Origin: Anaerolineae bacterium | GTDB taxonomy: Bacteria > Chloroflexota > Anaerolineae > Anaerolineales > Villigracilaceae | DNA length: 64,000 nt | Reading direction: 5' to 3' | Assembly: GCA_030123675.1 (NCBI GenBank) | Contig: JASJYH010000004.1 | Span: 184-64,183 of the forward strand | Shown here: positions 1-64,000 of the stretch, in pieces | Layout of the letters: every line of letters begins with the position of its first letter | Position numbering within the stretch: the stretch's first letter is position 1 | Made by a program: the position numbers and the translations under genes | The notes under the pieces: generated by a model | Told to the model about the DNA's origin: nothing | What the model saw: only the letters and a program-made list of their open reading frames with translations | The model's database searches: none

Positions 1-862
1 TCATCCCAACCGCTGACGAGGCCTTCATCGACTAATTGGCGAAGATAGCGCTTGCTCAGGATTGTGTAATTGATATTCAAGCGCGCAAACTCAATCTGGC
101 GCGGTTTGAATACATTCAACTGATCCAAAAACCATTCGTACAGCGGGCGGTGATTTTCATATTCGAGCGAGCAAAGCGAATGGGTGATGCCTTCCATCGA
201 GTCGTTCTGACCATGCGACCAATCGTACATCGGATAAATTTTCCAGGTGAATCCGGTACGATGATGAGCGGGCTTGTGGATAATGCGATAAAGGACCGGG
301 TCGCGCATATTGAGGTTGGGATGGGCCATATCGATTTTTGCACGCAGCACGCGGGAGCCGTCAGGAAATTCACCCGATTTCATCTTTTCGAGCAGGTCCA
401 AATTCTCTTCCACGGATCGGTTCCGAAATGGGCTTTCAACGCCCGGCTCAGTTAATGTTCCGCGATTAATACGGACTTCATCTGGGGTTTGATCATCGAC
501 ATAGGCTTTTCCATTTTTGACCAGTTTTACTGCCCACTCATAGAGCTCATCGAAATAATCGGATGCGTAGGTTTCCTTGACCCATTCGATACCCAGCCAT
601 TTTGCATCTTCTTTTATGGCCTCCACATATTCCAGATCTTCCTTGACGGGATTGGTATCGTCAAAGCGTAGATAAAGCTCGCCACCTTGTTCTTTTGCGA
701 TCAAATAATCAATTAGGAAGGCCTTAGCATGGCCGATATGCAGGTACCCATTGGGTTCGGGGGGCAGACGCGTACGGACGGTTTTGAAGCGGCCTGCCTT
801 CAAATCTTCTGCGACGGCCTCGCGGATAAAATCAGTTGGTTGGCTGTCTTCGTTTTGGGTCA
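1..862 (-). CDS. glnS: Glutaminyl-tRNA synthetase, N-terminal part (3' end of gene lies beyond the left window edge)
   Basis: Reverse-strand ATG at 862. The translation begins [49 protein letters not shown]...[30 protein letters not shown]. It carries the class I HIGH motif and the LRFDDTNP block typical of GlnRS. The frame stays open to position 1, which is why it is absent from the ORF track. Confidence 0.85.
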
Positions 863-1210
863 TATCCTCAACCTTTAGTGCCTAATATATTTATTGGGCT
901 ATTGGAAACGCTTATTGTCATTACGAACAGCTAGGGACGAGCAGTCTTTGCAGTGGTTGATATCTAATTACCGATTAAAGTGACCCAACCTGCGGGGGAT
1001 AATTCCTCGCCATAAAATATCCGAAATGACATTCCAAATAGTTAGCAATTATCCCACATTCCAAATCCTAAGTTCTCAGTGAAATTGGAGCAGAAAATGG
1101 GATACTAACAATACGAGTGTAGTCCATATCATATTGCCGATTTATTCCCCGAAGTAGGGCTATAGTTTGACTTCTATTTCTGAGCATGGTAAAATTTTGG
1201 CCGCTGAAGG

Positions 1211-1281
1211 TGGGGGCTCGTCTAATGGTAGGACGGCTGTTTCTGGAACAGTAAGTAATGGTTCGAATCCATTGCCCCCAG
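1211..1281 (+). tRNA. tRNA-Gln (anticodon CUG)
   Basis: Cloverleaf by eye: acceptor TGGGGGC/GCCCCCA, anticodon stem GCTGT/ACAGT with loop TTCTGGA (CTG), T arm AATGG-TTCGAAT-CCATT. U1-A72 and G73 match tRNA-Gln. CCA is not encoded. Confidence 0.85.
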
Positions 1282-1302
1282 CATATATGAGTTTTGGGGG
1301 GC

Positions 1303-2295
1303 TTATTTGGGGTCTAATAGATTGATTTCCCATTTAGCATTGCTCACCCGAATCGAAGTCACATTACCAGGCCAATATAAAAATGACCAGTAGCTGGCGC
1401 CCCGTAAGGTAGACGGGTTGCGCCCTGTAGTAATTATTATATGATTGGGGGTGTAATGCGCAAAATATGTTTCTCTGTTGATCGATGCCCGCCCAAGGGT
1501 GGGGTCCAGCGCCACCCAGCCAACTTGGGGCAAATAGACATCCAGCCAGGCGTGCTCGGTCTGAGCTAACCCTTCTTTTTTCTCATTTTCTTTTAAATAC
1601 AACAAGCCTTCATAATAACGGGCCGGGATGCCTTCTGAGCGGCTTAGAGCAATCACAAGCGAAGCATATTCGGTGCAGTCTGATCCCATGCGCCCAAAAG
1701 TTGCTTGGGCACCCCACGCGTTGCGGTTAAAGGTATAAATTAATTCGTCGCCAGCTTGATCGTAAAATGCGCGCACCTGATCGCAGACAGATTCTTTCCC
1801 AATCGAAAGGTCCTTGGCAAGCCCAAATATTTGTGGGTTGGCCGATTCGATGTGCAATTCGGGTTGGGTGAATTGATCTGGGAGATCACCAACGCAGGCG
1901 CCCAGGTTATAAATAATTTCATTTACAGATAGTTGATATTCGATTTCTATCGAAATTTCCTCCCCGGGAGGATGGTCGCTGAGATCGAACTCTGCGTATT
2001 CGTTTCCATATTCGTCAGTCACTAAAGTGTACTTGTCCGTGGAGATTATTCTTGAATGGACCTGCTGGTAGGGTGGAAAATCACGGATGAGTGCAACCCA
2101 CAAGTTCGCTTTTGCGGGCGGCTGGTCGCCTTCATTTACCAAAGTCAATTGTTGTCTAACGGTATACTCTCTGGTTGCGGTAACAGAGGCGAATGATGAG
2201 AGCGTATCCTCCGAAATTATTGGGCTTTCGGAGCCGCAAGCCGAACTAATTAATAGTAATGTGAAAATCCAACTTTTTCCCTTGCTTAAAACCAC
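1303..2295 (-). CDS. Transglutaminase-like (papain-fold) lipoprotein
   Basis: 330 aa. Signal peptide with lipobox LLISSAC. Cys-His-Asp triad context: GSDCTEYASL, TEHAWLDVY, VALDPT. Confidence 0.7.
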   Translation of the reverse strand: MVLSKGKSWIFTLLLISSACGSESPIISEDTLSSFASVTATREYTVRQQLTLVNEGDQPPAKANLWVALIRDFPPYQQVHSRIISTDKYTLVTDEYGNEYAEFDLSDHPPGEEISIEIEYQLSVNEIIYNLGACVGDLPDQFTQPELHIESANPQIFGLAKDLSIGKESVCDQVRAFYDQAGDELIYTFNRNAWGAQATFGRMGSDCTEYASLVIALSRSEGIPARYYEGLLYLKENEKKEGLAQTEHAWLDVYLPQVGWVALDPTLGRASINRETYFAHYTPNHIIITTGRNPSTLRGASYWSFLYWPGNVTSIRVSNAKWEINLLDPK

Positions 2296-2350
2296 TATCT
2301 CATTACTCCAAATTTACAATTGCTGAAACTGAAGAATTGCTATTCCTTCG

Positions 2351-3079
2351 CTATTGATCATTTAACCCAAGGAGTTCTTTTTCTTGCTCGCCCAAGCTCG
2401 CTGCTATTTCAGGCGGAATATGTTGTCTGCGATTGTCTGCGTGGGGTATATCGGCTCTTAAATAATGGGCCAAAATTGCCCGGCGATGTCCATCCGTATT
2501 GTTGGGACGGCCCGCGTGCCAACAATGACCGTTAAATACAAGCACATCTCCAGCCTGGCCCTCGACAATAATTTCTTTTGGATGGACTGCATATAAATCC
2601 TGTAAACCTTCCTTGGGCAGAGCCTCAAACAAATGCGATCCAGGAACGAGACGCGTCGCACCATTTTCGACCGTAAAATCATCTAACATCCAAATGGCTG
2701 TACAAGCGTTAAACCCTAGTTCATCTTGTTTTGTAGCGTTATCCGTGTCGCAGTGATATGGCATTATGGCCCCGGTCTGCGGAGGAACATCCCGTGCATT
2801 TAACATACTTAACCTAATTTCTGGTCCCATAACGAACTCCACAATTTCCAAAATATCAGCGTGCGAATAAATTTTAATGAAAATATTGCCTTTGTTGGCC
2901 AAATTTGCGAGCCGCCGAATGTCGGGCTCGATATAATTTTCAATCCCTGCTGCCTGGCCTTCTTCCTCCCATAATTTTTCAAGCCGTGCTCGCAAATTAA
3001 TCAATTCAGTGGTTGAAACGACATTTTTTAGCAGAAGGTATCCATCTAATTCAAGTTGGGTAATTTGTTTATCGTTCAT
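2351..3079 (-). CDS. Phytanoyl-CoA dioxygenase (PhyH) family Fe(II)/2-oxoglutarate oxygenase
   Basis: 242 aa. HxD motif (PYHCDTD) and distal His (GHCWHAG), with overall PhyH-like sequence. Confidence 0.65.
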   Translation of the reverse strand: MNDKQITQLELDGYLLLKNVVSTTELINLRARLEKLWEEEGQAAGIENYIEPDIRRLANLANKGNIFIKIYSHADILEIVEFVMGPEIRLSMLNARDVPPQTGAIMPYHCDTDNATKQDELGFNACTAIWMLDDFTVENGATRLVPGSHLFEALPKEGLQDLYAVHPKEIIVEGQAGDVLVFNGHCWHAGRPNNTDGHRRAILAHYLRADIPHADNRRQHIPPEIAASLGEQEKELLGLNDQ

Positions 3080-3225
3080 CTCGGCCTCTGATAAAAATAG
3101 GTTCTAACAGTTTATGGGAATATCAACAATATGGCAAGCCTGAAATCTATTTATCAATTATAGGATTGATTGGTGAGAATTAAATTAATTAGAGCGGCTT
3201 ATTCGCTATGGTATAGTAACGGCTT

Positions 3226-3891
3226 GTGAAGCTCAAAATAGACCATCTCATTCGCAGCAAACGAAGGACACTTTCACTCATCGTCGAGACAGACGGGACC
3301 TTGACTGTGCGTGCGCCTCAACGGATGAAAGAAACCGCCATCCGGAAATTTGTCGAGCAGCAGGGGGACTGGATCAAACGGAAGCAAGCTCGAGCCCAGG
3401 AAGATGCGCTGCCTGAGCGTCAGTTTGTCCCTGGGGAATATTTCATGTATCTAGGGGAAGAGTTTCCGCTGCGCCTCGTTCAACGCCAAAAACCTGCTCT
3501 CGTTATGGACAAAGTCTTCAAGCTGAGCGAATCCGCCCAGCCCCAGGCCAAGTCCGTTTTTGAGGCTTGGTACAAAAATCAAGCAGGCACGCTGATTCCG
3601 GAGCGAGTCAATCTATATGCGCGTAGGGATAAGTTCAAGTTTAATAAACTGCGCATTTCGTCGGCCCGGAAGCGTTGGGGCTCGTGTAGTGCCAAAAGGA
3701 CCTTGAGTTTTACCTGGCGATTGGTGATGGCGCCCTTGGATGTGATCGATTATGTGGTCGTGCATGAATTATGCCATCTTATACGCCTGGATCATTCAGA
3801 AAAATATTGGGATTTAGTGGCAGGGATATTGCCCGATTACAAACTGAAGCGGAAATGGTTGAAAGATAACGGCCGCTTTTTGATTTTATAA
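3226..3891 (+). CDS. YgjP/DUF45-like (M48-related) metal-dependent hydrolase
   Basis: 221 aa, GTG start. HELCHL zinc motif followed by DHSEKYW; N-terminal RSKRRTLSL block typical of the family. Confidence 0.7.
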   Translation: MKLKIDHLIRSKRRTLSLIVETDGTLTVRAPQRMKETAIRKFVEQQGDWIKRKQARAQEDALPERQFVPGEYFMYLGEEFPLRLVQRQKPALVMDKVFKLSESAQPQAKSVFEAWYKNQAGTLIPERVNLYARRDKFKFNKLRISSARKRWGSCSAKRTLSFTWRLVMAPLDVIDYVVVHELCHLIRLDHSEKYWDLVAGILPDYKLKRKWLKDNGRFLIL

Positions 3892-4307
3892 CCAATAAAC
3901 TTGTTGAAATTAAACCTCTTCAAAATAATTATTACTCCAAAAAGAGTGTTATCTTAATTCAACGGAGGCGCAATTGGGGGTTAATTGAGCAAATATATCC
4001 CTTAAGGCAACCATCATTCCTCTTGAGATCTCAATCCATACAGATAAGATGGTTTGTTTAAAGAGACAAGACTTCCATACTTCCTCCAAAATTCCTTCAG
4101 AATTTCTCCAGATTTGATATCTATAATTGGATTATTGATCAAATTTAATCCAGCCATAATTGGTTAGTATAAGGAGAAATTTTATGCTTAAGAAAAAATA
4201 TTAGCACTTTATATTAGGAAAACCGTCAGGCTAGCAGGCTAACCCCAAGGGGTTTGAGTCCAGCTTGGCAAGAGAACAATAGATTAGAAATCTGGAGGTA
4301 AATTAAA

Positions 4308-4793
4308 ATGTCAAAACGAAAAACTTTAACGATAGTTGGTTTGCTTAGTGCTATCGCGTTATTCATAATTGGTACGGTTCTGTTTCTCAATCAAAGCAAT
4401 CTCGATCAAGGTGGCAAAGCGCTCACAAATAGGCACTCACGCATCTCAGAGCCATTCCGCTTTTCTTTGGCGGCTGAGTGTGAGGATGACGACGAGGCTG
4501 AATTCGGGGCAAGCCTTGAAGTTGACTGTGTAGAAGGTGATCGTGGCGGCCGCGATGATGATGATCGTGAAGGCTATGATGATGACGATGACGGAATCTT
4601 TTCAAGCCGTGGTTTTAGAGGCGGCTTTGGCAGGGCGATTGGCCCCATGTTATTCTTAGCCCCCGCTCTGTTGGTTGTAGCGGTTTTTGGAGGCGCCTGG
4701 GCCTTTCGGCGAGCACGCAGCAAACCAAATACTTTTACAAATGATGATTCATCGGAAGGTGATGACGAAGAAGAGTACGGCAAAAGTGAGTAA
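4308..4793 (+). CDS. Hypothetical two-TM protein with extremely acidic (Asp/Glu-rich) loop and tail
   Basis: 161 aa. N-terminal TM (LTIVGLLSAIALFIIGTVLFL), then the acidic stretch ECEDDDEAEF...GRDDDDREGYDDDDDG, a second TM (MLFLAPALLVVAVFGGAWAF) and an acidic C-tail. SD-like GGAGG upstream of the ATG. Confidence 0.5.
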   Translation: MSKRKTLTIVGLLSAIALFIIGTVLFLNQSNLDQGGKALTNRHSRISEPFRFSLAAECEDDDEAEFGASLEVDCVEGDRGGRDDDDREGYDDDDDGIFSSRGFRGGFGRAIGPMLFLAPALLVVAVFGGAWAFRRARSKPNTFTNDDSSEGDDEEEYGKSE

Positions 4794-4893
4794 ACAATAG
4801 AAGTTAGTAGCTATAAATAATTAATATATTTCTTAGCTACTAGCCTCGAATTTGCCGTGAGTACCAACCAGCGCTTATTGTATACTTATCCCT

Positions 4894-5592
4894 ATGACTC
4901 AACGAATACTTGTCGTCGATGACGATAAAGAAATAGTCCGATTAATCCGCAGCTATCTTGAGAAATCAGGTTACGAAGTCCTAACAGCCTATACTGGCGA
5001 AACTGCCTTACACACGATCCGTCGGGACAAACCCGATCTGATCGTGCTTGACCTGGTGCTACCCGACCGTGACGGCTGGGATCTGACCCGCATCATCCGC
5101 TCCGATGAAAAGCTGCAGGCTTTGCCTATCATCATGCTGAGCGCGCGGGTTGAGGATACGGATAAAATAGTAGGCCTTGAAATTGGGGCCGATGACTACA
5201 TTACAAAGCCGTTCAACCCACATGAAGTGCTTGCCCGTGTGCGGGCACTGCTGCGGCGAGCACAGCCCGGCCTGACCGCATTGCCGGCCGTGTTATTGAT
5301 AAACGGCCTAAAACTTGACATTGACCAACGGGCGCTTTGGGTTCAGGACAATTCTGTTGACCTAACCCCCACCGAGTTCGAAATATTAAAGGTATTTATG
5401 GAATCCCCCAATTTTGTGTTCACCCGGGATGAATTGATCGAAAAATCAATGGGATATGCTGTTGAAGGATTGGGCCGCACTCTCGACAGCCACATTAAAA
5501 ACCTACGCCAAAAAATTGAACCTGACCCGCATAATCCCGCGTACATCCAAACCGTACACGGGGTAGGCTACAAGATGGTTACACGAGACTAA
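4894..5592 (+). CDS. OmpR/PhoB-family response regulator (REC + winged helix)
   Basis: 232 aa. VVDDD, LIVLDLVLPDRDG and ITKPF receiver motifs; C-terminal LTPTEFEILKVF...VHGVGYKM winged-helix motif. Confidence 0.9.
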   Translation: MTQRILVVDDDKEIVRLIRSYLEKSGYEVLTAYTGETALHTIRRDKPDLIVLDLVLPDRDGWDLTRIIRSDEKLQALPIIMLSARVEDTDKIVGLEIGADDYITKPFNPHEVLARVRALLRRAQPGLTALPAVLLINGLKLDIDQRALWVQDNSVDLTPTEFEILKVFMESPNFVFTRDELIEKSMGYAVEGLGRTLDSHIKNLRQKIEPDPHNPAYIQTVHGVGYKMVTRD

Positions 5593-5596
5593 ACCG

Positions 5597-6739
5597 ATGA
5601 ACCGACTCTGGATTCGGATCAGCCTAACGATTGTAGGCATCATCTTGTTCCTCGTAATCCTGCCTTTGGCTTTCAGCATTGGTCGCCAGACCTTTGATTT
5701 TGACGATAATCGCCTGGGATTCGATGACCGGGGCAGTTTATTCGAGCGGACCTTCTTTATTCGGGAAGAATCAGACGATTCGCATGAAGAAGGATTTGAA
5801 GATGACGATTTATATGCGCCTGTACCGGGCTATCTTGTGCTCCGTTCTGTCCTGCAGATCATGGTTGTGGTAACGATTGTTGCCGTAATCGCAGGCATTG
5901 TGCTCAGCAGGAGTTTGATCAAACCGCTCGACAACTTGGTTAAAGGGGCCCGTGCGCTTGCGGCCCATGATTTAAGTCAGCGGGTTGTCGTTAAGGGCAG
6001 TCTCGAGATGCAATCTGTCGCGCGCGCGTTCAATGAAATGGCCGATGAACTCGAAACAGCAGAGACGCTTCGCAGCAACATGCTGACCGACGTCGCCCAT
6101 GAGCTGCGAACCCCGCTCACGGTGTTACAGGGAAACCTGCGTGCAATTCTTGATGATATCTATGCACTCGACAAATCTGAAATTGCGCGCCTGTATGACC
6201 AGACCCGCCACTTAACCCGGCTGGTCAACGATTTGCGCGAAATAGCCCAGGCAGAAGCGAATCAGCTCAAGCTTGATCTTGTTCCGATTGATTTGGCGAA
6301 GCTGGTTAAAGATGCTGGAATTAACTTTTCGCCTATCGCCGAAGCCGAGGGAATTAATTTGGAGCTGCAGATCCCAGATAAGGTGCCATCCATTCAGGGG
6401 GACGCGGCCCGGCTGACCCAGTGTCTGCATAATCTAATTGATAACGCGTTGAGGCACACACCTCGTGCTGGAACTATTCAAATTAAGCTGCAAGCAGGAA
6501 AGAAATTCGTTAAAATAAGCGTATCCAACGATGGCGATGGAATTAGTGCGGAACACCTGCCCCATGTATTCGACCGCTTTTATCGTTATGTCAATGCCGG
6601 GGATCGCAAGTATTCCGGCTCGGGATTGGGATTAGCAATCGTTAAATCGATGGTTGAATTGCACGGGGGCGACGTACGGGTTGAGAGCCAGGGCTCCGGG
6701 AAAGGGACAGTATTCGTCATCCGATTACCAATAAGTTGA
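5597..6739 (+). CDS. Sensor histidine kinase (2 TM, acidic sensor loop, HAMP, HisKA, HATPase_c)
   Basis: 380 aa. H-box DVAHELRTPLT, N-box NLIDNALRHT, G-boxes SNDGDGI and GSGLGLAIV. Starts 4 nt after the upstream response regulator gene. Confidence 0.9.
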   Translation: MNRLWIRISLTIVGIILFLVILPLAFSIGRQTFDFDDNRLGFDDRGSLFERTFFIREESDDSHEEGFEDDDLYAPVPGYLVLRSVLQIMVVVTIVAVIAGIVLSRSLIKPLDNLVKGARALAAHDLSQRVVVKGSLEMQSVARAFNEMADELETAETLRSNMLTDVAHELRTPLTVLQGNLRAILDDIYALDKSEIARLYDQTRHLTRLVNDLREIAQAEANQLKLDLVPIDLAKLVKDAGINFSPIAEAEGINLELQIPDKVPSIQGDAARLTQCLHNLIDNALRHTPRAGTIQIKLQAGKKFVKISVSNDGDGISAEHLPHVFDRFYRYVNAGDRKYSGSGLGLAIVKSMVELHGGDVRVESQGSGKGTVFVIRLPIS

Positions 6740-6977
6740 CTTGGGGTTCCATCCAATATTTCCCCCTATATTTGGGAGAACAAAGTTAGGCTAAACGTGG
6801 GCAATTATTGTCTATTTACCCCCTTACAATTACATGGATATAGAACTGATCACCATATGTGAGAGTTTTAAGCTTTACAAATGAACCGGAAAGATAGCCG
6901 GGGTTATTGCCCAGCCAGATGATGTCCCAAATAATTTGTAATTCCGGTTTGAGTAAAGAAGTCAGGGTCTTATTGCC

Positions 6978-7319
6978 TTAATCAGCTTGAGAAAAATAGG
7001 CCAAATATTCTTCCCGGACAGGTGAAAAGACCTCGATCACAACCGACTGTTCCAATCCGGTGGCGCTGTGTTCTACATCGCCGGCGATGTTCCAACTGTC
7101 GCCAGGCTTGGCGATGTGTTTTTCTCCCTCTACTTGAAACTCCATTTGGCCGGAGATCAGAAAACCAGTCTGTTCGTGAGGGTGGCTATGAAGCGGCAAA
7201 TGCGCCCCTTTTTCGAAATGAACTTCGACCATTAAGGTTTTATCGCCATATACAAGAGTTTTAATACTAACGCCTTTGACAACTTCGGTGAATCTATTTT
7301 CTTTTTGTTTTTCAAACAT
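6978..7319 (-). CDS. Cupin-domain protein
   Basis: 113 aa. Cupin motifs HSHPHEQTGFLISG and GDSWNIAGDVEHS. Confidence 0.7.
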   Translation of the reverse strand: MFEKQKENRFTEVVKGVSIKTLVYGDKTLMVEVHFEKGAHLPLHSHPHEQTGFLISGQMEFQVEGEKHIAKPGDSWNIAGDVEHSATGLEQSVVIEVFSPVREEYLAYFSQAD

Positions 7320-7420
7320 ATATGGCCTCGATTATTTTGGTCTAAATTTTGATCAATTTTAACAGCTGATCGAATATTGTACAGCTATATGCGTATAGCA
7401 AACGCATTGTTTTTAATAAA

Positions 7421-7457
7421 ATAAGGGCAAAGATACATATTTTATCCTTGCCCTTAT
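7421..7457 (-). terminator. Candidate intrinsic terminator downstream of secF
   Basis: Inverted repeat ATAAGGGCAA ... TTGCCCTTAT, followed on the minus strand by a T-rich run (TTTTATTTTATT). It lies about 20 nt after the secF stop. Confidence 0.45.
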
Positions 7458-7475
7458 TGTTTGGTTTTGCTTATT

Positions 7476-8387
7476 TTACGCTATGGCTTTTTTGGGACGG
7501 AACCAGGTAGTCCACTCTCGATTTTCCCAGACCACCAATATGGGCGCTGCGATGAATATGGATGAGTAGGTGCCGCTCATCAGGCCGACCAGCAGCACTA
7601 TTGAGAACTCTTGCAAACTCTCACCGCCAAACATGGCCAGTGCCAACAACAAGAATTCGACCGTCATTAACTGGGTGTTGATCGAACGTTGCAAGGTCTG
7701 GATGATGGAGTGATTGACCAGCGTTTCGTATTTCAGACGTCGGAAGATGTTGGCGTTCTCACGGATGCGATCGAAGACCACGATCGAATCTTGCATCGAA
7801 AAGCCGATCACGGTTAACAAGGCCGTTAGGAAGAGAGAGTTTATCTCCCAACCAAAGAAATAACTGCCGACCGCAGTTACGCTAAAAATTATGCCAACAT
7901 CATGCAACATTGCAATTATAGCGGAAATGCCATAGCGGAAGGCGTTCTTTATTCCCCGAAACGACCAAGCGATGAACAAAACCACCAAAACGGCAGCCAG
8001 CGCAACGGCTTGAGCGCCGCGGGTGGTCACTTGGGCCCCGATGCTGGGGCCAACGCTGTTGAACCGGAGTACATTTGGCTTGCCGATTGTGTCGCTGATC
8101 GCGGTTAAGATCTCATCCCGGATTTCATTTTCAAGAAATTCCGAACGGATGATGTATAAGTCCAATTCACTGGTTTGCACTTGGACCTCTTGAATGCCTG
8201 CGGATTCGTATATCGCGATAATTTCAGCTGGTTTAGGCCTTTTGCTATCAAAGGTGATTTCAAGTAAACTGCCGCCGATAAAATCGATCGAAAGGGGCAG
8301 TCCGCCTGTAAACAGGATGATTAGTCCAGGAATAATAAAAAGCAGGGACAATCCGAAGAAAAGGTAGCGTTTACCAAGAATATTCAT
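7476..8387 (-). CDS. secF: Protein translocase subunit SecF
   Basis: SecF-like multi-TM protein (FIGGSLLEITF, SIVVFDRIREN). I chose the ATG at 8387 (MNILGKRYLFFG), 13 nt after the secD stop, over the overlapping track start at 8447. Confidence 0.85.
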   Translation of the reverse strand: MNILGKRYLFFGLSLLFIIPGLIILFTGGLPLSIDFIGGSLLEITFDSKRPKPAEIIAIYESAGIQEVQVQTSELDLYIIRSEFLENEIRDEILTAISDTIGKPNVLRFNSVGPSIGAQVTTRGAQAVALAAVLVVLFIAWSFRGIKNAFRYGISAIIAMLHDVGIIFSVTAVGSYFFGWEINSLFLTALLTVIGFSMQDSIVVFDRIRENANIFRRLKYETLVNHSIIQTLQRSINTQLMTVEFLLLALAMFGGESLQEFSIVLLVGLMSGTYSSIFIAAPILVVWENREWTTWFRPKKAIA

Positions 8388-8400
8388 TAAAACTCTATTG

Positions 8401-9765
8401 CTAAATCCCGAACCAGCGTTCCAAGTTCTTGGGTTTGAACCATTCAAGAGCCAGCGCTAGTAAAGTGCGTGTGATATATAAGGCGGAGAACAAACTGATG
8501 AGCACTCCAATTGCCAAGGTTAGTGAAAAGCCTTTTACTATAGTAGCCCCAAATGTATTCCCAAACCAATATAGAATGCCAGAAGTGATTAGAATGGCGA
8601 TGTTTGAATCACGGATGGAAGGCCAAGCCCGAGTCCAGGCCTGGCCAAAAGATTGTTTGAGTGTTTTCCCGTTACGCAACTCTTCTTTAAGGCGTTCGAA
8701 AACCAGGATATTCGCGTCTAAGGCTGAGCCGGTACTGAGCATGATCCCAGCAATACCCGGCAATGTTAGGGTCACGCCAATTAGCTTGAATACTGCCAGC
8801 AAAATAATTGCATACATAATTATCGAAATATTGGCCATGATACCTGGTAGGCGATAGTAGATGCCCATGAATAAAATAACAATAATGATCCCAATTAAGC
8901 CGGCCCGCAGGCTGCGATTGAGCGAATCTTCACCAAGGGTGGGTCCGATGATGCGCGTCTCGACAACCTTCAAAGGAATTGGCAGGGAACCGTAGCGCAA
9001 CTGCACGGCCAGGGCGTTGGCCGAATCGTTTGTAAAATTACCGCTAATTGTGCCACTGCCATCTGGAATGGATCCCTGTATTACTGGGGATGAAATAACT
9101 TGCTTATCAAGAACAATCGAAAGATACTTGCCTATGTTGGCCGCAGTGTATGTGGCAAAAATATCGGTCCCATTGGGTTTAAGTTCGAACGCTACCAAGA
9201 TTTCCCCTGTAAATTGATCTCGGGTTACATTTACCCTAAGCAGATCACTGCCAGTCATAACCGTATGGTAAATGGTAGACTCAGCCGGCTCATCAATCGG
9301 GGTCTCGTTATCTGCTTGCACACCAAAATCTGTCTGGATTACCAAACCGGCTGGTAAAGGAATATCGCCAGCATCAACAAACTCGAGTAAGCCTGTTTGT
9401 TGAATGGTAGCGAGCACATCCTGCGCTTGTTCCAAGCCGGGAAATTCGCCCACAATCAAGCGATCTCCAGCGACCTGAAGAACATTTTCACTCACCCCCA
9501 ACGCGTTGGTTCGATTTTCCAAGATGCGTCTTGCCGTTTCCATTGACTCGGCATCTATGTCGGCATTTTCAGGCAAATCCGCTTCAAGCAGCACTTGCAA
9601 GCCGCCCCGTAAGTCGAGACCCAGCCGGGTGGATATGTTTCGATCAATAAGGCGCTGGTCGTTGAAGGGGTTGTAGAGGATCAGGGTATCATTCAGGTCG
9701 ATCCACAGCCCCAACGCCAATATGGCCAAAATGATGATCAAGCGGTTATAGGCGTTTTGAATCAT
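8401..9765 (-). CDS. secD: Protein translocase subunit SecD
   Basis: 454 aa. LGLDLRGG, VLDKQVISSPVIQ and DANILVFERLKEE blocks are typical of SecD. Confidence 0.85.
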   Translation of the reverse strand: MIQNAYNRLIIILAILALGLWIDLNDTLILYNPFNDQRLIDRNISTRLGLDLRGGLQVLLEADLPENADIDAESMETARRILENRTNALGVSENVLQVAGDRLIVGEFPGLEQAQDVLATIQQTGLLEFVDAGDIPLPAGLVIQTDFGVQADNETPIDEPAESTIYHTVMTGSDLLRVNVTRDQFTGEILVAFELKPNGTDIFATYTAANIGKYLSIVLDKQVISSPVIQGSIPDGSGTISGNFTNDSANALAVQLRYGSLPIPLKVVETRIIGPTLGEDSLNRSLRAGLIGIIIVILFMGIYYRLPGIMANISIIMYAIILLAVFKLIGVTLTLPGIAGIMLSTGSALDANILVFERLKEELRNGKTLKQSFGQAWTRAWPSIRDSNIAILITSGILYWFGNTFGATIVKGFSLTLAIGVLISLFSALYITRTLLALALEWFKPKNLERWFGI

Positions 9766-9942
9766 GTCGTGAAGAGTCTCCGTCCAACAAAATACCAGCC
9801 TCAGGCTGGCGGGGGTGATTATACACCCATTGTATGTCGTTCGGTAGGGCTTATTTGGAAAAACCTGCCTCTAGCGCCCCCACTTGATTTGGAGAGAAGG
9901 ATCCTTGCCCCGCTCGAAGTGGCGCAAGTTAGGTGCGGGCCA

Positions 9943-11481
9943 TTAGGGCGTGACCCATTCCGCATACAAATCCGTCAGGTCACAATTGCAATGCTGCTCT
10001 GCTAAGACCTTTAGGCTACTTCCGGTGCTGAGGCCCCAAGAATTAATCTGAACATATTCTTTTATGAAGGCCTCAAATGAATCTTCGCCCATAATATCAC
10101 GCAAGGCCTCAAAGAAGAATGCTCCACGTCCGTACACAATTGCCCCATATTCTGCGCCATTATACTCCGAGACGGGCAAGCCAATAGGCGTTTCAGGATA
10201 TGCAGTCCTTCTCCAGCGCTCTCGCAACGTATACTCAAATCCAACATCGCCGAATTTGCCATGTTTGTCCACGAAATATTGCCAGGTCACGAACTGGGTT
10301 AATGATTCATCCAGCCAGGGTTCATTAAGCTGGTCATTGCCAACCAGATTGTAAAACCACTGGTGGCCGGCCTCATGCACAACTGTTGCCTCCAAATAAA
10401 GATTATCTGCAGCTTTACTTATCGATCCGTCTCCATAATAAATTCGATCGTTCAGGGCAATAATTCCCGGATATTCGATCCCTAATGCATATGTCGGGGT
10501 CGAAATAATATCGAATTCTGAATAGGGATAAGGCCCTAGCCAATCGCCAAAAAATTCAATAGCTCCCGCAGCCACTTCAATCGCCATCTTGGAGCCGGCC
10601 TGCAGCTCTTTGGGGGCGTAACTATTATAGGTGATTTCCCCAATAGTTTTGGTGATGACTTGGTAATCTGGAGAGGCAGCCATGTAGAAATCCCGAACAG
10701 GGCCCGCAGCGTAGGTGACGATTTGCCTGCTACCGTTATCTTCACGTTTGATTTCTCTTCCAGCTGCGACAAGAACCAAATGTTCCGGTGCATCAACTGT
10801 CACTAGGAAAAAGCTTGCATCCGCATACGTTGGGTCACCTTGCGCAGCCGGTATTTCAGCATTCCAACCTTCGTCATCATACACAGCGATCATGGGATAC
10901 GCATGTGCCAATGTCAAGACACCATCGACAAAGGCCAAGATACCATAGTTGGATGTGATCTTAGTTGGTACAGTGACCGCAAATTCAAGTGTTATCTCAG
11001 CACTCTCACTCGGTTGTAGGGGGTCTGGTAGTGGGACGCGCATCAGGCTGTTTTGTAAGCTATAAATTGGATCAATTGACTCCCCATTCACTTGTAGATT
11101 ATCCACTATCATTTCCCCGTTTAATACATTGGGCAACAGCCGAAAATGAATTTCTTCCAGGGCAACATTCTCCTGATTCGTATATAGAACTTTTTGAGTC
11201 CCATGAATTTGGGTGAGGGAATCAGAAATTGTATATTCTATTGTGTAGAAGCTGGCCTGCCTTAGACTTTCCAAGAAATGCTGGTGAGACTCGATCAAAC
11301 CCTCTCGGAATATTTCCAAAGGACCCTCACCTGTATCCGAACCTGGATCGATTTGGCCTGCTTTCGAACTAGAAGCGGCCGGAATTGTGCTTTCATTTTT
11401 TTGACCGGAGCGAAAGTTAGGATTCAGACAAGCGCTAAGAATCAAGACCCAGAGAGTGAGCCAAAAGAATTGTAATTGCAT
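9943..11481 (-). CDS. M1-family zinc metallopeptidase (aminopeptidase N-like), probable lipoprotein
   Basis: 512 aa. HEAGHQWFYNLVGNDQLNEPWLDESL gives HEXXH plus the distal Glu. N-terminal signal peptide with LILSAC lipobox. Confidence 0.8.
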   Translation of the reverse strand: MQLQFFWLTLWVLILSACLNPNFRSGQKNESTIPAASSSKAGQIDPGSDTGEGPLEIFREGLIESHQHFLESLRQASFYTIEYTISDSLTQIHGTQKVLYTNQENVALEEIHFRLLPNVLNGEMIVDNLQVNGESIDPIYSLQNSLMRVPLPDPLQPSESAEITLEFAVTVPTKITSNYGILAFVDGVLTLAHAYPMIAVYDDEGWNAEIPAAQGDPTYADASFFLVTVDAPEHLVLVAAGREIKREDNGSRQIVTYAAGPVRDFYMAASPDYQVITKTIGEITYNSYAPKELQAGSKMAIEVAAGAIEFFGDWLGPYPYSEFDIISTPTYALGIEYPGIIALNDRIYYGDGSISKAADNLYLEATVVHEAGHQWFYNLVGNDQLNEPWLDESLTQFVTWQYFVDKHGKFGDVGFEYTLRERWRRTAYPETPIGLPVSEYNGAEYGAIVYGRGAFFFEALRDIMGEDSFEAFIKEYVQINSWGLSTGSSLKVLAEQHCNCDLTDLYAEWVTP

Positions 11482-11505
11482 ATTGTGCTTCTCAAGCTAG
11501 TAGCG

Positions 11506-11886
11506 TTAGGTTGATCTATCGTGCTGGCCTTTTTTGATAAAGGCCAAAGCATGATTGATTACTTCTTGGATGGTTAAGTTATCAGTTTCAAGAAACAAAT
11601 CGGCGTACTTTTTGGCATGTGCCAACCGACGTTGCTGCTCTTCGTAGTCGACTTCGGTCCAATAAATCATTTGGCTTCGTCTCTGTTTTGTAACCGCAAA
11701 AGAGGCTTGCAGGAATATCAAAACATCCGGGTTGGTGAGCCGTTTCCACATGTCTTTTACATAGGAATGCTCTTGGGCAATCTGGCGAGTAGGATACCCT
11801 AAATCATCAAGTTTTTGGGTTAGGGTAGATTTCCCAGATCCGCACGGCCCAACCACTCCAATGAAAGGCAGGTTACTGACTGTCAT
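11506..11886 (-). CDS. Small P-loop NTPase / kinase-like protein
   Basis: 126 aa. Walker A motif GPCGSGKST close to the N-terminus. No further family assignment is possible by eye. Confidence 0.5.
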   Translation of the reverse strand: MTVSNLPFIGVVGPCGSGKSTLTQKLDDLGYPTRQIAQEHSYVKDMWKRLTNPDVLIFLQASFAVTKQRRSQMIYWTEVDYEEQQRRLAHAKKYADLFLETDNLTIQEVINHALAFIKKGQHDRST

Positions 11887-12010
11887 GAATTAATTTGTGC
11901 AACCTATCCGGGCGGCCCAACCCTCCCAATGGGTCATTGCCAAGAATAGGATGGGCGTCTAGCGGGTGAAAATTTAAATTGCGATCCTGTCGCAATAATA
12001 TTATGCTCAT
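11873..12010 (-). CDS. Possible 45-aa ORF translationally coupled to the P-loop gene
   Basis: ATG at 12010, preceded by AAGAGG with a 7-nt spacer. Translation: MSIILLRQDRNLNFHPLDAHPILGNDPLGGLGRPDRLHKLIHDSQ. It overlaps the downstream ATG by 14 nt. Too short for the ORF track and I recognise no homology. Confidence 0.2.
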   Translation of the reverse strand: MSIILLRQDRNLNFHPLDAHPILGNDPLGGLGRPDRLHKLIHDSQ

Positions 12011-12210
12011 GTAGTAACCTCTTTGATTGCTCCTCTTGTCTGGTGTTCAAGCGCACAGCCGGGAGTAATCTGTATCCCAGCCAGGCTGTAAGCTGCAGCC
12101 TCGATCCTAACAGGAGGGCTGACTTCAGGTTCAGGTTCCGATAAGTAATAGTAACCTATCGCGCCCTGAAGCCCTTAACATTCTCCGTCTCGATTTGCTC
12201 ACACTCAAGC

Positions 12211-12915
12211 CTACCTAATAGGTAATCGGACACTCATCCGGCGAACAGCATCACCGACTCCTGAACGTACTTTCAATACAACGACACTGATATCATCAGC
12301 CGGGCGACCTTTGTCCAGGGAAACTGCATGTGCTAGCAGCGCATCCGATAATTCATTTGGGCTTGGATCACCCTCTTCGAGTACAGCCCGAATTTTATTG
12401 TATACATCCATAGGATGACCGTGCCGCTTTCCGGCATGGGTCAATCCATCGGTGTACATTACAATGGTAAGCCCAGGTGTGAGCTCTAATTCAGTGATGA
12501 CCGGGCGAATGTCCCTGCGAATCCCTAATGAAGAACTGGCTGTGTCCAACCAATCGACTCGGTCTGCATGGCAGATGAAAATCGGAACAGGGTTATTACG
12601 TGATAACACCACGGTATTCGATTCTAAATCGATAGAAGCGATGTTCATGGTGCAAGAAACCTTTCCATTTTTGTCAGTATAAAGCGCGTCAGAGACAGCC
12701 CGTGCGTCCGCACCATCCCGGACGCCTTCGGCCAGCAAGCCAATCACTTTCCGAACCACCATCATTGATACCGCTTTGGCTCCCCGCCCTGAGGTTTGTC
12801 CATCAGCCAGTACCACCGATACCCCGCCTTTGGGGCGCTCAACTACTTCAAGAGTATCCCCACTCTCTGAAGAGGCATACTTATTTATTTTTGCCACCGC
12901 AATTTGAACTTCCAT
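12211..12915 (-). CDS. SpoIIE/PP2C-family serine phosphatase (stand-alone catalytic domain)
   Basis: 234 aa. SpoIIE-type motifs SESGDTLEV, LADGQTSGRGAKA, MYTDGLTHA and ADDISVVVLKV. Confidence 0.65.
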   Translation of the reverse strand: MEVQIAVAKINKYASSESGDTLEVVERPKGGVSVVLADGQTSGRGAKAVSMMVVRKVIGLLAEGVRDGADARAVSDALYTDKNGKVSCTMNIASIDLESNTVVLSRNNPVPIFICHADRVDWLDTASSSLGIRRDIRPVITELELTPGLTIVMYTDGLTHAGKRHGHPMDVYNKIRAVLEEGDPSPNELSDALLAHAVSLDKGRPADDISVVVLKVRSGVGDAVRRMSVRLPIR

Positions 12916-12940
12916 AAGGATATTCTACATTGTTTCAAGC

Positions 12941-12969
12941 TTGACGTCATCCCTTGAAAAAGCTATAAT
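12941..12969 (+). promoter_or_regulatory. Candidate sigma-70-type promoter for rpmF
   Basis: TTGACG (12941-12946), 17-nt spacer, TATAAT (12964-12969), about 90 nt upstream of the rpmF ATG. Confidence 0.55.
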
Positions 12970-13058
12970 TCGCCCGTTAATACTTCCAATAACAGATAGA
13001 TTTAAATTTATTATGCTCGGCAAGTTGCCTGGTAAAGGGTACGAATAAGGAGAAAGAC

Positions 13059-13256
13059 ATGACCCCTCAACCGAAAAGAAAGATATCCAAGGGTCGCCGC
13101 AATCGGCGTCGTGCACATCACAGCCTAACGGCACGTAATTTAGTATCGTGTAGCAATTGCGGATCATTGCGATTGCCACATATTGTTTGTCAAAATTGTG
13201 GTCATTACAAGGGCCGCGAGGTGATCGAAATCGAGAGTGAAAAACAGGCCGAATAA
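13059..13256 (+). CDS. rpmF: 50S ribosomal protein L32
   Basis: 65 aa. PKRKISKGRRNRRRAH plus the CxxC...CxxC zinc ribbon (CSNCG...CQNCG). AAGGAG SD upstream. Confidence 0.9.
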   Translation: MTPQPKRKISKGRRNRRRAHHSLTARNLVSCSNCGSLRLPHIVCQNCGHYKGREVIEIESEKQAE

Positions 13257-13262
13257 CAAACC

Positions 13263-13295
13263 ACGAGCCGTGAAAATCACGGCTCGTTTGTGTTT
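13263..13295 (+). terminator. Intrinsic terminator after rpmF
   Basis: Stem ACGAGCCGTG / CACGGCTCGT with loop AAAAT, followed by TTGTGTTT. Confidence 0.65.
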
Positions 13296-13315
13296 AATGG
13301 CCTTTAGGTGAAAAA

Positions 13316-14260
13316 ATGGATCTTGATTCAAAAACCACAACTTTCGTTTTTCCCGGTCAGGGTTCCCAAACCCTTGGCATGGGGCGAGATTTAGCAAATG
13401 AATATTCTGCTGCAAAACATACTTTTGAGGAAGCCAATGATATCCTCGGATTTGATCTGTCAAAGATTTTATGGGATGGGCCGGCCGACGATCTAAATGA
13501 CACCATAAATACCCAACCAGCACTTTATGTTCATTCAATCGCAGCCCTAAATGTATTCACGCATCATTATCCTGACTTTAGGCCTGCTTCCGTTGCAGGA
13601 CATTCCCTCGGCGAACTTACTGCTCTAACCGCGGCAGGGGCACTGTCCTTTTCAAATGGATTGAAACTGGTTTGTAAACGGGGTGAGCTTATGAAACTCG
13701 CTGGAGAAAAATCTCCCGGGAGTATGGCTGCAATCCTTGGACTAGATATTGCTACGCTCGATAAAGTATGTGCAGATGCAAGCACACAACAGGAAATCGT
13801 CCAAGTCGCAAATGATAACTGTCCTGGGCAAGTGGTAATCTCTGGTTCGAAAGACGCAGTTGCGCGTGCCATTGAAGCTGCGAAATCTTCTGGTGCAAAG
13901 CGTGGCATTTTATTGGCAGTAAGTATTGCAGCACATTCCCCCTTAATGGATTCGATCAGTGCTGAATGGAATGAAGCAGTAATTTTAAGTGGAATGCTTG
14001 AACCGGAAATTCCGGTAATTGGCAATGTACACGCAAAGCAGATGAATACCAAAACTGAACTTCAGGAAGACATTAAATCTCAAATGCATTCACGAGTCCG
14101 TTGGACAGAATCGGTGCAGGAAATGCTGAAATCAGGTACTAAGGCGTTTCTCGAAATTGGAACTGGAAATGTATTGATAGGTATGATTCGGCGGATTGAT
14201 TCTACTGTAGTCAGGCATGCGTTAGGAAACCCAATCGATTTTTCTAATCTTGCTGATTAA
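13316..14260 (+). CDS. fabD: Malonyl CoA-ACP transacylase
   Basis: 314 aa. FPGQGSQ and active-site GHSLGE motifs. Confidence 0.9.
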   Translation: MDLDSKTTTFVFPGQGSQTLGMGRDLANEYSAAKHTFEEANDILGFDLSKILWDGPADDLNDTINTQPALYVHSIAALNVFTHHYPDFRPASVAGHSLGELTALTAAGALSFSNGLKLVCKRGELMKLAGEKSPGSMAAILGLDIATLDKVCADASTQQEIVQVANDNCPGQVVISGSKDAVARAIEAAKSSGAKRGILLAVSIAAHSPLMDSISAEWNEAVILSGMLEPEIPVIGNVHAKQMNTKTELQEDIKSQMHSRVRWTESVQEMLKSGTKAFLEIGTGNVLIGMIRRIDSTVVRHALGNPIDFSNLAD

Positions 14261-14299
14261 ACCCAAAACATCCCTATAACGAGCAATAGGGACCTGATG

Positions 14300-15211
14300 C
14301 GTGCAGAAGAAGGAGATATTTCAAATCCTATTCTAAGGAAAAGCTTCGTCGTGTTCAGGAATCGATCCTTGAGAACGAATCACTCGGGTATTCGTCAGAT
14401 GAAGCTGGTGCCAGTGAACTGCTTTCATTGGGGCTTAAAACTGCTAAAGCAATCGTAAGGTCTACGGGAAATTTGAAATGCTGGACGATGTGTGTAATGA
14501 GATCGAAGATGGTGACCGTAGCGCATTGATGCATAATAAAATTTGGATATTTTATAGCAAAACAGTTTCGACAGGGTCAACTAACATTACTAAAAATGGG
14601 ATTTTTAAGCAGAACAACAATGTGATTGTCCTGCATTCACCTGAAGTTGCTGCATTTTATGAGCGTGAATTTGAAGAATGTGGGCGGGGGAACATGGTTC
14701 ACTCTCGCCCTCAACCGTTGATCAACAAACTGTAAAAGTAAATGGCAACAAAGTACGAGCTTTGTTTGCTCCTGAAGATGAGATTGTTTCTAAAATTTAA
14801 TCCTATTTGGATAACGCACAAACCAATATCCGATTTTTGGCCTTCAGCTTTACCCATGACGAATTGGGCGATGCAATGTTGGCACGTGCAATTGCCGGTG
14901 TGGATGAATCCGGTGTCTTTGAAAAAGTAGGCAGTCAAACACAGCATGCAGAGCTGACCAAACTTTTTTGTGCAAATATTCCAGTTCGTCAGGATGGTAA
15001 GCCTTCCTTCTTAAACCGCAAATATATCGTCGTTGATGATCAAATTGTGATTACAAGTTCACTAAATTTCTCGAACAACGCCAATACAAGCAACGCTGAA
15101 AATGTAGTAATAGTAGACACTTCAGATATTGCGGCGTTATATATTCAGGAATTTGACCGCGTATGGACCCAGGGTAAGGTTCCAGATCCTGCTAAATTGA
15201 AATGTAACTAG
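14300..15211 (+). pseudogene. Decayed phospholipase D (HKD) superfamily gene: 5'-truncated, frameshifted, with an in-frame TAA
   Basis: PLD-like pieces occur in different frames:
- ALMHNKIWIFYSKTVSTGSTNITKNG: first HKD motif, with the motif Asp replaced by Tyr.
- The frame switches near 14690-14705 (EFEECGRGN... versus ...TVDQQTVKVNGNKVRALFAPEDEIVSKI).
- An in-frame TAA at 14798-14800 comes just before SYLDNAQTNIRFLAFSFT.
- The second motif is degenerate (LNRKYIVVDDQIVITSSLNFSNNA: the His is lost). Confidence 0.6.
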
Positions 15212-15347
15212 ACCATAACTAAATCCTTCAGGTTTCAGAAATATTAGAAAATTTAAATTGATCACTAACTTAATGTATAATCAGCACATGAAAATATCGA
15301 CTGACAAGTCTGTTTGTCAGCCCCGCATACTCAGCGGTCGATGAAGC

Positions 15348-15381
15348 ATATCTGATCAGAGAAATCTGATCAGATATTTTT
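15348..15381 (+). terminator. Hairpin with GAAA tetraloop and T-run (candidate terminator)
   Basis: Perfect 13-bp inverted repeat ATATCTGATCAGA / TCTGATCAGATAT with GAAA loop, then TTTT. A second hairpin, CTGACAA-GTCTGT-TTGTCAG, lies at 15301-15320. Confidence 0.45.
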
Positions 15382-15610
15382 AACCTACACAGGATGGTTT
15401 ATGTACCTATGCAATTCAGCCAACTAAATTGCCAAAACGCTTCCCTTGGCGTTAAACCAAGAGATTACCCCATGTTTCGCTCACAGGAACGGTCAATGAT
15501 GCTGCGGATGGACTCGCCCGCAAAAAAATGGGAGAAATGTCCGACCCGCCCAAGTTGAAGAAATATTTAAGGCAGGTAGTTAATTCGCGATTGACTGTAG
15601 GAGAAATACT

Positions 15611-17257
15611 ATGAAAAGATCACTTAATAACAAGAAACCAACCGAAACTATCATAAAAACTCGATTATCAAATTATGATCTTTCCAATCATGGTATTAGC
15701 AATTTGCGGCAAGCATATTGGAATTTACCAGGAGAAGAATTGCAAGAAGAGGCCATTTTTCGTGGTGAGGGCTCAATAGTTAATAATGGTCCCTTTGCGG
15801 CATTTACTGGGTTGCATACTGGTAGATCTGCGAACGACAGATATTTGGTTCGAGAACCCAGTACAGATAATCGAATCTGGTGGGGGCAGTACAATCGGCC
15901 GATGAATGAAGAGAATTTTGAAAGTTTGTATAATCGCTTACTAGGATATTTACAAGGAAGGGATTTATTTATTCAGGATGTTTATAGCGGCGCAGATGAG
16001 AATTACCGCTTACCTACCAGAATATTAACCGAGTATGCTTGGCACAGTATGTTTGTTCGAAATATGTTTATATTGCCTGAATCTACAGAGGAACACAAGC
16101 TGTTTGTGCCAGACTTTACAATTATCTCTGTTCCTGGTTTTAAAGCAAATCCGAGCGTTGATAATACAAACTCCGAAACTTTTATAGTTCTTAATTTTGG
16201 AAAGAAGGTCGCGATTATTGGCAACAGCGCATATGCCGGCGAAATTAAGAAATCGGTCTTTTCCGTTTTGAATTATTTGCTGCCATTAGAGGGTGTGCTT
16301 CCGATGCATTGTTCAGGTAATGCGGATCCCATTGACAGAAACGATGTGGCGCTATTTTTTGGGCTGTCCGGTACTGGAAAAACGACGCTCTCTGCTGACC
16401 CCAGCCGCAGCCTTATCGGGGATGACGAACATGGATGGAGTGATGAAGGCGTTTTTAATTTTGAGGGTGGCTGTTACGCCAAGGTAATTGGATTATCAGA
16501 AAAAGCTGAACCTGAAATATATGCTACTACCAGTATGTCCGGAACAATTTTGGAAAATGTTCCTTATGACCCTGTAACCCGATTGATTGATCTGAACGAT
16601 AACTCACTTACAGAAAATACACGCGCATCTTATCCGTTGGAATATATCAAGAATGCGATCCCTGAGAAAAAAGCTGGACACCCAAAAAACATATTCATGC
16701 TAACTTGTGATGCCAGTGGTGTCATGCCGCCTATCGCACGCTTAAATCCCGACCAGGCATTGTATCAATTTATTTCAGGCTACACAGCAAAAGTAGGTGG
16801 TACTGAGATTGGGATGGGAGCTGAGCCCGAGATAACCTTTTCTGCATGTTTTGGGGCACCGTTTATGGTCCATCACCCCTCGGTATATGCTGAATTATTA
16901 CGTAAAAAGATCGAGCAATATGAAGCTAGTTGTTGGTTGGTCAACACGGGATGGGTCGGTGGCCCCTTTGGTGTCGGTAAACGGATCAAAATTAGGTATA
17001 CGCGGGCCTTACTCAAGGCTGCTATTACTAAAGAATTCGATCAGGTTGAATTTTATATCGATCCGGTTTTTGGATTTGAGGTGCCCAAATCCTGTCCAGA
17101 TGTGCCTGCTGAAGTACTTGAACCTTGGTCATCTTGGCCAAGCCGAACAGAATATGATCTGCGTTATAAAGATCTGGCCAATCTATTCATCGAAAATTTT
17201 TCAAAATTTATGGACAAGACCAAACCGGAGGTCCTGGCAGCCGGCCCCAAGATGTAG
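15611..17257 (+). CDS. pckA: Phosphoenolpyruvate carboxykinase (ATP)
   Basis: 548 aa. GLSGTGKTTLS kinase-1a motif and IGDDEHGW, with overall PckA-like sequence. Confidence 0.9.
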   Translation: MKRSLNNKKPTETIIKTRLSNYDLSNHGISNLRQAYWNLPGEELQEEAIFRGEGSIVNNGPFAAFTGLHTGRSANDRYLVREPSTDNRIWWGQYNRPMNEENFESLYNRLLGYLQGRDLFIQDVYSGADENYRLPTRILTEYAWHSMFVRNMFILPESTEEHKLFVPDFTIISVPGFKANPSVDNTNSETFIVLNFGKKVAIIGNSAYAGEIKKSVFSVLNYLLPLEGVLPMHCSGNADPIDRNDVALFFGLSGTGKTTLSADPSRSLIGDDEHGWSDEGVFNFEGGCYAKVIGLSEKAEPEIYATTSMSGTILENVPYDPVTRLIDLNDNSLTENTRASYPLEYIKNAIPEKKAGHPKNIFMLTCDASGVMPPIARLNPDQALYQFISGYTAKVGGTEIGMGAEPEITFSACFGAPFMVHHPSVYAELLRKKIEQYEASCWLVNTGWVGGPFGVGKRIKIRYTRALLKAAITKEFDQVEFYIDPVFGFEVPKSCPDVPAEVLEPWSSWPSRTEYDLRYKDLANLFIENFSKFMDKTKPEVLAAGPKM

Positions 17258-17278
17258 GTTTCCGTGAGTTAATAAAAT

Positions 17279-17317
17279 AAATGCATCCAAATAATTATTT
17301 GGATGCATTTTGTTTTT
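17279..17317. terminator. Bidirectional terminator between convergent pckA and the PD40 gene
   Basis: 32-nt perfect palindrome AAATGCATCCAAATAATTATTTGGATGCATTT, flanked by a T-run (TGTTTTT) on the plus strand and an A-rich tract on the other side. Confidence 0.6.
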
Positions 17318-17352
17318 CCGCTGTTTCGATTAAAATGTCAATGCTTCGTGCT

Positions 17353-18411
17353 TTACGGTTCCCATTGCGGTTGCCAATCGGGTTCTGGATCATTCGTCAA
17401 CTGACTTTCATCGGAGCCATCCGCCCGCATAATGTAAATGTCGGCTTGATTGTTGTTTCGGAGGGAATTGTAGGCGATAAAATCTCCCTCTGGAGAATAA
17501 GAGGGGGAGTTGTTATTGCCGCCAAATGTTAACCTGCTAATTACGTTCTGTTGGGTATCAATCGTATAAATATCTTTATCACCTGGTGGACCCGCGGAAA
17601 GCAATAGGTAGCGGCCGTCGGGAGACCAATCTATACTTCCGGTAATGCCCAGCAAGCCTGTTGTCAGTTTTTGAGGCGCTGAATCCCCATCTGGTTTAAT
17701 GAGAAATATTTCGTATTCAAATAATTCCGAGGTGCTCATCGCAAATCCAATGGTGTCTCCAACAGGAGACCAAGCGGCGCCAACAATACTGGTAGGCCCG
17801 GAGAATTTTGGGCCTTCAAATAACAGGCGTAAGTTTTCACCTGTGCGATCCACAATGTAAAGGGAAGTCTGGCCTAGCTCATCTCGATTAGCGAAGACGA
17901 CCTGCTCGCCATCAGGTGAAAAATCAGGGGAGAATGCGTTTCCGATTTCATTAGTCAAGCCTACTATGGAAGAGGTGCTGAAGACCAAGAAGTACAAATC
18001 GAAAGTTCCCAATTCACGATTAGATGCGAACGCAATTGCGCCCCCACCCGGGGAATATGCCGGATAATAGTCATTTACAAAATTATCCGTGAGACGCAGC
18101 AGGCCGGAACCATCCTGATTGATGATACATAGATGGTTATAGTCCCCACGTGTGCATGTAAATATGATGCGATTTCCATGGAATCCAGTAGGGAATGGGG
18201 CCGGAGTACTTGGTGGTAGTTTTGGCGGGAGTGCAGTTGCAATTGAGATTGTGCTCGTTACGGAAACCGCTAAAGGGAAAAATTCATCTGGAGTGTAGGT
18301 TGGGACTGAGATAAAAATAATCGCGAGCAGTATTAGGATGATCAGACCAAGTGGAAGTTGTAAACCTTTTTTTTTGCTAAATATATTTTTGGGTCGTTTT
18401 CTCGGGGTCAT
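17353..18411 (-). CDS. Membrane-anchored TolB-like PD40 beta-propeller repeat protein
   Basis: 352 aa. N-terminal TM, then repeated PD40-type units (AYSPGGGAIAFAS, FSPDFSPDGEQVVFA, DWSPDGRYLLLSA, SYSPEGDFIAYNS). Confidence 0.7.
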   Translation of the reverse strand: MTPRKRPKNIFSKKKGLQLPLGLIILILLAIIFISVPTYTPDEFFPLAVSVTSTISIATALPPKLPPSTPAPFPTGFHGNRIIFTCTRGDYNHLCIINQDGSGLLRLTDNFVNDYYPAYSPGGGAIAFASNRELGTFDLYFLVFSTSSIVGLTNEIGNAFSPDFSPDGEQVVFANRDELGQTSLYIVDRTGENLRLLFEGPKFSGPTSIVGAAWSPVGDTIGFAMSTSELFEYEIFLIKPDGDSAPQKLTTGLLGITGSIDWSPDGRYLLLSAGPPGDKDIYTIDTQQNVISRLTFGGNNNSPSYSPEGDFIAYNSLRNNNQADIYIMRADGSDESQLTNDPEPDWQPQWEP

Positions 18412-18604
18412 TATCTAGGGAGTGTTGACATTTTGGTTTTTGTGTCCTTTCGATGAGCGAAGCGAACTCCCTTGAGTATCTGCTTGCAAACGATCGTTTC
18501 AAGGATTTCACGCTCCTGTCATCGCTCAAAATGACATGATCGCGTGGCTTTCTGCAAATGTCAACAGAACCTAGTCACATCAATTTTCCCGAGATTGAGA
18601 AAAT

Positions 18605-18811
18605 TTATAATGCCCAGGCTAACAGCATTCCAAATATGGCTGAGACGATACCAGCATGAAGGAAGAGATTGCTGCTTGCCAACCAATGTCCAGATGGCAT
18701 CACAAACTGTAAAATGAAATTGATTAAAACAAATAGTATTCCGATCAAGGGTAATAAACCCTTACGATGGACGAGAAAATTTGAGAGCCAATCAAGAAGT
18801 TTCGAGATCAT
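18605..18811 (-). CDS. Small two-TM membrane protein
   Basis: 68 aa with two hydrophobic helices. Its start overlaps the hflX stop by 4 nt, suggesting coupling. Confidence 0.45.
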   Translation of the reverse strand: MISKLLDWLSNFLVHRKGLLPLIGILFVLINFILQFVMPSGHWLASSNLFLHAGIVSAIFGMLLAWAL

Positions 18812-20193
18812 ATGGTTTCCTCTTCGAAGGTCGAAATTATACTACTTGAGTTGATTCCGTTGGATAGCCAGGGAGAAAATTGTGCCATAAACCGTCCGGG
18901 AATCTTGCCCATCATGTGGACGCCACCTCGGCCATGTTTGATAAAATCTACTTGGCCCATTTCGTGAAATATCGATATAAGAGCTCCTTGCTTATAGGGA
19001 AGATGAACGTCGATGGAGGTATATTTTTCATACAGCTCCTGGTGGATCAAACGTAGTAGATCGGATAAACCGCTTCCGTTCAGACCCGAAATTGCTATCG
19101 CTTGTGGATAGTCTTCAAGCGATTTTTGGATAAGTTCTTGATCCTTAAACCGGTCTATTTTATTTAATGCTGTGATCATTGGAATGTGACCAGCGCCAAT
19201 TTCATCTATAGTTTGCTGGACGGATTCGAACTGGTTTAAAGCATTTGGGTGAGATATATCGACCATTTGAAGCAATAAATCTGCCTCCGCGATCTCCTCC
19301 AGGGTGGCTTGAAAAGCGGCCACCAAAGTTGTTGGCAATTTTTGAATAAACCCAACCGTGTCTGTGAATAAAGCTTGGTAGCCTCCTGGTAGCTTAACAC
19401 GCCGTGTGGTTGGATCTAAGGTTGCAAAAAGTTGATTTGCCACATGCACATCCGCTTTCGCCAACCGGTTAAGCAACGTGGACTTGCCGGCGTTTGTGTA
19501 TCCGACCATAGCTACAGTTGGGATTCTTGCTCGTTTCCGTTTGGCGCGGTAGCGTTCTCGGTGTGCACGAACCTTTTCGATCTGTTTTTTCAAACTGGAG
19601 ATTCGGTTCCTTATTTGGCGGCGATCCACCTCAAGTTGGGTCTCACCTGGGCCGCGAAGTCCAACGCCGCCGACAGAACCCGTTCGACCAGCACCCCCAC
19701 CTGCCTGACGGGCAAGATGCGTCCATTGGCGTGTCAATCGTGGAAGATAATATTCACATTGCGCGAGTTCAACTTGAAGCATGCCTTCGCTGGTCTTGGC
19801 GTGCTGGGCAAAAATATCAAGGATTAAAGCGGTGCGATCGAGTATCCGGATATTAGTACCTAATGCCTTTTCTAACTCTCGCTGGTGACGTGGTGACAAC
19901 TCATCATCGATAACTACAACTTGGCTCAAACTGTCCTCCGCCAAAGCTTTTAATTCTTCAACCTTACCCGGACCAATATAGGTTTCTACATGGGGGTGTT
20001 TAAGTTTTTGGGTTAGTTCACCTACTACCTCTAAGCCGGCAGTTTCAGAGAGAAGAGTTAATTCAGCCAATGAATCATTCATTGTCAAAAATCCTGGCTT
20101 TTGATATATCTCTACGCCAACAAGGAATACCCGCTCTTTCATTGGTTTGGTAGGTTTAGGAATTCTATTGGACATGAATATTTTTTCGATCAA
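18808..20193 (-). CDS. hflX: GTPase HflX
   Basis: GYTNAGKSTLLN (G1), FTDTVGFIQKLP and NKID motifs, with an HflX N-terminal domain. The start is uncertain: TTG at 20193 overlaps the upstream stop, or ATG at 20175. Confidence 0.85.
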   Translation of the reverse strand: MIEKIFMSNRIPKPTKPMKERVFLVGVEIYQKPGFLTMNDSLAELTLLSETAGLEVVGELTQKLKHPHVETYIGPGKVEELKALAEDSLSQVVVIDDELSPRHQRELEKALGTNIRILDRTALILDIFAQHAKTSEGMLQVELAQCEYYLPRLTRQWTHLARQAGGGAGRTGSVGGVGLRGPGETQLEVDRRQIRNRISSLKKQIEKVRAHRERYRAKRKRARIPTVAMVGYTNAGKSTLLNRLAKADVHVANQLFATLDPTTRRVKLPGGYQALFTDTVGFIQKLPTTLVAAFQATLEEIAEADLLLQMVDISHPNALNQFESVQQTIDEIGAGHIPMITALNKIDRFKDQELIQKSLEDYPQAIAISGLNGSGLSDLLRLIHQELYEKYTSIDVHLPYKQGALISIFHEMGQVDFIKHGRGGVHMMGKIPGRFMAQFSPWLSNGINSSSIISTFEEETI

Positions 20194-21401
20194 TTATTTA
20201 TGTGAAATAGTTTATCAACTTTCGGATCTGCAGCTTCAGTCCGGATTGGAAGTAAGATATGAAAAATTGATCCTGGATTAGTCTCTTCATCCCTGCCTTG
20301 AGATTCTACCCAAATAGTACCTCCATGTGCCTCTATTATGCCACGCGCTATTGGCAATCCCAATCCAGGACCGCCGCCTTTAAATTTGGTTTTTCCACTG
20401 GAGTGCAAATTCAATTCGCTAAATTGTGCAAACTTTTCAAAGAGTATGCTTTGATGTTCGATCGCGATCCCAATGCCATTATCCTTTACAGTTATTTCGA
20501 TAAAGCCTGGCAAGAGTCGGCCATCCATGCTTATCTTTCCGTTGTCTGGTGTGTATTTTATAGCGTTGACCAAAACATTTCGTATAGCTTGAAAAAGGCG
20601 CTCCGGATCGGCATATAACCAAGTCTCAATTCCTTGAAATTCATTAATTTCCAATTTTTGCTTACGAGCTTTAAATGATTTTTCTAAATCAGTTCTTAGC
20701 ATTTTCAAGACATGGTTTAGCGTAATGTATTGAATGTTGAGTGACAACAAATTATTGTCAATGACCGAAACATCGATCATATCGTTAATTATCTCTTGTA
20801 ATCGATCAACACCTTTGTCCATGCCGATCATTAAATTTTCTAACTGAGCTTCTTCAGATTTTTCCAGCAGCTCTCGGATCATTGCGGTATAGCCTTCTAT
20901 GAGGGTCAAGGGAGTTTTTAACTCATGTGCAGCAACTGAGATAAAGTTTGATTTGGTCTTGTCTAATTGTTCGAGCTTTTGTTGAACATCATACAGTTCA
21001 TTGGAAACAAAGGAAACGCGGTTGTCCATTTCAAGCCGGGCGGCTTTATCTAGTGCATACGTGAAAATGGGAATAATTACTGTTAGTAACTTTAATGACT
21101 CTTTATCCGATAGTTTTTCTTGGGCAATTTCATTGGTTTTTGCAAGCATAATGCCCAAAAGGCGTGAGACGTTTTTTGTTTCTTGCTCTAGATCTGTTTG
21201 AGTTGGTGATGAAACCCAGGTAGTCAAGATTGGATCTAACGATGTTGGATCATCGTTAGCGATAGCTGCTATGAGAAGGGAGAAGAACTCCCCTAATTCC
21301 TTCTCGAAGTTGGTACGCACGGCCGCGTCAAGTTCCATGCTATGTGAAATATGTTGCAGCCAATTGACTCGAAGTTTAATTAATGAATCTTTTGGGTTCA
21401 T
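20190..21401 (-). CDS. Cytoplasmic sensor histidine kinase
   Basis: 403 aa. H-box SVAAHELKTPLT, N-box VLVNAIKYT, G-boxes KDNGIGI and GGGPGLGLPIA. No TM segments. Confidence 0.8.
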   Translation of the reverse strand: MNPKDSLIKLRVNWLQHISHSMELDAAVRTNFEKELGEFFSLLIAAIANDDPTSLDPILTTWVSSPTQTDLEQETKNVSRLLGIMLAKTNEIAQEKLSDKESLKLLTVIIPIFTYALDKAARLEMDNRVSFVSNELYDVQQKLEQLDKTKSNFISVAAHELKTPLTLIEGYTAMIRELLEKSEEAQLENLMIGMDKGVDRLQEIINDMIDVSVIDNNLLSLNIQYITLNHVLKMLRTDLEKSFKARKQKLEINEFQGIETWLYADPERLFQAIRNVLVNAIKYTPDNGKISMDGRLLPGFIEITVKDNGIGIAIEHQSILFEKFAQFSELNLHSSGKTKFKGGGPGLGLPIARGIIEAHGGTIWVESQGRDEETNPGSIFHILLPIRTEAADPKVDKLFHINN

Positions 21402-21441
21402 TAATTATAGTGTACGCGTTCTCCTAATTTTTGGCAAATAG

Positions 21442-22344
21442 TTAGCGAGGGTTATTTCGACTTAAAACCCAACTTAGCAATACGTCCCCGATGATATTTA
21501 GGCTGGTTGCTGATACCTTGTCGAAGGAATCACTTGTTGTATGCCAGTATGGATAATCAAAATCAATGATATCAATTGCAGAAATGCCCTGTTCCAAAAA
21601 TGGGGTGTGATCATCGAGAATAGAGTATTTCTCTTCAGAGATAAAAAACTCTTCATATCCTAAGTCAGAGGCAATATCCCAAATTTCATTTACCAATTCC
21701 TGATCAGAGTTTCGTTCTTTGTAAATATTTAAATCAACGTCACCAATCATATCCACAATCACAACAGCCTCAGGAATAAATTCCAATTCTTCTAAGAAAG
21801 CCCTTGACCCTAGAATCCAATCCCAACCCTGAATGCGTCCATTATCTTCTGCATCGAAAAAAACTAACCAGATCGGAAGAGAATCAATTGGTAACACGCG
21901 TCCTAGCTCGAGTAAGACAGCCACACCTGAGGCGCCATCATTTGCGCCGGGAACTGGTTCTAGCCACTTGGATGGATCGGGATCTTGATCGGCATATATG
22001 CGTGTGTCATAATGGGCTGCAATTATTATCGTCGGTTGATCTGGTCCTCGAAAGGCGACGATATTATTTATCGGATGGTCAAGCACTTCAGCGGATTGGA
22101 TGCGGGTCTCCCATCCTGCAGCGCTTAACTCGGAACGGATCCATTCTATAGCCCTGGCGTGCCCGGCAGATCCAGGTATCCGAGGCCCGAAAGCGAGTTG
22201 TGTTTCCACTGCGGACAATGCTCTTTGCCCGTCAAATTTACTTGTTGTGGGTTGTGAAATAAATGCTGATGTATACCAACCAAAGGTGATGAGAAACAAA
22301 ATTCCTATCGTCGATAAATAAATGGCAATATTTCTTTTACTCAT
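21442..22344 (-). CDS. M28-family zinc peptidase (aminopeptidase / glutaminyl-cyclase-like), membrane anchored
   Basis: 300 aa. [16 protein letters not shown] and FFDAEDNG metal-ligand motifs, plus an N-terminal TM. Confidence 0.75.
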
Positions 22345-23698
22345 AACCTTTTATTGGCATTAAGTATTCTTGTAGATCAGTCAGCGCTCGTTCAGCGTAA
22401 GCCTTTCCGCGTTCTCTTTTGCCTCGTTTCTTGCCAGTGTTTTCCAAAGCAGGCAATATCCCAAAATTTGCTTTCATTGGTTGAAAATCGGCCATATCTG
22501 CATGGGTGACATAATGTGCGAGGGCACCCAGCATTGTAGTTTTTGGAAGAGTTAGGAGAGGTTGACGATAAATTTGGCGAGCTGCATTTATTCCTGCCAA
22601 TAATCCTGTCGCAATATTGCCAATATATCCTTCTACTCCTGTAATTTGGCCTGCAAGGAACAAATCATCCCGTATATTGAATTGAAGCGTAGGACGCAAA
22701 AGTTTTGGACTAGCCAGGAAGGTGTTGCGATGCATCTGGCCATAACGTTCAAAATCTGCCGTTTCAAGACCTGGGATTAATCGAAATACACGCCGCTGGT
22801 CTGGAAATTTCAGATTTGTTTGAAAACCAACCAAATTGTATAAATCACCAGCGAGATTATCTTGTCGTAATTGCACGACTGCATGAGGGCGCTGCCCATC
22901 GCGGGGATCAATTAGCCCAACAGGGCGCATAGGACCAAATGCCAGAGAGGCAAGCCCGCGTTCAGCGATGATTTCAACAGGCAAACAGCCTTCAAAGAAA
23001 TGATGTGCGCCTGCTTTCACACCACTTCGAATGGTTTCTTCAAAGGATCGCAATTCAATTCGTTCCGCCTCGAGCAAGGCCTTTACAAAATTTTCGTATT
23101 CAACCTTGTTGTATGGACAGTTTATATAATCCCCTTCGACTTGATCACTCTTATCATTTCGTGATGCTCTGAACGCGATCTCATGATTTATCGTGTCGTA
23201 GTTAATGATTGGAGAGATTGCATCGAAGAAATATAAGTGATCTTCGCCGAATAATTTTTTAAGATATTCAGAAAGATTTTGTGATGTTAAAGGGCCTGTC
23301 GCTATTATCGTGGGCGAATCGGGAATAGTAGTTACTTCCTCCCTTATTACATTTATCAAGGGATGGGAATAAATTTTGTCTGAAACTTTTTGTGAAAATA
23401 ATTGCCTGTCTACCGCCAATGCTGCCCCAGCCGGTACGGCAGTTTCCTCTGCAGTTTCAAGTAGCATTGAGCCAAAATGACGTAACTCATTCTTTAACAA
23501 ACCTGCTGCGCGATCTGGTAAGTTAGAGCCTAATGAATTGGAGCAAATTAGTTCGGCTAGATCGCTTGTTTGATGTGCCCCTGTGGATTTGACTGGACGC
23601 ATTTCGTATAGTGAAACAGAAATTCCCAATTCCGCTGATTGCCATGCAGCTTCACTGCCGGCCAGCCCACCACCGATAATTGTCAGTTTATTTTCCAT
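22337..23698 (-). CDS. trmFO: Methylenetetrahydrofolate--tRNA-(uracil-5-)-methyltransferase TrmFO
   Basis: 453 aa. [16 protein letters not shown] motif and [10 protein letters not shown], with overall TrmFO/Gid-like sequence. Confidence 0.9.
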
Positions 23699-23761
23699 GA
23701 TTCCGAGCTATTGTACCATTCGTTTATTTGTACTTTACTGCTGTATAATAATGTAACAATT

Positions 23762-26392
23762 ATGGTTGATAAGAACGGAACAGGTTATCGGCTGAAGGAG
23801 GCCACCCAGATTGCGGGGTCATCTTGGGTTGTGCATTTAGATCGTCAAGTGGGGAAGTGGAAATTCGTAAATTCATACAAACTTACCAAACCACGAACTA
23901 CAAATTTGGTTGATTATCTGTCTCAATCTTCGGTTGATTCATGGTTATGTGGCGCGCTAGGTAGTCGCTCTAGCCGTTCGCGTGCGATAATCAAAGAAAT
24001 TAACATCGGATGTAGTCGCTTATTCGCATTCCCGATCGAGGGAAGTACTGGAGTTCTGCTTGTTGGTGGGGACGAACAGAATGGGATCGCACAACGAGTT
24101 TGGAAATTGGTAGCAAGTACATTATCCGAACCCGAGGCGGGGGATCCGGAAGTTTCACCGGTCGTGTCGGATACGCTGGTGTCTGCTATGCAGGAGGGGG
24201 TCCCCTATGATTTACCTGCTGCATTAGATCAGATGCTAGCATCGATTGCACTCCAAGTCCCGTGTCAGGGAGCTTGGTTGGCTGTTCGAAGGGGTGATGT
24301 TTTAGAGATTCAAACTCATTGGCGGACTCCACAGAGTAAAGGTACTGCTCTTAATATTGATAACTATGAAGTTCTACAGGAAATCAGCAAGACCCAAACT
24401 GGGCTGAGGATTGAACGTGATGCCGAGCACCAATGGGAAGAACTCCCTCAAATCGGGTTAAAGACAACTACAGGTGCTTGGGGATGCGTGCCACTAGTTG
24501 TCGGTCAAAGACTTATTGGTATGATCGCTTTGTGGCGATTACGATCCTTTAATGATCAAGAGTGGAAACAATTTGTTGATATGGTTGTACGGGCTGCCCC
24601 TTCTGTTGAAGTCATCATAACGTTCACCGAATTAAGCGGTCATTTACACCGTTTGGCAATGTTAAATGATTTCGTTTTGACACTATCATCCGGGAAAAAC
24701 ATAGATCAAATTGCACAACGGGTCTTCGCTCTGTTAGCGCGCGCATTTCGAACTGAGGTGTGTGGATTATATCTAATCTCTACTGATGAACGGACGATTC
24801 GAGAATATCGAAATGTCAATGGGAATGTAAATTTGAACATAACGGGATTAAGCAATCATCCCGTTATCAAATTATCCAATAGAGAACAAATCAGACAACT
24901 GAGTCGAAATGAAAAAACAGAAGTTTTATTTGCTTCTGAGAATTCTCAAGATTTGGTGCTGGTTCCCTTGCGCTATCGTGGACGAACAAATGGTTGGCTA
25001 GCACTTGAGATTTCATCGTCAGAAGGCTTTTCAGTTTACGACACACGTTTAATTACTGTAATTGCAGGCCACCTTGCAGGTTTATTGGAATATACCCGTT
25101 TGCGAGAGGAGGCAATTGGTAGGGCAAGGAATTTGGGGCTGATCCATGAAGTTGTCCAAGAAGTCATCGGTCTACTAGATAAACAAGAAGTAATCCAAAT
25201 CACTGCAGAATTATTGGTTCGTTATTTTGGTTATGAATTTGCTGTTATTTTATTGGTCGACGATGATAATAAACCGATACATTGCGGATCTGGAGGCTCG
25301 CAAGCCCCATCAACTGAAAATTTGATTTCTGAGTTTGCATATCTGGTTGATGAAAATAAAGGGGGTATAACACATCACGTTTTGGATACGGGTGAAAGCC
25401 TTTTGGTTAATGATGTAACCACTTCATCAATTTATATATCCATCGAAGGTTGGGATGCAGGTTCGGAGCTATGCGTTCCGCTGAAAGACGGTGGCCGCGT
25501 AGTGGGCTTGATGGATATTGAGAGTAGCTCGAAAAACGCATTCGACCAAAATGATATTATGGTGCTTGAATCACTTGCCGGTATTATATCCAGTGTGATT
25601 TCAAATGCGGATCAATATCAACATTCTCAGGAAAATGTACGGAAATTAAGACAAACGCAACAAGAACTTCAATCCAGAATTGAATCCCAATTAGAAGCTG
25701 AACGCAGGCTGATACAGGCCGAGAAATTGGCAGCAGTAGGTGAAATGGCGGCCGGTATTGCCCATGAATTAAATAACCCGCTAACTACGGTTAATGGATT
25801 CACAGAAATTGTCTTAGATGAAATACCTAAAGATTCTAAAAACCGCAGTGATTTAGAACTTGTTTTGCAAGAGGCCAGACGTGCACGTGATGTAGTCCGG
25901 CGCTTACTTGATTTTTCGCGACGGAGTGAAAGTGAACGGACAAAGGCAGATATTAACGAAATTTTAAATGATGTATTATCGTTGACAAATCATTTAATGC
26001 AATCTAGCGCTGTGGAATTGGATGTATCCCTGGAGGAGAATTTACCCTGGGTTTCCATTGATCGAAATCAAATGAAACAAGTTTTCCTAAATCTGATCCA
26101 CAATGCAATCCAGGCTATGCCTTCGGGTGGACAATTACTCATTAAATCCGCTACGCTGCTACATGAAGGTCGAAAATGGGTTACCGCCTCAGTTAGTGAT
26201 TCCGGAGAAGGTATTGTGCCGGAAGCCCAAGCGCGCATTTTTGAGCCGTTTTTTACGACCAAGTCGAATGAAGGTGGTACAGGCCTTGGCTTATCCATTA
26301 CCTTTGGAATTGTATCTGATCATGGGGGTGATATAGAAGTCTTTAGTAAAATAAGAAAAGGATCAAAGTTTATAGTCCGGCTTCCAATTTAA
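23762..26392 (+). CDS. Multi-GAF sensor histidine kinase
   Basis: I chose the ATG at 23762 (MVDKNGTGYR); the longer track ORF from 23639 would overlap trmFO. Several GAF-like modules are followed by H-box AAGIAHELNNPLT, N-box LIHNAIQAM and G-box GGTGLGLSI. Confidence 0.85.
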   Translation: MVDKNGTGYRLKEATQIAGSSWVVHLDRQVGKWKFVNSYKLTKPRTTNLVDYLSQSSVDSWLCGALGSRSSRSRAIIKEINIGCSRLFAFPIEGSTGVLLVGGDEQNGIAQRVWKLVASTLSEPEAGDPEVSPVVSDTLVSAMQEGVPYDLPAALDQMLASIALQVPCQGAWLAVRRGDVLEIQTHWRTPQSKGTALNIDNYEVLQEISKTQTGLRIERDAEHQWEELPQIGLKTTTGAWGCVPLVVGQRLIGMIALWRLRSFNDQEWKQFVDMVVRAAPSVEVIITFTELSGHLHRLAMLNDFVLTLSSGKNIDQIAQRVFALLARAFRTEVCGLYLISTDERTIREYRNVNGNVNLNITGLSNHPVIKLSNREQIRQLSRNEKTEVLFASENSQDLVLVPLRYRGRTNGWLALEISSSEGFSVYDTRLITVIAGHLAGLLEYTRLREEAIGRARNLGLIHEVVQEVIGLLDKQEVIQITAELLVRYFGYEFAVILLVDDDNKPIHCGSGGSQAPSTENLISEFAYLVDENKGGITHHVLDTGESLLVNDVTTSSIYISIEGWDAGSELCVPLKDGGRVVGLMDIESSSKNAFDQNDIMVLESLAGIISSVISNADQYQHSQENVRKLRQTQQELQSRIESQLEAERRLIQAEKLAAVGEMAAGIAHELNNPLTTVNGFTEIVLDEIPKDSKNRSDLELVLQEARRARDVVRRLLDFSRRSESERTKADINEILNDVLSLTNHLMQSSAVELDVSLEENLPWVSIDRNQMKQVFLNLIHNAIQAMPSGGQLLIKSATLLHEGRKWVTASVSDSGEGIVPEAQARIFEPFFTTKSNEGGTGLGLSITFGIVSDHGGDIEVFSKIRKGSKFIVRLPI

Positions 26393-26399
26393 ATCATTC

Positions 26400-27983
26400 A
26401 TGAATGAGCATATACTAATTCTTGATGATGAACCAGGCATAACTAAATTATGTACTAGGTTATTAATACGAGCCGGGTACAATGTTTCTGCATTCACGGA
26501 GTCATCCCCAGCTTATCAACATTTGCGGTCGAATGAAATTGATATGCTTTTGGTTGATATTCGAATGCCAGGTACCGATGGATTTGAAGTAATAAATCAC
26601 GCGAAAAAATTACAACCCGATATTGCGGTACTTGTTATGACAGGATATGGAACTGTGGAGACCGCTATTCATGCACTTCGACAAGGTGTAGATGGATTGT
26701 TACTCAAGCCATTTGAACATGGCGCTGAGTTGGTAGACACTGTCAAACAAGCGCTATTGGATAGTGAGCGCAAGCGTGATGCAGCCCGAATTAATACACT
26801 AAGACCGCTATTCAATGTGACCGAATCTTTGCTATCTGAAACGCGCAGAGATAAATTAATGATATTGATCCAAAAATCGATTCAGGCACATTTGCGCTGT
26901 AAAAATGTGGGCTATTATCAGGTTGGAGGAGATCAAACGGTAAAATTGTTATCTGGCATCGGTAACGTACCCGCAATTAGTTCCGAAAATTCAAAAAATG
27001 GATTTTTGGATAAAATTGTAAATCTAAAAAAACCAATAATTATTAATGCAAGTGGTCCTGGATCAAAAGATTTTGGGTCAGAGTTGCAAAAACTTAATTT
27101 AAATGCGGCAATGTTCACACTAGTGAAAGGAATTAATGGGGATAGCTTACTTTTCGCAGGAAGAGACGAAAACGAGAATCCGTTCAGGGAAGCAGACTTG
27201 GAAATGTTCCTCATTCTTTCAAATCAATCTGCCATTGCACTTGAGAATGCGCGCTTGTACGCGGAATTGCGAGATTATGTAAAACAGGTTGAAGATTCTC
27301 AACAAGCCTTACTTCGTGCCGAGAAAATGGCTACCTCTGGTCGGTTGTCTGTTTCGATCGCGCATGAAGTCAATAACCCGTTACAAGCTGTTCAGAATTG
27401 CTTACACCTTGCAGGCAGGGAAGATTTACCGGAGGAAAAAAGAAAAGAATATTTTGACCTTGCAAATACAGAGCTCGACCGACTTATGATTACGGTTCAA
27501 AGAATGTTAGATTTTTATCGTCCAGGGGCTGTTCCTGCCTCGAAGGTTAAATTGGATGCTATCCTTAAACATGTTCTGGATCTATTAGCGCAACAACTTG
27601 ATAAGCAAAAGATATCAGTCAGTGTGAATCTGGCAAAAAGGTTGCCTGAAGTTTTTGTGGTTGATAATCAAATTCAACAAGTATTTATTAATTTGATCTT
27701 GAACTCAACAGATGCTATGCCAGATGGGGGAGAGCTTGGAATAATTGCAAAACCGGTAAAAGATGGAATTGAAATCCTTATTCAAGATAACGGTCCTGGC
27801 ATTCCTGATGAAAGCCTCCCGCATATATTTGAACCTTTTTTTAGTACGAAGGAGGGCGGAACAGGACTTGGATTAACTGTCAGTTACAATATAATAACTG
27901 CGCATGCAGGTACTCTCGAAATAATTTCGGATAATGGCCCCGGGACTTGCTTCCGTTTATTTCTGCCGATTGGAGGAAAATAA
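26400..27983 (+). CDS. Hybrid REC-GAF-histidine kinase
   Basis: 527 aa. N-terminal receiver (ILDDEPG, LLVDIRMPGTDG, LLKPF), a central GAF-like region, H-box VSIAHEVNNPL and G-box GGTGLGLTV. Confidence 0.85.
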   Translation: MNEHILILDDEPGITKLCTRLLIRAGYNVSAFTESSPAYQHLRSNEIDMLLVDIRMPGTDGFEVINHAKKLQPDIAVLVMTGYGTVETAIHALRQGVDGLLLKPFEHGAELVDTVKQALLDSERKRDAARINTLRPLFNVTESLLSETRRDKLMILIQKSIQAHLRCKNVGYYQVGGDQTVKLLSGIGNVPAISSENSKNGFLDKIVNLKKPIIINASGPGSKDFGSELQKLNLNAAMFTLVKGINGDSLLFAGRDENENPFREADLEMFLILSNQSAIALENARLYAELRDYVKQVEDSQQALLRAEKMATSGRLSVSIAHEVNNPLQAVQNCLHLAGREDLPEEKRKEYFDLANTELDRLMITVQRMLDFYRPGAVPASKVKLDAILKHVLDLLAQQLDKQKISVSVNLAKRLPEVFVVDNQIQQVFINLILNSTDAMPDGGELGIIAKPVKDGIEILIQDNGPGIPDESLPHIFEPFFSTKEGGTGLGLTVSYNIITAHAGTLEIISDNGPGTCFRLFLPIGGK

Positions 27984-28738
27984 TGAAGACGAGCATACTA
28001 ATTGTCGATGATGAGCCTGTTGCCCGAAAATCTTTAACAGATATATTGCGCTTGGAAGGATACTCTGTTTCATCTGTTCCAAATGGACAAGCCGCGATAG
28101 AGCATATTCGTACTAACCAAATTGACTTAATGATTGTTGATTTACGTATGCCTGGAATGGATGGCCTCGAGGTAGTCCAAGTTGTAAATCAGCTTGCGCC
28201 AGATACCGAAATTGTCCTTTTGACAGCCTACGCTTCTACTGAAACTGCTATTCAAGCCTTACGTTTGCGAATCCACGATTATTTGCAAAAACCAGCTTCC
28301 CCGGCACAGGTATTGGCCAGTGTAAAAAGGGGCATTGAACGACGAGAAATAAGATTACAAGCAAAGGAAAATGGTGGGGATTCATCCGATGCAAGTAAAG
28401 CCTTTGACGCACTAAGCCTAGACGATGGAACAGAAATCGATTTGTCCCGCCGACAAATCAAATTAAACAATACAATAGTAAGCTTAACCCCAGCCGAAGG
28501 GAGATTATTACGTGTTCTATTAGCTAACGAGGGAAAGGTATTTGCGCACCGTGAATTGGTCTTGCTTGTTCAAGGTTATGATACTTCGCAACGAGAAGCA
28601 CCAGAAATTCTTAGACCTTTGGTAAGTCGTTTACGTCACAAATTAGAGGTCTTTCCAGCTCTTGCAGATCATATCGTTAGTATCCGAGGAACTGGGTATG
28701 TCTACGAGGGCATAAAAGATGATATTAGCAGTCGTTAG
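27983..28738 (+). CDS. Response regulator, REC + OmpR-type winged helix
   Basis: The ATG at 27983 overlaps the upstream TAA (TAATG) and follows GGAGG. MKTSILIVDDEP, MIVDLRMPGMDG; C-terminal LTPAEGRLLRVL...IRGTGYVY. Confidence 0.8.
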   Translation: MKTSILIVDDEPVARKSLTDILRLEGYSVSSVPNGQAAIEHIRTNQIDLMIVDLRMPGMDGLEVVQVVNQLAPDTEIVLLTAYASTETAIQALRLRIHDYLQKPASPAQVLASVKRGIERREIRLQAKENGGDSSDASKAFDALSLDDGTEIDLSRRQIKLNNTIVSLTPAEGRLLRVLLANEGKVFAHRELVLLVQGYDTSQREAPEILRPLVSRLRHKLEVFPALADHIVSIRGTGYVYEGIKDDISSR

Positions 28739-29700
28739 CGATTCTTGGATTCGGGTTGTGGTTGACGAAAAGTCAAGTCATTTGGTATACCGGGTGGAGT
28801 AAGCCAGCTTAACCAACTTCCACGCCCGATATTTTTCTGATTCTCTTTAAATTTATCAAAATATACTAAAAATATGCTGGCAAAGAGAATTCCAGCACCG
28901 ACCCATTGTATTGGGGTTAAACTTTCCTTAAGCCATACAATACTTAATCCAATAGCTACTAAAAGCTCTAGCAACCCAAGTAACGAAGTTTGCATACCAC
29001 CCAAATGTTTTACTCCGAGAAACAGGAATAAACGAGATAAAAAAGTGACCAAGGTTAATGCAATAACAGGCCACCAAAGACCTGGACCGGGAAGTGTTCG
29101 ATCAAATATTAAATATGCTGGAAATACAACTAAGCTCATTGCCAGAAGAGTATAAAGAGTTACCGTTGGAGCAGGGATATCATACAAGACCTTCTGATTG
29201 ATAGGGATATGAAGCGCATAAAGTACGGAAGCTAATAACATTTGAGCGACCCCGATAATGTCTATGCTACCGGTTGAAGTATAGGTTAATAATATTACAG
29301 CGACAGTCGCTAGAAATATACGCGCTATTGTAAATCGACTAGGGGGTTGCGAATCTAAAATTAGGACAATTGCAACAATTAAGGGATAAAGGGAGAAGAG
29401 CAGCTGCCCAACTGATGCAGTAACCCGGCCAAGTGCAGCATAATAAAATATAGAACCTACTCCATTTAATAAACCGGCGATTCCGCAACCTAGTAACCCC
29501 GCAGGATAAATATATAAATATTTCCGACGAAAAATAACCATTATTGCGAGTAATAAAATCGTAGCCAGAAATGTTCTTAACCCAACTACCGCTAATGGCG
29601 TGATGTTCAGGTTTATTGCCTGCTTACCAAAAACAGGCGCCAACCCTAAAAACACTGTAGACAGCAGCGCTGCTTGTAAACCTGTCTTGCGTTTCTGCAT
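28735..29700 (-). CDS. EamA/DMT-superfamily transporter (10 TM)
   Basis: 321 aa. Two EamA-like halves of 5 TM each. Sits 6 nt downstream of the ThrC-like-REC gene. Its stop overlaps the stop of the convergent response regulator gene. Confidence 0.8.
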   Translation of the reverse strand: MQKRKTGLQAALLSTVFLGLAPVFGKQAINLNITPLAVVGLRTFLATILLLAIMVIFRRKYLYIYPAGLLGCGIAGLLNGVGSIFYYAALGRVTASVGQLLFSLYPLIVAIVLILDSQPPSRFTIARIFLATVAVILLTYTSTGSIDIIGVAQMLLASVLYALHIPINQKVLYDIPAPTVTLYTLLAMSLVVFPAYLIFDRTLPGPGLWWPVIALTLVTFLSRLFLFLGVKHLGGMQTSLLGLLELLVAIGLSIVWLKESLTPIQWVGAGILFASIFLVYFDKFKENQKNIGRGSWLSWLTPPGIPNDLTFRQPQPESKNR

Positions 29701-29706
29701 TATTTA

Positions 29707-31377
29707 TTATTTTAAAAGCGCACGTACTTCCCCTAGAAATTCATCATTCAAGAACTCCCCTTTTTGCATTAGTGTTTGAATTTGGCCTTTTAGTCTATTT
29801 TTTTCATTGGGTGTTAGTTCCTTGGCTGATGCAACAATGACTGGAATATTTGCAGTGTCTTGATTACGTTTAAGAATTTCAATTACCTCGAAGCCGTCCA
29901 TCTCAGGCATCACAAGATCTAAAATGATCAGATCAGGTTTTTCTTTTTCGATCATAGCAAGTAATTCTTTACCATCCCCAGCTTCAAAAATTGTAAATTC
30001 TCCCTGAGATTGAAGGATTCGACGTATCAGGCGGCGTGATTCAAGACTATCATCAGCGATTGCAATTCGTGGAAATCGTTCCGGTGCAACCCGATTGAGT
30101 GCAGCGAGAAGGCCATCTTGTTGAGGAGTTTCCTCATAACTTGGCAATTCGATATCACGTGACCAATCATCACCAAGCAACCATTGCTCAGCTGGCATTG
30201 TGTGTCCGGTACAATTTATTACTACTGTATCGGTTGATTTGATGACGCCATTTCGAATTAATTTGAACAAGCCAGCGAATGCAACTCCTGCGGCTGGTTC
30301 GAATGAGAGACCCTCCATTTTTGCAATTATATGCATTGCTCGGAAGGCCTCTTCATCACTTACGCTTTCAAAGCAACCACCAGTTTTATCTATACTCTGT
30401 TTGAGTAATATGTAGGTTCGACCAGGGTCACCTGTTGCAAGTGTCTCAATGTGGGTTTGTGGGTGCATTACCGTCAAAGGTTCGTCTAATCCCTTCTTCC
30501 AACTTTCAACCATTGGTGCACACCCATCTGTTTGGATAATCGCAATTGAAGGCAGTTTATCTACCACCCCCATTTCCTTTAATTCCCTGAACCCCTTTGT
30601 GACCCCCAAGGGTCCCATACCACCACTAACTGCTTGAACGTACCAATCAGGACTTCGCCATTTTAAGGATTTGTGAATATTATCCGTTTTGGGGCTCAAC
30701 ATTCTTGTGAGCTGTTCAGCAATCTCAAATGAGATAGTTTTCATTGCTTCGACAGATGATATTGTCCTAGTACCCATGTCTAGGGTAAGATTTCTTTGTC
30801 GGGCAAATTCAGAAGCCATTTTCTTGGTTTGGTCATATGTTCCAGTTACTTTAACGACTTGACTGCCATATAATGCAATCTCATGCATTTTGACTGCGGG
30901 GACGAGACTAGTTAGAAATGCCCAAAGTTTAATTCCCGCTCGGGCAGCATAAGCTGAATAGGATATAGCCACATTCCCCGTAGAAGCCGCGACCAGCTCA
31001 GTGATACCAGCTTCTTTCAATGCCGAAATAGTAACCGCCGCTTGGCGATCTTTAAATGATGATGTCGGTCCTTGGCGCTCGTCCTTAATGAAAATGTTTG
31101 GGCACCCTACCATCATGCCAAGATTTTCAGCCTTAATTAAGGGTGTCCCACCTTCGCCCAAACTAATTAATGGATCTGGATTTTTAATGGGTAACAATTC
31201 GTGATAACGCCAAAGGTCGAATTGCCGATTTTTTAATTGCTTCCCCCATATCTCTGCCACATTACTTAAATCATATTCGGCAATCATCCATTCACTTTTG
31301 CAATTTTCGCAATTTGTGGATGTTGGGTGATAAGCAGAAATACCATTACAATCGAGGCATCTTATTTTAAATGACAT
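29707..31377 (-). CDS. Threonine-synthase-like fold-type II PLP enzyme fused to a C-terminal response-regulator receiver domain
   Basis: 556 aa. N-terminal zinc ribbon (CLDCNG...CENCKS), LGEGGTPL, PLP-lysine motif TSSFKDRQ and ASTGN. The C-terminal ~120 aa form a receiver (IAIADDS, LIILDLVMPEMDG, VIVASAK). Confidence 0.8.
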   Translation of the reverse strand: MSFKIRCLDCNGISAYHPTSTNCENCKSEWMIAEYDLSNVAEIWGKQLKNRQFDLWRYHELLPIKNPDPLISLGEGGTPLIKAENLGMMVGCPNIFIKDERQGPTSSFKDRQAAVTISALKEAGITELVAASTGNVAISYSAYAARAGIKLWAFLTSLVPAVKMHEIALYGSQVVKVTGTYDQTKKMASEFARQRNLTLDMGTRTISSVEAMKTISFEIAEQLTRMLSPKTDNIHKSLKWRSPDWYVQAVSGGMGPLGVTKGFRELKEMGVVDKLPSIAIIQTDGCAPMVESWKKGLDEPLTVMHPQTHIETLATGDPGRTYILLKQSIDKTGGCFESVSDEEAFRAMHIIAKMEGLSFEPAAGVAFAGLFKLIRNGVIKSTDTVVINCTGHTMPAEQWLLGDDWSRDIELPSYEETPQQDGLLAALNRVAPERFPRIAIADDSLESRRLIRRILQSQGEFTIFEAGDGKELLAMIEKEKPDLIILDLVMPEMDGFEVIEILKRNQDTANIPVIVASAKELTPNEKNRLKGQIQTLMQKGEFLNDEFLGEVRALLK

Positions 31378-31389
31378 ACCAGAGATGTA

Positions 31390-34300
31390 TTAATTGGGAT
31401 CGACGCTTACGCGATTTAGGGCATTTTCTATACTATTTATTAAATCTTTCTCTTTAAGTGAACTTTTTTGAAGCAATCGATTGCCTAAATTGTCTACCTG
31501 TTTTTGTTCCTCTGCGGAGAGGTCTGCTCCGGTGATAATTATAACCGGCAAGTCTTTTAATTTTTCATCTTTTCGTAAGTTTTCAAGTATATTAAAACCA
31601 TTCATCTCTGGCATAAAGAGGTCCAATATAACCGCATGGGGTGGGTTGGAGGATAAAGAATTCCAACCAGCAGGCCCACCCTCAGCTAAGATCGGTTTAT
31701 ATTTCCCTTGCTCGGAGAGCATTTTCCCTAACAAACGCAAGTCATTTGGGTTATCGTCAATTATTAGGACTTCTCGAATACTTCCATCACCGTTTAAGCG
31801 GTCAAGAGAACTTACCAGGTCATCTTCAAGGACAGGTTTTACTAAATAGTCGGTTGCACCCAGGTTATATCCTTTATCTTCATCTTCTACAATGCTGCAA
31901 ATTATGACAGGGATGTCTCGAGTTTCGGCCGAAGATTTAAGGTTTGACAAGATTTGCCATCCATCGTAATCTGGCATCATAATATCCAATGTTATCGCAA
32001 AAGGATTTAGGTCTTTCACTTGTTCCGTTACTTTAGAAGGGTCTTTCAAACCAATAACCTTATATCCTTTTGGTTCTAGATACCGTTTATACATGCTGAT
32101 AACTTTAGGGTCATCATCAATCGCAAGAATTAATCGCCCATCTTCAGGTCTAGTGGATTCAATTTTGGTTTGAGAAATAGGTATCGAGAAATAAAATGTA
32201 CTGCCCTTTCCTAATGAGCTATGGACACCGATTTGACCCCCGTGCATTTCGATTAAGTGGTTACAAATTGAAAGCCCAAGACCTGTACCTCCTGCTTTTC
32301 TAGTAAACGAATCGTCTACTTGGGAGAAAGGCTTAAAAAGTTTATCATGATCTTTTTTTGCAATACCTTCCCCGGTATCCGAAACGCTTACCAACACTAA
32401 GGGTTCTTTGCCGGCACCTTCTTCAATTGTAACTTTAACGGTGATTTCACCTTCTTCTGTAAACTTAGCTGCATTTGAAAGGAAGTTGATCAAAACTTGA
32501 CGTATCCGCATTGCGTCCGCGCGAACGATAAGGGGTTTTTCTGGGATGTCCCGTTTAAGCTCTATTGGTTTATCCTTTATCAAACCAGCTGCAGTGGACA
32601 TCACACTGATAATCAATTCGTTGATATTTACATCTTCGAAAGTAAGTTCCATTTTCCCCGCATCAATTCGCGAGAGATCAAGAATATCATTGATGAGACC
32701 TAATAAATGTTGACCAGAGTTGAAAATTGCTGTCAGATCTTGCTGTTGTAATTCGGTAATAGGTCCATCGATTCCCTTGAGAATTACACGTGCAAAACCA
32801 ATGATCGAATTCAATGGAGTGCGCAATTCATGACTCATATTAGCCAGAAATTGACTTTTCAAGCGGTCTACCTCGCGCATTTCCTCTACCGCTTGTTGCG
32901 CGATATTATAGGATCTCGCATTATCGATTCCAACCGCAATTTGGTCTGCTAAAAGTTGTAAAATGGCAATATTATCATCGGTGAAGGCGTTAATTTCTGT
33001 CGAGTGAATATCAATGGTGCCGATAACGCGTTTACCACTTTTTAGCGGGATGGCTGCTTCAGATCGAGTTTCCGATAAAAGGGGGGAAGGATTAACAATA
33101 GATTCAAGGGCTGTATTGTTGTTAATTACTGTTTCGCCACTGGCACTTGATTTACCAACCAAGGATTTTGAATCAATAGCGATTGAATGTTTTTGTTGTT
33201 TTAATTTTTCGCCTACTTCACCAGTAGATTCTTTCAAAACTGCATTAAATCCAGACTCATCAATGATGAAAATTGAGGTGTGATAAAACCCAAATCGCTC
33301 TACAATAAGATTTACTGATCGGTCGTAGATTACGTTCAAATCCAATGTAGAGGTAACTAAGGTTCCGATCTCCCCAGAAGCTGCTAAATATTCATTCCTT
33401 CTATTGAGAGCTTCCTCAGCCTCTTTTCGGACGGTAATATCACTGTGAATGGCCAAAAACCCGAGAATGTTATCGTTTGCATCTAAGATAGGGCTATTTG
33501 TCCCATCTATTGGAATTAGTTTGCCATCTTTTCTTTTATTGATTATTTCCCAGGAAACCGTCTCCTTATTCAGCAGGGTATCCCAAAATATTTTAAATTC
33601 CTCTTTTGGAACCTGCCCTGATTTAATAATCCGTGGATTTTTCCCAAGCACCTCTTCTACGGAATAACCATACACTGTTTTAAAACTAGGATTTGCATAA
33701 ACAATATTTCCTTGAATATCGGTCATGAACACTGCGTCTGCAGAGCGTTCCAATCCCAATCGAAATTTACGACTTTCATCAAATAATTGTGCGTTTTCAA
33801 TTGTAAAACCTAATTGGTTTGCAATAGCTTGTGCTAATGATAATTCTTCTTTTGTTAAGCCAACGGTGGAGTTTCGATAAAGACTAAGGGTCCCAAGTGT
33901 TTTCCCCTTTACAATTAAAGGAACACCATAGAAGCCATAGAGACCAGCTTTAATTTCAGATTTCACATCACAAGGGGCGCCCTTTCGCAAATCATTTATG
34001 GCTAAACTTTCACCGGTGTTGTACACAATTCCACTTAGAGATTTTTCAAGCATCTTCTCTAAATCGTCAGTACCCTTACCTGGCATTCCAATCCGTTCAG
34101 CAAGCTCTAATTTCGCTCTAGCTTCATTAAAAATAGAAATTAATCCGCCTTCAAATTTAAGAACTTCGAGGACTTTCTTTAATACGATGGAAAGAATTTC
34201 TTTAATGTCTATTGATTGGTTTGCAGCAGCCAAAACGGCATTTAAGGCGGCTTGTTCTTCAGCACTCCTTTGGGTTTCTTGAAACAAGCGTGCATTTTCT

Positions 34301-34659
34301 AGCGCTTGAGAAAGTTGATCAGCTACTTGTTTGATGAGTAATTGTTCTTCTGTCCCCCATTTACGTTCCTCTAATTCATCAATTACTTTCAGCGTTGCCC
34401 AGCTATTTTCATCTGTGCGAAATGCAGTCGAGAGCATTGCCGAAGATGATTTGCGATTCCCAGCTGGGATCGTTGAAGTTTCTTTAAGGATTGAAAGATC
34501 CCTTGTGCCAAAATTGGTCGGCTGTTCTTTAACTGTGAGTTTAGAACTTTGAGGCGGTTTGGTTCCATTCTTTTTTGACCGCTTTGATTTCGCTTCAGGT
34601 TCTTTATCGAAATCGCCAAATAACTTATCAAGCCTGTTGTTTAATTTCTTCTTTGACAT
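31390..34659 (-). CDS. Hybrid sensor histidine kinase: GAF-PAS-GAF-HisKA-HATPase_c-REC-REC
   Basis: 1089 aa. PAS (DAVFMTDIQGNIVYANPSFKTVYGYS), H-box ANMSHELRTPLN, G-box GGTGLGLSIC, and two receivers (LAIDDDP...LDIMMPDYDG; LIIDDNP...LDLFMPEMNG). AGGAG sits 10 nt before the ATG. The start overlaps the 3' end of parA by 32 nt. Confidence 0.85.
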   Translation of the reverse strand: MSKKKLNNRLDKLFGDFDKEPEAKSKRSKKNGTKPPQSSKLTVKEQPTNFGTRDLSILKETSTIPAGNRKSSSAMLSTAFRTDENSWATLKVIDELEERKWGTEEQLLIKQVADQLSQALENARLFQETQRSAEEQAALNAVLAAANQSIDIKEILSIVLKKVLEVLKFEGGLISIFNEARAKLELAERIGMPGKGTDDLEKMLEKSLSGIVYNTGESLAINDLRKGAPCDVKSEIKAGLYGFYGVPLIVKGKTLGTLSLYRNSTVGLTKEELSLAQAIANQLGFTIENAQLFDESRKFRLGLERSADAVFMTDIQGNIVYANPSFKTVYGYSVEEVLGKNPRIIKSGQVPKEEFKIFWDTLLNKETVSWEIINKRKDGKLIPIDGTNSPILDANDNILGFLAIHSDITVRKEAEEALNRRNEYLAASGEIGTLVTSTLDLNVIYDRSVNLIVERFGFYHTSIFIIDESGFNAVLKESTGEVGEKLKQQKHSIAIDSKSLVGKSSASGETVINNNTALESIVNPSPLLSETRSEAAIPLKSGKRVIGTIDIHSTEINAFTDDNIAILQLLADQIAVGIDNARSYNIAQQAVEEMREVDRLKSQFLANMSHELRTPLNSIIGFARVILKGIDGPITELQQQDLTAIFNSGQHLLGLINDILDLSRIDAGKMELTFEDVNINELIISVMSTAAGLIKDKPIELKRDIPEKPLIVRADAMRIRQVLINFLSNAAKFTEEGEITVKVTIEEGAGKEPLVLVSVSDTGEGIAKKDHDKLFKPFSQVDDSFTRKAGGTGLGLSICNHLIEMHGGQIGVHSSLGKGSTFYFSIPISQTKIESTRPEDGRLILAIDDDPKVISMYKRYLEPKGYKVIGLKDPSKVTEQVKDLNPFAITLDIMMPDYDGWQILSNLKSSAETRDIPVIICSIVEDEDKGYNLGATDYLVKPVLEDDLVSSLDRLNGDGSIREVLIIDDNPNDLRLLGKMLSEQGKYKPILAEGGPAGWNSLSSNPPHAVILDLFMPEMNGFNILENLRKDEKLKDLPVIIITGADLSAEEQKQVDNLGNRLLQKSSLKEKDLINSIENALNRVSVDPN

Positions 34660-35413
34660 ATTCTATTAACTCCTGAGCCAGTAAGCGATATTGTTGAGAG
34701 CCGCGGGTACTCGATTTATATTGTGTAATTGGCATTCCTGCGATTGGGCTTTCACGCAGCTTGGTGTCGATTTCTATGACCGTATTAAAAAGGCCTTTGC
34801 CAAAGGTGGATTTCAATTGTTCTTCAATATTGCGATGTGTACGGTTTCGCCGATCTAACATTGTTATAAGTATTCGATATGCTAGATCTGGATTGGTATC
34901 ATCTCTCAAGCGCTTTATTAACCCCATCATATTTCGGAGGGCATAGGCAGAGAAAAATTCAGCTTGCGTAGGAATAATTAATAGGTCGGCTGCTCCTAAC
35001 GCATTTTGAGTTATTGCACCAAGAAAGGGAGGGCAATCGAAAATCAAATAGTCATATGGTAATGGTGCTGCATTTTCAATTGCCTCACGCAAAATTCGGG
35101 TATAGTTTGTGCGAATTGGGAGGTATTGTTCGGCACTCTCGATGTTAGGATGCGCAGGAATAATATCAATTTCTTCGATATCTGTTGATTGCTTAGCGCT
35201 CATTAATGATGCTGCTTCTATAAGGATATTACTTGAAGAAATAGACACCTCATTTATTTCTAACCCTGCGGCCAGGGTTAAGTTTGCTTGTGGGTCTAAA
35301 TCTATCAGTAAAATTTTATTTCCTGCCTCTGCTAAGCCTGCGCCTAGTGACATGGTCGTTGTTGTCTTGGCTACGCCTCCCTTTTCATTTGAAACTGCAA
35401 TTGTATAGGTCAT
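34628..35413 (-). CDS. Orphan ParA/MinD-family ATPase (deviant Walker A)
   Basis: 261 aa. AVSNEKGGVAKTTT deviant Walker A and LLIDLDPQANLT. No ParB-like gene is adjacent. Its ATG overlaps the upstream TAA by 1 nt (TAATG). Confidence 0.85.
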   Translation of the reverse strand: MTYTIAVSNEKGGVAKTTTTMSLGAGLAEAGNKILLIDLDPQANLTLAAGLEINEVSISSSNILIEAASLMSAKQSTDIEEIDIIPAHPNIESAEQYLPIRTNYTRILREAIENAAPLPYDYLIFDCPPFLGAITQNALGAADLLIIPTQAEFFSAYALRNMMGLIKRLRDDTNPDLAYRILITMLDRRNRTHRNIEEQLKSTFGKGLFNTVIEIDTKLRESPIAGMPITQYKSSTRGSQQYRLLAQELIEYVKEEIKQQA

Positions 35414-37734
35414 TACTTCTCTCCTACGCTTTTTATGGTTTGGGGAGCATTGTTATTATCTGGATTGGGTGTCCTATCTTTAGACATAGGCGGACTTTCT
35501 GGCCCTTGAAGGACATGGGGTATCAATTGAACATGGGTTGCACCCAATGCAATTTTTAATTCTTCAATGGCAGTTTGGATAATTTTATCGGGATCATTTG
35601 TGCTGCGAATTTTACCGGAGATGTCTGATACTAAGCGTTCACGTTCAGCACGTCTTGTTATTTCTTCAAATAGGCGTGCGTTTTCTGCCGAAAGAGCTAC
35701 ACGTTCTGCAACCGCATTTACCAACTCCATTTGGTCTTCCCCGAGATCGTAATTTTCAGGAACTTGAACAGTCAATGTTCCAATTGGTTCACCACGAATT
35801 TTAATAGGGACTGATACACGTTTCGTCTCATTATTGCTATCGCTTTGGCCTCCATCTGACAATATTGCATCTATATTGTCAGATGATTCCAATGGAGTGG
35901 CACCGCGAGCATCGTAACGATAGCCTGCAAGGTCTTGTTCCCTTGATAGCTTGCTCCATGCCTGGCGAATGTACTGTCTATATAATGTTTCAGATTCTGC
36001 TAGGGATCTGCGTGTTTGATCAAAAAGACGTGCGTTTTCGATTGCTAAGCTTACTTGATCTGCCAATAGAGTTAGCACATTGATATCCTCATCATTAAAT
36101 GCAGCTTCTACTGTACTTTGAACATCCAATGCACCGATAATTTGGTCTCCAAATTTTAATGGAAGGGCCATTTCTGATCGCGTATCCGGCAATTCTGGAT
36201 TGTCGAAGAACACGGCATCCTCACCAACGTCTAGGGCTATGCGGGGTCTTCCAAGCGCGATGGAATATCCTACTATACCTTGCTCACCGATTTTGAGTTG
36301 ATGCCCACGTTCCAACATTTTTTTACCACCCTCACTATTGGCCGCACTTAGAACTGCATACTCATCAGTAGAATTGTTAAGGAAAATACCTACCTGGTAA
36401 TAACCAAATTGTTGGCTGATCACTTCAGTAATTTTGGGCAATACGTTCTCAATGGAGCGGACAGAAGTAATTGCGCTACCAACCAGGGTAATTGCTTTGA
36501 GCTGATTTGCACGTTGTTCAATCTGCTCATTTGCTTTTTCTAATTCAATAGTACGTTCTGATACCCTGTCTTCCAAACCGCTAAATAGCTCTTGTATTTG
36601 ATCAGCCATAGTATTGAAAGAATTTGCGAGGCTGACCAACTCAATACCACCAGTGATTTGCACTGATTGGTTTAAATCACCTTGCCCTAGCTTTTGAGCT
36701 GTATCTCTGAGCTGGTTCAACGGCCCAATGATGCGCCGCGTTAACACGAATGCGGCCAATGATCCTACTCCTAGGGCCACCAAAGATATTATTATCAAAG
36801 CCAATCTACCATTTCCACTGACAGATTGCAGTTGGAAACCTACCCGATTAAGAGCTTCAGTGCTTTCTTGGCGGATGTGGTTTGTGGTTTTGTTAATCTT
36901 TAGTAATTCTTCTCTTAAAATAATTGTGTTGGCTTCAATATTTGCGTCTAGCACTGCCAAGCCTGTTAGATTGTTTCGAATTACCTTGATAGATTCGACC
37001 AAATTTGAGGCAGGTATTGGTATTGTATTTGCCATCAAATCATCCTCCGAACTGTTTTGTACCAGTTCACCAAAATCTATGGTTAATAATTGAAGGTTGT
37101 CATAATATTGGCTCTGGCCTGTGTTTAAGAATGATTGTGAATCAGCCTGAATTTTCAAAACAAGTTGATATAGCTCAGGATTATCAAGAGGGAGAACAGA
37201 GTGTTCAAGTTCGTTAAGCGTTGTTTTTAATGTGATCTCTGGACCATCAGGAGCACTGCGCTTTTCAATATCAGTAACAATAGCTTGAAAGGCAGTTTCA
37301 TAGGCGTCTACCGAAAGACCCAGGCCTGCGGTTTCAGATAGAATATGTTCTATTTCTGGATTGTCGGATCTTTGAATAAAATCGTCTAATTCCCTTAGCG
37401 AACTGCGGGCTAACCCAAGGTGCGATTCAAAAGGAATGAGATAATCTGTTTGAACTCTCTCGAATCCAAGAGTGCGCCATGCAGACAGGAAATTTGTTTG
37501 ATCATGGCGGGCCAGCATGAACTCAGGTTCGATTTCGTGATTCAAGACACTAATATTTTTGGCTTCTTCCAGAGGAATACTTACATTGGTGCTCAAGGTC
37601 TGCAAGCTAAAATAACCGACCCCTGCAATAATTAGGGCCAAACCAAGAATGACCCCGAACATCAATCCGAGTTGGGATCTAATTGAGCCAGTTACACGGT
37701 TAGGATTTGATGAAGTTCTTGAAGATAATGTCAT
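35413..37734 (-). CDS. Receptor-like paralog 1: TM, ~265-aa extracytoplasmic helical domain, TM, HAMP, S-helix, GAF, conserved C-terminal module. No recognisable output domain.
   Basis: 773 aa. HAMP (IIGPLNQLRDTAQKLGQGDL...), S-helix LEDRVSERTIEL, GAF core FGYYQVGIFL...FDNPELPDTRSEMALPL...IGALDVQS...LADQVSLAIENARLF, and tail ...AERVALSAENARLFEE..RRAERE..ISGKIRS....IIQTAIEEL. Confidence 0.85.
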   Translation of the reverse strand: MTLSSRTSSNPNRVTGSIRSQLGLMFGVILGLALIIAGVGYFSLQTLSTNVSIPLEEAKNISVLNHEIEPEFMLARHDQTNFLSAWRTLGFERVQTDYLIPFESHLGLARSSLRELDDFIQRSDNPEIEHILSETAGLGLSVDAYETAFQAIVTDIEKRSAPDGPEITLKTTLNELEHSVLPLDNPELYQLVLKIQADSQSFLNTGQSQYYDNLQLLTIDFGELVQNSSEDDLMANTIPIPASNLVESIKVIRNNLTGLAVLDANIEANTIILREELLKINKTTNHIRQESTEALNRVGFQLQSVSGNGRLALIIISLVALGVGSLAAFVLTRRIIGPLNQLRDTAQKLGQGDLNQSVQITGGIELVSLANSFNTMADQIQELFSGLEDRVSERTIELEKANEQIEQRANQLKAITLVGSAITSVRSIENVLPKITEVISQQFGYYQVGIFLNNSTDEYAVLSAANSEGGKKMLERGHQLKIGEQGIVGYSIALGRPRIALDVGEDAVFFDNPELPDTRSEMALPLKFGDQIIGALDVQSTVEAAFNDEDINVLTLLADQVSLAIENARLFDQTRRSLAESETLYRQYIRQAWSKLSREQDLAGYRYDARGATPLESSDNIDAILSDGGQSDSNNETKRVSVPIKIRGEPIGTLTVQVPENYDLGEDQMELVNAVAERVALSAENARLFEEITRRAERERLVSDISGKIRSTNDPDKIIQTAIEELKIALGATHVQLIPHVLQGPESPPMSKDRTPNPDNNNAPQTIKSVGEK

Positions 37735-37812
37735 AGTTTTTGCTTCCCGATACCTATTTAGAGGTATCTAGAGATTTCATTGCATAATAGAAACGCAATA
37801 TATTGAATCTTA

Positions 37813-40620
37813 TTAGATTTGTTCTTCCGCTTTATTGGTACCATTACTGTCAGAATTGAATTGAATGATTATCTCAGAACCCGGTATACCGCGTCCAAGT
37901 TCTTCAACAGCAGTTTCTAGCACATTTCGTAGATTGATTGATGAGCCGATCTTTGCCGTTATTTCGCTAACAATATTTTCTTTTAAGGCTCTGCGGGTTG
38001 TTTCTTCAAGCAATGTGGCGTTTTCTATAGCAGTTCCAACTCTTTCAGCAAGCACCTCAAGTATTTCTGTCTCGTCTTGATTCAACTTTCTGTTTCCAGG
38101 GAGGTTAATGTTTATCGAACCGATCAATTGATCTCGAAGTTTAATTGCGAGGGCTTGTGTTGAATCATTTGATTTTGTCGGCGTATCCAGTGAACGGACG
38201 GTTGTCCCAGAAAGCTCGTAACCAACTACTTTACGCTTACCGGCTATTTTCTGCCAGGCTTCTAGCGTGTACTCTGCTACGACTGTTTGCGCATCAGTCA
38301 GTAGGCGTTGGGAAACTTCAAAAAGGCGAGCGTTTTCAATTGCCACACTAATTTCGTCAGCAAGAATTGAAAGGACTTCAATATCCTCTTCAGTGAAGGC
38401 ATCTGCTTCAAGACTCTGCACATCTAATGCGCCAATAATTTTTGAACCTACTAGTAGCGGAAGGGCCATTTCAGAACGGGTGTCTGGAAGTTCGGGGTTA
38501 TCAAAGTGAATAGCGTCATATCCCGTATCTAATGCGATTCTAGCTTCGCCAGTGGAGGTTACGTAGCCCACAATACTGGTTTGTTCAACTTTTAAGCGGT
38601 GTTTTCGTTCTAGCATTTTTTTCCCACCTTCACTGCTTGCGGCATTAAGAACAGCATACTCTCCGCTTTCATCTAGTAAGAACAATCCTACTTGATAGAA
38701 ACCGAATTCTTTACTAACTAAATCTACTGTTTTAGGGAGCAATGTATCCAATTGTTGAACGGTAGCAATCGTACGAGCGAGTTGAGCGACAGTTTTGAAC
38801 TGACCTGCTCGGGTTTCGATTTGACTTGCACTTATTTCAAGTTCCTCTGTACGGTCGGCTACACGTTGTTCTAACTCAGATAGATTATCTTGCAATTTAG
38901 TATTCATAATATTAAATGCAGACGCGAGCTGCCCAATCTCATCGTTCGATTCGATAACCGCGCGAGCGCTTAAATTGCCTCCCGAAACTTCATTTGCAGT
39001 TTCGGTAAGGTTAAGGATTGGATTAGCCAGAACCTGAGCAACTAAAAAGGACAGTAAGGTTGCAATTCCAACTATGATGGTTCCGATGAAACTGGTTAAA
39101 CGCACTTGTTGGCGGACGGGAATGAGGGCTTCATCCTTATTTAAATGAATAATGGTGAACCAATTCAAGTCATTAACTTCTGGCACATCGGCAACAGTTG
39201 TGACTTTAGCGGTTGAGAAAATATTTTCTTCGCCCTGAAATTCCCTGATGTCATAAACCTGATTGGATTCTTGAAGCTCAACAATATGTGTAATAACAAC
39301 CGGCGAGACAATTTCAAGTTGACCTGTATTTGTTTGAAATTCAAGATTTTGCTCGCCAGTAAAAATAATATCCAACATAGCTGGATCATCAATGAGTTCT
39401 TCACCAAGGGTTGATTGTATTAATTTTTTTAATGATATTGTAGTTTTTAAAATACCGTTTACTTCGGAATTAGTTTCATCGAGAATTGGCACAGCAATTA
39501 ATATTATATGATTGTTTGTATTTTCATCGAGAACAGGAGAACCAATATAAACTCCCCCCTTGCCATCGTTATAGGCTGATTGCCACCATAATTCCTCGGC
39601 ATGATAGTAAACTGGCGGTACATTATTAGCGCCTACTAGTGCACCTTTTTTATCTGTAACCAAAGTGTCGATGTTGTTTGGGAAGATTGCCCGATATCTC
39701 TCAAGGTTTTGAGCTACAGCATTATTTGACAGTAGATTTAGGATACGGTTAGTAGTAGATAAATCGACAATAGCGGCTTGATACTCTTGATCAATTTTTT
39801 GAATATTGTTGAGATTTTCAGCTTCATTGTCTGAATAGGTTACGTTTTTCTGGTCAATAGCAACTTGAAGAGTATCATTTAAGGCCAATGATTTTAATGA
39901 CTGAACTTGGTTGCTCAGTAAATCGCCAACAGCCTTACCGCGTGACTCGACAAGGGCATGTAATTGTTCTCCAACTTGATTTGTCAACGTTCTGGATGTT
40001 AATGTAACCATCACAATGTTGAATGTCGTACTGATTAAAACTACAACTGCTAAAATTGTGATTAAAACTTTACTGGCAAGCCTTAATTCTGCAAATTGAT
40101 ATATGGCCTGAACTAAAAATATTACCGTAGTACCTCGAGCTGCCCATATAATGACTGCCTCACCAATAGCATCACCAGTCTGGAGAATAGGTGAATAAAA
40201 TGCCAAAATACCCGATATAAGGCTTATTGCCAGAGCGATTACAAGACTTCGAATAACGAGATTGGTCGGTAGACATTGAATACCAATAACAAGAATAATG
40301 ATCAGGATAGCCAATCCAACTTCAGAACCAACGTTAGCCTGAGTAGCTGATATGAGCAAACCCGTTAAAATTATTGCCGCCATCAAATGCCAAACACCGA
40401 TAGCTGGGTTCTCTTCATCTCTTGTTCGGATAATTGTTTGGGAGATAGTTGCTATTATATAAAATGTTCCTGCGATAATAAAACTGAACAAGTTTTGAGT
40501 TGAGGTGCCTCGGAAGAAGAAAAGGATGGCTCCGAACGGGGCCAGAATAATAGGAATTCTAGCAAGGCGAGCAAGATTATCTCCAAGATTATCCCCTAAA
40601 CCAATAGGATTAAAACTCAT
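37813..40620 (-). CDS. Receptor-like paralog 2: ~6-7 TM, Cache-like extracytoplasmic domain, TM, HAMP, S-helix, GAF, C-terminal module
   Basis: 935 aa. Cache-like WWQSAYNDGKGGVYIGSPVLDE...LIAVPILDE, HAMP, LEQRVADRTEEL, GAF core FGFYQVGLFL...FDNPELPDTRSEMALPL...IGALDVQS, and tail LAERVGTAIENATLLEE..RRALKE..EITAKIGSSINLRNVLETAVEELG. Confidence 0.85.
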   Translation of the reverse strand: MSFNPIGLGDNLGDNLARLARIPIILAPFGAILFFFRGTSTQNLFSFIIAGTFYIIATISQTIIRTRDEENPAIGVWHLMAAIILTGLLISATQANVGSEVGLAILIIILVIGIQCLPTNLVIRSLVIALAISLISGILAFYSPILQTGDAIGEAVIIWAARGTTVIFLVQAIYQFAELRLASKVLITILAVVVLISTTFNIVMVTLTSRTLTNQVGEQLHALVESRGKAVGDLLSNQVQSLKSLALNDTLQVAIDQKNVTYSDNEAENLNNIQKIDQEYQAAIVDLSTTNRILNLLSNNAVAQNLERYRAIFPNNIDTLVTDKKGALVGANNVPPVYYHAEELWWQSAYNDGKGGVYIGSPVLDENTNNHIILIAVPILDETNSEVNGILKTTISLKKLIQSTLGEELIDDPAMLDIIFTGEQNLEFQTNTGQLEIVSPVVITHIVELQESNQVYDIREFQGEENIFSTAKVTTVADVPEVNDLNWFTIIHLNKDEALIPVRQQVRLTSFIGTIIVGIATLLSFLVAQVLANPILNLTETANEVSGGNLSARAVIESNDEIGQLASAFNIMNTKLQDNLSELEQRVADRTEELEISASQIETRAGQFKTVAQLARTIATVQQLDTLLPKTVDLVSKEFGFYQVGLFLLDESGEYAVLNAASSEGGKKMLERKHRLKVEQTSIVGYVTSTGEARIALDTGYDAIHFDNPELPDTRSEMALPLLVGSKIIGALDVQSLEADAFTEEDIEVLSILADEISVAIENARLFEVSQRLLTDAQTVVAEYTLEAWQKIAGKRKVVGYELSGTTVRSLDTPTKSNDSTQALAIKLRDQLIGSININLPGNRKLNQDETEILEVLAERVGTAIENATLLEETTRRALKENIVSEITAKIGSSINLRNVLETAVEELGRGIPGSEIIIQFNSDSNGTNKAEEQI

Positions 40621-40663
40621 ATTTTCTCCAAATTAAAAGTCCACTTTTCATTTTTTTCGAATG

Positions 40664-42367
40664 TTAATCTTTATCAACCTGTATGGTGATATCTGCGCCT
40701 GGAAGAATACTTCCTATTTCTCGCAGAGTTGTCTGTAGAATATTTTCTAAATTAATCGATTGAGTAATCTTAGATGTTATTTCACCAATGACTTGTTCCT
40801 TGGCACCACGGCGTTGTGCGTCTTCCAATAACCGTGCCCCTTCAAGCGCCAGGGCAGTACGGTCAGCTGCCGCTTTGGTTAAGGAAATTTCATCATCTGA
40901 CCACTCATAATCTGGATTGGCAGGCTCAAGTACCAGGGTAGCTACTTCTTGGCCGCGGTAACTGATAGGAATTTTGAATGAGCCCTTTACAGGTGAAATT
41001 CCCGCTTCTGTCAAAGGCTGTGCCTTGTTTCCGTCATATCGATATCCTTTTAAAGCCGTAATTTGAGTGTATTCTTTCCAGGCCCGACCAGTTAATTGAC
41101 GGGTTGCAAAATCGGCCTCATGTAATGCGCGCTGTGCCTGGTCTAAAGATTGTGCGTTTTGAATAGCAACAGAGACTTGGTCAGCTAAAATTGAGAAAAT
41201 TCCTACATCTTCTTGAGAAAATGCATTTATTTCTTTAGACTGGATATCCAGTGCGCCTACAATTTCCTGGCCTAACATAAGGGGCAGTGCCACTTCAGAG
41301 TGTGTATCTGGTAATTCGGGATTGTCAAAAAATTCTGATTCTTCACCTACATCCAAAGCGATGCGGGCCTGGCCTCGAGAAGTAACAAAACCAACAATAC
41401 CCTCCTGACCAACTTGCAATCGATGTTGACGTGCAAGCATTTTTTGACCACCTTCACTATTTGCAGCGCGCATAATAGCAAATTGTTTTTTATCATCCAG
41501 CAAAAAGATGCCCACATGATAGAAACCAAAACGTTCACTGATCAAATTGGTAATTTCGGGCAGCAATTGGTCTACACCACGAAGGGTGGCGATTGAACTC
41601 GCAACATCTGCAATGGCCTCTAGCTGCTCTGTGCGTCCTTTTAGGTCTTGTGTCCTGTCAATTACTCTCTGCTCTAATGTATCGATCAGTTCACGCATTT
41701 GATTATCCCTCTCGGAAATTTGTTCAGCCATTTCGTTTGCGCGTTGGGCAATTACATCGATATCACCTTGTTTCACAGTTGGTATTTTGTATTTGTAATC
41801 GCCACCTGCGAATACCTCTAAGCCTTCAGTCAATTGAGTTAATGGTTTTATTAAAAGTCTTCGTAGTAAAAATCGGGTAACCACCTGTACAGCTACTATA
41901 AGCGCCAATCCTACCCATAAATTTACCAACAAAATATTGATTTGATCAGAAGTGTCTTTTTCAAAAGATACTTCAACGCTTCCTACTGGATTATCTTCAA
42001 AATTAATTGTGCGCTGTTCGGATAATATTCCTGTCTGCTCACCTAAATCTTCTTGAGGAAATTTATATATTACTTGATGAGTTTCATCAAATATATTCAA
42101 AATGACAACACCATCAATTTGTTGATAGCCATTCGCAATTTGTTCAATTCCGGGCGAATCATTAATTCTTAATGGAGAAGCCAGAACTTGGGCTAAGTTG
42201 TCGGCAATCTTGGTGGCCCTATTTTCTAAATCGGCTGTTGCCTGGTTTACAGCGCGAAAATAGTTGTAGATACTTATTCCGCTGATGACTATAATTATTG
42301 TGAAAGCCAGACCGATCGTTAAATCTCTTGTTACTGTTCGTCGCCTACCACTGATCAAATTACTCAT
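40664..42367 (-). CDS. Receptor-like paralog 3: TM, ~130-aa extracytoplasmic domain, TM, HAMP, S-helix, GAF, C-terminal module
   Basis: 567 aa. LEQRVIDRTQDL; GAF core FGFYHVGIFLLD...FDNPELPDTHSEVALPL...VGALDIQS; GYRYDG linker motif; tail AADRTALALEGARLLED..RRGAKE..EITSKITQSINLENILQTTLREIG. Confidence 0.85.
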   Translation of the reverse strand: MSNLISGRRRTVTRDLTIGLAFTIIIVISGISIYNYFRAVNQATADLENRATKIADNLAQVLASPLRINDSPGIEQIANGYQQIDGVVILNIFDETHQVIYKFPQEDLGEQTGILSEQRTINFEDNPVGSVEVSFEKDTSDQINILLVNLWVGLALIVAVQVVTRFLLRRLLIKPLTQLTEGLEVFAGGDYKYKIPTVKQGDIDVIAQRANEMAEQISERDNQMRELIDTLEQRVIDRTQDLKGRTEQLEAIADVASSIATLRGVDQLLPEITNLISERFGFYHVGIFLLDDKKQFAIMRAANSEGGQKMLARQHRLQVGQEGIVGFVTSRGQARIALDVGEESEFFDNPELPDTHSEVALPLMLGQEIVGALDIQSKEINAFSQEDVGIFSILADQVSVAIQNAQSLDQAQRALHEADFATRQLTGRAWKEYTQITALKGYRYDGNKAQPLTEAGISPVKGSFKIPISYRGQEVATLVLEPANPDYEWSDDEISLTKAAADRTALALEGARLLEDAQRRGAKEQVIGEITSKITQSINLENILQTTLREIGSILPGADITIQVDKD

Positions 42368-42469
42368 ACATAGCCTCGTAAAGGAATATTAGTTCGATTT
42401 TGAGTATTGTTCTTTACTCTAAAAACTTCCATCAATATTATTTTTAGACTTCTAAATCAGATACAAAGA

Positions 42470-43855
42470 TTATTTATTGTTCCTGTTATCCGGTTCTAGC
42501 GAAGGCGCCTCAGTTATGTTTGCCATTTCGATGGTGACGCCGCTGGCTCCAGAAAGGCGACGGCCAAGTTCTTCTACAGTCGTTTGCAAGATTGACTCGA
42601 CATCCCTGGCTGCATTAATGCTGGCTGAGATTTCTCCAATAACCTGTTCTTTGGAAACAGAGTTTCGTGCATCTTCGATCAAGCGGGCAATCTCCAGCGC
42701 CAAGCCAGTTCGGTCAGCAACTGCTTTTGCCATCAATAATTCATTATTAGACCATTCACGATTTGGATCTAATGCGTTTAGGTGAATGCGGCCGATAGTA
42801 TTTCCGCGAATTTTAATTGGGATCGAGAGTTGGTCACTAGACACTAATTTCTTGTGTTGTTTTTCCGTATATGGTTTGGGTGTGAGACCATCATAAATGT
42901 AGCCCTTAACCTTAACTCCAGGTAGATAGCTTTTCCAAATTAGGCCGGATTCACGTTTGCTGGTAGCCTCTTTCAATTTCAGAGCCAATTCTGCCTCTTC
43001 CACAAAGCGAGTACTTTGAATTGATATGGCAACTTGGTCGGCGAGAATTGAGAGCACATCGACATCATCTTGTGTAAAGGCATTTCGTTCTTTTGATTGT
43101 AAGTCCAATGCGCCAATGATTTCGCCCGCTATTTTTAATGGAAGAGCCATTTCGGAATGGGTTTCGGGTAAGTCAGGATTGTCAAAAATAACGGAACCAA
43201 CCCCAACGTCTAGGGCGATGCGGTGTTTTCCGATAAATGTCACGTTTCCTACGATACCTTGTCTGCCAATTTTTATCCGGTGTCCATTATTGATCATCTT
43301 TTTTCCGCCCTCACTACTAGCTGCTCTTAATATGGCAAACTCACGATTTTCGTCTACCAAGAAAATGCCTATATGGTAATACTCGAATCTCTGACTTATC
43401 AATAAAGCGATTGAATCAAGTAATTGTTTCAAATCTTTTACTGTAGCCCCTGAACGGGCTACATCTGCAACAATTCGGAGTTGATTTACTTTCTCACTAA
43501 TTTTCTCGTTAGCGGCTCCCAGTTCAGAAGTGCGTTCTAAGACTCGCTGCTCTAATTCTTCACCCGATGCTTGAAGTTCATCGTTTGCTAATTCAATAAT
43601 TTCGTTCGCCTCATATAGGCGGTCTTCACGAATTCCGACAAAAAAGGCCAACAGACCAAGAAAAATGGGTGCTGTGTCAATGATATTAATTAATTGGTTC
43701 GTTTGATGTAGCACAATTACATTTAGTAATGTAAGTTGTAATCCACTTTGTGATAATTCTATTACTGTTCCAATTAGTGGAAATAAAAAGCCGAACCCAA
43801 CCCCTATTAGGGTAAATTTATTTCGTTTATCGTTGCTAATTGATTTTTTTGTCAT
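42470..43855 (-). CDS. Receptor-like paralog 4: short TM N-terminus, coiled coil/S-helix, GAF, C-terminal module (no HAMP seen)
   Basis: 461 aa. LEQRVLERTSEL; GAF core FEYYHIGIFLVD...FDNPDLPETHSEMALPL...IGALDLQS; tail VADRTGLALEIARLIED...EISASINAARDVESILQTTVEELG. Confidence 0.85.
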   Translation of the reverse strand: MTKKSISNDKRNKFTLIGVGFGFLFPLIGTVIELSQSGLQLTLLNVIVLHQTNQLINIIDTAPIFLGLLAFFVGIREDRLYEANEIIELANDELQASGEELEQRVLERTSELGAANEKISEKVNQLRIVADVARSGATVKDLKQLLDSIALLISQRFEYYHIGIFLVDENREFAILRAASSEGGKKMINNGHRIKIGRQGIVGNVTFIGKHRIALDVGVGSVIFDNPDLPETHSEMALPLKIAGEIIGALDLQSKERNAFTQDDVDVLSILADQVAISIQSTRFVEEAELALKLKEATSKRESGLIWKSYLPGVKVKGYIYDGLTPKPYTEKQHKKLVSSDQLSIPIKIRGNTIGRIHLNALDPNREWSNNELLMAKAVADRTGLALEIARLIEDARNSVSKEQVIGEISASINAARDVESILQTTVEELGRRLSGASGVTIEMANITEAPSLEPDNRNNK

Positions 43856-43940
43856 TCTATTTTTCCATGCAGATTTATTATGATTTTAGCCAATCGGTCA
43901 GAAGATTTGATATTTTTGATCGTGCATATCCATATTCTTA

Positions 43941-46427
43941 TTAAATGTCTGACCTTAAATCTGATTCTAATTCAAGAAGTACATTTGTTCCACCAAGTTG
44001 TCGACCTAATTCTTGCACTGTTGTGCGTAGTATTTCTTCAATATTCGTCGTTGCACCAATTTTTAATGCCATTTCGCCAATAGATTGCTCAAGAGAGGCA
44101 CTGCGCTGGGCATCTTCAAATAAACGAGCGCTATCTAATGTATTACCGATTTCACCAGAAAATGAAACAACATCTGAAATCTCATCGGGTGACCAAGGAT
44201 CATTTGAAGATTGTTTTTCGAGACGCATCATACCGATTGTTATGCCGCGGGAGGAAATGGGTACACTTAAGGTTCTTTGGTCTTTGCTGAGAACAGGTTT
44301 TCCCTTATTAAGCTCTTTCTTAACTTCTGGATCTAAAGTTCCATTTGATTCAGACAACTCACCGTGAATAGAACTGATATACCCTGGGGCCGATTGGCCT
44401 TGTAGCAATAATCTCCATCCGCTCTGGCTGAGCTTGCCAGTGGCCCTGTGAGACCTGGAGAGTGCCTCTTGTATTTCATTCAGCAAAAGTGCGTTTTGGA
44501 TTGCTATGGCCAATTGATCGGCTAATATTTGGAGGGTTGGAATATCATAATCTGAAAATGCATCCGACTCGTTGCTCTGGACGTCTAATACTCCAAAGAT
44601 TTCGCCACCAGAAACGAGGGGTAAGGCTGCTTGTGAATGTGTTTCTGGCAAATCCGGATTGTCAAATTTCACTGCATCTTCGCCAATGTCTAAAGCAATT
44701 TTTGCAACACGATCACTTGCTGCCGTACCCACAATTCCTTCAACCCCAACCTTTAATTTATATTTGCTGGCAAGCATTTTTTCGCCCCCTTTACTGTTGG
44801 CTGCTCTCAGGATCACATAATCATTGAGAGAGTCGACCAAAAATATTCCTACATGATAATATCCAAACCTATTGCTAATGAGGTGTACCGCTCGAGGTAA
44901 GAGATCTTCCAAAGTTCGTTGCTCAGCGATTGCCTTGCCAACTTCTGCTACTGCTTGTATATGTCCAGCGCGTCTTTCTATGTCCCTCGTGCGTTCCGCA
45001 ACAGCACCTTCGAGATTTGTGATTAACCCTTGGGCGGTTGTTGTAACGCTATTTAGCGTTCTCCCCAAGACACCTATTTCATCCCCAGATTTAACTTCGG
45101 CTCTCTTATCGAGATTGCCTGCAGCAACCTCATTTGCCACCTTTGTTAGTCTATCTAACGGTGAGATTATGGAGGTACCTATTCCGTAGGAGGCTAATGC
45201 TGATACAGCGAGCATAATTAATATTATTCCAACTGCACTTGTGAGAGTTTCTTGAGTTTGGGTTTCTATGATTGTATTTGTTGCTACAAAATCTTCAAGC
45301 AATTCATTTTCAGGGACAATTAAACCTAGGCTGAAACCGACTATAGGAATTGGCTTATAAGCGATATAACGATTGCTGCCATTAATATTTATAAGACGCA
45401 CTCCTGACTGACCACTTGTCATTTGCGTGAGCACCTCATTAACCTCTGAAGAGACGCGACCTATTAATGACAGCTCGGCAATATTTACGCTTTGAACTTC
45501 TTCAAGGGTCAAATTGAAATCTTGATACGCAGTTTCTGGCATCTCGAGCAATCTACCTTCCGAATCAATAAGGATGCTATATCCTGAATTTCCTATAGAC
45601 AATGCGCCTACTCGATCAGTTATTGAAGAAAGGTTGAAGTCTATTCCGGCAACACCTCTAAACTCACCGTTGGTATCATAAACTGGAACACTACTGGTTA
45701 CAAACAATCCGGTTTGTGCTGAATTTTGCCAAGGTATCGACCAAACTGCCTTATTGTCAAGTTGTGATACTTTCAATGAACTTTGATACCAAGGAGTGCT
45801 TGTAACACTATAATCCAAGGGTAGGGTAGCAGCTAAATTAATATTCGGGTAATACACGGTTTCCCCTAGATTTCCACCAAAATATACTGCTTCAATTTCC
45901 GGATTTTCAATAAATAATCCTTCTACAAAAAGATCAAGTCCTTTTAGGGCAGCCAACTCAATCGCGATGCTGTCATTTAGCGGAATTGTGCCCGGAAGGA
46001 AAATTGATGAAGCCTCTGAGTTTGAATTATCAAGGGATCCGTTAGGTAGTTGTTTCAATTCCAAATAAGGATTCCACGGACTTTCATCTGAAAGGGGAGA
46101 TCCATTATTGGAGATTACTGTTCCAGTGATAGTACCAAAAATTTCGGTTACATTTTTCAATGATGAGAACAAAAATGCAATATCACTAGCTTCATCTGAA
46201 GCAATCACGGCCAACCGATTTTCGATCTCTTGAGTCACACTCATATCAAATTGATCTACTAAAAAATTATTGGTTTCTCGTGAGCGCGAAAGAACAAAAT
46301 ATCCCATAATTGAAACTGTAATGAGAACGATAAATAAGTTGCCTAATAGGATTTTCGTTTTCAACGAAAAGGAATAACGCAGTTTGGGATTAATTGCTGT
46401 ACCCGTTGAACCTTGATCATCGGTCAT
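43941..46427 (-). CDS. Receptor-like paralog 5: TM, double-Cache-like sensor, TM, HAMP, S-helix, GAF, C-terminal module
   Basis: 828 aa. dCache-like WYQSSLK...VTSSVPVYDTNGEFRGVAGIDFNLSSI...GYSILIDSEGRLL; HAMP; LEGAVAERTRDI; GAF core FGYYHVGIFLVD...FDNPDLPETHSQAALPL...FGVLDVQS. Start overlaps the upstream stop (ATGA). Confidence 0.85.
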   Translation of the reverse strand: MTDDQGSTGTAINPKLRYSFSLKTKILLGNLFIVLITVSIMGYFVLSRSRETNNFLVDQFDMSVTQEIENRLAVIASDEASDIAFLFSSLKNVTEIFGTITGTVISNNGSPLSDESPWNPYLELKQLPNGSLDNSNSEASSIFLPGTIPLNDSIAIELAALKGLDLFVEGLFIENPEIEAVYFGGNLGETVYYPNINLAATLPLDYSVTSTPWYQSSLKVSQLDNKAVWSIPWQNSAQTGLFVTSSVPVYDTNGEFRGVAGIDFNLSSITDRVGALSIGNSGYSILIDSEGRLLEMPETAYQDFNLTLEEVQSVNIAELSLIGRVSSEVNEVLTQMTSGQSGVRLININGSNRYIAYKPIPIVGFSLGLIVPENELLEDFVATNTIIETQTQETLTSAVGIILIMLAVSALASYGIGTSIISPLDRLTKVANEVAAGNLDKRAEVKSGDEIGVLGRTLNSVTTTAQGLITNLEGAVAERTRDIERRAGHIQAVAEVGKAIAEQRTLEDLLPRAVHLISNRFGYYHVGIFLVDSLNDYVILRAANSKGGEKMLASKYKLKVGVEGIVGTAASDRVAKIALDIGEDAVKFDNPDLPETHSQAALPLVSGGEIFGVLDVQSNESDAFSDYDIPTLQILADQLAIAIQNALLLNEIQEALSRSHRATGKLSQSGWRLLLQGQSAPGYISSIHGELSESNGTLDPEVKKELNKGKPVLSKDQRTLSVPISSRGITIGMMRLEKQSSNDPWSPDEISDVVSFSGEIGNTLDSARLFEDAQRSASLEQSIGEMALKIGATTNIEEILRTTVQELGRQLGGTNVLLELESDLRSDI

Positions 46428-48106
46428 ATGTTGTTTTCCTCTTTAGGTTTTGATGAAGGTGCCTTACCATTTTTCTTGCTGGCATCTACATTATCCTCTT
46501 GCAGCAAGCGCACTTCAGCTTCTTGTAAATTAAATGCTTGTTGGATTTCACGAGCAGTCGTTTTAAGTACCGTCTCTAAATCTAAAGTTTCCCGTATTTT
46601 AGAGGTTGCATTTGATATTAATTTGTCTCGATTTGTGCTTTCTCTGGATCGTTCAATATGCCGAATGTTTTCTAATGCAAGAGCGGCCTGATCTGCAACT
46701 TCTTTAGCAATTATCTCTTCTTCCTTGGTCCATTTTTGAAAATCAGATTTACGGTGTAAAGAGATTATTCCAATTTTTTGGCCTCTAAGTACCAAAGGTA
46801 CGTCCACACTGTTTTTTCCTTTTTGAGATTTTGTTTTTGTTATGGGACGAACACCAGAGTTTGAATACTGGTATGCCAATTTTCCGGTTTCTAATTCAAC
46901 TTTCCAGTTCTTTCGAATGTTTTCTCCAGATATTTTCTCTAGTTGCTTTATTACTAATTCAGTCTCACCGATAACTCGGGCATTTTCAATGGCTACCGCC
47001 ATATGATCTGCAAGGGTTTGATATATGTCTAGGTCTTCATATTTAAATGCTTCAAGCTCAGAAGAATGTATATCTAACACTCCTATCACTTTATTTCGAA
47101 CAATGAGTGGTACTGCTATTTCTGAACGTGTCCTAGAAAATTCTAGGTTTTCTAAAATCATGGGGTCTTTGTCGGTTTCTTGAGAAATTCGAGCTTTCCT
47201 CTCAGCGGCAACGAAACCTACAATCCCCTGGGTTCCAACTCCTAGTCTGTAGCCCTTCTCGATAAGTTGTTTTCCACTTTCCGATGAGGCGGCTTGCAGT
47301 TCCGCGTAGTCTCCACGTTCATTAATTAAGTAAATCCCAACGTGATAATAATTAAATTGCTTTGCTATTAGATCTACGCTGCTATTTAATAACTCTTCAA
47401 GTTCTTTTATTTCAGCAGTCTGGCGTGCAACAAAAGCAGAAGTTATTAATTTATTTGTTCTTTGGGTTAATTCTTTTGTTCTTTCGATGACACGGTTTTC
47501 CAATTCAGTTTGTGATTTGTGTAATGTGGCTAGAATACTTTCGGCACGCATTTTAACCTTATTGAAACCCTCATACATCATTGAAATGCCCAACAGAACC
47601 ACTAATGTAATTAGTAAATGAATCGAGCCTGCGCCAACCCAATCTAAAATAGTTCCTTCAACCATCAGCTTGTCAGCAAGTGAAAGATAATTGTTGAGCT
47701 GTAGAAATCCCATCCCAATGATAACGATCTCGCTAAGTATTATTGCAGTCCAACCAGCACGAGTGCCAATTAACAGAGCAGATAGGGTTACAAATGCCAA
47801 CAAAAAGAATAACCCATCTCCTCGAATCCCGGTTTCTAACAAATCGCCAACCCCAATTATTAAGGGCAAGGAAACGAATAAAGTTGCTTTAAGCTTATAT
47901 GGGATATTAATGATGATCGAAAAAACCAGCGTTATATATACCCCAATGTAAATACTCTGTAAATAAAAATCAGTGGCGCTCATTACTGCTGGTATTAATG
48001 CAAATAACCCAAGGATTGCGGAAATGACGAGAATCTTTTGGAGGAAACTTTTCCGCCAATTATCTTGCTCAAGTGTGTGTTCTTGTTTTAGTGATTCCAA
48101 TGTCAT
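46424..48106 (-). CDS. Receptor-like paralog 6: polytopic membrane N-terminus, S-helix, GAF, C-terminal module
   Basis: 560 aa. About 5-6 TM, LENRVIERTKEL, GAF core FNYYHVGIYLIN...SRTRSEIAVPL...IGVLDIHS, and tail VADQAALALENIRHIE...ATSKIRETLDLETVLKTTAREI. ATGA overlaps at both ends. Confidence 0.85.
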   Translation of the reverse strand: MTLESLKQEHTLEQDNWRKSFLQKILVISAILGLFALIPAVMSATDFYLQSIYIGVYITLVFSIIINIPYKLKATLFVSLPLIIGVGDLLETGIRGDGLFFLLAFVTLSALLIGTRAGWTAIILSEIVIIGMGFLQLNNYLSLADKLMVEGTILDWVGAGSIHLLITLVVLLGISMMYEGFNKVKMRAESILATLHKSQTELENRVIERTKELTQRTNKLITSAFVARQTAEIKELEELLNSSVDLIAKQFNYYHVGIYLINERGDYAELQAASSESGKQLIEKGYRLGVGTQGIVGFVAAERKARISQETDKDPMILENLEFSRTRSEIAVPLIVRNKVIGVLDIHSSELEAFKYEDLDIYQTLADHMAVAIENARVIGETELVIKQLEKISGENIRKNWKVELETGKLAYQYSNSGVRPITKTKSQKGKNSVDVPLVLRGQKIGIISLHRKSDFQKWTKEEEIIAKEVADQAALALENIRHIERSRESTNRDKLISNATSKIRETLDLETVLKTTAREIQQAFNLQEAEVRLLQEDNVDASKKNGKAPSSKPKEENNI

Positions 48107-50037
48107 GATTTGCTCTTTTCCCCATTAACCTCAATCTCGATAGTTGCTTCAGAAGCATCTAACACTAGACCCAATTCTTTAACCACGGTTTGAAGTATTC
48201 CATCGATTGTTGTTGAACCCCAGATTTTATTTGTAATCTCATTAATAATATTTTCTCGGATAACAGTGGTTTGACTTTCTTTTATTAATCGGGCATTTTC
48301 AAGTGCAATAGCAGTCTGGGTACCAATTGCCTGCATCCAGGTTTCATCTTCTGGTGATAATCTTTTTTCCCCTGAGAGACTAAGCTTACCAATAACTTGA
48401 CCTCGAAGTGCTACCGGCACTTCAATTTTGGTCCCTTTTGACTTATCTGGTTCATTACCAACGGATATTGATAAGTCCCCAGGGGGTATATTTTTCTCGA
48501 GCCATGCTTCATGTAAATATTGTTTTTGATCTTTTCGCATTTCTTGTAAGCCCTGACTTATCTCTTGATACAGTGATGAATTTCCTATTGCTATTGCAAG
48601 CTGGTTTGCTAAGCCCTGCAAAGTATCAAGGTCTTTTTCGTTAAAATCAGCCTCTTTTGTTGATTGCAGATCGAGCGCACCAATAATGCGATCACCAATT
48701 ATTAATGGCAAAGATACTTCCGATCTTGTATATGGAAGCAGTGGATTGTTAAATTTTATTGCTTTTTCCCCAATGTCGAGTGCAATCTGTGCCTTTCGCG
48801 AACGAATACTTAACGCGATGAGGCCTTGGTCGTTTATGTCGAAGCGATGATTGCTTTCCACCAATACCCGACCGGCTTCGCCGCTCGCGCCCTTGAGCTC
48901 AATGTGTCGGCCGTTAGGGTCGGTAAGATAGATTGCAGCATAGTAGTACTCAAATTCTTCAACTATTATATTTACAACCTGATTAATAAGCTCCTTTGTG
49001 TCAAGAGTTGAAGTTGCAACAAGGCCAACTTTCATTATTGATTTTAACTGTGCTGTTCGGTCTACGATTTCCTTATCTAAACTAGTTTGCAAGCTCTCTA
49101 ACCTTGTGGCTAATCGATTGAAGTAAATAGCTAAGTCAGATATTTCATCTGACGAGGTTATATTGGCCCGTTGTGAGAGATCACCCAAATCAAACTTTTT
49201 AAAGGTTTCATTAATATTTTTTACCTGATCTGAAATAGATCGTGAAACAATTAGTGAAAGTAATAGCCCTAATAGAAGGATAACTCCACTCATCAAAATA
49301 AATTGAAATTGAAGGTCTTGTAATACCTTTTGGGCTGACACTTCTTGATTTAATGCTATAACTGCTTGGTTGTAACCTATTGGGCCAATTATTAATATAC
49401 TTGCCAAAAGAAGCAAAGAAACGAGTGCTTGTACTTTTATTCCTAATAATGGTACCGTCCGGTCTGATAATTGATACTCAAATTTTGTAGGAAATAATGC
49501 CAGTCTAGCCGGTATGAGCATTCGTTCAAGCAAATAAGTAGCTAGTAAGACTGTAGTGATAACCGAAACAATCCCACCGGTTAATGAAAAAATTACTTGG
49601 TCGAGAGACGAATTAAGTACATAATAATGATAAGAAGTGATTCCCGATACAATGATGATTAATGAAAAAAAACCTGATGTAAGTCCATAGCGCCAAGTAA
49701 ATCCTGTAATTTGTTTCCAGGCATTTTTTTGGAATTCGAAATCATCGTCTGATTTACCAATTTTCTTAATTTGTGTTAATCGCTTTCGTGCTATTTTGGA
49801 GGTCCCGATTGCATATATGAAGAGAATGAATGAGGTAACCAAAATCAACACTGGCAATAAGGTTGTGATTGAACTAAGCTGTTGAGCCCCAAAACTACTG
49901 TTCATTTGAATTGAAGCAACACCTAATATGGTTCCAGGAATGCCAATTAATTGTGAAATGGCTACACAAATAATCAGATACCAGCCCCCAGTTCTGTAAA
50001 ATATTTTGTTGAAAAAAGAACTCAATATTCGAATCAT
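48103..50037 (-). CDS. Receptor-like paralog 7: ~6 TM, HAMP, S-helix, GAF, C-terminal module
   Basis: 644 aa. HAMP (ISDQVKNINETFKKFDLGDL...), LDKEIVDRTAQL, GAF core FEYYYAAIYLTD...LPYTRSEVSLPL...IGALDLQS, and tail IGTQTAIALENARLIKE...EITNKIWGSTTIDGILQTVVKELG. Confidence 0.85.
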   Translation of the reverse strand: MIRILSSFFNKIFYRTGGWYLIICVAISQLIGIPGTILGVASIQMNSSFGAQQLSSITTLLPVLILVTSFILFIYAIGTSKIARKRLTQIKKIGKSDDDFEFQKNAWKQITGFTWRYGLTSGFFSLIIIVSGITSYHYYVLNSSLDQVIFSLTGGIVSVITTVLLATYLLERMLIPARLALFPTKFEYQLSDRTVPLLGIKVQALVSLLLLASILIIGPIGYNQAVIALNQEVSAQKVLQDLQFQFILMSGVILLLGLLLSLIVSRSISDQVKNINETFKKFDLGDLSQRANITSSDEISDLAIYFNRLATRLESLQTSLDKEIVDRTAQLKSIMKVGLVATSTLDTKELINQVVNIIVEEFEYYYAAIYLTDPNGRHIELKGASGEAGRVLVESNHRFDINDQGLIALSIRSRKAQIALDIGEKAIKFNNPLLPYTRSEVSLPLIIGDRIIGALDLQSTKEADFNEKDLDTLQGLANQLAIAIGNSSLYQEISQGLQEMRKDQKQYLHEAWLEKNIPPGDLSISVGNEPDKSKGTKIEVPVALRGQVIGKLSLSGEKRLSPEDETWMQAIGTQTAIALENARLIKESQTTVIRENIINEITNKIWGSTTIDGILQTVVKELGLVLDASEATIEIEVNGEKSKS

Positions 50038-50066
50038 TTTATTCCCTGTATTTTAAGCATCCACAA

Positions 50067-52172
50067 TTAGTCATCGGATTGAAATGTGCCAATTTCTATT
50101 TGTACATTCTGTGCGCCCGTAGCTCTAATTAGTTCATTAACAGTGGTTGAAATAATCGTTCTCATATCAGTAGAATGACGAATTTTACTCGTAATTTCAT
50201 TTAGCTGTCGCTCTCGATCTGCCTGCTTCCGTATCTGTTCAATTAATCTCGCATTTGCGATAATCGCTGCAAGACTTCCAGCTAGCGTTCCTAGCATTTC
50301 TTCGTCATTTTTTGTGTAGGCACCAACTTGTTCACTTTCAACATTTATTACCCCAAGTATGTCATTCCTAAATATTAGGGGAATTGCTAATTCTGATTTG
50401 GTGTTCGGGCTAACTTTTATATAACGTGAGTCTTGCGTGACATCCTCAATCCGCAATGTCTTACGGTGCTCAGCCACCCACCCAGTAATTCCATCACCGA
50501 ATGGTATTGATACAGCTGTTGATTCCTCAGAATATCCAACCCATGCCTTTGTAAGCAAATTTTTATGGTCCGAATCAGATAGCAATATAGCGACTCGATC
50601 CCCCCCCAAAGTCACTTGTAAACCATTAACTGTGCTTGATAAAGCCTCTTCAAGGGTTGTACCTGAAGCAGCCGATGTTGTGATGTGGTGAAGCAACCTG
50701 TGCTGTGAGAGATGTTCTTGAGTTTCTGCAAACAACTCAGAATTGTTGACTGCTATAGCCAGTTGATCGGCGAGGATTTGAAATGTTTCAATATCGTTGG
50801 TGCTAAATGAATATGGGATTGTGCTTTGCACGTCAAGCACACCAAGTATTCTATCTCCTATTTTTAATGGAATGGCTGCTTCGGCTTGTGTGTCTGGGAG
50901 TAAGGGATTAAGTTTATGTGTAGCATCCTTTGAGATGTCGTTCACAACTAAGGCTTCACCTTGGCCTGCAACATAACCAACGGTAGATTTTGATCCAACT
51001 GCGAGTTTATGAGCTTCGCGTTTCATCTTTATGCCGGCATCGCCAGTTGCCTCGCGCACAATTGCATTATTAGATAAGGGATCTATTAGAAATACGGCCG
51101 CATGATAAAAGTTGAATCTGTCCCGGATCAAATTAACTGCTCGCAACAAGAGCTCATTTAAATCAAGAGCGCTACTGATATCGCGAGCAATCTTAGCAGC
51201 GACTTGCACCTGTGAAAGTCGACGTTTTAGACTGTCGAAGCTACGTGCATTTTGCAAAAACCATGCGATTTTTTGAGCAAACTTTTCAAATTCACTTAAA
51301 TCTGATTTTCTAAACGCATTTTCATTCTTGGAGTCCTGCAAAAATAATGCCCCAACTACGTGGGTATCAATGATTAACGGAACACCCATCCATGATTTTG
51401 AGGGAGCGCCGATCCTTTTTGCCCCTGATTTTTCAATCTGTTCTTGGTTTTCTAGCAATAATGGCTTTTTTGTACGTATGATTATTGAAGCAAGTCCTTT
51501 TCCTAATGGGAACGGATCGATTGAACGAGTTACGCCATCTTCAACCATAAAAGGTATGCTGATAGTTTGTTTATTCTCATCGTAAAATGCGATGGTAAAG
51601 TCATCGTGGTTTAATAATATTTTTACTTGTTCATGTAGTGAGTTAAACACAACACTGATATCTTCAAAAGAACCTATAGCTTGGGTTTTATCGCTACCTG
51701 ATATTGAGTCTGAAGATGATTTGGAAATTTCCTCAATTAAATTCGCTTGGTTGAATATTGTTGTAACCAATCTCGCAGAATTGATATAAGGCTGTAAAGC
51801 AGTCTTCGTCAGCTTATGAACACCATTCCCACCAATGAGCAAAACCCCCTGGATCTTTCCTTGGCTTTCGATTTTAATTAAAGACAAATTTTCGGCCCCT
51901 ATTTGGGTTGCGAAATTGAAAATTTCAGGAATGTTAGTTTTTGTAGAGACCGAATCGATTTTTATTTTGTCTTCAAAAAAGTCATTGAAATATTCTGTAT
52001 TGACAGAAATACTTTTGGGTAGGTTTTCTTGGGTAACTTCCCCTGGAATGTTAGATACACTGATGAGTGATAAAGTCTCATTTTCAACCTTAAACACCGC
52101 TATTGGGAATTCTAAAGCTCCCAATGATTTTGATAGAGTTTTTAGGGTGGATGAAACAATATCAGTTCTCAT
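50067..52172 (-). CDS. Receptor-like paralog 8: soluble protein of about four GAF-like domains ending in the same C-terminal tail
   Basis: 701 aa, no TM. Third GAF FNFYHAAVFLID...LPDTQAEAAIPL...LGVLDVQS, fourth GAF ...TKSELAIPL...LGVINVES...IANARLIEQ, and tail RKQADRERQLNEITSKIRHSTDMRTIISTTVNEL. Confidence 0.85.
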   Translation of the reverse strand: MRTDIVSSTLKTLSKSLGALEFPIAVFKVENETLSLISVSNIPGEVTQENLPKSISVNTEYFNDFFEDKIKIDSVSTKTNIPEIFNFATQIGAENLSLIKIESQGKIQGVLLIGGNGVHKLTKTALQPYINSARLVTTIFNQANLIEEISKSSSDSISGSDKTQAIGSFEDISVVFNSLHEQVKILLNHDDFTIAFYDENKQTISIPFMVEDGVTRSIDPFPLGKGLASIIIRTKKPLLLENQEQIEKSGAKRIGAPSKSWMGVPLIIDTHVVGALFLQDSKNENAFRKSDLSEFEKFAQKIAWFLQNARSFDSLKRRLSQVQVAAKIARDISSALDLNELLLRAVNLIRDRFNFYHAAVFLIDPLSNNAIVREATGDAGIKMKREAHKLAVGSKSTVGYVAGQGEALVVNDISKDATHKLNPLLPDTQAEAAIPLKIGDRILGVLDVQSTIPYSFSTNDIETFQILADQLAIAVNNSELFAETQEHLSQHRLLHHITTSAASGTTLEEALSSTVNGLQVTLGGDRVAILLSDSDHKNLLTKAWVGYSEESTAVSIPFGDGITGWVAEHRKTLRIEDVTQDSRYIKVSPNTKSELAIPLIFRNDILGVINVESEQVGAYTKNDEEMLGTLAGSLAAIIANARLIEQIRKQADRERQLNEITSKIRHSTDMRTIISTTVNELIRATGAQNVQIEIGTFQSDD

Positions 52173-52178
52173 GGAAAA

Positions 52179-52628
52179 TTAACTCAATTCCCAAACAGGC
52201 GCACCCTCTAATATTTGGCGAATTTGTTCTGGAAAATGATCGGGGTCTAGAGGTTTTCCTAGGAATCCATCGAACCCTGCGGAACGTGCTTTCGCAAGCT
52301 GTTCGCTACTGGATTCAGCTGTGACTGCGACAATAGGGATGGATTTTAAGTGTTCTGTAGCGCGGATTTTTTTCAAAGCCCCATAACCATCTTCATATGG
52401 AAGGCGAATATCCATAAGAATTAAATCAAGACGAGGAAGAGTATCAGCATATTCTACTACCTCATAGCCTGAGGTTTTCCACTCACAATGAATACCAAGA
52501 TAACCGAGCATGCGAGCAATTAATACGAAATTAGATACATTATCTTCTACTACGAGGACAGTTGTATCCTTTGGAATTGCTGGTCTTCTGGGTTTTGTAT
52601 TAGTAGTTTTTGATTCAGTGTCTGCCAT
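52179..52628 (-). CDS. Single-domain CheY-like response regulator (receiver only)
   Basis: 149 aa. VLVVEDN, LILMDIRLPYEDG and FLGKPL motifs. Lies 6 nt upstream of paralog 8. Confidence 0.85.
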   Translation of the reverse strand: MADTESKTTNTKPRRPAIPKDTTVLVVEDNVSNFVLIARMLGYLGIHCEWKTSGYEVVEYADTLPRLDLILMDIRLPYEDGYGALKKIRATEHLKSIPIVAVTAESSSEQLAKARSAGFDGFLGKPLDPDHFPEQIRQILEGAPVWELS

Positions 52629-53004
52629 CTAAGCTCCTCAGGAAGTGCTCAATTTGACTCGAGAGCAAATCAATGTCTATTGGTTTTTGTATGTATCCAT
52701 CACATCCAGCTTCTAATGAGCGTTCGCGATCTCCCCGCATTACATTAGCCGTTAAGGCTATGATGGGAATATATTCAAGACCAGGTGTTTTTTTTATCTT
52801 GGAGGTTAGAGAATACCCATCCATATCCGGCATATTGATATCCATGAGAATTAGGTTAGGCTTGGTTTCGTTTAATATCTCCATAGCTTGAGCAGCATCT
52901 GTTGCTTCTAAAAGATCATATCCTTCAGACATTAGTATCCTTCTAACAAGTGTTCGGTTGTCGATATTATCCTCGACATATAAGATTGTGGCATTGTTTG
53001 ACAT
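52615..53004 (-). CDS. Single-domain CheY-like response regulator (receiver only)
   Basis: 129 aa. ILYVEDN, LILMDINMPDMDG, IALTAN and YIQKPI motifs. GGAG SD upstream. Overlaps the next receiver gene by 14 nt. Confidence 0.85.
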   Translation of the reverse strand: MSNNATILYVEDNIDNRTLVRRILMSEGYDLLEATDAAQAMEILNETKPNLILMDINMPDMDGYSLTSKIKKTPGLEYIPIIALTANVMRGDRERSLEAGCDGYIQKPIDIDLLSSQIEHFLRSLDGRH

Positions 53005-53604
53005 ATACCTTTTCTCCGCTAATGATTTTACATGTTGTGATTTTCATCTTTCATATCAGGTGCCTTGCAAATTAATTTCCTATAAAAATTATAGACAACT
53101 TGTATATAATCGGTTCGTTAATCTAAGAGGTTAATGAGGTTTTAGGCTTTGTCAAATAAATTATCGTACCGATAAGTGCTCATTTTCTCCTAATTAATTA
53201 TTGGATGGACCTTTGAATACGATCAGATTTTCTGAATAGGGAATATATAAGATTTATTAAGCCGCCCTTATGTAGGCCCGCTAGTTCTTAGTTGACTATA
53301 TAACATACCATTAATTGATGCATTATGCGATACCAATATTTTGTTGTACTGTTGGGTTTTGAAGCTAAAATTACATTACCTGCTAAGGCACACAACAATA
53401 TTTTATAGATACTGCCGGCTTTATATCCAGATGGGAAATTGTATTGTTGGGTAAAAAAATGGATCACCAATTTGATTGGGCAGAATTGAAGTGTCCATAT
53501 TTTCGATTGGAGTTAAGAGTGAAATTATGGGGAGCCTATTTTTCGACTAATCTGACGTCCCTACAGATCCAGTCGATGTCTGGCTATTCCCCCAATTCCT
53601 TTTA

Positions 53605-54099
53605 TTATTGCAGCCTTTCTTTGATAGCAAGAATTATTTGTTTTGCTTCAGCTTTTTCAAGTTCAATCCCAAATCGAAATGTTTTTGGACCATAATCAAA
53701 AGCCACCATGCCATTTAAGTCTAAGATATTTTGGAAACTTCTTATTATGTTAAACCGTGACCGTTTGTCAGCTACCCTTAAATCTTTAACTTTGCTCGCA
53801 GCGTATTCTCGTTTTCTTTCCCATCCGAATATTTATTTAGAAACCTTCAATACATTTGAATTTGCTTCTACTATTTCTCTTCCTGCAATTAACCAAAAAA
53901 ATGTGTAAAGACCTGCTACACACAACCCCAGCAGCGCGACGAGAAAGAGCAAAAGAATAATGCTAAATATGATAAAGACAGTTAGTGTTAGATACCCAGG
54001 CGGAGTATATTTTCCAATACCTACCGCTTGATACAGCCTCACAAAAAAAATGCCGTAAACTATATAGCCCCAAACAATTAACCAAAGGCCATGCCCCAA
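53605..54099 (-). pseudogene. Small membrane protein ORF interrupted by one in-frame TAA (possible pseudogene, or two adjacent small ORFs)
   Basis: The 88-aa two-TM ORF (53833-54099) ends ...NSNVLKVSK-TAA. The same frame then continues protein-like for another 75 codons (IFGWERKREYAASKVKDLRV...MVAFDYGPKTFRFGIELEKAEAKQIILAIKERLQ) to the TAA at 53605-53607. Confidence 0.35.
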
Positions 54100-54840
54100 T
54101 ATTTGAAGAGCATTTTTTTACTTGGAATGCTCAGACTAACGAGATTGTCTGATTTATTTATCGAGTGTCTTGAAGCTGGTAATGGAAGGGGCATAGGCTG
54201 ACCTTTGTCATATAGATAACAAAGCCTGTAGATGATCAATGAGTTTTAATTTCCACATAATTTTGCAACCAAAATCTTCGTGAGGTTCATTATCTCATAA
54301 TAAATTATTAAACAAATATACATTTCGTATTTTCAATAGTATTGTCATACTTAACTTATTAAGTTCACTTTTATGACCAACAATTAGCTGCAAGAACTAT
54401 GCCCGTCCAAGTTGATTTTGAATGGTGAAGTATCCATTTGCGTTAAGCAATTTCAGCCATCATTATTATGTTGTCCGGGTACAAGACAAGCTATAACTCC
54501 CCCGAATTTGAATGTAGGGAAAACCAGTAATGACAATTTAATATTTTACCTATAAAATAATTTCAACAAAGCGGATTATCTAAAGGAACCAAGAGCAGGT
54601 TGAATCTTTCGCCACAAGCCCTTCTGCGGGTGGCCTCTTTTAAAATTGTTTATCCCTTGAAGCTTACTTTGAAGCCCAGTGTTGTTTAATATCTGTAAAG
54701 AATTACGGATAGGAAAAATCGTTACAAATCACCTAGGATAAGTCCACATTCAATAATGAATCTACTTGACATTGTAGTTTAGATCATTTACGAAAGATTT
54801 GCGCTGGTGTTTACTTGGAGAAAGGTGAAAACCCAGCGAG

Positions 54841-54867
54841 GCCCGCCCCATCATGACCGGGGCGGGC
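54841..54867. terminator. GC-rich hairpin in an AT-rich spacer (possible terminator downstream of tRNA-Gly; orientation ambiguous)
   Basis: Stem GCCCGCCCC / GGGGCGGGC with a 9-nt loop. Short T-runs follow on both strands (CTTT on plus; GGGTTTT 7 nt away on minus). Confidence 0.35.
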
Positions 54868-55002
54868 TGCTTTAATTGTCAAATTCTAAGGATTTCGAAA
54901 AATTTATGGGATTAACTTCCGCTCATCGCAAGTGTAGTCGACATGGCGTGCTTGTTAAACACCCTAATTAGAGTAAGTCGATCTGTACAAGTGGGGATAA
55001 AG

Positions 55003-55074
55003 AGCGGGTGGTGGGGTTCGAACCCACGCATGGTAGCTTGGGAAGCTACTGCCTTACCACTTGGCTACACCCGC
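55003..55074 (-). tRNA. tRNA-Gly (anticodon CCC)
   Basis: Reverse complement: GCGGGTG-TA-GCCAAGTGGTAAGGC-A-GTAGC-TTCCCAA-GCTAC-CATGC-GTGGG-TTCGAAC-CCCAC-CACCCGC-T. The anticodon loop carries CCC and the discriminator is U. CCA is not encoded. Confidence 0.85.
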
Positions 55075-55277
55075 AGTAATTTTACCCGCCTCATTTCAAT
55101 AGCGCGATTATAGCCATCGGATTGGCCTGTGTCAAGTTGATGATTTTTGGATGTTTAATCAATATTTAACCGCCTCGAACTACAGAGTGCTGCGTAAATA
55201 GCAGAATTAAATATCTGTTGTATTAGAGTCGACCTGATAAGCAAGATTAGAGTATTATTCGAAAAGCAGTAACCTGG

Positions 55278-56291
55278 TTATTGCTCCCGATATATCAACT
55301 TATTGGCCAGTTCCATAAGGACTGCACCTGCCTCGCCTTGTGGATCGGCCTCTCGTAAACTGTTAAGCGCAAGGGTTGTCATTTGACGTGAGATTGCATG
55401 GGTGTACTCATAGGAACCTTCGGTGGCTAACAATTTTGCCAATCCTTCTACTTCGTCTGGTTTAATGTTTCCTTTTTTCCAGCGCTCAGCAAAGTCTCCT
55501 GATTGATTTATTCCATGAATGACTGGTAAAGATTTTTTCCCATTCAACAAATCGTTTGCCGCTGATTTCCCAGTAATTGCTTCATCGCCCCAGATTCCTA
55601 AAATGTCGTCCTGAACTTGAAATGCAATCCCGACCGAATGGCCAAATGAGCGGTAGGCATCGCACTGATTTTCATCAGCGCCTCCCAAAATTGCCCCAAG
55701 ATGGCAACTTGCCCTTAATAATGCTGCAGTTTTCCCAGCAACCATTGGCCAGTAATCTTCGACAGTTAAATCATCCCGTTCTTCGAATGACATATCAAGA
55801 AATTGGCCGCTAGTCAGATCGAGACTGGAGCCGTGTAATATGGTTGCCGCCTGTATGACTGTCTCGGCCGGGTAATCCTTTTTCAAATCCATTATTGCTT
55901 GGTTAGATAAAACAAACAATCCATCGCCTACATTTATCGCCATTGGCATGCCCCATTTCTTCCAGGTTGTAGTTCGTCCTCGGCGTGTGCCTGAGTTGTC
56001 TTGAATATCATCATGGACAAGGGAAAAATTATGTACCAATTCAATTGCACAGGCAGCCGGCAGTGCGTTTTCCCATTGTCCTTCACAAGCGGCGGTTACA
56101 AGTAATACGATTAGGGGACGTAGACGTTTGCCGCCCGCTTGTGAATTTGCTCCCTCCCCAGTCCACCCTAAATGGTAGGTGAGCATATCGTAAAATGGAC
56201 GCGTGTGTGGTTTATCTAATCTCGCAACTTGACTCTTGAGTTCTGACTCAATAGCAGGGAGCATTTCTTTTGAGAATTTCTCCAGACTCAT
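55278..56291 (-). CDS. Polyprenyl diphosphate synthase (trans-isoprenyl diphosphate synthase family)
   Basis: 337 aa. First Asp-rich motif LVHDDIQD and second QVQDDILG. Confidence 0.8.
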   Translation of the reverse strand: MSLEKFSKEMLPAIESELKSQVARLDKPHTRPFYDMLTYHLGWTGEGANSQAGGKRLRPLIVLLVTAACEGQWENALPAACAIELVHNFSLVHDDIQDNSGTRRGRTTTWKKWGMPMAINVGDGLFVLSNQAIMDLKKDYPAETVIQAATILHGSSLDLTSGQFLDMSFEERDDLTVEDYWPMVAGKTAALLRASCHLGAILGGADENQCDAYRSFGHSVGIAFQVQDDILGIWGDEAITGKSAANDLLNGKKSLPVIHGINQSGDFAERWKKGNIKPDEVEGLAKLLATEGSYEYTHAISRQMTTLALNSLREADPQGEAGAVLMELANKLIYREQ

Positions 56292-56382
56292 TGCTTAATC
56301 TCCTTGCTTAATCTCATCACTGGAATGAAAAGGGATTGATAAACAGGTTTCATGCGTGCGATTTTATCAGGTTTCTTCTCAT

Positions 56383-57300
56383 TTAATGAGTTGATTTTAT
56401 TCGCCAAATCTCAATTCCTGCAAACCCTGTTGCGCCTGAATGCGCGTATGGGCGGGTCGTCCATACTGGAAATAAGCCTACGTTAGGATTGGAAGGGTTA
56501 TACAGTAGTGCTTCCGTGATAATAAACCCTTCAGAGCTTAGGTGATTGGTGACAGAATACGCACGGCCGAATTTGTCAACCCTGTTTACAACTAACATAT
56601 GTTCAAAGTTTCCCTCACTTCCTGCATAGATATAAATGAAGTCACCAGGCAGCAGAGGCGTTTCCAGCCAGTCGATTTTATTGAGTTTTGTTTTCAGGCG
56701 AATATTTTCAAAACTGTCTTTCGGAAAGACTTTCGCGAGCGTTTGACGATCAGTCGGCAGATCAGGATTTAGTAACCAAAATCTGTACGGATCAATACCT
56801 TTGTTTATAAGGCCAGCCTCCTGGAGAATTGCGATTGAGAGCGGGCCGCATATATCCGTGGGGGAGCCATAGCCTTTGCCATTTATATCTTCACCTAGTT
56901 GTCGGCTTTCATCCGTGGTTTTGCGTACAAATATAATGGAAGATTCGTAAACCTGGAATTGTTGTTTTACAGATAGAGGGCCAATTGGTAGTAAGTGGCC
57001 ACTCTCAACAAGCCCCAGTAATGTGTCCGTTAGTGTTGGAGTAGAGCTTGGTTTGGTTGGGGCGGGGGTGTTTGTTTTGATTCTGATTAGGGTAGGGGTG
57101 GGAGTGAATGTTTTGGTGGGTGGCCGTATTGTAGCGCTGGGCTGCGGTGTATTCGTAGATTGAGTGGGTGTTGATGTCGGTGAGGGTGTCGGGATCAAGG
57201 CGGAGATAGAGGCTGACAGCAAAAAGCCAGCCAGCAATAGTAAAGTAAGAATTAACCCAAGAAAGAGACCAAACCCTAGATATTTTTGCTCAGTGCGCAT
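56383..57300 (-). CDS. Membrane-anchored protein with Pro/Thr-rich linker and a C-terminal domain of unknown function (possible papain-fold Cys/His)
   Basis: 305 aa. N-terminal TM and a PT-rich low-complexity stretch (PTPSPTSTPTQSTNTPQP...TPTPT...TPAPTKPSSTPT). The C-domain has TDICGPLS and GDFIYIYAG..GNFEHMLVV, reminiscent of NlpC/P60-like Cys...His spacing. Weak call. Confidence 0.4.
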   Translation of the reverse strand: MRTEQKYLGFGLFLGLILTLLLLAGFLLSASISALIPTPSPTSTPTQSTNTPQPSATIRPPTKTFTPTPTLIRIKTNTPAPTKPSSTPTLTDTLLGLVESGHLLPIGPLSVKQQFQVYESSIIFVRKTTDESRQLGEDINGKGYGSPTDICGPLSIAILQEAGLINKGIDPYRFWLLNPDLPTDRQTLAKVFPKDSFENIRLKTKLNKIDWLETPLLPGDFIYIYAGSEGNFEHMLVVNRVDKFGRAYSVTNHLSSEGFIITEALLYNPSNPNVGLFPVWTTRPYAHSGATGFAGIEIWRIKSTH

Positions 57301-57474
57301 GTGGGCTCGAAGGTAAGCTGGAATTAATTAAATAGAATGGGTTAAAAGTAATCTAATTGTAAATATAGGTCAACAGGTAATGCGCATTGATCCAATTATT
57401 TCTTCGATTTGTACCTATCGAAGTTGGTACCAACAAATTGGGAATAAACGGTTTCTTGAATAAAGGTCTGGCTA

Positions 57475-58509
57475 TTATGTATTATCGTGTAGCCTGGCAT
57501 TTGTCAGATTTTCAAGGGTATTAACGCCTGTGGAGAACATGGTGACTTCTATCTGGCGTTTTGTCAACATCATTCTCTCTACAATTTTTTCTGTGGAAAC
57601 CGCAGCGGCCTTTAGAAATTGACCGGCCATGCCTCCTAAAGTAGCGCCTAGGGCCACACATTTGGCAATATCGAGTCCATCTTTCAAGCCCCCACTGGCG
57701 AAGATCGTCATTTCAGGGAGAGTGTGTTTAATATTCAATATAGACTCTGTGGTGGGGATGCCCCAGCCTACAAAGGTAGCGGCCAACATGCGGGTGAATT
57801 CATCTGGGGCACGGTGCATCTCGACTTGTGACCAGCTTGTGCCGCCGGCTCCGGCCACGTCAATAGCGGTAATGCCAGAGTCGGCCAAAAGCCTGGCAGT
57901 ACGCTCGGATATGCCCCAGCCAACTTCTTTGGCTATGACGGGAACACCTAGATTTTTACATATTTCTTCGATCTTATTAACCAGACCTGAGAAGTTGGTA
58001 TCCCCCGCATCTTGAACCGCTTCTTGCAATGGATTTAAATGCAGGACGAGCGCATCTGCCTCGATCATATCTACGGCCCGGTGACATTCATCGATGCTAT
58101 ATCCGTAGTTTAATTGAACAGCACCCAGGTTGGCAAAAAGCAAAATATCAGGTGCCACTTCGCGCGTGACAGAAAAGGTTTGGATTTGTTCGGGATGTTC
58201 TATAGCAGCGCGCTGACTGCCGACTCCCATAGCAATGCCTACTTCTTGCGCGGCTTCAGCCAAACGACGATTTATTTGACCGGCTTCTTCTGTCCCGCCG
58301 GTCATGGAACTGATCAGGATTGGAGCGGCCAGTTGTTTACCCAGCAGGCTGAGGCTGGGATCGACGCGGGTTAAATCTACTTCGGGTAGGGCTTCATGGA
58401 CGAATTGATAATTCTCGAGCCCTGTGGTCAATCCAGAGCGGACATCTTGCTCCAAGTTGATTTTAATATGCTCAGATTTTCGCTTATCGATCGGCGCAAC
58501 TTTTGTCAT
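57475..58509 (-). CDS. fni: Isopentenyl-diphosphate delta-isomerase, type 2 (FMN-dependent)
   Basis: [15 protein letters not shown] and GGLKDGLD motifs. I chose the ATG at 58509 ([14 protein letters not shown]), preceded by AAGGA, over the GTG at 58539. Confidence 0.85.
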
Positions 58510-58561
58510 AAGGCAGTGTTCCTTTGTGTATATTCCCACTTAAGGGAGTTTGCTGGCACGC

Positions 58562-58589
58562 TTGACACAATGGTAAGAAAGAGTAAAAT
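58562..58589 (+). promoter_or_regulatory. Candidate sigma-70-type promoter for acpP
   Basis: TTGACA (58562-58567), 16-nt spacer, TAAAAT (58584-58589). AGGAGG SD lies before the ATG at 58632. Confidence 0.5.
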
Positions 58590-58631
58590 TGGCCAGTTAT
58601 AAATACTGATATTTAGTGCAGGAGGTTTATT

Positions 58632-58865
58632 ATGTCTGATACATATGCTGATATTAAGGCGATTATTGTAGATCTGCTTGGTGCGGATGAGAGCAAAGTA
58701 ACTATGGAAGCCAATTTTCGTGATGATCTCGAAGCTGATTCACTCGATCTTGTTGAGTTGATCATGGCTTTTGAGGACAAGTTTGGCACGGAAATTTCTG
58801 ATGATGATGCACAGACAATCATCACTGTTGGGGGTGCAGTCAAATACATTGACGCAAATAAGTAA
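58632..58865 (+). CDS. acpP: Acyl carrier protein
   Basis: 77 aa. [20 protein letters not shown], including the phosphopantetheine-attachment serine in DSLD. Confidence 0.9.
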
Positions 58866-58887
58866 TTCAATTTAAATTATACTTGCA

Positions 58888-58914
58888 AAGACGCCCTAAA
58901 GGGCGTCTTTTTTG
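58888..58914. terminator. Intrinsic terminator between convergent acpP and sucD
   Basis: Stem AAAGACGCCC / GGGCGTCTTT with loop TAAA, followed by TTTTG on the plus strand. Confidence 0.65.
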
Positions 58915-58958
58915 ATTCTTATAATATTGCGCGGATATAAATTTTCAGCCTTAGATTA

Positions 58959-59822
58959 TTAATTTAATAACGTTGGTATTTCTTCCGGGTGCTTGGCAAC
59001 TTTGACACCAGCAGCTTCGAGCGCCTTGATTTTGTCGGCGGCTGTACCCGCGCCACCTTCGATTATAGCGCCTGCATGACCCATCCGCTTGCCCCTAGGC
59101 GCAGTTAGACCGGCGATGAACCCGGCTACAGGCTTGGTCATATTTGAAGAAATAAATTCGGCGGCATTTTCTTCATCTGAACCACCTATTTCTCCAATCA
59201 TGATTACTTTTTCAGTTTGCGGGTCATGTTCAAACATATTTAACACGTCAACAAAATTGGTACCGCTGATCGGGTCGCCGCCAATGCCCACACAAGTTGA
59301 GGCGCCCATTTTTAGATTTTTCATTGCATTCAATACTTCGTAAGTCAATGTCCCCGATCGAGATACTACCCCCACGTTCCCAGGGATGGCTATATTGCCA
59401 GGGATGATGCCTACTTTTGCTTGGCCGGGCGTCAGCAAACCAGGGCAGTTTGGGCCGATTAATCTCACCTTTCTCTGGTCGAGGTAATTGCGCACACGCA
59501 TCATGTCTTGAACCGGGACACCTTCTGTAATGCAAATGATAAGCTCGATGCCCGCGTCTGAGGCTTCGAGCATAGCCTCAGCTGCAAAACGAGCTGGCAC
59601 AAATATGATCGAAGTATTTGCTTCTGTTGCCTCAACAGCAATTTTTACCGAATCAAATACTGGCACTTTGCCATTTAAAACCCAATCACCGCCCTTGCCT
59701 GGGGTGACGCCGGCAATAACATTGGTGCCATAATCAATCATCTGGGAGGTATGGAATAGTCCTTCCTTGCCTGTAATCCCTTGCACCACGAGGCGTGTAT
59801 TCTTATCTATTAATATACTCAT
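58959..59822 (-). CDS. sucD: Succinyl-CoA synthetase alpha subunit
   Basis: 287 aa. [18 protein letters not shown] and MGHAGAI motifs. Confidence 0.9.
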
Positions 59823-60988
59823 TGTGAAGCCCCTACTTTCTCGGTTCCTTTCGTACTGACTTTCGCGGCAGCAACCACTTTCTCTGCTGCGCCAGCTAGG
59901 GTGTCGGCAGTGATCATATTCGCATTTGAAAGCAACGCACGACCCTGCTCCGCGTTTGTGCCTACCAAGCGGACCACCATCGGCACTTTTGGTTTTACAT
60001 CTTCCATGGCTGCTAGAATGCCTCTTGCGACTTCATCACAACGGGTAATGCCGCCGAATATGTTATAAAGCACGGCCTTGACATTTTTATCAGATAAGAT
60101 GATGCGCATTGCCGCGGCGACTTTGTCAGCATCCGCACCACCGCCAATGTCGAGAAAGTTGGCTGGTTCACCCCCGAAATGTTTAATGACATCCATACAG
60201 GTCATGGCCAAACCGGCGCCATTAACCATACAGCCAATGTTTCCATCTAACTTGATGAACGACAAGCCATACTTTCGAGCTCGGGTTTCAGAAGGGGCTT
60301 CCTCATCCGTGTCGCGCATTTCAGCCAATTCCGGTAACCGGAAAAGAGCATTATTGTCGATTACCATTTTTCCATCGAGCGCAATCAGGTGCTTTGATTT
60401 AGTAATAACCAATGGATTTATTTCAGCCAGTGTGGCATCCGAGCCCTTGTAAGCGTCCCATAATCCTTTTGTGATCATACCGAATTCCTGCCAATTTTCA
60501 CGTGGCAGATAAATCCCAGCGGCTATGTTCCTGGCTTGATACGGTTGCAAACCAAGTAAGGGATCGATATACACCTTTACGATCTTATCGGGAGTCTTTG
60601 CTGCAACCTCTTCAATATCCACACCTCCTTCTGCGGAAGCCATAAGCACGGGTTTTTTTTGGGTTCTATCGTTGGTGATGCCCAAATATATTTCTTGTTC
60701 GATAATGGCAGCCGTCTCAACAAGGACTTTCTTGACTGTCAAACCTTTGATTTCCATCGCCAAGATTTGGGTAGCAATCTTTTCGGCATCCTCGACATTC
60801 TTGGCTATTTTAATGCCGCCTGCTTTGCCGCGACCGCCAACTAAGACTTGAGCCTTTATCACTACATATCCACCTAACTCCTTGGCGAATTGTCTGGCCT
60901 CATTTGCGGTAGAAACAACGCGCCCCTGTGGAATAGGGACGTTATATTTTGATAATACGAGCTTGGATTGGTATTCGTGGAGTTTCAT
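59819..60988 (-). CDS. sucC: Succinyl-CoA synthetase beta subunit
   Basis: 389 aa. MKLHEYQSK start, ATP-grasp N-terminal domain, and [14 protein letters not shown] motif. Overlaps sucD by 4 nt. Confidence 0.9.
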
Positions 60989-61035
60989 TTACCCTCACAA
61001 TGAGAATGGGATTTAGCCCGAAAATAGCAAACCGG

Positions 61036-61044
61036 ATTATACCA
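61036..61044 (-). promoter_or_regulatory. Candidate extended -10 promoter for sucCD
   Basis: The minus strand reads TGGTATAAT (TG-N-TATAAT) about 45 nt upstream of the sucC ATG. No good -35 element. Confidence 0.4.
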
Positions 61045-61087
61045 TTAGGGAAATTTGCATGGATATTTTGCTATATTAACGAGATTG

Positions 61088-64000
61088 TTATTCAGGCAAA
61101 GAAAAGCGAAGGATACGATTATATAAACTGTCTGTTACCCAAACATTATCTTGTGCATCGATAACAATACCGGAGGCTAAACCGAATGTGGAGGCTGTCT
61201 CACCAAAATCTCCCCAGGTTCGAACCACCTCACCCGCAGAAGTGAATTCAATAATTCGATATTGTTCCGGGTCGGTTACAAATACATGTCCTTGTGAATT
61301 TACCGCAATGAAGGGCTTATTATCAAGTGATTGTCCATACCAACCGAACACATCCCATTGCCGTACGGGTAGGAATACCGATAAATCTTCTGTGGGCTTA
61401 AATGTTTGGATGCGCTTGTTCCAGGTGTCAGTGACATAAACTGTTCCATCTTTAGCCACGGTAATGCCTACTGGTTCATCAAATTGACCGGGATCAAAGC
61501 CGGCTGTACCGAATTCGGATATAAATTCACCTTGCGCATCGAATACAACGATACGTTTGTTTCCGGTATCGGCAACATAGACATACCCCTCAGCGTCAAC
61601 CGCCAAACCACGCGGACCGTAGAATCCGTATTCCAGATCTAATTCAGACGGATCATAATGTCCCCAAGTTAGAATGGAGCTGCCGTCCGACGAAAATTTT
61701 TGGATGCGGTGATTCCATGTGTCGCTGACATAAACCGAGCCATCCGGGCCAACCGCCACGCCCCAGGGTTCATTGAATGTACCCTTTGGAGGCGGTTCGC
61801 CATTTTCTTCTTCAGCAAATATGCCCCAGGTTTCAATTAACTGCCCATCTTCGTCCAGGTGTAGAATCCGATGATTACGAGAATCTGCCACATATAAGCT
61901 GCCATCTGGGGCTATGGCAATTGAGCGGGGTGCGTTCATATCAACAGGTTGGGGCTGATTTGAATCGAGGACCAAATTAGCAGGTAATGTAATATCTTTG
62001 CCCTCGGTTGGATCTTCTATTTCAATGGGCGCGGCCGGAACTGCCCCGTAATTCCAAATTTGTGAGGCGATATCTTTGCGAATGTAGAGCCGCATTTTGT
62101 CTGATGGTTCCCAGGTTGCGGGCGATAATGAATTGCTATTTGGTTTCGTGGCTGCGGCGTAGCTAGCGAAATCACGGTTGAACCAAATATCCCAGATTCC
62201 ATTTCTTATTTGTGGATTTTGGATTGCATTAATAATCCGGTCTTTGGTTAGCCCGAAATAATCCTGGTTGGGCCACCACATCCGAATGTAATCAAAACGA
62301 TAGAAGCTTGGACCAAGCGCCGGTTCGATCTTATCGAAATTCTTAGCGTCAACAATCACAAATAATGAATCTCTTAATGCCCTGGTTGGTTTGTCGAAGG
62401 ATTGTTTGCTATTGAAATCACGTAAGTACCATACAAAAGGCCAAGAAACGCCTGTATCAGGCGCACTGGCATCATAATGTAAAGCTAGGTCCATGCCACC
62501 AGTAGTGCGCTCTGAAATTTCTTTGGCTTGGGCTATAATTTGCTTAATCCCGGTTGCCCCATGTGCATATACCAAATACTCTTTGGCACTATCGTAATTG
62601 ATAAACGAAGCTCGGAAAGAGGCTCTCATCGTTAAAATGGTGGCAGAGCCAAATAAAGCCAAAGTAATCAAATAGGGAAAATTGCCGGTATTCCGGTTTC
62701 GCAACAAATACAGCCCCACTACGCAAGCAATTGTAATTAATATAATAATGCTAAGATTCAACCATATCGTATTGACCACGTTTTCGACAGCCAATGGACC
62801 AGTCGGGATACCCAAATAGACAATCAAGGCCCCCATAAAACCCATACCAACAACTGCCACTAGTGCAACCTTTACAAAGCCAGTTATTTCATCATCTAAC
62901 AATTTGAGCATGCCTACAATGCTCCCAATGGTAAGTATGACCGGCAATAAGAAAGCGACAGTTGCCTGAAGTTGCTCTAAATTTTTTCCTGCAAAAGGCG
63001 GGTTTGGACCGAGAATGGATCCAACGCTTAAACCCAAACCCAGTACAAATAATATAGGCAGGGTAAGTGAAACCGCTGTCCTGGAAGAACGCAATTTTTC
63101 CCATTCAATTCGTTTAATCAATTGACTTATGCCCCAGCCGGTTATTAAAATCATAGGCCAGGCCATGTGATAGGTTAACCAGGGCATGCGCTCGCCAGCG
63201 TAACTCAGTATGAGGATGCTTGAGATGATCCACCAAATTAGCAGACTGAATGTCAAAGGGAAGTTTCTTTCTACTGAACCATGCTCAAGCTCGTATTCGA
63301 TGTCCTTCTCAGTAGCAGGTTCGAGCTCGGGTGTGGAGGCTATATCGGGTAGTTCGGGGGATAAAGTTTCTTTGGCATCAATGTTCACTGGTTTAGCCGG
63401 TGACTTTTTATTCAATTTCTTAATTCCAAAATATGCTGCAAGAATTGTGCCGATCGCCGGTAGGAACTCGTATATTGGTATTTGGATTAACACATAGTAA
63501 TACCAAGGTTGACTACCGCGTTCGACTCCTTGTTGCGCCAACCAATACCCGAGTGATCCGACCAGGCCTGTGAAAAATCCATCACTATTGGTGAAGACGG
63601 AAGTGTAAAGAACCGTGAATATTCCCCAGAACAATATGGCCGGTTTCCACCAATCCCGATTCCAGGATAAGCCGACCCATGCGGATATTGCAAACATAAG
63701 CGCGATAAAAATTCCTATAATAACTAGATCACGCGGCAGGCCTAATATTAATTCTGGGCTGGCCATTATTGTGTTTATTTCTGCTGCCGAGGTAGGCAGG
63801 CTAATTTTCAGCCAGCCTTCGAGGAATTTTATAGGGAAGGGGGCTAATAAAGGCAGTACGAGGGTACCGATCAATATGATCAAACCAAACGAGCGTACCT
63901 TTTTCAGTTTTCCCCAACCATAGCCTGTGATTAGGGAAACTATTGCGCCAATAAGCACTAGGATACCGGAAAGGATAAATATATTAGTTCCGGATAAATC
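61088..64000 (-). CDS. Polytopic TIGR03663-like (glycosyltransferase-C-fold-like) membrane protein fused to a C-terminal NHL-repeat beta-propeller; 5' end lies beyond the right window edge
   Basis: Many TM segments with a QPWYYY block. The C-terminal ~300 aa hold repeated NHL units (YVADSRNHRILHL, YVSDTWNHRIQKF, YVADTGNKRIVVF, YVTDTWNKRIQTF, WVTDSLYNRILRF). The reading frame is still open upstream of the track start at 63958. Confidence 0.75.
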   Translation of the reverse strand, partial: DLSGTNIFILSGILVLIGAIVSLITGYGWGKLKKVRSFGLIILIGTLVLPLLAPFPIKFLEGWLKISLPTSAAEINTIMASPELILGLPRDLVIIGIFIALMFAISAWVGLSWNRDWWKPAILFWGIFTVLYTSVFTNSDGFFTGLVGSLGYWLAQQGVERGSQPWYYYVLIQIPIYEFLPAIGTILAAYFGIKKLNKKSPAKPVNIDAKETLSPELPDIASTPELEPATEKDIEYELEHGSVERNFPLTFSLLIWWIISSILILSYAGERMPWLTYHMAWPMILITGWGISQLIKRIEWEKLRSSRTAVSLTLPILFVLGLGLSVGSILGPNPPFAGKNLEQLQATVAFLLPVILTIGSIVGMLKLLDDEITGFVKVALVAVVGMGFMGALIVYLGIPTGPLAVENVVNTIWLNLSIIILITIACVVGLYLLRNRNTGNFPYLITLALFGSATILTMRASFRASFINYDSAKEYLVYAHGATGIKQIIAQAKEISERTTGGMDLALHYDASAPDTGVSWPFVWYLRDFNSKQSFDKPTRALRDSLFVIVDAKNFDKIEPALGPSFYRFDYIRMWWPNQDYFGLTKDRIINAIQNPQIRNGIWDIWFNRDFASYAAATKPNSNSLSPATWEPSDKMRLYIRKDIASQIWNYGAVPAAPIEIEDPTEGKDITLPANLVLDSNQPQPVDMNAPRSIAIAPDGSLYVADSRNHRILHLDEDGQLIETWGIFAEEENGEPPPKGTFNEPWGVAVGPDGSVYVSDTWNHRIQKFSSDGSSILTWGHYDPSELDLEYGFYGPRGLAVDAEGYVYVADTGNKRIVVFDAQGEFISEFGTAGFDPGQFDEPVGITVAKDGTVYVTDTWNKRIQTFKPTEDLSVFLPVRQWDVFGWYGQSLDNKPFIAVNSQGHVFVTDPEQYRIIEFTSAGEVVRTWGDFGETASTFGLASGIVIDAQDNVWVTDSLYNRILRFSLPE

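Follow-up and report, generated by a model that had tools for sequence, protein, structure and literature searches.

A conserved gene cluster of sensors, a hybrid kinase and a receiver-fused enzyme in uncultured Anaerolineales

At 28735–53004 of the window (the whole 64-kb stretch of DNA analysed), fourteen consecutive minus-strand genes, closely packed and all read in one direction, make up a conserved unit of uncultured Anaerolineales (Chloroflexota) (Table 1). The same arrangement is found at 160 related loci, which is more than chance would give. The cluster is tentatively read as a two-component pathway that takes many inputs and has a metabolic output, an interpretation that has a little less than an even chance of being correct. 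No description of such a system, with sensors, ParA, a kinase, a receiver-fused enzyme and a transporter, was found in the literature.

Table 1. Coordinates and characteristics of the genes of the cluster and of a candidate peptide within the kinase gene.
Feature	Coordinates	Strand	Length (aa)	Characteristics
REC1	52615..53004	-	129	Stand-alone receiver, first operon gene; Pfam Response_reg E 1.1e-28; Asp55
REC2	52179..52628	-	149	Stand-alone receiver; Response_reg E 1.5e-20; Asp73; overlaps REC1 by 14 nt
G3	50067..52172	-	701	Soluble multi-GAF, ends in shared junction tail
G4	48103..50037	-	644	5-TM, HAMP, S-helix, GAF, mini-GAF, tail
G5	46424..48106	-	560	MASE11 (6 TM; Pfam E 6.3e-17), S-helix, GAF, mini-GAF, tail
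G6	43941..46427	-	828	TM, dCache, TM, HAMP, S-helix, GAF, mini-GAF, tail
G7	42470..43855	-	461	Shortest paralog: 2-TM, S-helix, GAF, mini-GAF, tail
G8	40664..42367	-	567	TM, ~110-aa periplasmic loop, TM, HAMP, S-helix, GAF, mini-GAF, tail
G9	37813..40620	-	935	6-TM, dCache, TM, HAMP, S-helix, GAF, mini-GAF, tail
G10	35413..37734	-	773	TM, ~265-aa periplasmic domain, TM, HAMP, S-helix, GAF, mini-GAF, tail
ParA/Soj-type ATPase	34628..35413	-	261	Pfam AAA_31 E 3.7e-47; 32-nt overlap with kinase gene
Hybrid histidine kinase	31390..34659	-	1089	Soluble; sole kinase of the cluster
Candidate ParA-binding/activating peptide	34618..34659	-		Kinase codons 1-14, MSKKKLNNRLDKLF
ThrC-like PLP enzyme (ThrC-REC)	29707..31377	-	556	PALP E 2.6e-62; C-terminal REC E 1.2e-19
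EamA/DMT permease	28735..29700	-	321	Last gene; Pfam EamA E 3.4e-30; 10 TM

All 14 genes of the original prediction were reproduced in the list of open reading frames of the window, and every predicted spacer proved exact. Spacers range from −32 to +102 nt, with overlaps of 14 nt (52615–52628), 4 nt (48103–48106 and 46424–46427), 1 nt (35413) and 32 nt (34628–34659), a 6 nt gap (52173–52178), gaps of 12 and 6 nt flanking the ThrC-like gene, and remaining gaps of 29, 85, 102, 43 and 78 nt, within the 29–102 nt given originally. The expected lack of a convincing terminator was likewise found, there being no minus-strand terminator-like sites in the intergenic gaps; in total, sites of this kind are no more numerous than expected from shuffling. 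Pfam analysis of all 14 proteins returned nearly all of the domains first assigned, with the number of HAMP domains corrected. An OmpR-type DNA-binding regulator and two more kinases adjoin the cluster in convergent orientation (23639–28738). One of these, the GAF kinase at 23639–26392, gives a weak match (27 bits) to the profile of the junction tail described below.

Linkage was assessed in 80 GTDB species-level genome loci and 80 metagenome loci. In the species-level set the kinase gene immediately precedes the ThrC-like-REC gene in 76 out of 76 loci. EamA immediately follows the latter in 76 out of 76, so that the predicted receiver-fused PLP enzyme and DMT gene, identified as PALP-REC and EamA, make up an invariant downstream end. 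ParA precedes the kinase in 63 out of 64 loci and a paralog precedes ParA in 57 out of 58. In the 80 metagenome loci the front half runs REC1-REC2-G3-G4-G5 and continues with variable Cache/HAMP paralogs; REC1 orthologues keep their position there at 63–83% identity, and REC2 orthologues have 75–85% identity. The orthologues are tightly linked in related genomes, rather than scattered, and the cluster therefore stands. Complete clusters have from 0 to 8 paralogs, the order of which varies near ParA, and flanking genes differ in approximately one fifth of loci, therefore the core linkage has survived rearrangement. All loci belong to the one order, Anaerolineales, and housekeeping neighbours (polyprenyl synthase, TrmFO, and M28 peptidase) are often syntenic too, therefore the conserved linkage is partly due to inheritance.

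The eight paralogs, seven membrane and one soluble, join input modules of several kinds (dCache, MASE11, polytopic TM, periplasmic loops, and extra GAFs) to one common cytoplasmic module of S-helix, GAF, reduced GAF and junction helix, after which the protein stops. The S-helix sequence LExRVx[ED]RT is present in all seven membrane paralogs. In G3, which has three Pfam GAF domains, a match to the tail profile at residues 572–694 and orthologues of 700 to about 1300 aa, no TM segment was predicted. These proteins had been described as output-less HAMP/GAF receptors. The lack of output and the GAF domains hold for all eight, but Pfam HAMP was found in only five (G4, G6, G8 weakly, G9, and G10) and not in G3, G5 (MASE11-GAF) or G7 (2TM-GAF). 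Besides HAMP, Pfam identifies no cytoplasmic domain other than GAF. Searches for a hidden output revealed none: Pfam and NCBIfam found no catalytic or DNA-binding domain in the paralogs, the PDB profile search gave GAF only, and the AlphaFold model of G8 residues 252–567 (pLDDT 92.6), which contains only GAF, a four-stranded mini-GAF and helices, was matched by Foldseek solely to GAF, tandem-GAF and phytochrome structures. The tail is present in 427 of 429 complete orthologues from the 160 loci, with a median of 9 residues remaining after the junction helix, and residues within it are conserved at ≥90%.

The cluster has a single histidine kinase and five receivers, as anticipated, with the acceptor Asp retained in all five. 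Two of these are the stand-alone receivers, for which the earlier term CheY-like applies only in the sense of a single-domain REC. The kinase consists of an N-terminal peptide, a disordered linker, a beta-hairpin and junction helix, GAF, PAS, GAF, HisKA, HATPase and two REC domains, with phospho-sites at His610 (HisKA), Asp892 and Asp1013 (the RECs). No Hpt domain was found by Pfam in the cluster proteins. Judged by residues, the phosphorelay parts appear competent, since His610, the five acceptor Asp and the PLP Lys109 of ThrC-REC are all present. The first folded element of the kinase is the same junction module as the paralog tails: residues 76–168 match the tail profile at 46 bits, as is also the case in 65 orthologues, and residues 101–135 are the best conserved part of the N-terminal 300 aa (0.90). 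The AlphaFold model has a hairpin, a 46-residue helix and then GAF. In one genome, at the minimal locus L044, G3 and the kinase are naturally fused exactly within the kinase junction segment; REC1 is still present, while ParA, the kinase N-terminal peptide and all membrane paralogs have been lost together. The junction segment is, however, generic, being matched in 96,344 proteins and also, weakly, in the neighbouring GAF kinase, therefore a specific docking site cannot be concluded from this homology.

It is conceivable, although unlikely, that the paralogs work independently, as sensors of the GAF type or as buffers of small ligands, located here through tandem duplication, with partners elsewhere or in the neighbouring convergent kinases, and that the kinase senses through its own GAF-PAS-GAF alone. 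The variable number and order of the paralogs near ParA, the junction match in the adjacent GAF kinase, and the presence of up to 7 GAF domains in kinase orthologues themselves would fit this. The short or negative spacers and the lack of terminators instead favour co-transcription with the kinase, and the one tail-bearing match with surroundings inspected (locus L161) is inside a cluster of the same type. The joint losses in L044, where G3 becomes part of the kinase, also argue against independence.

The ATPase was predicted to be of the positioning type. Membership of the ParA family is supported by Pfam and by its best PDB matches (ParA family protein 8ray and T. thermophilus Soj), it has a deviant Walker A sequence (K11GGVAKTT), and a positioning role is plausible. 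ParA/MinD ATPase genes adjoin those of their cargo, and the ATPases are bound by partners via a positively charged, disordered N-terminus (PMC10241942). By this rule the kinase carries the hallmark of a ParA partner, with a basic, near-invariant peptide at its N-terminus (MSKKK..NRLDKLF) and a disordered linker after it. The ParA and kinase genes overlap by 32–41 nt in most loci. The column entropy of the K-R-L-x-x-L-F core is ≤0.41 bit, against >3 bits in the next 50+ residues, and M1, K3, R9, L10, L13 and F14 are conserved at ≥90% in 43 orthologues, the codons of L13 and F14 falling outside the overlap. AlphaFold predicts a helix at residues 4–18 and has pLDDT <50 for residues 22–71. The ATPase is therefore plausibly a positioning ParA with the kinase itself as putative partner; it could have other cargo.

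A true analogue of a chemoreceptor array, with the eight GAF/junction tails and the kinase in an extended cooperative lattice, is improbable. In such an array the GAF modules would stand in for the MCP signalling tip and ParA for ParC/PpfA. Many receptors of MCP-like input diversity (dCache, HAMP, polytopic, and soluble), with a uniformly conserved C-terminus, are indeed combined with one kinase and with single-domain receivers at the start of the operon, and the ParA gene is inside the operon as it is in the ParC/PpfA chemotaxis operons (PMC10241942). As first predicted, however, Pfam identified no MCPsignal, CheW, CheB/R, GGDEF, EAL, HD-GYP, cyclase or HTH domain in the cluster, and the cluster proteins also have no CheA P5 domain, MCP hairpin, CheW-like adaptor or adaptation enzymes. 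GAF-GAF junction helices are dimer spines and are not known to form lattices. With a tail generic to poly-GAF proteins (~96,000, giant ones being the top matches) and no CheW-like adaptor, the proposal that GAF modules replace the MCP signalling domain was not sustained. On profile matches, the C-terminal module common to the paralogs is a GAF-GAF junction of the ordinary kind and no specialised counterpart of the MCP signalling tip. L044, furthermore, has no membrane receptor at all.

The nature of the output depends upon ThrC-REC, in which the Cys7/10/23/26 of an N-terminal Cys4 ribbon, Lys109 in SFKDR and the receiver Asp487 are invariant. It could be the cell's only threonine synthase. A housekeeping role, the output being internal metabolic homeostasis with no secreted signal, is nevertheless quite unlikely; the receiver would then tune amino-acid biosynthesis or serve as a sink for phosphate, with EamA either unrelated or a safety valve for threonine/homoserine efflux. 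There is a precedent for the latter in E. coli RhtA, a DMT family exporter of threonine and homoserine. The orthologues, all with REC, have 66–81% identity across the order, the PLP Lys and ASTGN motif are retained, and the top PDB matches are genuine threonine synthases (the best being Aquifex ThrC 2zsj, E 1e-43). ThrC-REC is, however, below both NCBIfam threonine-synthase equivalog cut-offs (256 versus 303 and 154 versus 167 bits). Compared with T. thermophilus ThrC it has Thr88 to Val, Asn154 to Met/Gly, Ser155 to Thr and Arg160 to Ser substitutions, and SGGMG in place of the GNAGN loop. These residues reportedly have roles that include binding of the substrate phosphate, and the active site thus differs from that of a canonical threonine synthase. 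It would also be unusual for a housekeeping enzyme to carry a fused receiver and to be encoded at the far end of a 24-kb operon of sensors.

That the paralogs are non-functional, decaying histidine-kinase remnants which have lost their catalytic halves is very improbable, for although they terminate within what resembles the opening helix and strand of another GAF, those 427 orthologues share the end point with intact frames, the tail is highly conserved and the AlphaFold model is confident.

In the multi-input two-component pathway preferred here, the output-less receptors would act in trans on the kinase, pairing with its N-terminal junction/GAF spine, and a single autophosphorylation switch would receive a separate signal from each of them. 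Through the kinase N-terminal peptide, the translationally coupled ParA would distribute or segregate assemblies of kinase and receptors along the cell. The kinase would phosphorylate REC1 and REC2, possibly sinks, connectors or feedback elements, and the C-terminal receiver of ThrC-REC, switching the activity of the enzyme. The co-transcribed EamA permease would move the substrate or product of the enzyme across the membrane; the original proposal that an amino-acid-derived metabolite is made and exported is an inference from the adjacency of these genes.

The cluster fits best among two-component pathways, as one with multiple inputs, a response regulator that is an enzyme, and a ParA with a putative partner, the ParA/partner pair being included on sequence criteria. 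Its fourteen genes had been predicted to follow one another on the minus strand with very short or negative spacers and no convincing terminator. The ORF table gives the same genes with the same overlaps and gaps, spacers ranging from -32 to +102 nt, and a consensus scan for terminator-like hairpins on the minus strand found none in the intergenic gaps. The count of terminator-like sites in the cluster region is not above shuffle expectation. As judged from their sequences, the proteins have the constituents of a two-component phosphorelay: the kinase has both HisKA and HATPase_c domains, with the H-box histidine, His610, in SHELRTPL, and the acceptor Asp is kept in all five receivers (REC1 D55, REC2 D73, kinase D892 and D1013, ThrC-REC D487).

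Genes of the cluster and features on either side of it
Feature	Coordinates	Strand	Description	Basis
Convergent two-component operon	23639-28738	plus	GAF-HK (917 aa), REC-HK (527 aa), OmpR-type regulator (263 aa)	
Cluster	28735-53004	minus	fourteen consecutive genes	ORF table
REC1, REC2		minus	stand-alone receivers	Pfam, NCBIfam
G3 to G10		minus	eight GAF-containing paralogs	Pfam, NCBIfam
ParA		minus	ParA/Soj-type ATPase	Pfam, NCBIfam
Kinase		minus	single soluble hybrid: GAF-PAS-GAF-HisKA-HATPase-REC-REC	Pfam, NCBIfam
ThrC-REC		minus	fold-type II PLP enzyme, threonine-synthase family, C-terminal receiver	Pfam, NCBIfam
EamA		minus	10-TM permease	Pfam, NCBIfam
AT-rich DNA	53005-55001		about 2 kb, 31-38% GC, few ORFs, between REC1 and tRNA-Gly(CCC)	
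ORF in AT-rich DNA	53833-54099		88 aa, hydrophobic; sole notable ORF	
tRNA-Gly(CCC)	55002-55074	minus		
Sigma-70 consensus	55107-55135	minus	perfect 12/12 match (TTGACA, 17 nt, TATAAT), about 30 nt upstream of tRNA-Gly(CCC)	

Eight output-less HAMP/GAF receptors had been described in the original prediction. There are eight GAF paralogs without a known output domain, and Pfam finds HAMP in only five of the eight. G3 is soluble, G5 is a MASE11-GAF protein and G7 a 2-TM protein. At E<=0.01 Pfam recognises nothing in the eight beyond GAF, HAMP, dCache, MASE11 and an MCP-like PDC sensor domain. Between the membrane or HAMP part and the GAF, each of the seven membrane paralogs has the 'ERT' signature of a signalling helix, following the definition in PMC1592074. 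Across the fourteen proteins, Pfam and NCBIfam found no Che, c-di-GMP, cyclase or DNA-binding domain, as had been noted from the sequence.

Orthologues of the cluster genes are clearly linked in related genomes and not scattered among them, since linkage of the core is kept across 80 GTDB species loci and 80 metagenome loci. ThrC-REC has hundreds of full-length relatives with 66-81% identity, all with the receiver, and those that are named come from Anaerolineae/Anaerolineales MAGs. The species loci, essentially all from Anaerolineales, were obtained from one genome per GTDB species, with ORFs called and compared with the proteins of the window. The kinase lies immediately upstream of ThrC-REC in 76/76 informative loci and EamA immediately downstream in 76/76 loci, and ParA comes before the kinase in 63/64 loci and after a paralog in 57/58. 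ParA in four GC-rich loci and REC1 in L044, the minimal locus, are both present by tblastn. The metagenome loci, found with G3 as the query, cover the front half in the order polyprenyl synthase, REC1, REC2, G3, G4 (polytopic-HAMP), G5 (MASE11), variable Cache/HAMP paralogs and ParA. In clusters that could be read from end to end, the number of paralogs is zero in L044, 3, 5 and 6 in loci L019, L107 and L149, and 8 in the window.

The idea that the cluster is a mobile or foreign island is not supported, as it lies among housekeeping genes in a chromosomal context that is the same in most relatives. Roughly a fifth of the loci have different flanking genes around an intact core. The GC content of the cluster is about 5% below that of its flanks. 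Positions 20001-56000 of the window, the signalling region with its neighbouring two-component genes, have 37-43% GC, against 44-48% in the housekeeping flanks (1-20 kb and 56-64 kb). Complete Anaerolineales-type clusters, with ThrC-REC at 70% identity, were also found in MAGs named Blastopirellula marina and Lewinellaceae (L027, DYLS01000027.1, and L065, JADJSY010000060.1); these names are probably binning errors rather than signs of horizontal transfer. Another copy, on a contig of 3.68 Mb (L161, ERZ25039503 contig_27555), has its kinase and several of its paralogs broken up over neighbouring gene calls, probably through frameshift errors of long-read assembly. This would explain many of the 'GAF domain-containing proteins' of 200-300 aa in databases as fragments of the cluster receptors.

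At its 3' end the cluster meets the convergent two-component operon, the stop codon of which overlaps that of EamA (28735-28738), so that a terminator would not fit between the two units. The operon lies beside the cluster in 51/65 loci. It was considered as the missing transcriptional output and is kept as a separate module, being absent from 14/65 core-keeping loci and from L044. At the 5' end, the AT-rich DNA upstream of REC1 occupies a gap that, between polyprenyl synthase and REC1, is usually only 240-480 nt in related loci. This DNA is shared by no related locus in blastn and tblastx searches and has no Rfam match and no flanking att-like repeat; it could be a decayed insertion beside the tRNA or a long regulatory leader. 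The Rfam search of the window found two tRNAs only.

Every paralog has about 100-200 residues beyond the Pfam GAF. By alignment and PDB profile search, this region starts as the C-terminal half of a GAF and continues into the N-terminal helix of a second one. The AlphaFold model of residues 252-567 of the paralog G8 (71-sequence alignment, pLDDT 92.6) has a full GAF, a 52-residue helix, a reduced GAF of four strands, a 45-residue helix and a short final helix, and its Foldseek matches are GAF, tandem-GAF and phytochrome sensory modules only. The phytochrome matches stem only from the GAF-GAF spine, and the paralog GAF alignment has no column with an invariant Cys, such as the one that binds the chromophore in bilin photoreceptors. 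The 160 loci have 429 complete paralog ORFs, and an HMM of the paralog tail, the C-terminal GAF-GAF junction region, matches 427 of them. In these 427 ORFs a median of 9 residues follows the tail (90th percentile 21); all members of the family end at the same place and none has a further domain.

The paralogs had been called output-less, and a search for an overlooked enzymatic or DNA-binding domain with Pfam, NCBIfam, PDB profiles, AlphaFold and Foldseek found none. Three other identities for the tail were rejected. It is not a hidden output domain past the Pfam GAF, since PDB profiles, AlphaFold and Foldseek resolve the region into a reduced GAF and the alpha5-to-alpha1 junction of a further GAF. 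Nor is it a degenerate DHp/HisKA, as the counterpart of its positions 266-312 in solved structures is the N-terminal helix of GAF domains. A novel domain specific to this system is likewise out: in a representative library of 1.84 billion proteins the junction profile matches 96,344, with giant poly-GAF proteins at the top. The tail is accordingly a cut-short part of an ordinary GAF array. The giant proteins of this library (P0241-P0260) have 1,800-3,950 aa and 10-21 copies of the GAF-GAF junction motif, and their family is very large, with 12,755 proteins at E<=1e-30.

The same segment is found at the start of the kinase. The N-terminal region of the kinase aligns with the paralog tail, the tail HMM scoring 46 bits at aa 76-168. 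The 65 orthologous kinases vary from about 960 to 2034 aa, with differing numbers of PAS and of GAF (up to 7; for example L016:4631-10735 and L008:4152-9980). Their first structured element is always the C-terminal-half-GAF/junction segment. In a 43-sequence alignment aa 101-135 are the best-conserved stretch of the first 300 residues, with a mean commonest-residue fraction of 0.90 against 0.55-0.65 in the following GAF. The AlphaFold model of the kinase has a beta-hairpin at 75-93 and a 46-residue helix at 103-148, followed by a complete GAF. The G3 orthologues come in two sizes, near 700 aa and near 1300 aa, and GAF repeat number is highly plastic in the kinase/G3 family.

In L044 (JASEHI010000025.1, 5307-12636, Anaerolineales MAG Yes70-19) G3 and the kinase are a single 1259-aa protein. 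Residues 43-573 of the fusion correspond to G3 163-687 (53% identity) and residues 503-1252 to kinase 99-828 (44% identity), and the join falls exactly in the shared junction segment. The fusion has five GAF, PAS and HisKA-HATPase but no receiver. The locus retains REC1, REC2, ThrC-REC and EamA, and is without membrane paralogs, ParA, the kinase N-peptide (codons 1-14 of the kinase) and the kinase receivers. It looks like the product of a deletion, G3 and the kinase having recombined through their homologous junction segments. From L044 the minimal core is read as REC1, REC2, a GAF sensor, the kinase, ThrC-REC and EamA. To judge by its sequence, this natural fusion argues for joint action of the kinase and G3-type sensors. 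That the sensors are independent and merely co-located is unlikely; in L044 both the fusion and the joint loss of the membrane paralogs, ParA and the kinase N-peptide speak against it. In the preferred reading the receptors would act in trans on the kinase.

The PLP domain of ThrC-REC is closest to solved threonine synthases, first that of Aquifex (2zsj, E 1e-43) and then those of M. tuberculosis and T. thermophilus. It shares with ThrC, a fold-type II PLP enzyme, the PALP fold, the SFKDR Schiff-base lysine and the ASTGN loop. SFK109DR and A-S-T-G-N 131-135 align with K61 and S84-N87 of T. thermophilus ThrC, and both are invariant among the aligned orthologues, as is the four-cysteine N-terminal ribbon. 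The protein nevertheless scores under both NCBIfam ThrC cut-offs (NF006050, 256.3 bits against 303; TIGR00260, 154.3 against 167.1). Residues T88, N154, S155 and R160 of T. thermophilus ThrC reportedly contact the phosphate of O-phosphohomoserine (a description ascribed to Omi et al. 2003). In a HMMER alignment to 1uim these correspond in ThrC-REC to V136, M201/G202, T203 and S208, and the PLP-phosphate loop GNAGN is SGGMG. An invariant R204 nearby might make up for the lost phosphate contacts. The substrate is uncertain in view of the scores, the substituted contacts and the altered loop.

EamA is a generic DMT permease according to NCBIfam. The receiver fused to the enzyme, with D487 invariant in 12 orthologues, the 12-nt and 6-nt spacers around the gene and the 76/76 adjacency to EamA together make phosphorylation-controlled synthesis and export of an amino-acid-like compound a reasonable reading. 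A housekeeping threonine synthase under phospho-control, which would be partly compatible with the main model, is rather improbable; the matches to solved threonine synthases speak for that enzyme and the scores below both ThrC cut-offs against it. Under the main model the enzyme would be the regulated output of the pathway, and a receiver fused to an enzyme is also seen in CheB, PleD and RpfG, where it is N-terminal rather than C-terminal.

The ParA protein has the deviant Walker A motif K11GGVAKTT, matches Pfam AAA_31 (E 3.7e-47) and, among PDB entries, ParA family protein 8ray (1.8e-43) and Soj 1wcv (1e-37). Its gene overlaps that of the kinase by 32-41 nt in most loci. The first 14 residues of the kinase, MSKKKLNNRLDKLF, are conserved, with a start pattern of M-[SP]-K-K-x(2-4)-[KN]-R-L-x-x-L-F. 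The K-R-L-x-x-L-F columns have an entropy of <=0.41 bit, as against >3 bits in the next 50-100 residues, which are Pro/Ala/Lys-rich. M1, K3, R9, L10, L13 and F14 are at least 90% conserved in the 43-sequence alignment. L13 and F14 lie outside the overlap with ParA, and conservation of the peptide is therefore no by-product of the overlapping frame. The AlphaFold model has a helix at 4-18, after which residues 22-71 have pLDDT <50. ATPases of the ParA/MinD type are encoded next to their cargo genes, and their partners engage them via a positively charged, disordered N-terminus (PMC10241942). By sequence and AlphaFold the kinase is such an adjacent protein with a basic, disordered N-terminus, and on this rule the kinase itself is proposed as the putative ParA partner, via its N-terminal peptide (MSKKKLNNRLDKLFGDFDK form).

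Several features are shared with the ParC/ParP pathway of Vibrio and the PpfA/TlpT pathway of Rhodobacter sphaeroides. In these, diverse receptors (Cache, HAMP and soluble) feed one kinase, the operon has single-domain receivers and a ParA-family gene, and the ParA partner has a basic N-terminal peptide. In contrast to them, the kinase of the cluster is a classical HisKA hybrid and is itself the candidate ParA partner, and the putative output is a PLP enzyme rather than a motor. Unlike Che pathways, the cluster has no MCP signalling domain (PF00015 is absent from all eight paralogs, Pfam, E<=0.01), no CheW and no CheA with Hpt/P5 (Pfam and NCBIfam find no Hpt or CheW domain in any of the fourteen proteins), and no CheB or CheR, neither of which occurs in the rest of the 64-kb window. 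With every defining Che component that was looked for absent, the cluster is no member of the chemosensory family. A true array-like lattice is a doubtful proposition, recommended by the likeness to the ParC/ParP and PpfA/TlpT pathways and weakened by these absences.

Trans-regulation of one kinase by the receptors would have likenesses in other systems. The Bacillus stressosome (RsbR paralogs, RsbS and RsbT) also has paralogous sensors that vary in their N-terminal inputs, share one conserved C-terminal module for assembly and lack a catalytic output; in the cluster such sensors would jointly control one kinase. The module here is GAF plus the junction helix and not STAS, which Pfam finds in none of the cluster proteins; the receptors are mostly membrane proteins, the kinase is a histidine and not a serine kinase, and a large assembly, icosahedral or otherwise, is hypothetical here. 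Similar in idea is GacS of Pseudomonas, on which the accessory sensors RetS and LadS act in trans via homologous dimerisation helices. RetS and LadS are complete (hybrid) kinases encoded at scattered loci, whereas the sensors of the cluster are without DHp/CA and in tandem with the kinase. In fold the paralogs match tandem-GAF and GAF-PHY spines. Up to the GAF region (TM sensor, HAMP, 'ERT' S-helix and GAF) they are identical in layout to NarX/NarQ-type and other TM-HAMP-S-helix-GAF(-like) kinases, the DHp and catalytic domains of which are absent from all eight paralogs and from 427/429 orthologues. That the paralogs are dead kinase remnants is highly improbable given their uniform end.

In the mechanism preferred here, eight output-less receptors would read diverse membrane and cytoplasmic signals and pass them from HAMP through the S-helix and GAF to the terminal junction helix. 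This helix would pair in trans with its highly conserved counterpart near the N-terminus of the soluble kinase, and the kinase may phosphorylate REC1, REC2 and the ThrC-REC receiver. EamA would move the substrate or product of the PLP enzyme across the membrane, and ParA would distribute the kinase and its bound partners via the N-terminal peptide. Taken as a whole, this scheme is put forward tentatively, at a little under even confidence. A bolder version is a long shot: a previously unrecognised class of signalling machine in Anaerolineales, in which truncated, output-less membrane receptors would plug their terminal GAF-junction helix into the matching incomplete module at the N-terminus of a ParA-positioned soluble kinase. 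The multi-receptor assembly would then be the functional equivalent of a chemoreceptor array made of GAF parts, with phospho-gated production and EamA release of an amino-acid-like compound, possibly for communication or cross-feeding.

Descriptions of bacterial signalling usually follow one of three schemes: a kinase with its single sensor, a regulator served by many kinases, or a CheA served by many MCPs. The cluster suggests a fourth wiring, in which many output-less sensors would converge on one classical histidine kinase. The uniform receptor terminus, the matching conserved kinase start, the natural receptor::kinase fusion and the candidate ParA partner peptide on the kinase offer handles on it. 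No account of the cluster, of a ThrC-receiver fusion, of output-less HAMP-GAF receptors or of a histidine kinase as ParA cargo was found in the searchable literature, which is incomplete. A PLP enzyme of the threonine-synthase family is apparently a new type of response-regulator output, and a histidine kinase apparently a new type of ParA cargo. The hosts are uncultured bacteria that abound in the communities of sludge, sediment and groundwater, and if they take up or release an amino-acid-like compound in a regulated way, this would matter for cross-feeding there.

Follow-up and report, generated by a model that had tools for sequence, protein, structure and literature searches.

A receiver domain fused to a threonine synthase-like enzyme

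The window (the whole 64,000-nucleotide stretch of Anaerolineae DNA that we analyzed) includes a reverse-strand gene that joins a pyridoxal phosphate (PLP) enzyme resembling threonine synthase (ThrC) to a receiver (REC) domain (Table 1). It lies between the genes for a hybrid histidine kinase and for a permease of the DMT/EamA family. The ORF list and its translation give a single uninterrupted reading frame with an ATG start. The original prediction was that this one ORF of 556 amino acids contains a zinc ribbon, a PLP core, and a receiver, and the ORF list, Pfam, and our alignments all agree with this. The PALP domain (residues 71–391; E = 2.6e-62, 211 bits) is far over its gathering score, and Response_reg (residues 438–539; E = 1.2e-19) scores 71 bits against a gathering score of 30.2. 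The motifs that had been named are all where they were said to be: SSFKDRQ (residues 106–112) and ASTGN (131–135) in the PLP domain, and IADD (440–443) and ILDLVMPEMDG (485–495) in the receiver. The gaps of 12 nt to the hybrid kinase and of 6 nt to the EamA gene were also correct. The Schiff-base lysine is K109 (nt 31051–31053), and the phospho-acceptor is D487 (nt 29917–29919).

Table 1. The fusion gene, its parts, and its neighbors. Positions are within the window.
Feature	Position	Strand	Basis and remarks
Whole fusion gene	29707..31377	-	556 aa + stop; zinc ribbon, ThrC-like PLP domain, linker, receiver; Pfam PALP + Response_reg
N-terminal Cys4 zinc ribbon, aa 1–35	31273..31377	-	C7, C10, C23, C26; alignments
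Fold-type-II PLP catalytic domain, aa 71–391	30205..31167	-	Pfam, PDB sequence matches, AF2 + Foldseek, column analysis
Linker of ~45 aa, aa 392–436	30070..30204	-	Conserved W405, P418, G422-L-L-x-A-L427
C-terminal receiver, aa 437–556	29710..30069	-	D442, D443, D487, S517, K539; Pfam, CheY/Spo0F alignment
Hybrid histidine kinase, presumed cognate	31390..34659	-	GAF-PAS-GAF-HisKA-HATPase-REC-REC (Pfam); 12-nt gap to the fusion gene
DMT/EamA-family permease	28735..29700	-	Pfam EamA x2; starts 6 nt past the fusion's stop
ParA/MinD-like ATPase, next gene upstream of the kinase	34628..35413	-	Pfam AAA_31/CbiA; under all NCBIfam cutoffs; conserved neighbor

The zinc-ribbon cysteines are invariant in our alignments A1 and A2 and in archaeal ThrCs. 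The linker has a pLDDT of about 30–40 in the AF2 model, yet its conserved residues (Table 1) are invariant in alignment A1. Given the low pLDDT of the linker, and of residues 517–556 (below 50), the geometry between the domains is not confidently modeled.

Alignment of the receiver with CheY and Spo0F places the equivalents of D12, D13, D57, T87, and K109 of CheY at D442, D443, D487, S517, and K539. In the 236 representatives of the family that are described below, D443, D487, and K539 are each found in 236 of 236; position 517 is always serine or threonine (236/236), and position 442 is always aspartate or glutamate (236/236). By this alignment, the receiver keeps every phospho-acceptor residue. 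The conserved lysine of the receiver had been identified as that of ASAK (K519), which is also invariant across the PLP-REC and PLP-REC-REC proteins, but K109 of CheY aligns instead with K539, in LMQKG.

Scans for promoters and terminators around the genes gave nothing above chance. The only Rfam hits in the window are two tRNAs.

The fusion is conserved within the Anaerolineae

A profile search and census for PALP together with Response_reg, which had been suggested as a check, showed that the fusion is real and is widespread in Anaerolineae. Among metagenomes and metagenome-assembled genomes (MAGs) of this group, we found 236 cluster representatives with the fusion, of which 115 have one receiver (PLP-REC) and 121 have two (PLP-REC-REC). 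These come from over 120 clusters of the fusion at 69–100% identity and about 120 clusters of the PLP-REC-REC sister branch, in independent assemblies. The family is found in at least two orders of Anaerolineae (Anaerolineales and Aggregatilineales). Complete MAGs with the fusion include GCA_040219275.1, GCA_054665355.1, DAOTXM01, DIDQ01, and JASEHI01. Of the 80 loci from a scan of GTDB genomes with back-translated MPEMDGFE, 76 had either receivers unrelated to the fusion or a PLP gene by itself; L001–L004 were informative.

The original prediction could have failed if a frameshift lay between the PLP and receiver parts. Because the same single ORF recurs in over 240 clusters whose assemblies are independent of one another (ENA, JGI, NCBI, and Logan), and residues of the linker are conserved, we rule out a missed stop, a frameshift, or an assembly artifact that joined two genes; the chance of this is negligible. 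Nor does the protein look like a pseudo-enzyme that has lost its catalytic residues: K109 and the S-T-G-N loop are conserved across the 236 representatives. So are D443, D487, S/T517, K539, and the zinc cysteines (in nearly all of the fusions; 3 of the PLP-REC-REC sequences have a gap at C7/C10). Because catalytic, zinc, and receiver residues are conserved in both the 115 and the 121 representatives, the fusion is, judging from these alignments, under purifying selection.

The catalytic domain is similar to threonine synthase

The fold of the PLP core is that of ThrC. Its top matches by sequence in the PDB are class I ThrCs (2zsj, 2d1f, and 1uim; E = 1e-43 to 1e-37), and when we compared the PLP domain of the AF2 model to bacterial ThrC structures with Foldseek, the target-normalized TM-scores were 0.81–0.89. 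(For this model, the alignment was supplemented with archaeal ThrCs, and the pLDDT of the PLP domain is about 85–95. An earlier AF2 run that used a shallow alignment, with 35 sequences at 70% identity or above, had a mean pLDDT of 63 and was discarded.) K109 aligns with K61 of the Tth enzyme, and S132–N135 align with Tth S84–N87.

As far as its sequence can tell, the enzyme is ThrC-like, as had been predicted, and is not a canonical ThrC, because it scores below all of the curated cutoffs, lies in a separate clade, has replacements at five signature positions, and is named otherwise by NCBI. The scores for the NCBIfam models of ThrC were 256.3 for PRK08197 (cutoff 303), 154.3 for TIGR00260 (cutoff 167.1), and 187 for PRK05638 (cutoff 421), and the remaining ThrC models were further under their cutoffs. 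NCBI's name for members of the family is "pyridoxal-phosphate dependent enzyme," not threonine synthase. In a rough neighbor-joining tree of 130 sequences (distance-based and with no support values), the fusions belong to an "S-G-G-x-G" clade, and all five ThrCs of solved structure group with the archaeal ThrCs in a different one. We also considered cysteate synthase and rejected it, as the score for TIGR03844 was 101.6 and the cutoff is 324.9.

Comparing the active site to bona fide ThrCs, as the original prediction had recommended, we found that the Schiff-base lysine and the S-T-G-N loop are kept and that five signature positions are changed. These positions are T88, N154, S155, R160, and N188 (Thermus numbering), which are invariant from Thermus to Arabidopsis and are kept by the five ThrCs in the PDB and by archaeal-type ThrCs. 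We take these residues to be the ligands of the phosphate of O-phosphohomoserine. The fusion has V136, M201, G202, S208, and a glycine at these positions, and the G-N-A-G-N loop is replaced by S-G-G-M-G. The family has a signature of its own: STGN-V136, G202, R204, E210-A-M212-K-T214, S251-G-G-M-G255, and T312-L-A-T315. The alignment of ThrC with the fusion has a one-residue indel in the loop that reads G-T-R-T-I-S-S in the family, with an invariant R/K204. Because of this indel, R204 could partly compensate for the replaced residues, and from its composition the loop could still bind phosphate.

The closest relative that lacks a receiver (P0125, 53% identity) has the same pocket signature, scores just over the ThrC cutoffs, and has a housekeeping-looking neighborhood. 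Where the contigs are long enough to be informative, unfused members of the clade adjoin genes for a radical-SAM/SPASM protein and TauE, or for an epimerase and a methyltransferase, with no threonine-pathway genes beside them. The wider radiation of ThrC-like proteins with zinc ribbons includes another regulatory fusion at the C terminus, of a ThrC-like protein to a LeuA allosteric domain. We searched for a canonical ThrC from Anaerolineae using P0195, which is the closest representative with the canonical signature, and obtained only archaeal ThrCs (from Methanococci and Bathyarchaeia). A tblastn search with the ThrC of Aquifex against all of the retrieved loci gave the ThrC-like genes that we already knew of and nothing more, and thrC, thrB, and hom were all absent from the ORFs that we scanned in the window and in the retrieved flanks.

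A sensor kinase is encoded upstream and a permease or an acetyltransferase downstream

In all nine of the independent loci whose upstream side could be read (the window, L001, L002, L003, L082, L084, L087, L091, and L093), a GAF-containing histidine kinase (GAF-HisKA-HATPase) is encoded immediately upstream of the fusion. The kinases of L002 and L084 lack receivers, which makes the receiver of the fusion the first one encoded after the kinase at these two loci. The ParA/MinD-like ATPase occupies the same position in L001 (81% identity), L003, and L087. In the window, the kinase carries two receivers, and the minus-strand cluster begins with two more REC genes; the Pfam hits for this cluster include neither an HPt domain nor a DNA-binding output. 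Single REC proteins are encoded at 52179–53004. In the loci that we read, the fusion was always in a signaling operon and never next to hom or thrB.

The claim that an EamA transporter immediately follows the fusion is correct as to the family and the 6-nt spacing, and the permease gene is downstream of the fusion in five loci (the window, L001, L002, L003, and L087), but the pairing is confined to the PLP-REC sub-branch, where it holds down to 62% identity. In the PLP-REC-REC sister branch, the permease is absent, and the downstream genes encode two RECs and a conserved GNAT acetyltransferase of 287–290 amino acids. Both kinds of neighbor, the EamA permease and the GNAT of the sister branch, fit small-molecule metabolism.

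The permease has two EamA stretches (E = 3.4e-30 in Pfam) and about 10 hydrophobic segments. It scores 46.7 bits for TIGR00950, whose cutoff is 230, and it has no significant match in the PDB (only SLC35B1, at E of about 0.9). These comparisons do not tie the permease to RhtA, EamA, or YddG in particular.

The proposed role of the fusion

We propose that the fusion is a response regulator whose output is a specialized, kinase-controlled ThrC-like enzyme; we would put the probability of this at roughly 0.5. The signaling pathway probably controls the enzyme directly, because the receiver is fused to it and because its gene is always just after that of a sensor kinase. Specifically, the upstream GAF/PAS histidine kinase would phosphorylate D487 of the C-terminal receiver, and the phosphorylated receiver would then switch the activity of the N-terminal PLP domain. 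By analogy, the switch might lift an inhibition, like that of CheB, or might involve dimerization of the receiver that acts on a dimeric PLP enzyme, as in PleD or WspR. The catalytic domain would be a specialized paralog of threonine synthase that retains the core chemistry (the Schiff-base lysine, the S-T-G-N loop, and the threonine or serine at the pyridine nitrogen) and whose substrate pocket has been rebuilt. From the retained core and the rebuilt pocket, we infer that the reaction is most likely a β- or γ-elimination or replacement, with an amino acid substrate that is not O-phosphohomoserine or that is bound differently from it. The EamA permease that is co-transcribed with the fusion in this sub-branch probably carries either the enzyme's product out of the cell or the enzyme's substrate into it.

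Some observations are counterpoints to parts of this proposal. The additional receivers in these loci could make the fused receiver a sink for phosphate, the receiver is C-terminal, and the linker is predicted to be disordered; all three bear on the switch. That P0125 has the same pocket signature and passes the ThrC cutoffs bears on the identification of a specialized paralog. As for export, linkage to EamA is not universal in the fusion family.

We also speculate, although we think that the odds are against it, that this two-component pathway has a small molecule as its direct output. The phosphorylated receiver would activate a neofunctionalized ThrC-like enzyme that makes a non-proteinogenic or over-produced amino acid, which would be exported by the DMT permease here and N-acetylated by the GNAT in the sister branch. 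The product might be a signal or a cross-feeding metabolite in filamentous Anaerolineae, so that the fusion would be a kinase-gated "autoinducer synthase."

Alternative explanations

The fusion might instead be the organism's housekeeping enzyme for making threonine, with a regulatory receiver appended, which would place threonine synthesis, and perhaps RhtA-like efflux of threonine or homoserine, under two-component control. The best matches by sequence and by structure are all threonine synthases, the scores for the ThrC models are only modestly under the cutoffs, and P0125 passes them from among housekeeping genes. The spread over Anaerolineales and Aggregatilineales is what might be seen for a core function, and the loop that is rich in threonine, serine, and arginine could bind phosphate. 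Furthermore, plant ThrC is allosterically regulated, and RhtA from E. coli is a DMT exporter of threonine and homoserine. We consider this explanation unlikely: all five of the signature positions of the solved bacterial, plant, and archaeal ThrCs are replaced, the family lies outside the canonical clade and under every curated cutoff, NCBI's pipeline gives it another name, and, in the loci that we read, the fusion is always in a signaling operon instead of adjacent to hom or thrB. Alternatively, the role of the fusion could be mainly in signaling, with the PLP domain as a ligand sensor (as in MocR/GabR) that tunes the uptake or drain of phosphate by the receiver. The protein would be a metabolite-gated phosphate sink or a relay node. 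However, the full catalytic apparatus and the family's pocket are invariant in 236 representatives, which is more than a sensor needs and is expected for an enzyme, and the conserved permease and acetyltransferase neighbors suggest a small-molecule product. These considerations make a sensor rather doubtful, even though it could account for the C-terminal location of the receiver, which is not seen in most response regulators; for the abundance of receivers (two in the sister branch's fusion, followed by two single-domain receiver genes, as well as two in the window's kinase and two more REC genes at the head of the cluster); and for the lack of HPt or DNA-binding outputs among the cluster's Pfam hits.

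A third explanation, which seems quite improbable to us, is a catabolic or detoxifying role: EamA would import an amino acid-like nutrient or toxin, and the PLP domain, once activated by the kinase, would eliminate or deaminate it, much like a dehydratase. Transport by DMT permeases can be inward or outward, but the best-known amino acid transporters of this superfamily are exporters. After the entries for ThrC and for cysteate synthase (CapA2), the structural neighbors from Foldseek include serine/threonine dehydratases and racemases, and ThrC enzymes have a side activity as deaminases (PMC12172450). Against this role, the sister branch has no permease, and nothing in the loci suggests a downstream catabolic route.

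Implications of the proposed kinase control

Nearly all two-component systems have as their output transcription, the turnover of second messengers, or the control of motility. A receiver that is wired to an amino acid-transforming PLP enzyme, as we propose, would differ from these usual outputs. If our proposal is correct, then sensing of the environment alters metabolite chemistry within seconds and without gene expression. Hundreds of lineages of Anaerolineae, which are abundant and poorly studied bacteria of sludge, sediments, and groundwater, have conserved the fusion. It also draws attention to a large radiation of mis-annotated "threonine synthases" whose substrate pockets are unlike that of ThrC. 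Because their kinase, phosphorylation site, and permease or acetyltransferase partners are known, the fused members are a natural handle on the function of one branch. If the fusion instead turns out to be the housekeeping ThrC, we know of no earlier threonine synthase under the control of aspartate phosphorylation. In line with the earlier claim that no receiver-controlled ThrC-like enzyme has been characterized, full-text searches of the literature available to us found no published characterization of such a protein.

Comparison with known systems

Class I ThrCs (2zsj, 2d1f, 1uim/1v7c, and 6cgq/6nmx) have the fold-type-II PLP fold in common with the fusion, along with the S-F-K-D-R, S-T-G-N, and T-G-H motifs, and archaeal zinc-ribbon ThrCs also share the N-terminal Cys4 ribbon. 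The fusion differs from ThrC in its sequence (28–33% identity), its C-terminal receiver, and its location in a signaling operon. Cysteate synthase or CapA2 (9k3c; TIGR03844) was derived from ThrC with a change of substrate and is a precedent for neofunctionalized paralogs of ThrC. Its TM-score from Foldseek is 0.75, but it is only about 19% identical to the fusion and has no receiver. The permease belongs to the superfamily of RhtA, EamA, and YddG, with a pair of EamA repeats and about 10 hydrophobic segments.

A CheY-like domain on a PLP enzyme is also found in large fold-type-I amino acid decarboxylases such as Rv2531c, which have a wing/RRD domain (PMC12329521). The wing/RRD is N-terminal and is attached to a different PLP fold, whereas the fusion has all of the phospho-acceptor residues and an adjacent kinase. 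We know of no link between the wing/RRD domain of the decarboxylases and a kinase or aspartate phosphorylation.

Like the fusion, CheB, PleD/WspR, and PorX have a phospho-acceptor receiver joined to a catalytic domain, with the gene beside that of a kinase. Unlike these, the fusion has a PLP-dependent amino acid enzyme as its output, not a signaling enzyme, and its receiver is C-terminal. Fusions of REC to ordinary metabolic enzymes are a recognized design in censuses of response regulators (Galperin; PMC5847659), and the principle, of placing a metabolic enzyme under two-component control, would be the same here. The text available to us does not mention a ThrC-like partner. The fusions noted in the censuses are described as narrowly distributed, in a family or a genus, while the ThrC-like fusion is found in at least two orders of Anaerolineae and in hundreds of clusters. 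The novelty is in the class of enzyme, not in the design principle.

A conserved fusion of a PLP enzyme to a receiver

The original prediction described a single open reading frame that joins a zinc ribbon, a PLP-dependent enzyme related to threonine synthase (ThrC), and a response-regulator receiver, and this is what we found. Of the ORF's 556 codons, Pfam assigns residues 71–391 to PALP (fold-type-II PLP enzymes; E = 2.6e-62) and residues 438–539 to Response_reg (E = 1.2e-19), both well over the gathering threshold. The predicted Cys4 zinc ribbon is built by C7, C10, C23, and C26 at the N-terminus. The motifs named in the prediction are all where they were said to be, but one was misassigned: K519 of ASAK was taken for the conserved receiver lysine, while alignment with CheY and Spo0F gives K539 (LMQKG). 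In that alignment, S517 is the equivalent of T87 of CheY.

Features of the window and of compared loci from other assemblies
Feature	Locus	Position	Strand	Remarks
PLP-receiver fusion ORF	window	29707-31377	-	ATG start
Schiff-base lysine K109	window	31051-31053	-	
Phospho-acceptor aspartate D487	window	29917-29919	-	
Hybrid histidine kinase	window	31390-34659		GAF-PAS-GAF-HisKA-HATPase-REC-REC
EamA-family permease	window	28735-29700		two EamA repeats, ~10 hydrophobic segments
ParA/MinD-like ATPase	window	34628-35413	-	directly upstream of and overlapping kinase gene (all 4 loci)
	L001	6197-6982		
	L003	5890-6681		
	L087	13-795		
Second two-component set (convergent)	window	23639-28738	+	GAF-HK 23639-26392, REC-HK 26400-27983, OmpR-type regulator 27947-28738
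Eight sensor-like genes	window	35413-52172	-	
Region without long ORF	window	53005-55277		~2 kb, longest ORF 88 aa
tRNA gene	window	55003-55074	-	
GNAT acetyltransferase	L082	10557-11429		downstream of PLP-REC(-REC) and 1-2 REC genes (all 4 loci)
	L083	2542-3411		
	L091	11128-11991		
	L093	10999-11868		
ThrRS-like and RidA-family genes	L093	14749-17749		4.6-7.6 kb downstream
Broken kinase, fusion, and EamA genes	L004	6694-12666		
P0131 and flanking genes	L090	218-4989		

A profile search and taxonomic census had been proposed for this fusion. Among 5.8 billion proteins, we found more than 120 clusters at 69–100% identity, all with PALP and Response_reg over their full length (PLP-REC). Their sources are assemblies in ENA, JGI, NCBI, and Logan, and those that carry a name are Anaerolineae or Anaerolineales MAGs. 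At the 50%-identity level, additional fused representatives are P0121 (62% identity), P0122 (whose receiver is degenerate), P0126, and P0127, along with P0123 and P0124, which have two receivers and ~710 amino acids (PLP-REC-REC). The two-receiver form has at least 120 clusters, whose named members are Anaerolineae, Aggregatilineales, or Chloroflexota. Across 115 PLP-REC and 121 PLP-REC-REC representatives, K109, S132, G134, N135, D443, D487, and K539 are invariant and residue 517 is always S or T. No sequence that spans the four zinc cysteines lacks any of them (in 3 PLP-REC-REC rows, C7 and C10 fall in a gap). Both the PLP half and the receiver half are under purifying selection.

The PLP domain has the fold of threonine synthase

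By sequence, the closest solved structures are class I ThrCs from Aquifex (2zsj; 1e-43), M. tuberculosis (2d1f), and Thermus (1uim). We modelled the PLP domain at a pLDDT of ~85–95 (AF2, from an alignment that includes archaeal ThrCs). Foldseek ranks ThrC structures highest (target-normalised TM-scores of 0.81–0.89 for the bacterial ones), followed by the cysteate synthase CapA2 and then by serine and threonine dehydratases. "ThrC-like" was an apt description, yet the domain falls outside the canonical ThrCs by model cutoffs, by residue signature, and by clade. Every NCBIfam equivalog model for ThrC scores below its curated cutoff (256 vs. 303 for PRK08197 and 154 vs. 167 for TIGR00260), and in keeping with this NCBI gives family members no name beyond "pyridoxal-phosphate dependent enzyme"; the label "threonine synthase" at JGI is assigned automatically. 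A neighbor-joining tree of 130 sequences groups the canonical ThrCs in a single clade and puts the fusions far off, in a clade whose hallmark is S-G-G-x-G. (A follow-up search for canonical ThrCs returned archaeal ThrCs alone.)

T88, N154, S155, and R160 are common to the five solved ThrCs, from bacteria and a plant, which also keep N188 and N191 of a G-N-x-G-N loop (G-N-A-G-N in bacterial ThrCs and G-N-L-G-N in Arabidopsis). We use Thermus numbering, which we verified on the alignment (the expected letters stand at K61, N154, S155, R160, and N188). The same residues occur in most canonical-type representatives, the archaeal-type P0195 among them. Omi et al. (2003) reportedly identified T88, N154, S155, R160, and N188 as ligands of the O-phosphohomoserine phosphate, which is also reported to direct the reaction to threonine. 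The comparison of active sites that the original prediction suggested shows that the Schiff-base lysine K109 is kept and that this signature is replaced: the fusion has V136, M201, G202, S208, and S-G-G-M-G (the loop alignment contains a one-residue indel). An anion might nevertheless be bound by its G-T-R-T-I-S-S loop. The fusion family has an invariant signature of its own, namely G202, R/K204, E210, M212-K-T214, S251-G-G-x-G255, and L313-A-T315 in all 115 + 121 representatives.

Among unfused relatives, the nearest is P0125 (53% identity), which has the same signature, clears the ThrC cutoffs by a small margin, and is surrounded by housekeeping genes in a diderm. Another unfused member of the clade, P0135, adjoins epimerase and methyltransferase genes. 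P0131 (46% identity), also an unfused member, is flanked by a 619-aa protein of unknown function on one side and a radical-SAM/SPASM enzyme on the other; after the latter comes a TauE-family (sulfite-exporter-like) permease, and together these genes could form a small biosynthetic cluster.

Another branch of zinc-ribbon ThrC-like proteins (P0178, P0188, P0241, P0256, and P0270; ~610–620 aa, ~33% identity to the fusion) has a C-terminal LeuA allosteric/dimerisation domain (PF08502) in the three that we scanned (P0178, P0188, and P0256). This is a second regulatory fusion of a ThrC-like enzyme, and apparently an undescribed one. More broadly, the PRK08197-matching proteins P0139–P0270 are a large radiation with varied residues at the ThrC signature positions (for instance, A-S-T-K-R/G-G-G-T-G with S-F-K-A-R, or L-N-I-L-Y/G-S-G-A-L), and many of the annotated "threonine synthases" among them are probably something else.

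Gene neighborhood

As predicted, the hybrid kinase gene ends 12 nt before the fusion ORF and the EamA gene begins 6 nt past it; these short gaps suggest co-transcription. The comparison took in the window and ten further loci that carry the fusion. Of these, L092 duplicates L091 exactly, and L083 begins at the fusion gene, so that its upstream side is not visible. A GAF kinase is directly upstream of the fusion in all nine independent loci with a visible upstream side (window included), and is its invariant partner. We did not count L004, a frameshifted long-read assembly (Ca. Villigracilis vicinus, JADKIL010000018.1). There, the kinase, fusion, and EamA genes are all split into short ORFs, which look like homopolymer or indel errors rather than pseudogenes.

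The predicted pairing with an EamA permease holds for part of the family. In the window, L001 (78% identity), L003 (68%), and L087 (62%), the order is ParA/MinD-like ATPase, GAF histidine kinase, PLP-REC, and EamA, with a convergent OmpR-type regulator beyond. L002 (68%) has a REC gene, a GAFx5-PAS-HisKA-HATPase kinase without a receiver of its own, PLP-REC, and EamA. In a deeper branch (L082, L091, and L093), a giant multi-GAF/PAS kinase (1546 to >3000 aa) is followed by PLP-REC-REC, 1–2 single-domain REC genes, and a GNAT acetyltransferase instead. In L083, where the fusion is P0127 with its single receiver, two REC genes and the GNAT gene likewise lie downstream; L084 (P0126) has an upstream GAF kinase without a receiver and one REC gene downstream. 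So EamA is specific to the window's sub-branch and GNAT (287–290 aa; 48.6% identity between L082 and L083) to the sister branch; we found no homologue of this GNAT in the window.

In L091 and L093, an alpha-amylase-family gene follows GNAT. L093 also encodes a threonyl-tRNA-synthetase-like protein (tRNA_SAD, tRNA-synt_2b, and HGTP_anticodon) and a RidA-family (Ribonuc_L-PSP) protein; we did not see this pair in L091, and it may be a coincidence.

The ParA/MinD-like ATPase scores under all NCBIfam cutoffs. Its position recalls the ParA-type positioning of signalling arrays. Beyond it in the window are eight consecutive paralogous sensor-like genes without recognised output domains (GAFx3; HAMP-GAF; MASE11-GAF; dCache-HAMP-GAF; GAF; HAMP-GAF; dCache-HAMP-GAF; HAMP-GAFx2). 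All eight share a C-terminal module of ~150 amino acids that also matches the hybrid kinase (aa ~97–180), and they may feed the kinase via heteromerisation. The region without a long ORF precedes the REC genes at the head of the cluster, on their upstream side. On the other side, the second two-component set is tail-to-tail with the EamA gene (4-nt overlap). Its position is kept in L001 and L003, and in L087 at least for the OmpR-type regulator; it could be a transcriptional arm of the same circuit.

Proposed role of the fusion

The fusion combines a catalytically complete ThrC-like domain with a receiver that has all of the phospho-acceptor residues, next to an ever-present kinase. We propose that this kinase phosphorylates D487 and that the receiver then switches the PLP enzyme, either by releasing an inhibitory contact (as in CheB) or by receiver dimerisation on a dimeric PLP enzyme (as in PleD or WspR). 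(Because the ~45-residue linker is predicted by AF2 to be disordered, the model gives no interface between the receiver and the PLP domain.) The enzyme would catalyse a beta/gamma-elimination or replacement; its substrate would differ from O-phosphohomoserine or be bound in another way, and the permease would move the product out or the substrate in. We give this scheme a probability of about 0.5. By inference, the output of the pathway may then be a metabolite.

We also considered that the fusion might be a housekeeping ThrC under regulation. The fold is that of ThrC, and the cutoffs, signature, and tree place the domain elsewhere; we consider this unlikely. The PLP domain might instead be a sensor that gates a phosphate sink or relay. 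The receiver is C-terminal and receivers are abundant, which fits, and the catalytic lysine is invariant; this reading seems improbable to us. If the permease brings the substrate in, the genes might form an import-and-degrade system, an idea that we find quite doubtful; the permease is confined to one sub-branch. A missed stop or frameshift between the PLP and receiver parts is excluded because the fusion recurs, with its key residues conserved, in the many clusters of both forms, and the chance that it is any kind of artefact is negligible.

Relation to known systems

Fusions of receivers to catalytic domains are classic (CheB, PleD, WspR, and PorX). In full-text searches of literature mostly outside the subscription journals, we found no paper on a receiver fused to a ThrC-like or other fold-type-II PLP enzyme; this agrees with the original prediction that a receiver-controlled ThrC-like enzyme had not been characterised. 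Cysteate synthase/CapA2 is a precedent for a ThrC paralogue with a changed substrate. Receivers on "standard metabolic enzymes" are already recorded in censuses, usually with a narrow distribution (PMC5847659), and large fold-type-I decarboxylases also carry a receiver-fold domain (PMC12329521). Because receiver-enzyme fusions and receivers on metabolic enzymes are already known, the fusion is not new in principle. In Anaerolineae, it represents an uncharacterised family of enzyme-output response regulators that is conserved widely, which those who work on two-component systems or PLP enzymes should find moderately surprising.

Follow-up and report, generated by a model that had tools for sequence, protein, structure and literature searches.

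Eight adjacent genes on the minus strand occupy positions 35413 to 52172 of the window, that is, of the entire 64,000-nt stretch of DNA that was analyzed and to which all coordinates refer. They encode proteins of 773, 935, 567, 461, 828, 560, 644, and 701 amino acids (aa), designated G1 to G8, and the open reading frames matched exactly the sizes and positions given for these tandem genes in an earlier note on this DNA. The operon, likewise on the minus strand, has the order REC, REC, n receptors, ParA-like ATPase, hybrid histidine kinase (HK), threonine-synthase-like-REC enzyme, and EamA exporter. Its first two genes encode the single-domain response regulators REC1 (52615..53004; Pfam Response_reg, 100 bits) and REC2 (52179..52628; 74 bits), which overlap by 14 nt. 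Beyond the receptors, the ATPase and the HK are followed by a threonine-synthase-like PLP enzyme with a C-terminal REC domain (29707..31377; Pfam PALP, 211 bits; Response_reg, 71 bits) and, 6 nt further on, by an EamA/DMT-family transporter as the last gene (28735..29700; Pfam EamA, 105 bits). The PLP-REC enzyme scored 256 bits against the NCBIfam threonine synthase model PRK08197, under the cut-off of 303, and is likely the phospho-regulated output of the operon. Genes within the operon are spaced by −32 to +102 nt, and this spacing suggests that they are co-transcribed; consensus scans of the operon for promoters and terminators remained at shuffle level.

Each receptor has its own sensor. 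In G1 to G7 this is followed by a signaling helix (S-helix), a core GAF domain, a reduced GAF, and a short stub of a further GAF. G1 (35413..37734) carries a periplasmic domain of ~265 aa between two transmembrane (TM) segments, a HAMP domain, and a ~35-aa extension after the stub, and G2 (37813..40620) begins with six TM segments, a Cache-like domain (partial dCache), a further TM segment, and HAMP. G3 (40664..42367) has a ~110-aa periplasmic domain between two TM segments and a sub-threshold HAMP. G4 (42470..43855) is a minimal receptor with only a TM hairpin ahead of the S-helix, while G5 (43941..46427) has a dCache_1 domain (65.9 bits) between two TM segments and HAMP (48.6 bits). G6 (46424..48106) carries MASE11 (6 TM; 62 bits), and G7 (48103..50037) carries a 5-TM sensor and HAMP. 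G8 (50067..52172) lacks TM segments and shows three Pfam GAF matches behind an N-terminal GAF-like region. It contains a core-type GAF (aa ~325 to 485), a complete extra GAF in place of the reduced GAF of the other seven, and the terminal stub. Pfam and TM prediction thus agree with the earlier description of eight different N termini. HAMP had been claimed for five of the eight proteins; it exceeded the Pfam cut-off in G1, G2, G5, and G7 and fell just under it in G3 (22.9 versus 25 bits). The claimed ERT signature of the S-helix, as L[ED]x[RAE][VI]x[ED]RT, was present in seven of the eight but not in soluble G8. TM segments were predicted in 283 of 287 complete receptors. The receptors are modular, in that the transmitters are 56 to 74% identical in the closest genomes, where the sensors of G1 and G3 have been replaced (21 to 23% identity).

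The common C-terminal ~330 aa could be aligned collinearly across all eight receptors, as had been claimed, at 28 to 49% pairwise protein identity. The GAF domain within it also held up, since GAF or GAF_2 scored 58 to 162 bits in every receptor against Pfam cut-offs of 22 to 29 (in G3, GAF_2 at 68.9 bits; aa 265 to 404, 41156..41575). A profile over 256 non-redundant receptors gave the subtype motif FGFYH...SEGG...GIVG...NP.LP.T.SE.ALPL...LD.QS, in which the loops are very highly conserved and include two His residues, at 92% and 89%. Two AF2 models reached pLDDT values of 94.5 (G3 aa 224 to 567) and 90.3. With Foldseek, the G3 core GAF matched the PtsP GAFs 3ci6 and 3trc at target-normalized TM scores of 0.76 to 0.82, and PtsP, fRMsr, and Nlh2 GAFs together spanned 0.74 to 0.82 (also target-normalized). 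GAFs that bind cyclic nucleotides (1ykd and 5w10) were found as fold matches ranking below these and were absent among the sequence matches. Cys did not exceed 1% in any column of 332 aligned modules (0.02% overall). Because no Cys is conserved, both the attachment of a bilin chromophore, as in phytochrome and cyanobacteriochrome GAFs, and the chemistry of free methionine-R-sulfoxide reductase were excluded, the latter despite structural matches to 3mmh, 3rfb, and 3ksf. No known ligand motif was identified in the core GAF.

Behind the core GAF, the transmitter continues with a GAF reduced to four strands. A junction helix of the kind that joins one GAF to another follows, and then a further GAF begins but breaks off after ~45 residues, where the protein ends. 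In G3 the four β-strands (aa ~436 to 490, 40898..41062; residues 218 to 257 of the AF2 model) lie between two long helices and match Pfam GAF positions 93 to 133; in a PDB profile search they matched the C-terminal halves of GAF domains. The junction helix and stub of G3 (aa 491 to 567, 40667..40897; model helices 268 to 312 and 317 to 331) gave profile matches to 8w26_A (150 to 251 and 10 to 53) and 6oap_A (116 to 181). The earlier note had described a further conserved terminal module; its conservation was borne out, but it is itself GAF derived and not catalytic. The claimed lack of an output domain was upheld by sequence, profile, and structure searches. Pfam, NCBIfam, and PADLOC found only HAMP, Cache, MASE11, and GAF domains in the receptors, and the C-terminal ~150 aa matched no catalytic family in Pfam or NCBIfam, only GAF. 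The PDB profile search with the tail returned only GAF ends, GAF-GAF or GAF-PHY junctions, and GAF starts, and in Foldseek the whole module matched GAFs exclusively and the tail alone gave no match better than E = 0.1. In 355 orthologues the protein closes in the same way, the median length beyond the stub being 7 aa, and across the 256 non-redundant receptors the junction helix and the stub stand out as an island of conservation. On these two grounds, the truncated ending is taken from the sequences to be a selected feature.

We considered the possibility that the receptors are decayed or misassembled HKs that lost their DHp-CA part and are functionless remnants or assembly truncations. Their layout is indeed that of the input half of NarX-type kinases, and in long-read assemblies the genes of some relatives are broken into two open reading frames. 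However, all eight frames in the window are intact, the 355 orthologues that share the ending come from 80 genomes assembled independently, the C-terminal modules are 56 to 74% identical between species with their motifs conserved, and identical proteins occur on several independent contigs. These conservation data effectively refute that explanation, which retains next to no probability.

The earlier note had judged the DNA of the paralogs by eye to be clearly diverged yet still alignable in the GAF core. The core segments that it named (about 36125 to 36207, 38423 to 38505, and 41247 to 41329, among others) were 61 to 71% identical, and the array contained no long near-identical repeats. The level of protein and DNA identity supports the proposed old duplications, as does the finding that the copy next to the ParA-like gene carries a G1-type C-terminal module in 68 of 74 genomes; dS was saturated in the receptor comparison. 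Nor are the receptors randomly distributed singletons, an outcome that the note had named as speaking against its proposal. Arrays of 3 to 15 or more receptor genes recur in Anaerolineales with conserved partners, and the operon is nearly invariant in at least 80 species of this order. In 69 of 75 loci the gene directly upstream of ParA encodes a receptor, and downstream of ParA follow the HK (65/65 loci), the ThrC-like-REC enzyme (54/54), and EamA (53/53). The REC-REC pair heads the array in loci L002, L003, and L038, and in L003 the first gene after the pair is the G8 orthologue. An exhaustive search returned 9,255 clusters below E = 1e−30. Databases label the receptors only "GAF domain-containing protein," and no prior description of this receptor system was found in the literature. 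A conserved operon with a single soluble HK and a ParA-like ATPase points to a signaling system in which many receptors serve one kinase.

The hybrid HK (31390..34659) consists of a leader, a partial GAF fragment, GAF, PAS, a core-type GAF, HisKA, HATPase_c, and two REC domains. It has no TM segment, and 58 of 62 orthologues are likewise TM free. Its kinase-proximal GAF (aa 441 to 580, 32920..33339) is of the receptor core subtype, giving BLASTP scores of 100 to 136 bits against the receptor cores versus at most 58 for any other GAF in G8 or the kinase; a neighboring conventional HK reached at most 53 bits. The N-terminal fragment (aa ~82 to 135, 34255..34416) resembles β5-β6-α5 of a GAF and is homologous to the tail of the receptors. 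A hidden Markov model of that tail matched all 62 kinase orthologues within their first ~50 to 175 aa, the match beginning at profile position 38 to 76 (mostly ~45 to 73). The absence of TM segments, the common GAF subtype, and the partial GAF fragment link the receptors to this kinase. The kinase has PAS and GAF inputs of its own, so external receptors are not strictly needed, and no fusion of receptor and kinase was found; the longer relatives sampled were pure poly-GAF proteins.

A common GAF subtype might also mean that receptors and kinase bind the same intracellular small molecule and never touch. Candidates for the ligand are nucleotides and metabolites, perhaps even what the PLP enzyme of the operon makes, and the receptors would be signal-gated binders or buffers of it, or would integrate it with an external signal. 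The PtsP/EI-Ntr and NifA-like (Nlh) GAF families, the closest solved relatives of the core GAF, are small-molecule binders. Furthermore, the loops with their two His residues are conserved beyond the need of a mere spacer, and the PLP enzyme and exporter are conserved in the operon. Such coupling by a diffusible ligand leaves unexplained, however, why every receptor ends in a conserved reduced GAF, junction helix, and stub; buffering would demand stoichiometric amounts of membrane protein, and the core GAF offers neither a known ligand motif nor a conserved Cys. We therefore regard it as unlikely.

The ParA/MinD-family ATPase (34628..35413; Pfam AAA_31, 161 bits; CbiA, 71 bits) carries the deviant Walker A sequence NEKGGVAKTT (pattern KGGxxK[ST]), and NCBIfam placed it in no specific subfamily at its cut-off. 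It is the best-conserved protein of the locus, 67 to 82% identical in 80 Anaerolineales genomes, and is always encoded between receptors and kinase. It is translationally coupled to the last receptor, G1, whose stop codon overlaps its start (1 nt), and its own end overlaps the kinase start by 32 nt. In 68 of 74 genomes the adjoining receptor belongs to an orthologous group of its own, and it frequently bears a C-terminal extension or the motif GNGAxK; ParA/MinD ATPases are known to position protein cargos, receptor arrays included (PMC11407121). The receptors might thus act mainly on the ATPase, as cargo or regulators of a positioning system that would, for example, place a membrane complex or serve division or filament architecture in these filamentous bacteria, with the kinase parallel or downstream. 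Positioning alone does not account for the diverse sensors, for transmitters built with HAMP and S-helix, or for a GAF subtype in common with the kinase, and no ParB-, ParP-, or McdB-like adaptor was recognized in the operon. We consider a mainly ParA-directed role quite unlikely, although it is compatible with, rather than exclusive of, signaling to the kinase.

On balance, it is probable that the eight genes encode kinase-less co-receptors of a multireceptor two-component system that is conserved across Anaerolineales and feeds one shared kinase. Synteny, the soluble kinase, and the common GAF subtype support the idea of ligand-specific receptors converging on a shared partner. Each receptor combines its own sensor (a periplasmic domain, a Cache domain, a polytopic membrane module, or the cytoplasmic GAFs of G8) with one rod-like transmitter made of HAMP where present, S-helix, core GAF, long helix, reduced GAF, junction helix, and GAF-start stub. 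The core GAF is most likely an in-line transmitter on a dimeric helical spine, as in NarX/NarQ-type kinases, and the spine would end in a conserved noncatalytic tip where those kinases have DHp-CA. The tips may contact and regulate the single soluble hybrid HK encoded just downstream, which carries the same GAF subtype beside its DHp and begins with a partial GAF that complements the stub. The kinase would then phosphorylate the RECs of the operon, namely, the two single-domain response regulators and the threonine-synthase-like-REC enzyme, which is paired with the EamA exporter. The ATPase may position or partition the receptor-kinase assembly, as ParC and PpfA do for chemosensory arrays. A phospho-regulated threonine-synthase-like enzyme with an exporter hints at signal-controlled release of a metabolite, which would be relevant to syntrophy. 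The system is nearly universal among Anaerolineales, filamentous bacteria that abound in digesters, sediments, and anammox communities but are still poorly understood; such a role would also assign a definite function to a very large group of output-less GAF proteins that lack annotation.

More tentatively, the receptors might dock by completing a split GAF domain in trans, the stub supplying the first helices and strand and the kinase fragment the last hairpin and helix. Domain complementation would in this way let many different membrane receptors engage a single soluble kinase, and the result would be a ParA-partitioned, GAF-based lattice controlling synthesis and export of an amino-acid-derived compound. 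We think it unlikely that all of this holds; if it did, it would be an analogue of chemosensory arrays built from entirely different parts. The receptors and G8 could instead be structural elements that assemble, head to tail or side by side, into GAF filaments or lattices resembling giant single-chain poly-GAF proteins, with a function unrelated to the kinase. Such giants (1,100 to 3,950 aa), which have no output domain, match the tail profile at 6 to 21 junctions, and the same stub ends 40 of the best 150 of them. The giants, however, lack a complementary half-GAF start (an early partial match was seen in only 15 of 132), whereas the receptors possess bona fide signal-input and transmitter modules and always occur together with a two-component kinase and REC proteins. 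Pure scaffolding is therefore very improbable.

Three known systems resemble parts of the proposed one. NarX and NarQ have the order sensor-TM-HAMP-S-helix-GAF-like-DHp-CA, in which the GAF-like domain is read as a transmitter (PMC8199190). The receptors share with them a periplasmic sensor between two TM segments, HAMP (five of eight, counting G3), the ERT S-helix (7/8), and an in-line GAF (8/8), and NCBIfam NarQ/NarX models match their HAMP and S-helix part. They differ in that their sensors are not of the NarX type, they end in the reduced GAF and GAF-start stub, and the kinase function resides on a separate soluble protein; because all eight lack HisKA and HATPase_c and the tail matches only GAF parts, they were rejected as sensor HKs.

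Like chemoreceptors (MCPs) with CheA and CheW, the receptors are paralogs with diverse TM-sensor-TM-HAMP inputs, a noncatalytic cytoplasmic rod, and a highly conserved tip, encoded together with a separate kinase, single-domain RECs, and a ParA-like ATPase; soluble G8 parallels the cytoplasmic MCPs, and ParA-like ATPases position chemoreceptor arrays (PMC11407121). They are not MCPs, since none of the eight matched MCPsignal at E ≤ 0.01, NCBIfam MCP models matched the HAMP region only, and Pfam found no CheA, CheW, CheR, or CheB domain among the operon genes. Coiled-coil helices and GAF domains make up the rod, the hybrid kinase is of the HisKA type, and the likely output is an enzyme and exporter rather than a motor. 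In the stressosome, RsbR paralogues with varied sensors and a common C-terminal domain control one kinase (PMC9765535, PMC9237128). Paralogous sensors with variable N termini, a conserved noncatalytic C-terminal domain, and one kinase as the proposed joint target recur here, but Pfam found no STAS match and membership in the RsbR family was rejected. Here the common domain derives from GAF instead of STAS, the receptors sit in the membrane, and a two-component HK takes the place of the serine kinase. Should the receptors prove to serve the kinase, they would represent a third, GAF-based solution for funneling many sensory inputs into one kinase, beside MA-domain receptors with CheA/CheW and STAS-domain RsbR with RsbT.

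The receptor tail is also homologous to parts of tandem-GAF and GAF-PHY proteins, covering the end of a GAF, the helix that leads out of it, and the beginning of the GAF or PHY domain that comes next; weak partial Foldseek matches were to phytochromes and PDE GAFs. Unlike these proteins, the receptors have no conserved bilin Cys and no downstream output, their second domain is cut to four strands, and their third ends after its first helices. A conserved ending in a truncated GAF is structurally unusual, and it lends itself to direct testing.

Eight adjacent ORFs, G1 to G8, had been described in the earlier note as tandem receptor paralogs lacking an output domain, and all eight were recovered on the minus strand at exactly the coordinates (35413-52172) and lengths that it gave. 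By hydropathy scan and Pfam, G1 (35413-37734; 773 aa) has two transmembrane (TM) segments, HAMP, and GAF; G2 (935 aa) has seven TM segments, HAMP, GAF, and a dCache match weaker than that of G5; G3 (567 aa) has two TM segments, GAF, and a HAMP match just under the cutoff; and G4 (461 aa) has two TM segments and GAF above the cutoff. G5 (828 aa) combines two TM segments with dCache_1, HAMP, and GAF; G6 (560 aa) has six TM segments, MASE11, and GAF; G7 (644 aa) has five TM segments, HAMP, and GAF; and G8 (50067-52172; 701 aa) has GAF and no TM segment. These TM counts agree with the dissimilar N termini listed earlier, GAF passed the Pfam cutoff in all eight proteins, and the five HAMP domains claimed correspond to the four that passed (G1, G2, G5, and G7) and that of G3. 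The common collinear C-terminal region of about 330 aa was alignable across G1 to G8 at 28 to 49% identity; the ERT motif of the signaling helix (S-helix) held for seven proteins but not for G8. At the DNA level the paralogs are diverged as had been claimed, the GAF-core segments aligning at 61 to 71% identity with no long repeats, which ruled out recent amplification or gene conversion and bore out the view that the duplications are old and the paralogs kept. PADLOC returned zero matches to anti-phage defense systems.

The C-terminal tail, a stretch of about 160 to 200 aa after the core GAF, received no Pfam call. When scanned alone, all seven tails matched GAF models over the C-terminal part only (GAF positions 93 to 133), and a tail profile searched against the PDB matched GAF ends, GAF-GAF or GAF-PHY junctions, and GAF starts (e.g., 8w26_A residues 150-251 and 10-53; 6oap_A residues 116-181). 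For G3 aa 224-567, AlphaFold2 with a 127-sequence alignment gave a model (mean pLDDT, 94.5) consisting of the S-helix, a complete GAF, a 52-residue helix, four β-strands, a 45-residue helix, and a short helix before the C terminus. Foldseek comparison of this module with the PDB returned GAF domains exclusively (PtsP, fRMsr, Nlh, and phytochromes), and a tail-only model (pLDDT, 90.3) gave weak partial matches to GAF/PHY pieces, none better than E=0.1. Therefore, from the Pfam, PDB profile, AlphaFold2, and Foldseek results together, the tail comprises a reduced GAF, then a junction helix, and finally a stub, which is the beginning (approximately 45 residues) of another GAF and is followed by the end of the protein. 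In the alignment, G8 has a complete GAF where the other receptors have the reduced one. A catalytic tail was ruled out, since Pfam at E<=10, NCBIfam, the PDB profile search, and AlphaFold2 with Foldseek for both module and tail gave GAF-derived matches only; the possibility that the C-terminal ~150 aa belong to a known catalytic family thus fell away, and the claim of missing output domains was upheld by Pfam, which found no catalytic domain in any of G1 to G8. The module contains no conserved cysteine, and so fRMsr-type catalysis and bilin attachment of the phytochrome/CBCR kind were excluded. Two core GAF histidines are conserved, in "FYH" (92% of 332 modules) and "GHRL" (89%), as at G3 aa 284 and 315 (window approximately 41423-41518); cysteines are wholly absent. 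These histidines could have a purely structural role, or they could be the mark of a metal, heme, or ligand site.

Searched exhaustively with HMMER, the tail profile retrieved 70,801 proteins when the threshold was E<=1e-3, of which 9,255 remained at E<=1e-30. The best matches were giant poly-GAF proteins with 6 to 21 junctions matched in each, and the eight giants scanned were pure poly-GAF, with no output domain. Because the tail profile matches the GAF junctions of these giants, the stub is literally the start of a missing next GAF. The same stub forms the C terminus in 40 of the best 150 matches, and across 355 receptor orthologs from 80 related loci a median of 7 residues separates the stub from the protein end. 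Moreover, the junction helix and stub constitute a conserved island in 256 non-redundant sequences, with the consensus ALALENARLLEE.QRRA..ER.I.EIT.KI..S......L.TA..ELG. Truncation or assembly artifact was ruled out by the 355 like-ending orthologs and by the occurrence of the same proteins, unchanged, on independent contigs; the truncated ending is a selected feature. The giant output-less proteins (P0121 to P0270; 1,100 to 3,950 aa) are named only "GAF domain-containing protein" in their sources. In some genomes, a sensor-HAMP ORF is followed by a separate GAF-tail ORF (L001, 4482-7232 and 10680-12864; L002, 8086-10972; L003, 9073-10999), and these may be long-read frameshift errors or true two-piece receptors.

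G1 to G8 lie inside a tightly packed minus-strand operon extending from 53004 to 28735, with gene gaps of -32 to +102 nt. Two REC genes are followed by G8 to G1, a ParA/MinD ATPase (34628-35413; Walker A, NEKGGVAKTT), a hybrid histidine kinase (31390-34659; GAF-PAS-GAF-HisKA-HATPase-REC-REC), a PLP enzyme that resembles threonine synthase and carries a fused REC, and an EamA transporter. The window comes from an Anaerolineae MAG, and NCBI protein names for its genes are generic only. A search for ParA-like relatives, with one genome per species, yielded 462, of which the best 80 were 67 to 82% identical and, with two exceptions that look misbinned, labeled Anaerolineales, Anaerolineae, or Chloroflexota. 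One locus, L073, comes from a MAG assigned to Brevefilum fermentans. When these 80 loci were annotated with purpose-built HMMs, 3 to 6 receptors were found within the 10 kb upstream of ParA, and ParA was followed by the kinase (65/65 loci), the PLP-REC enzyme (54/54), and EamA (53/53). Tail homologs were "GAF domain-containing proteins" from Anaerolineales metagenomes, with arrays of at least 7, at least 7, and about 15 such genes on three long contigs; REC-REC heads two of these arrays, and one contig has a polyprenyl synthase upstream, as in the window. With arrays and partner genes recurring in this way, the notion of randomly distributed singletons was rejected. The receptors might be poly-GAF scaffolds independent of the kinase, as their likeness to the giants would allow; given the kinase in 65 of 65 loci, we consider this very unlikely. 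A tail-bearing receptor lies immediately upstream of ParA in 69 of 75 evaluable loci, an arrangement that would suit receptors acting primarily on the ParA-like ATPase; we regard such a primary action as quite unlikely. Near-identical operon pieces have been assigned to Bacteroidota, Syntrophothermus, and Thaumarchaeota/Nitrososphaerota MAGs (L035, L051, and cluster members); since they are 67 to 100% identical to Anaerolineales loci, misbinning is the most likely cause.

Three results link the receptors to the kinase. One is a division of labor: TM segments were predicted in 283 of 287 complete receptors, and none were predicted in 58 of 62 kinase orthologs. The DHp-proximal GAF of the kinase scored 100 to 136 bits against the receptor core GAFs (34 to 40% identity), placing it as near to the receptors as G6, G7, and G8 are to the remaining ones; the other GAFs of G8 and the kinase reached 58 bits or less. 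Judged by sequence, this kinase GAF is of the receptors' core subtype. In addition, after a leader of ~50 to 170 aa, each of the 62 kinase orthologs opens with a fragment that corresponds by homology to the junction and the latter half of the receptors' reduced GAF, whatever number of GAF and PAS domains come after; this partial-GAF start is not common to the poly-GAF giants. No Rosetta-stone receptor-kinase fusion appeared in eight longer relatives (Pfam) or in 150 top matches, a sample rather than an exhaustive set. Because the tip of the receptor spine is conserved and non-catalytic, we lean toward the reading that G1 to G8 are kinase-less co-receptors, which would regulate the operon's single soluble hybrid kinase; the kinase would then phosphorylate the operon's REC proteins, and the ParA-like ATPase would probably position or partition the receptor-kinase assembly, as ParC and PpfA position chemoreceptor arrays (PMC11407121). 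We infer, rather than show, that receptors and kinase are physically coupled, and likewise which way the signal runs, what ParA does, and what the output is. The receptor stub and the kinase partial GAF may conceivably be halves of one GAF joined in trans; this is doubtful, but if true it would constitute a plug-in docking mechanism. Alternatively, receptors and kinase could be coupled not by contact but by a GAF ligand common to both. The GAF subtype that they share would accommodate this, but the conserved tip would be left unexplained; we hold such coupling to be improbable.

NarX/NarQ-type kinases have the order sensor-TM-HAMP-S-helix-GAF-like-DHp-CA, in which the GAF-like domain is considered to transmit the signal in line, its N- and C-terminal helices extending the dimeric coiled coil (PMC8199190). 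The receptors match them in the input half, whereas the receptor spine finishes in the conserved tip, which is not catalytic. DHp and CA are absent from G1 to G8, which ruled out histidine kinases; that the receptors are decayed kinases, as the input half might suggest, is extremely improbable with the tip so conserved. The proposed co-receptor system is alike in logic to MCP/CheA arrays, but G1 to G8 are not MCPs, since the MA domain and Che genes are absent. It is also alike in logic (many sensors, one kinase) to the stressosome, in which RsbT is controlled by RsbR paralogs that share a C-terminal domain and vary in their sensors (PMC9765535, PMC9237128); the absence of STAS ruled out RsbR identity. 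G1 to G8 belong to the GAF superfamily, in which they form a distinct subtype. No description of the system or its parts was found in the literature searched, which left out most subscription journals, so that absence is unproven; we rate multi-receptor, one-kinase signaling as a known kind and G1 to G8 as a GAF-based version without a description in that literature.

Transmitters (the common C-terminal rods) are 56 to 74% identical to those of the closest genomes. The G1 and G3 sensors, at only 21 to 23% identity, appear effectively replaced, and those of G5 and G6 are kept (57 to 60%). The ParA-adjacent receptor is G1-type by its transmitter in 68 of 74 genomes, often with a different sensor part. 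In the dN/dS comparison of sensor with transmitter, dS was saturated even against the closest genome (81% ParA identity). The picture is one of old paralogs under constraint, with sensors swapped on a fixed transmitter. In receptors directly upstream of ParA (L014 to L028), a G1-type C-terminal strand, "LGAT.V.LIPQ," is conserved; in one G1-type clade it is followed by a linker of ~25 aa and by a "GNGAxK" motif at the C terminus, and the window G1 carries another extension of ~35 aa (35413-35530). Such an extension may serve as a peptide for docking, perhaps with the neighboring ParA-like ATPase as its partner.

The PLP enzyme, with its C-terminal receiver domain, and the EamA/DMT transporter 6 nt on occupy 28735-31377 (minus strand), and this conserved pair suggests, as the system output, an amino-acid-like compound whose synthesis and export are phospho-regulated. 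Upstream of the operon, about 2 kb (53005-55074) is ORF-poor and low in GC (0.37), up to tRNA-Gly(CCC) at 55002-55074; an Rfam scan of 2.5 kb upstream found the tRNA alone and no further RNA family. This region may be the site of the operon promoter or regulatory elements; promoter and terminator scans gave counts at the shuffle level. Beside the operon, a convergent conventional two-component module (23639-28738, plus strand) encodes a GAF-HisKA-HATPase kinase (917 aa), a REC-HisKA-HATPase protein (527 aa), and an OmpR-type regulator; the GAF of the 917-aa kinase falls outside the receptor subtype (53 bits or less). The closest genomes (L004 to L013) have, downstream of EamA, minus-strand ORFs with a weak kinase-profile match, one of which is likewise 527 aa long.
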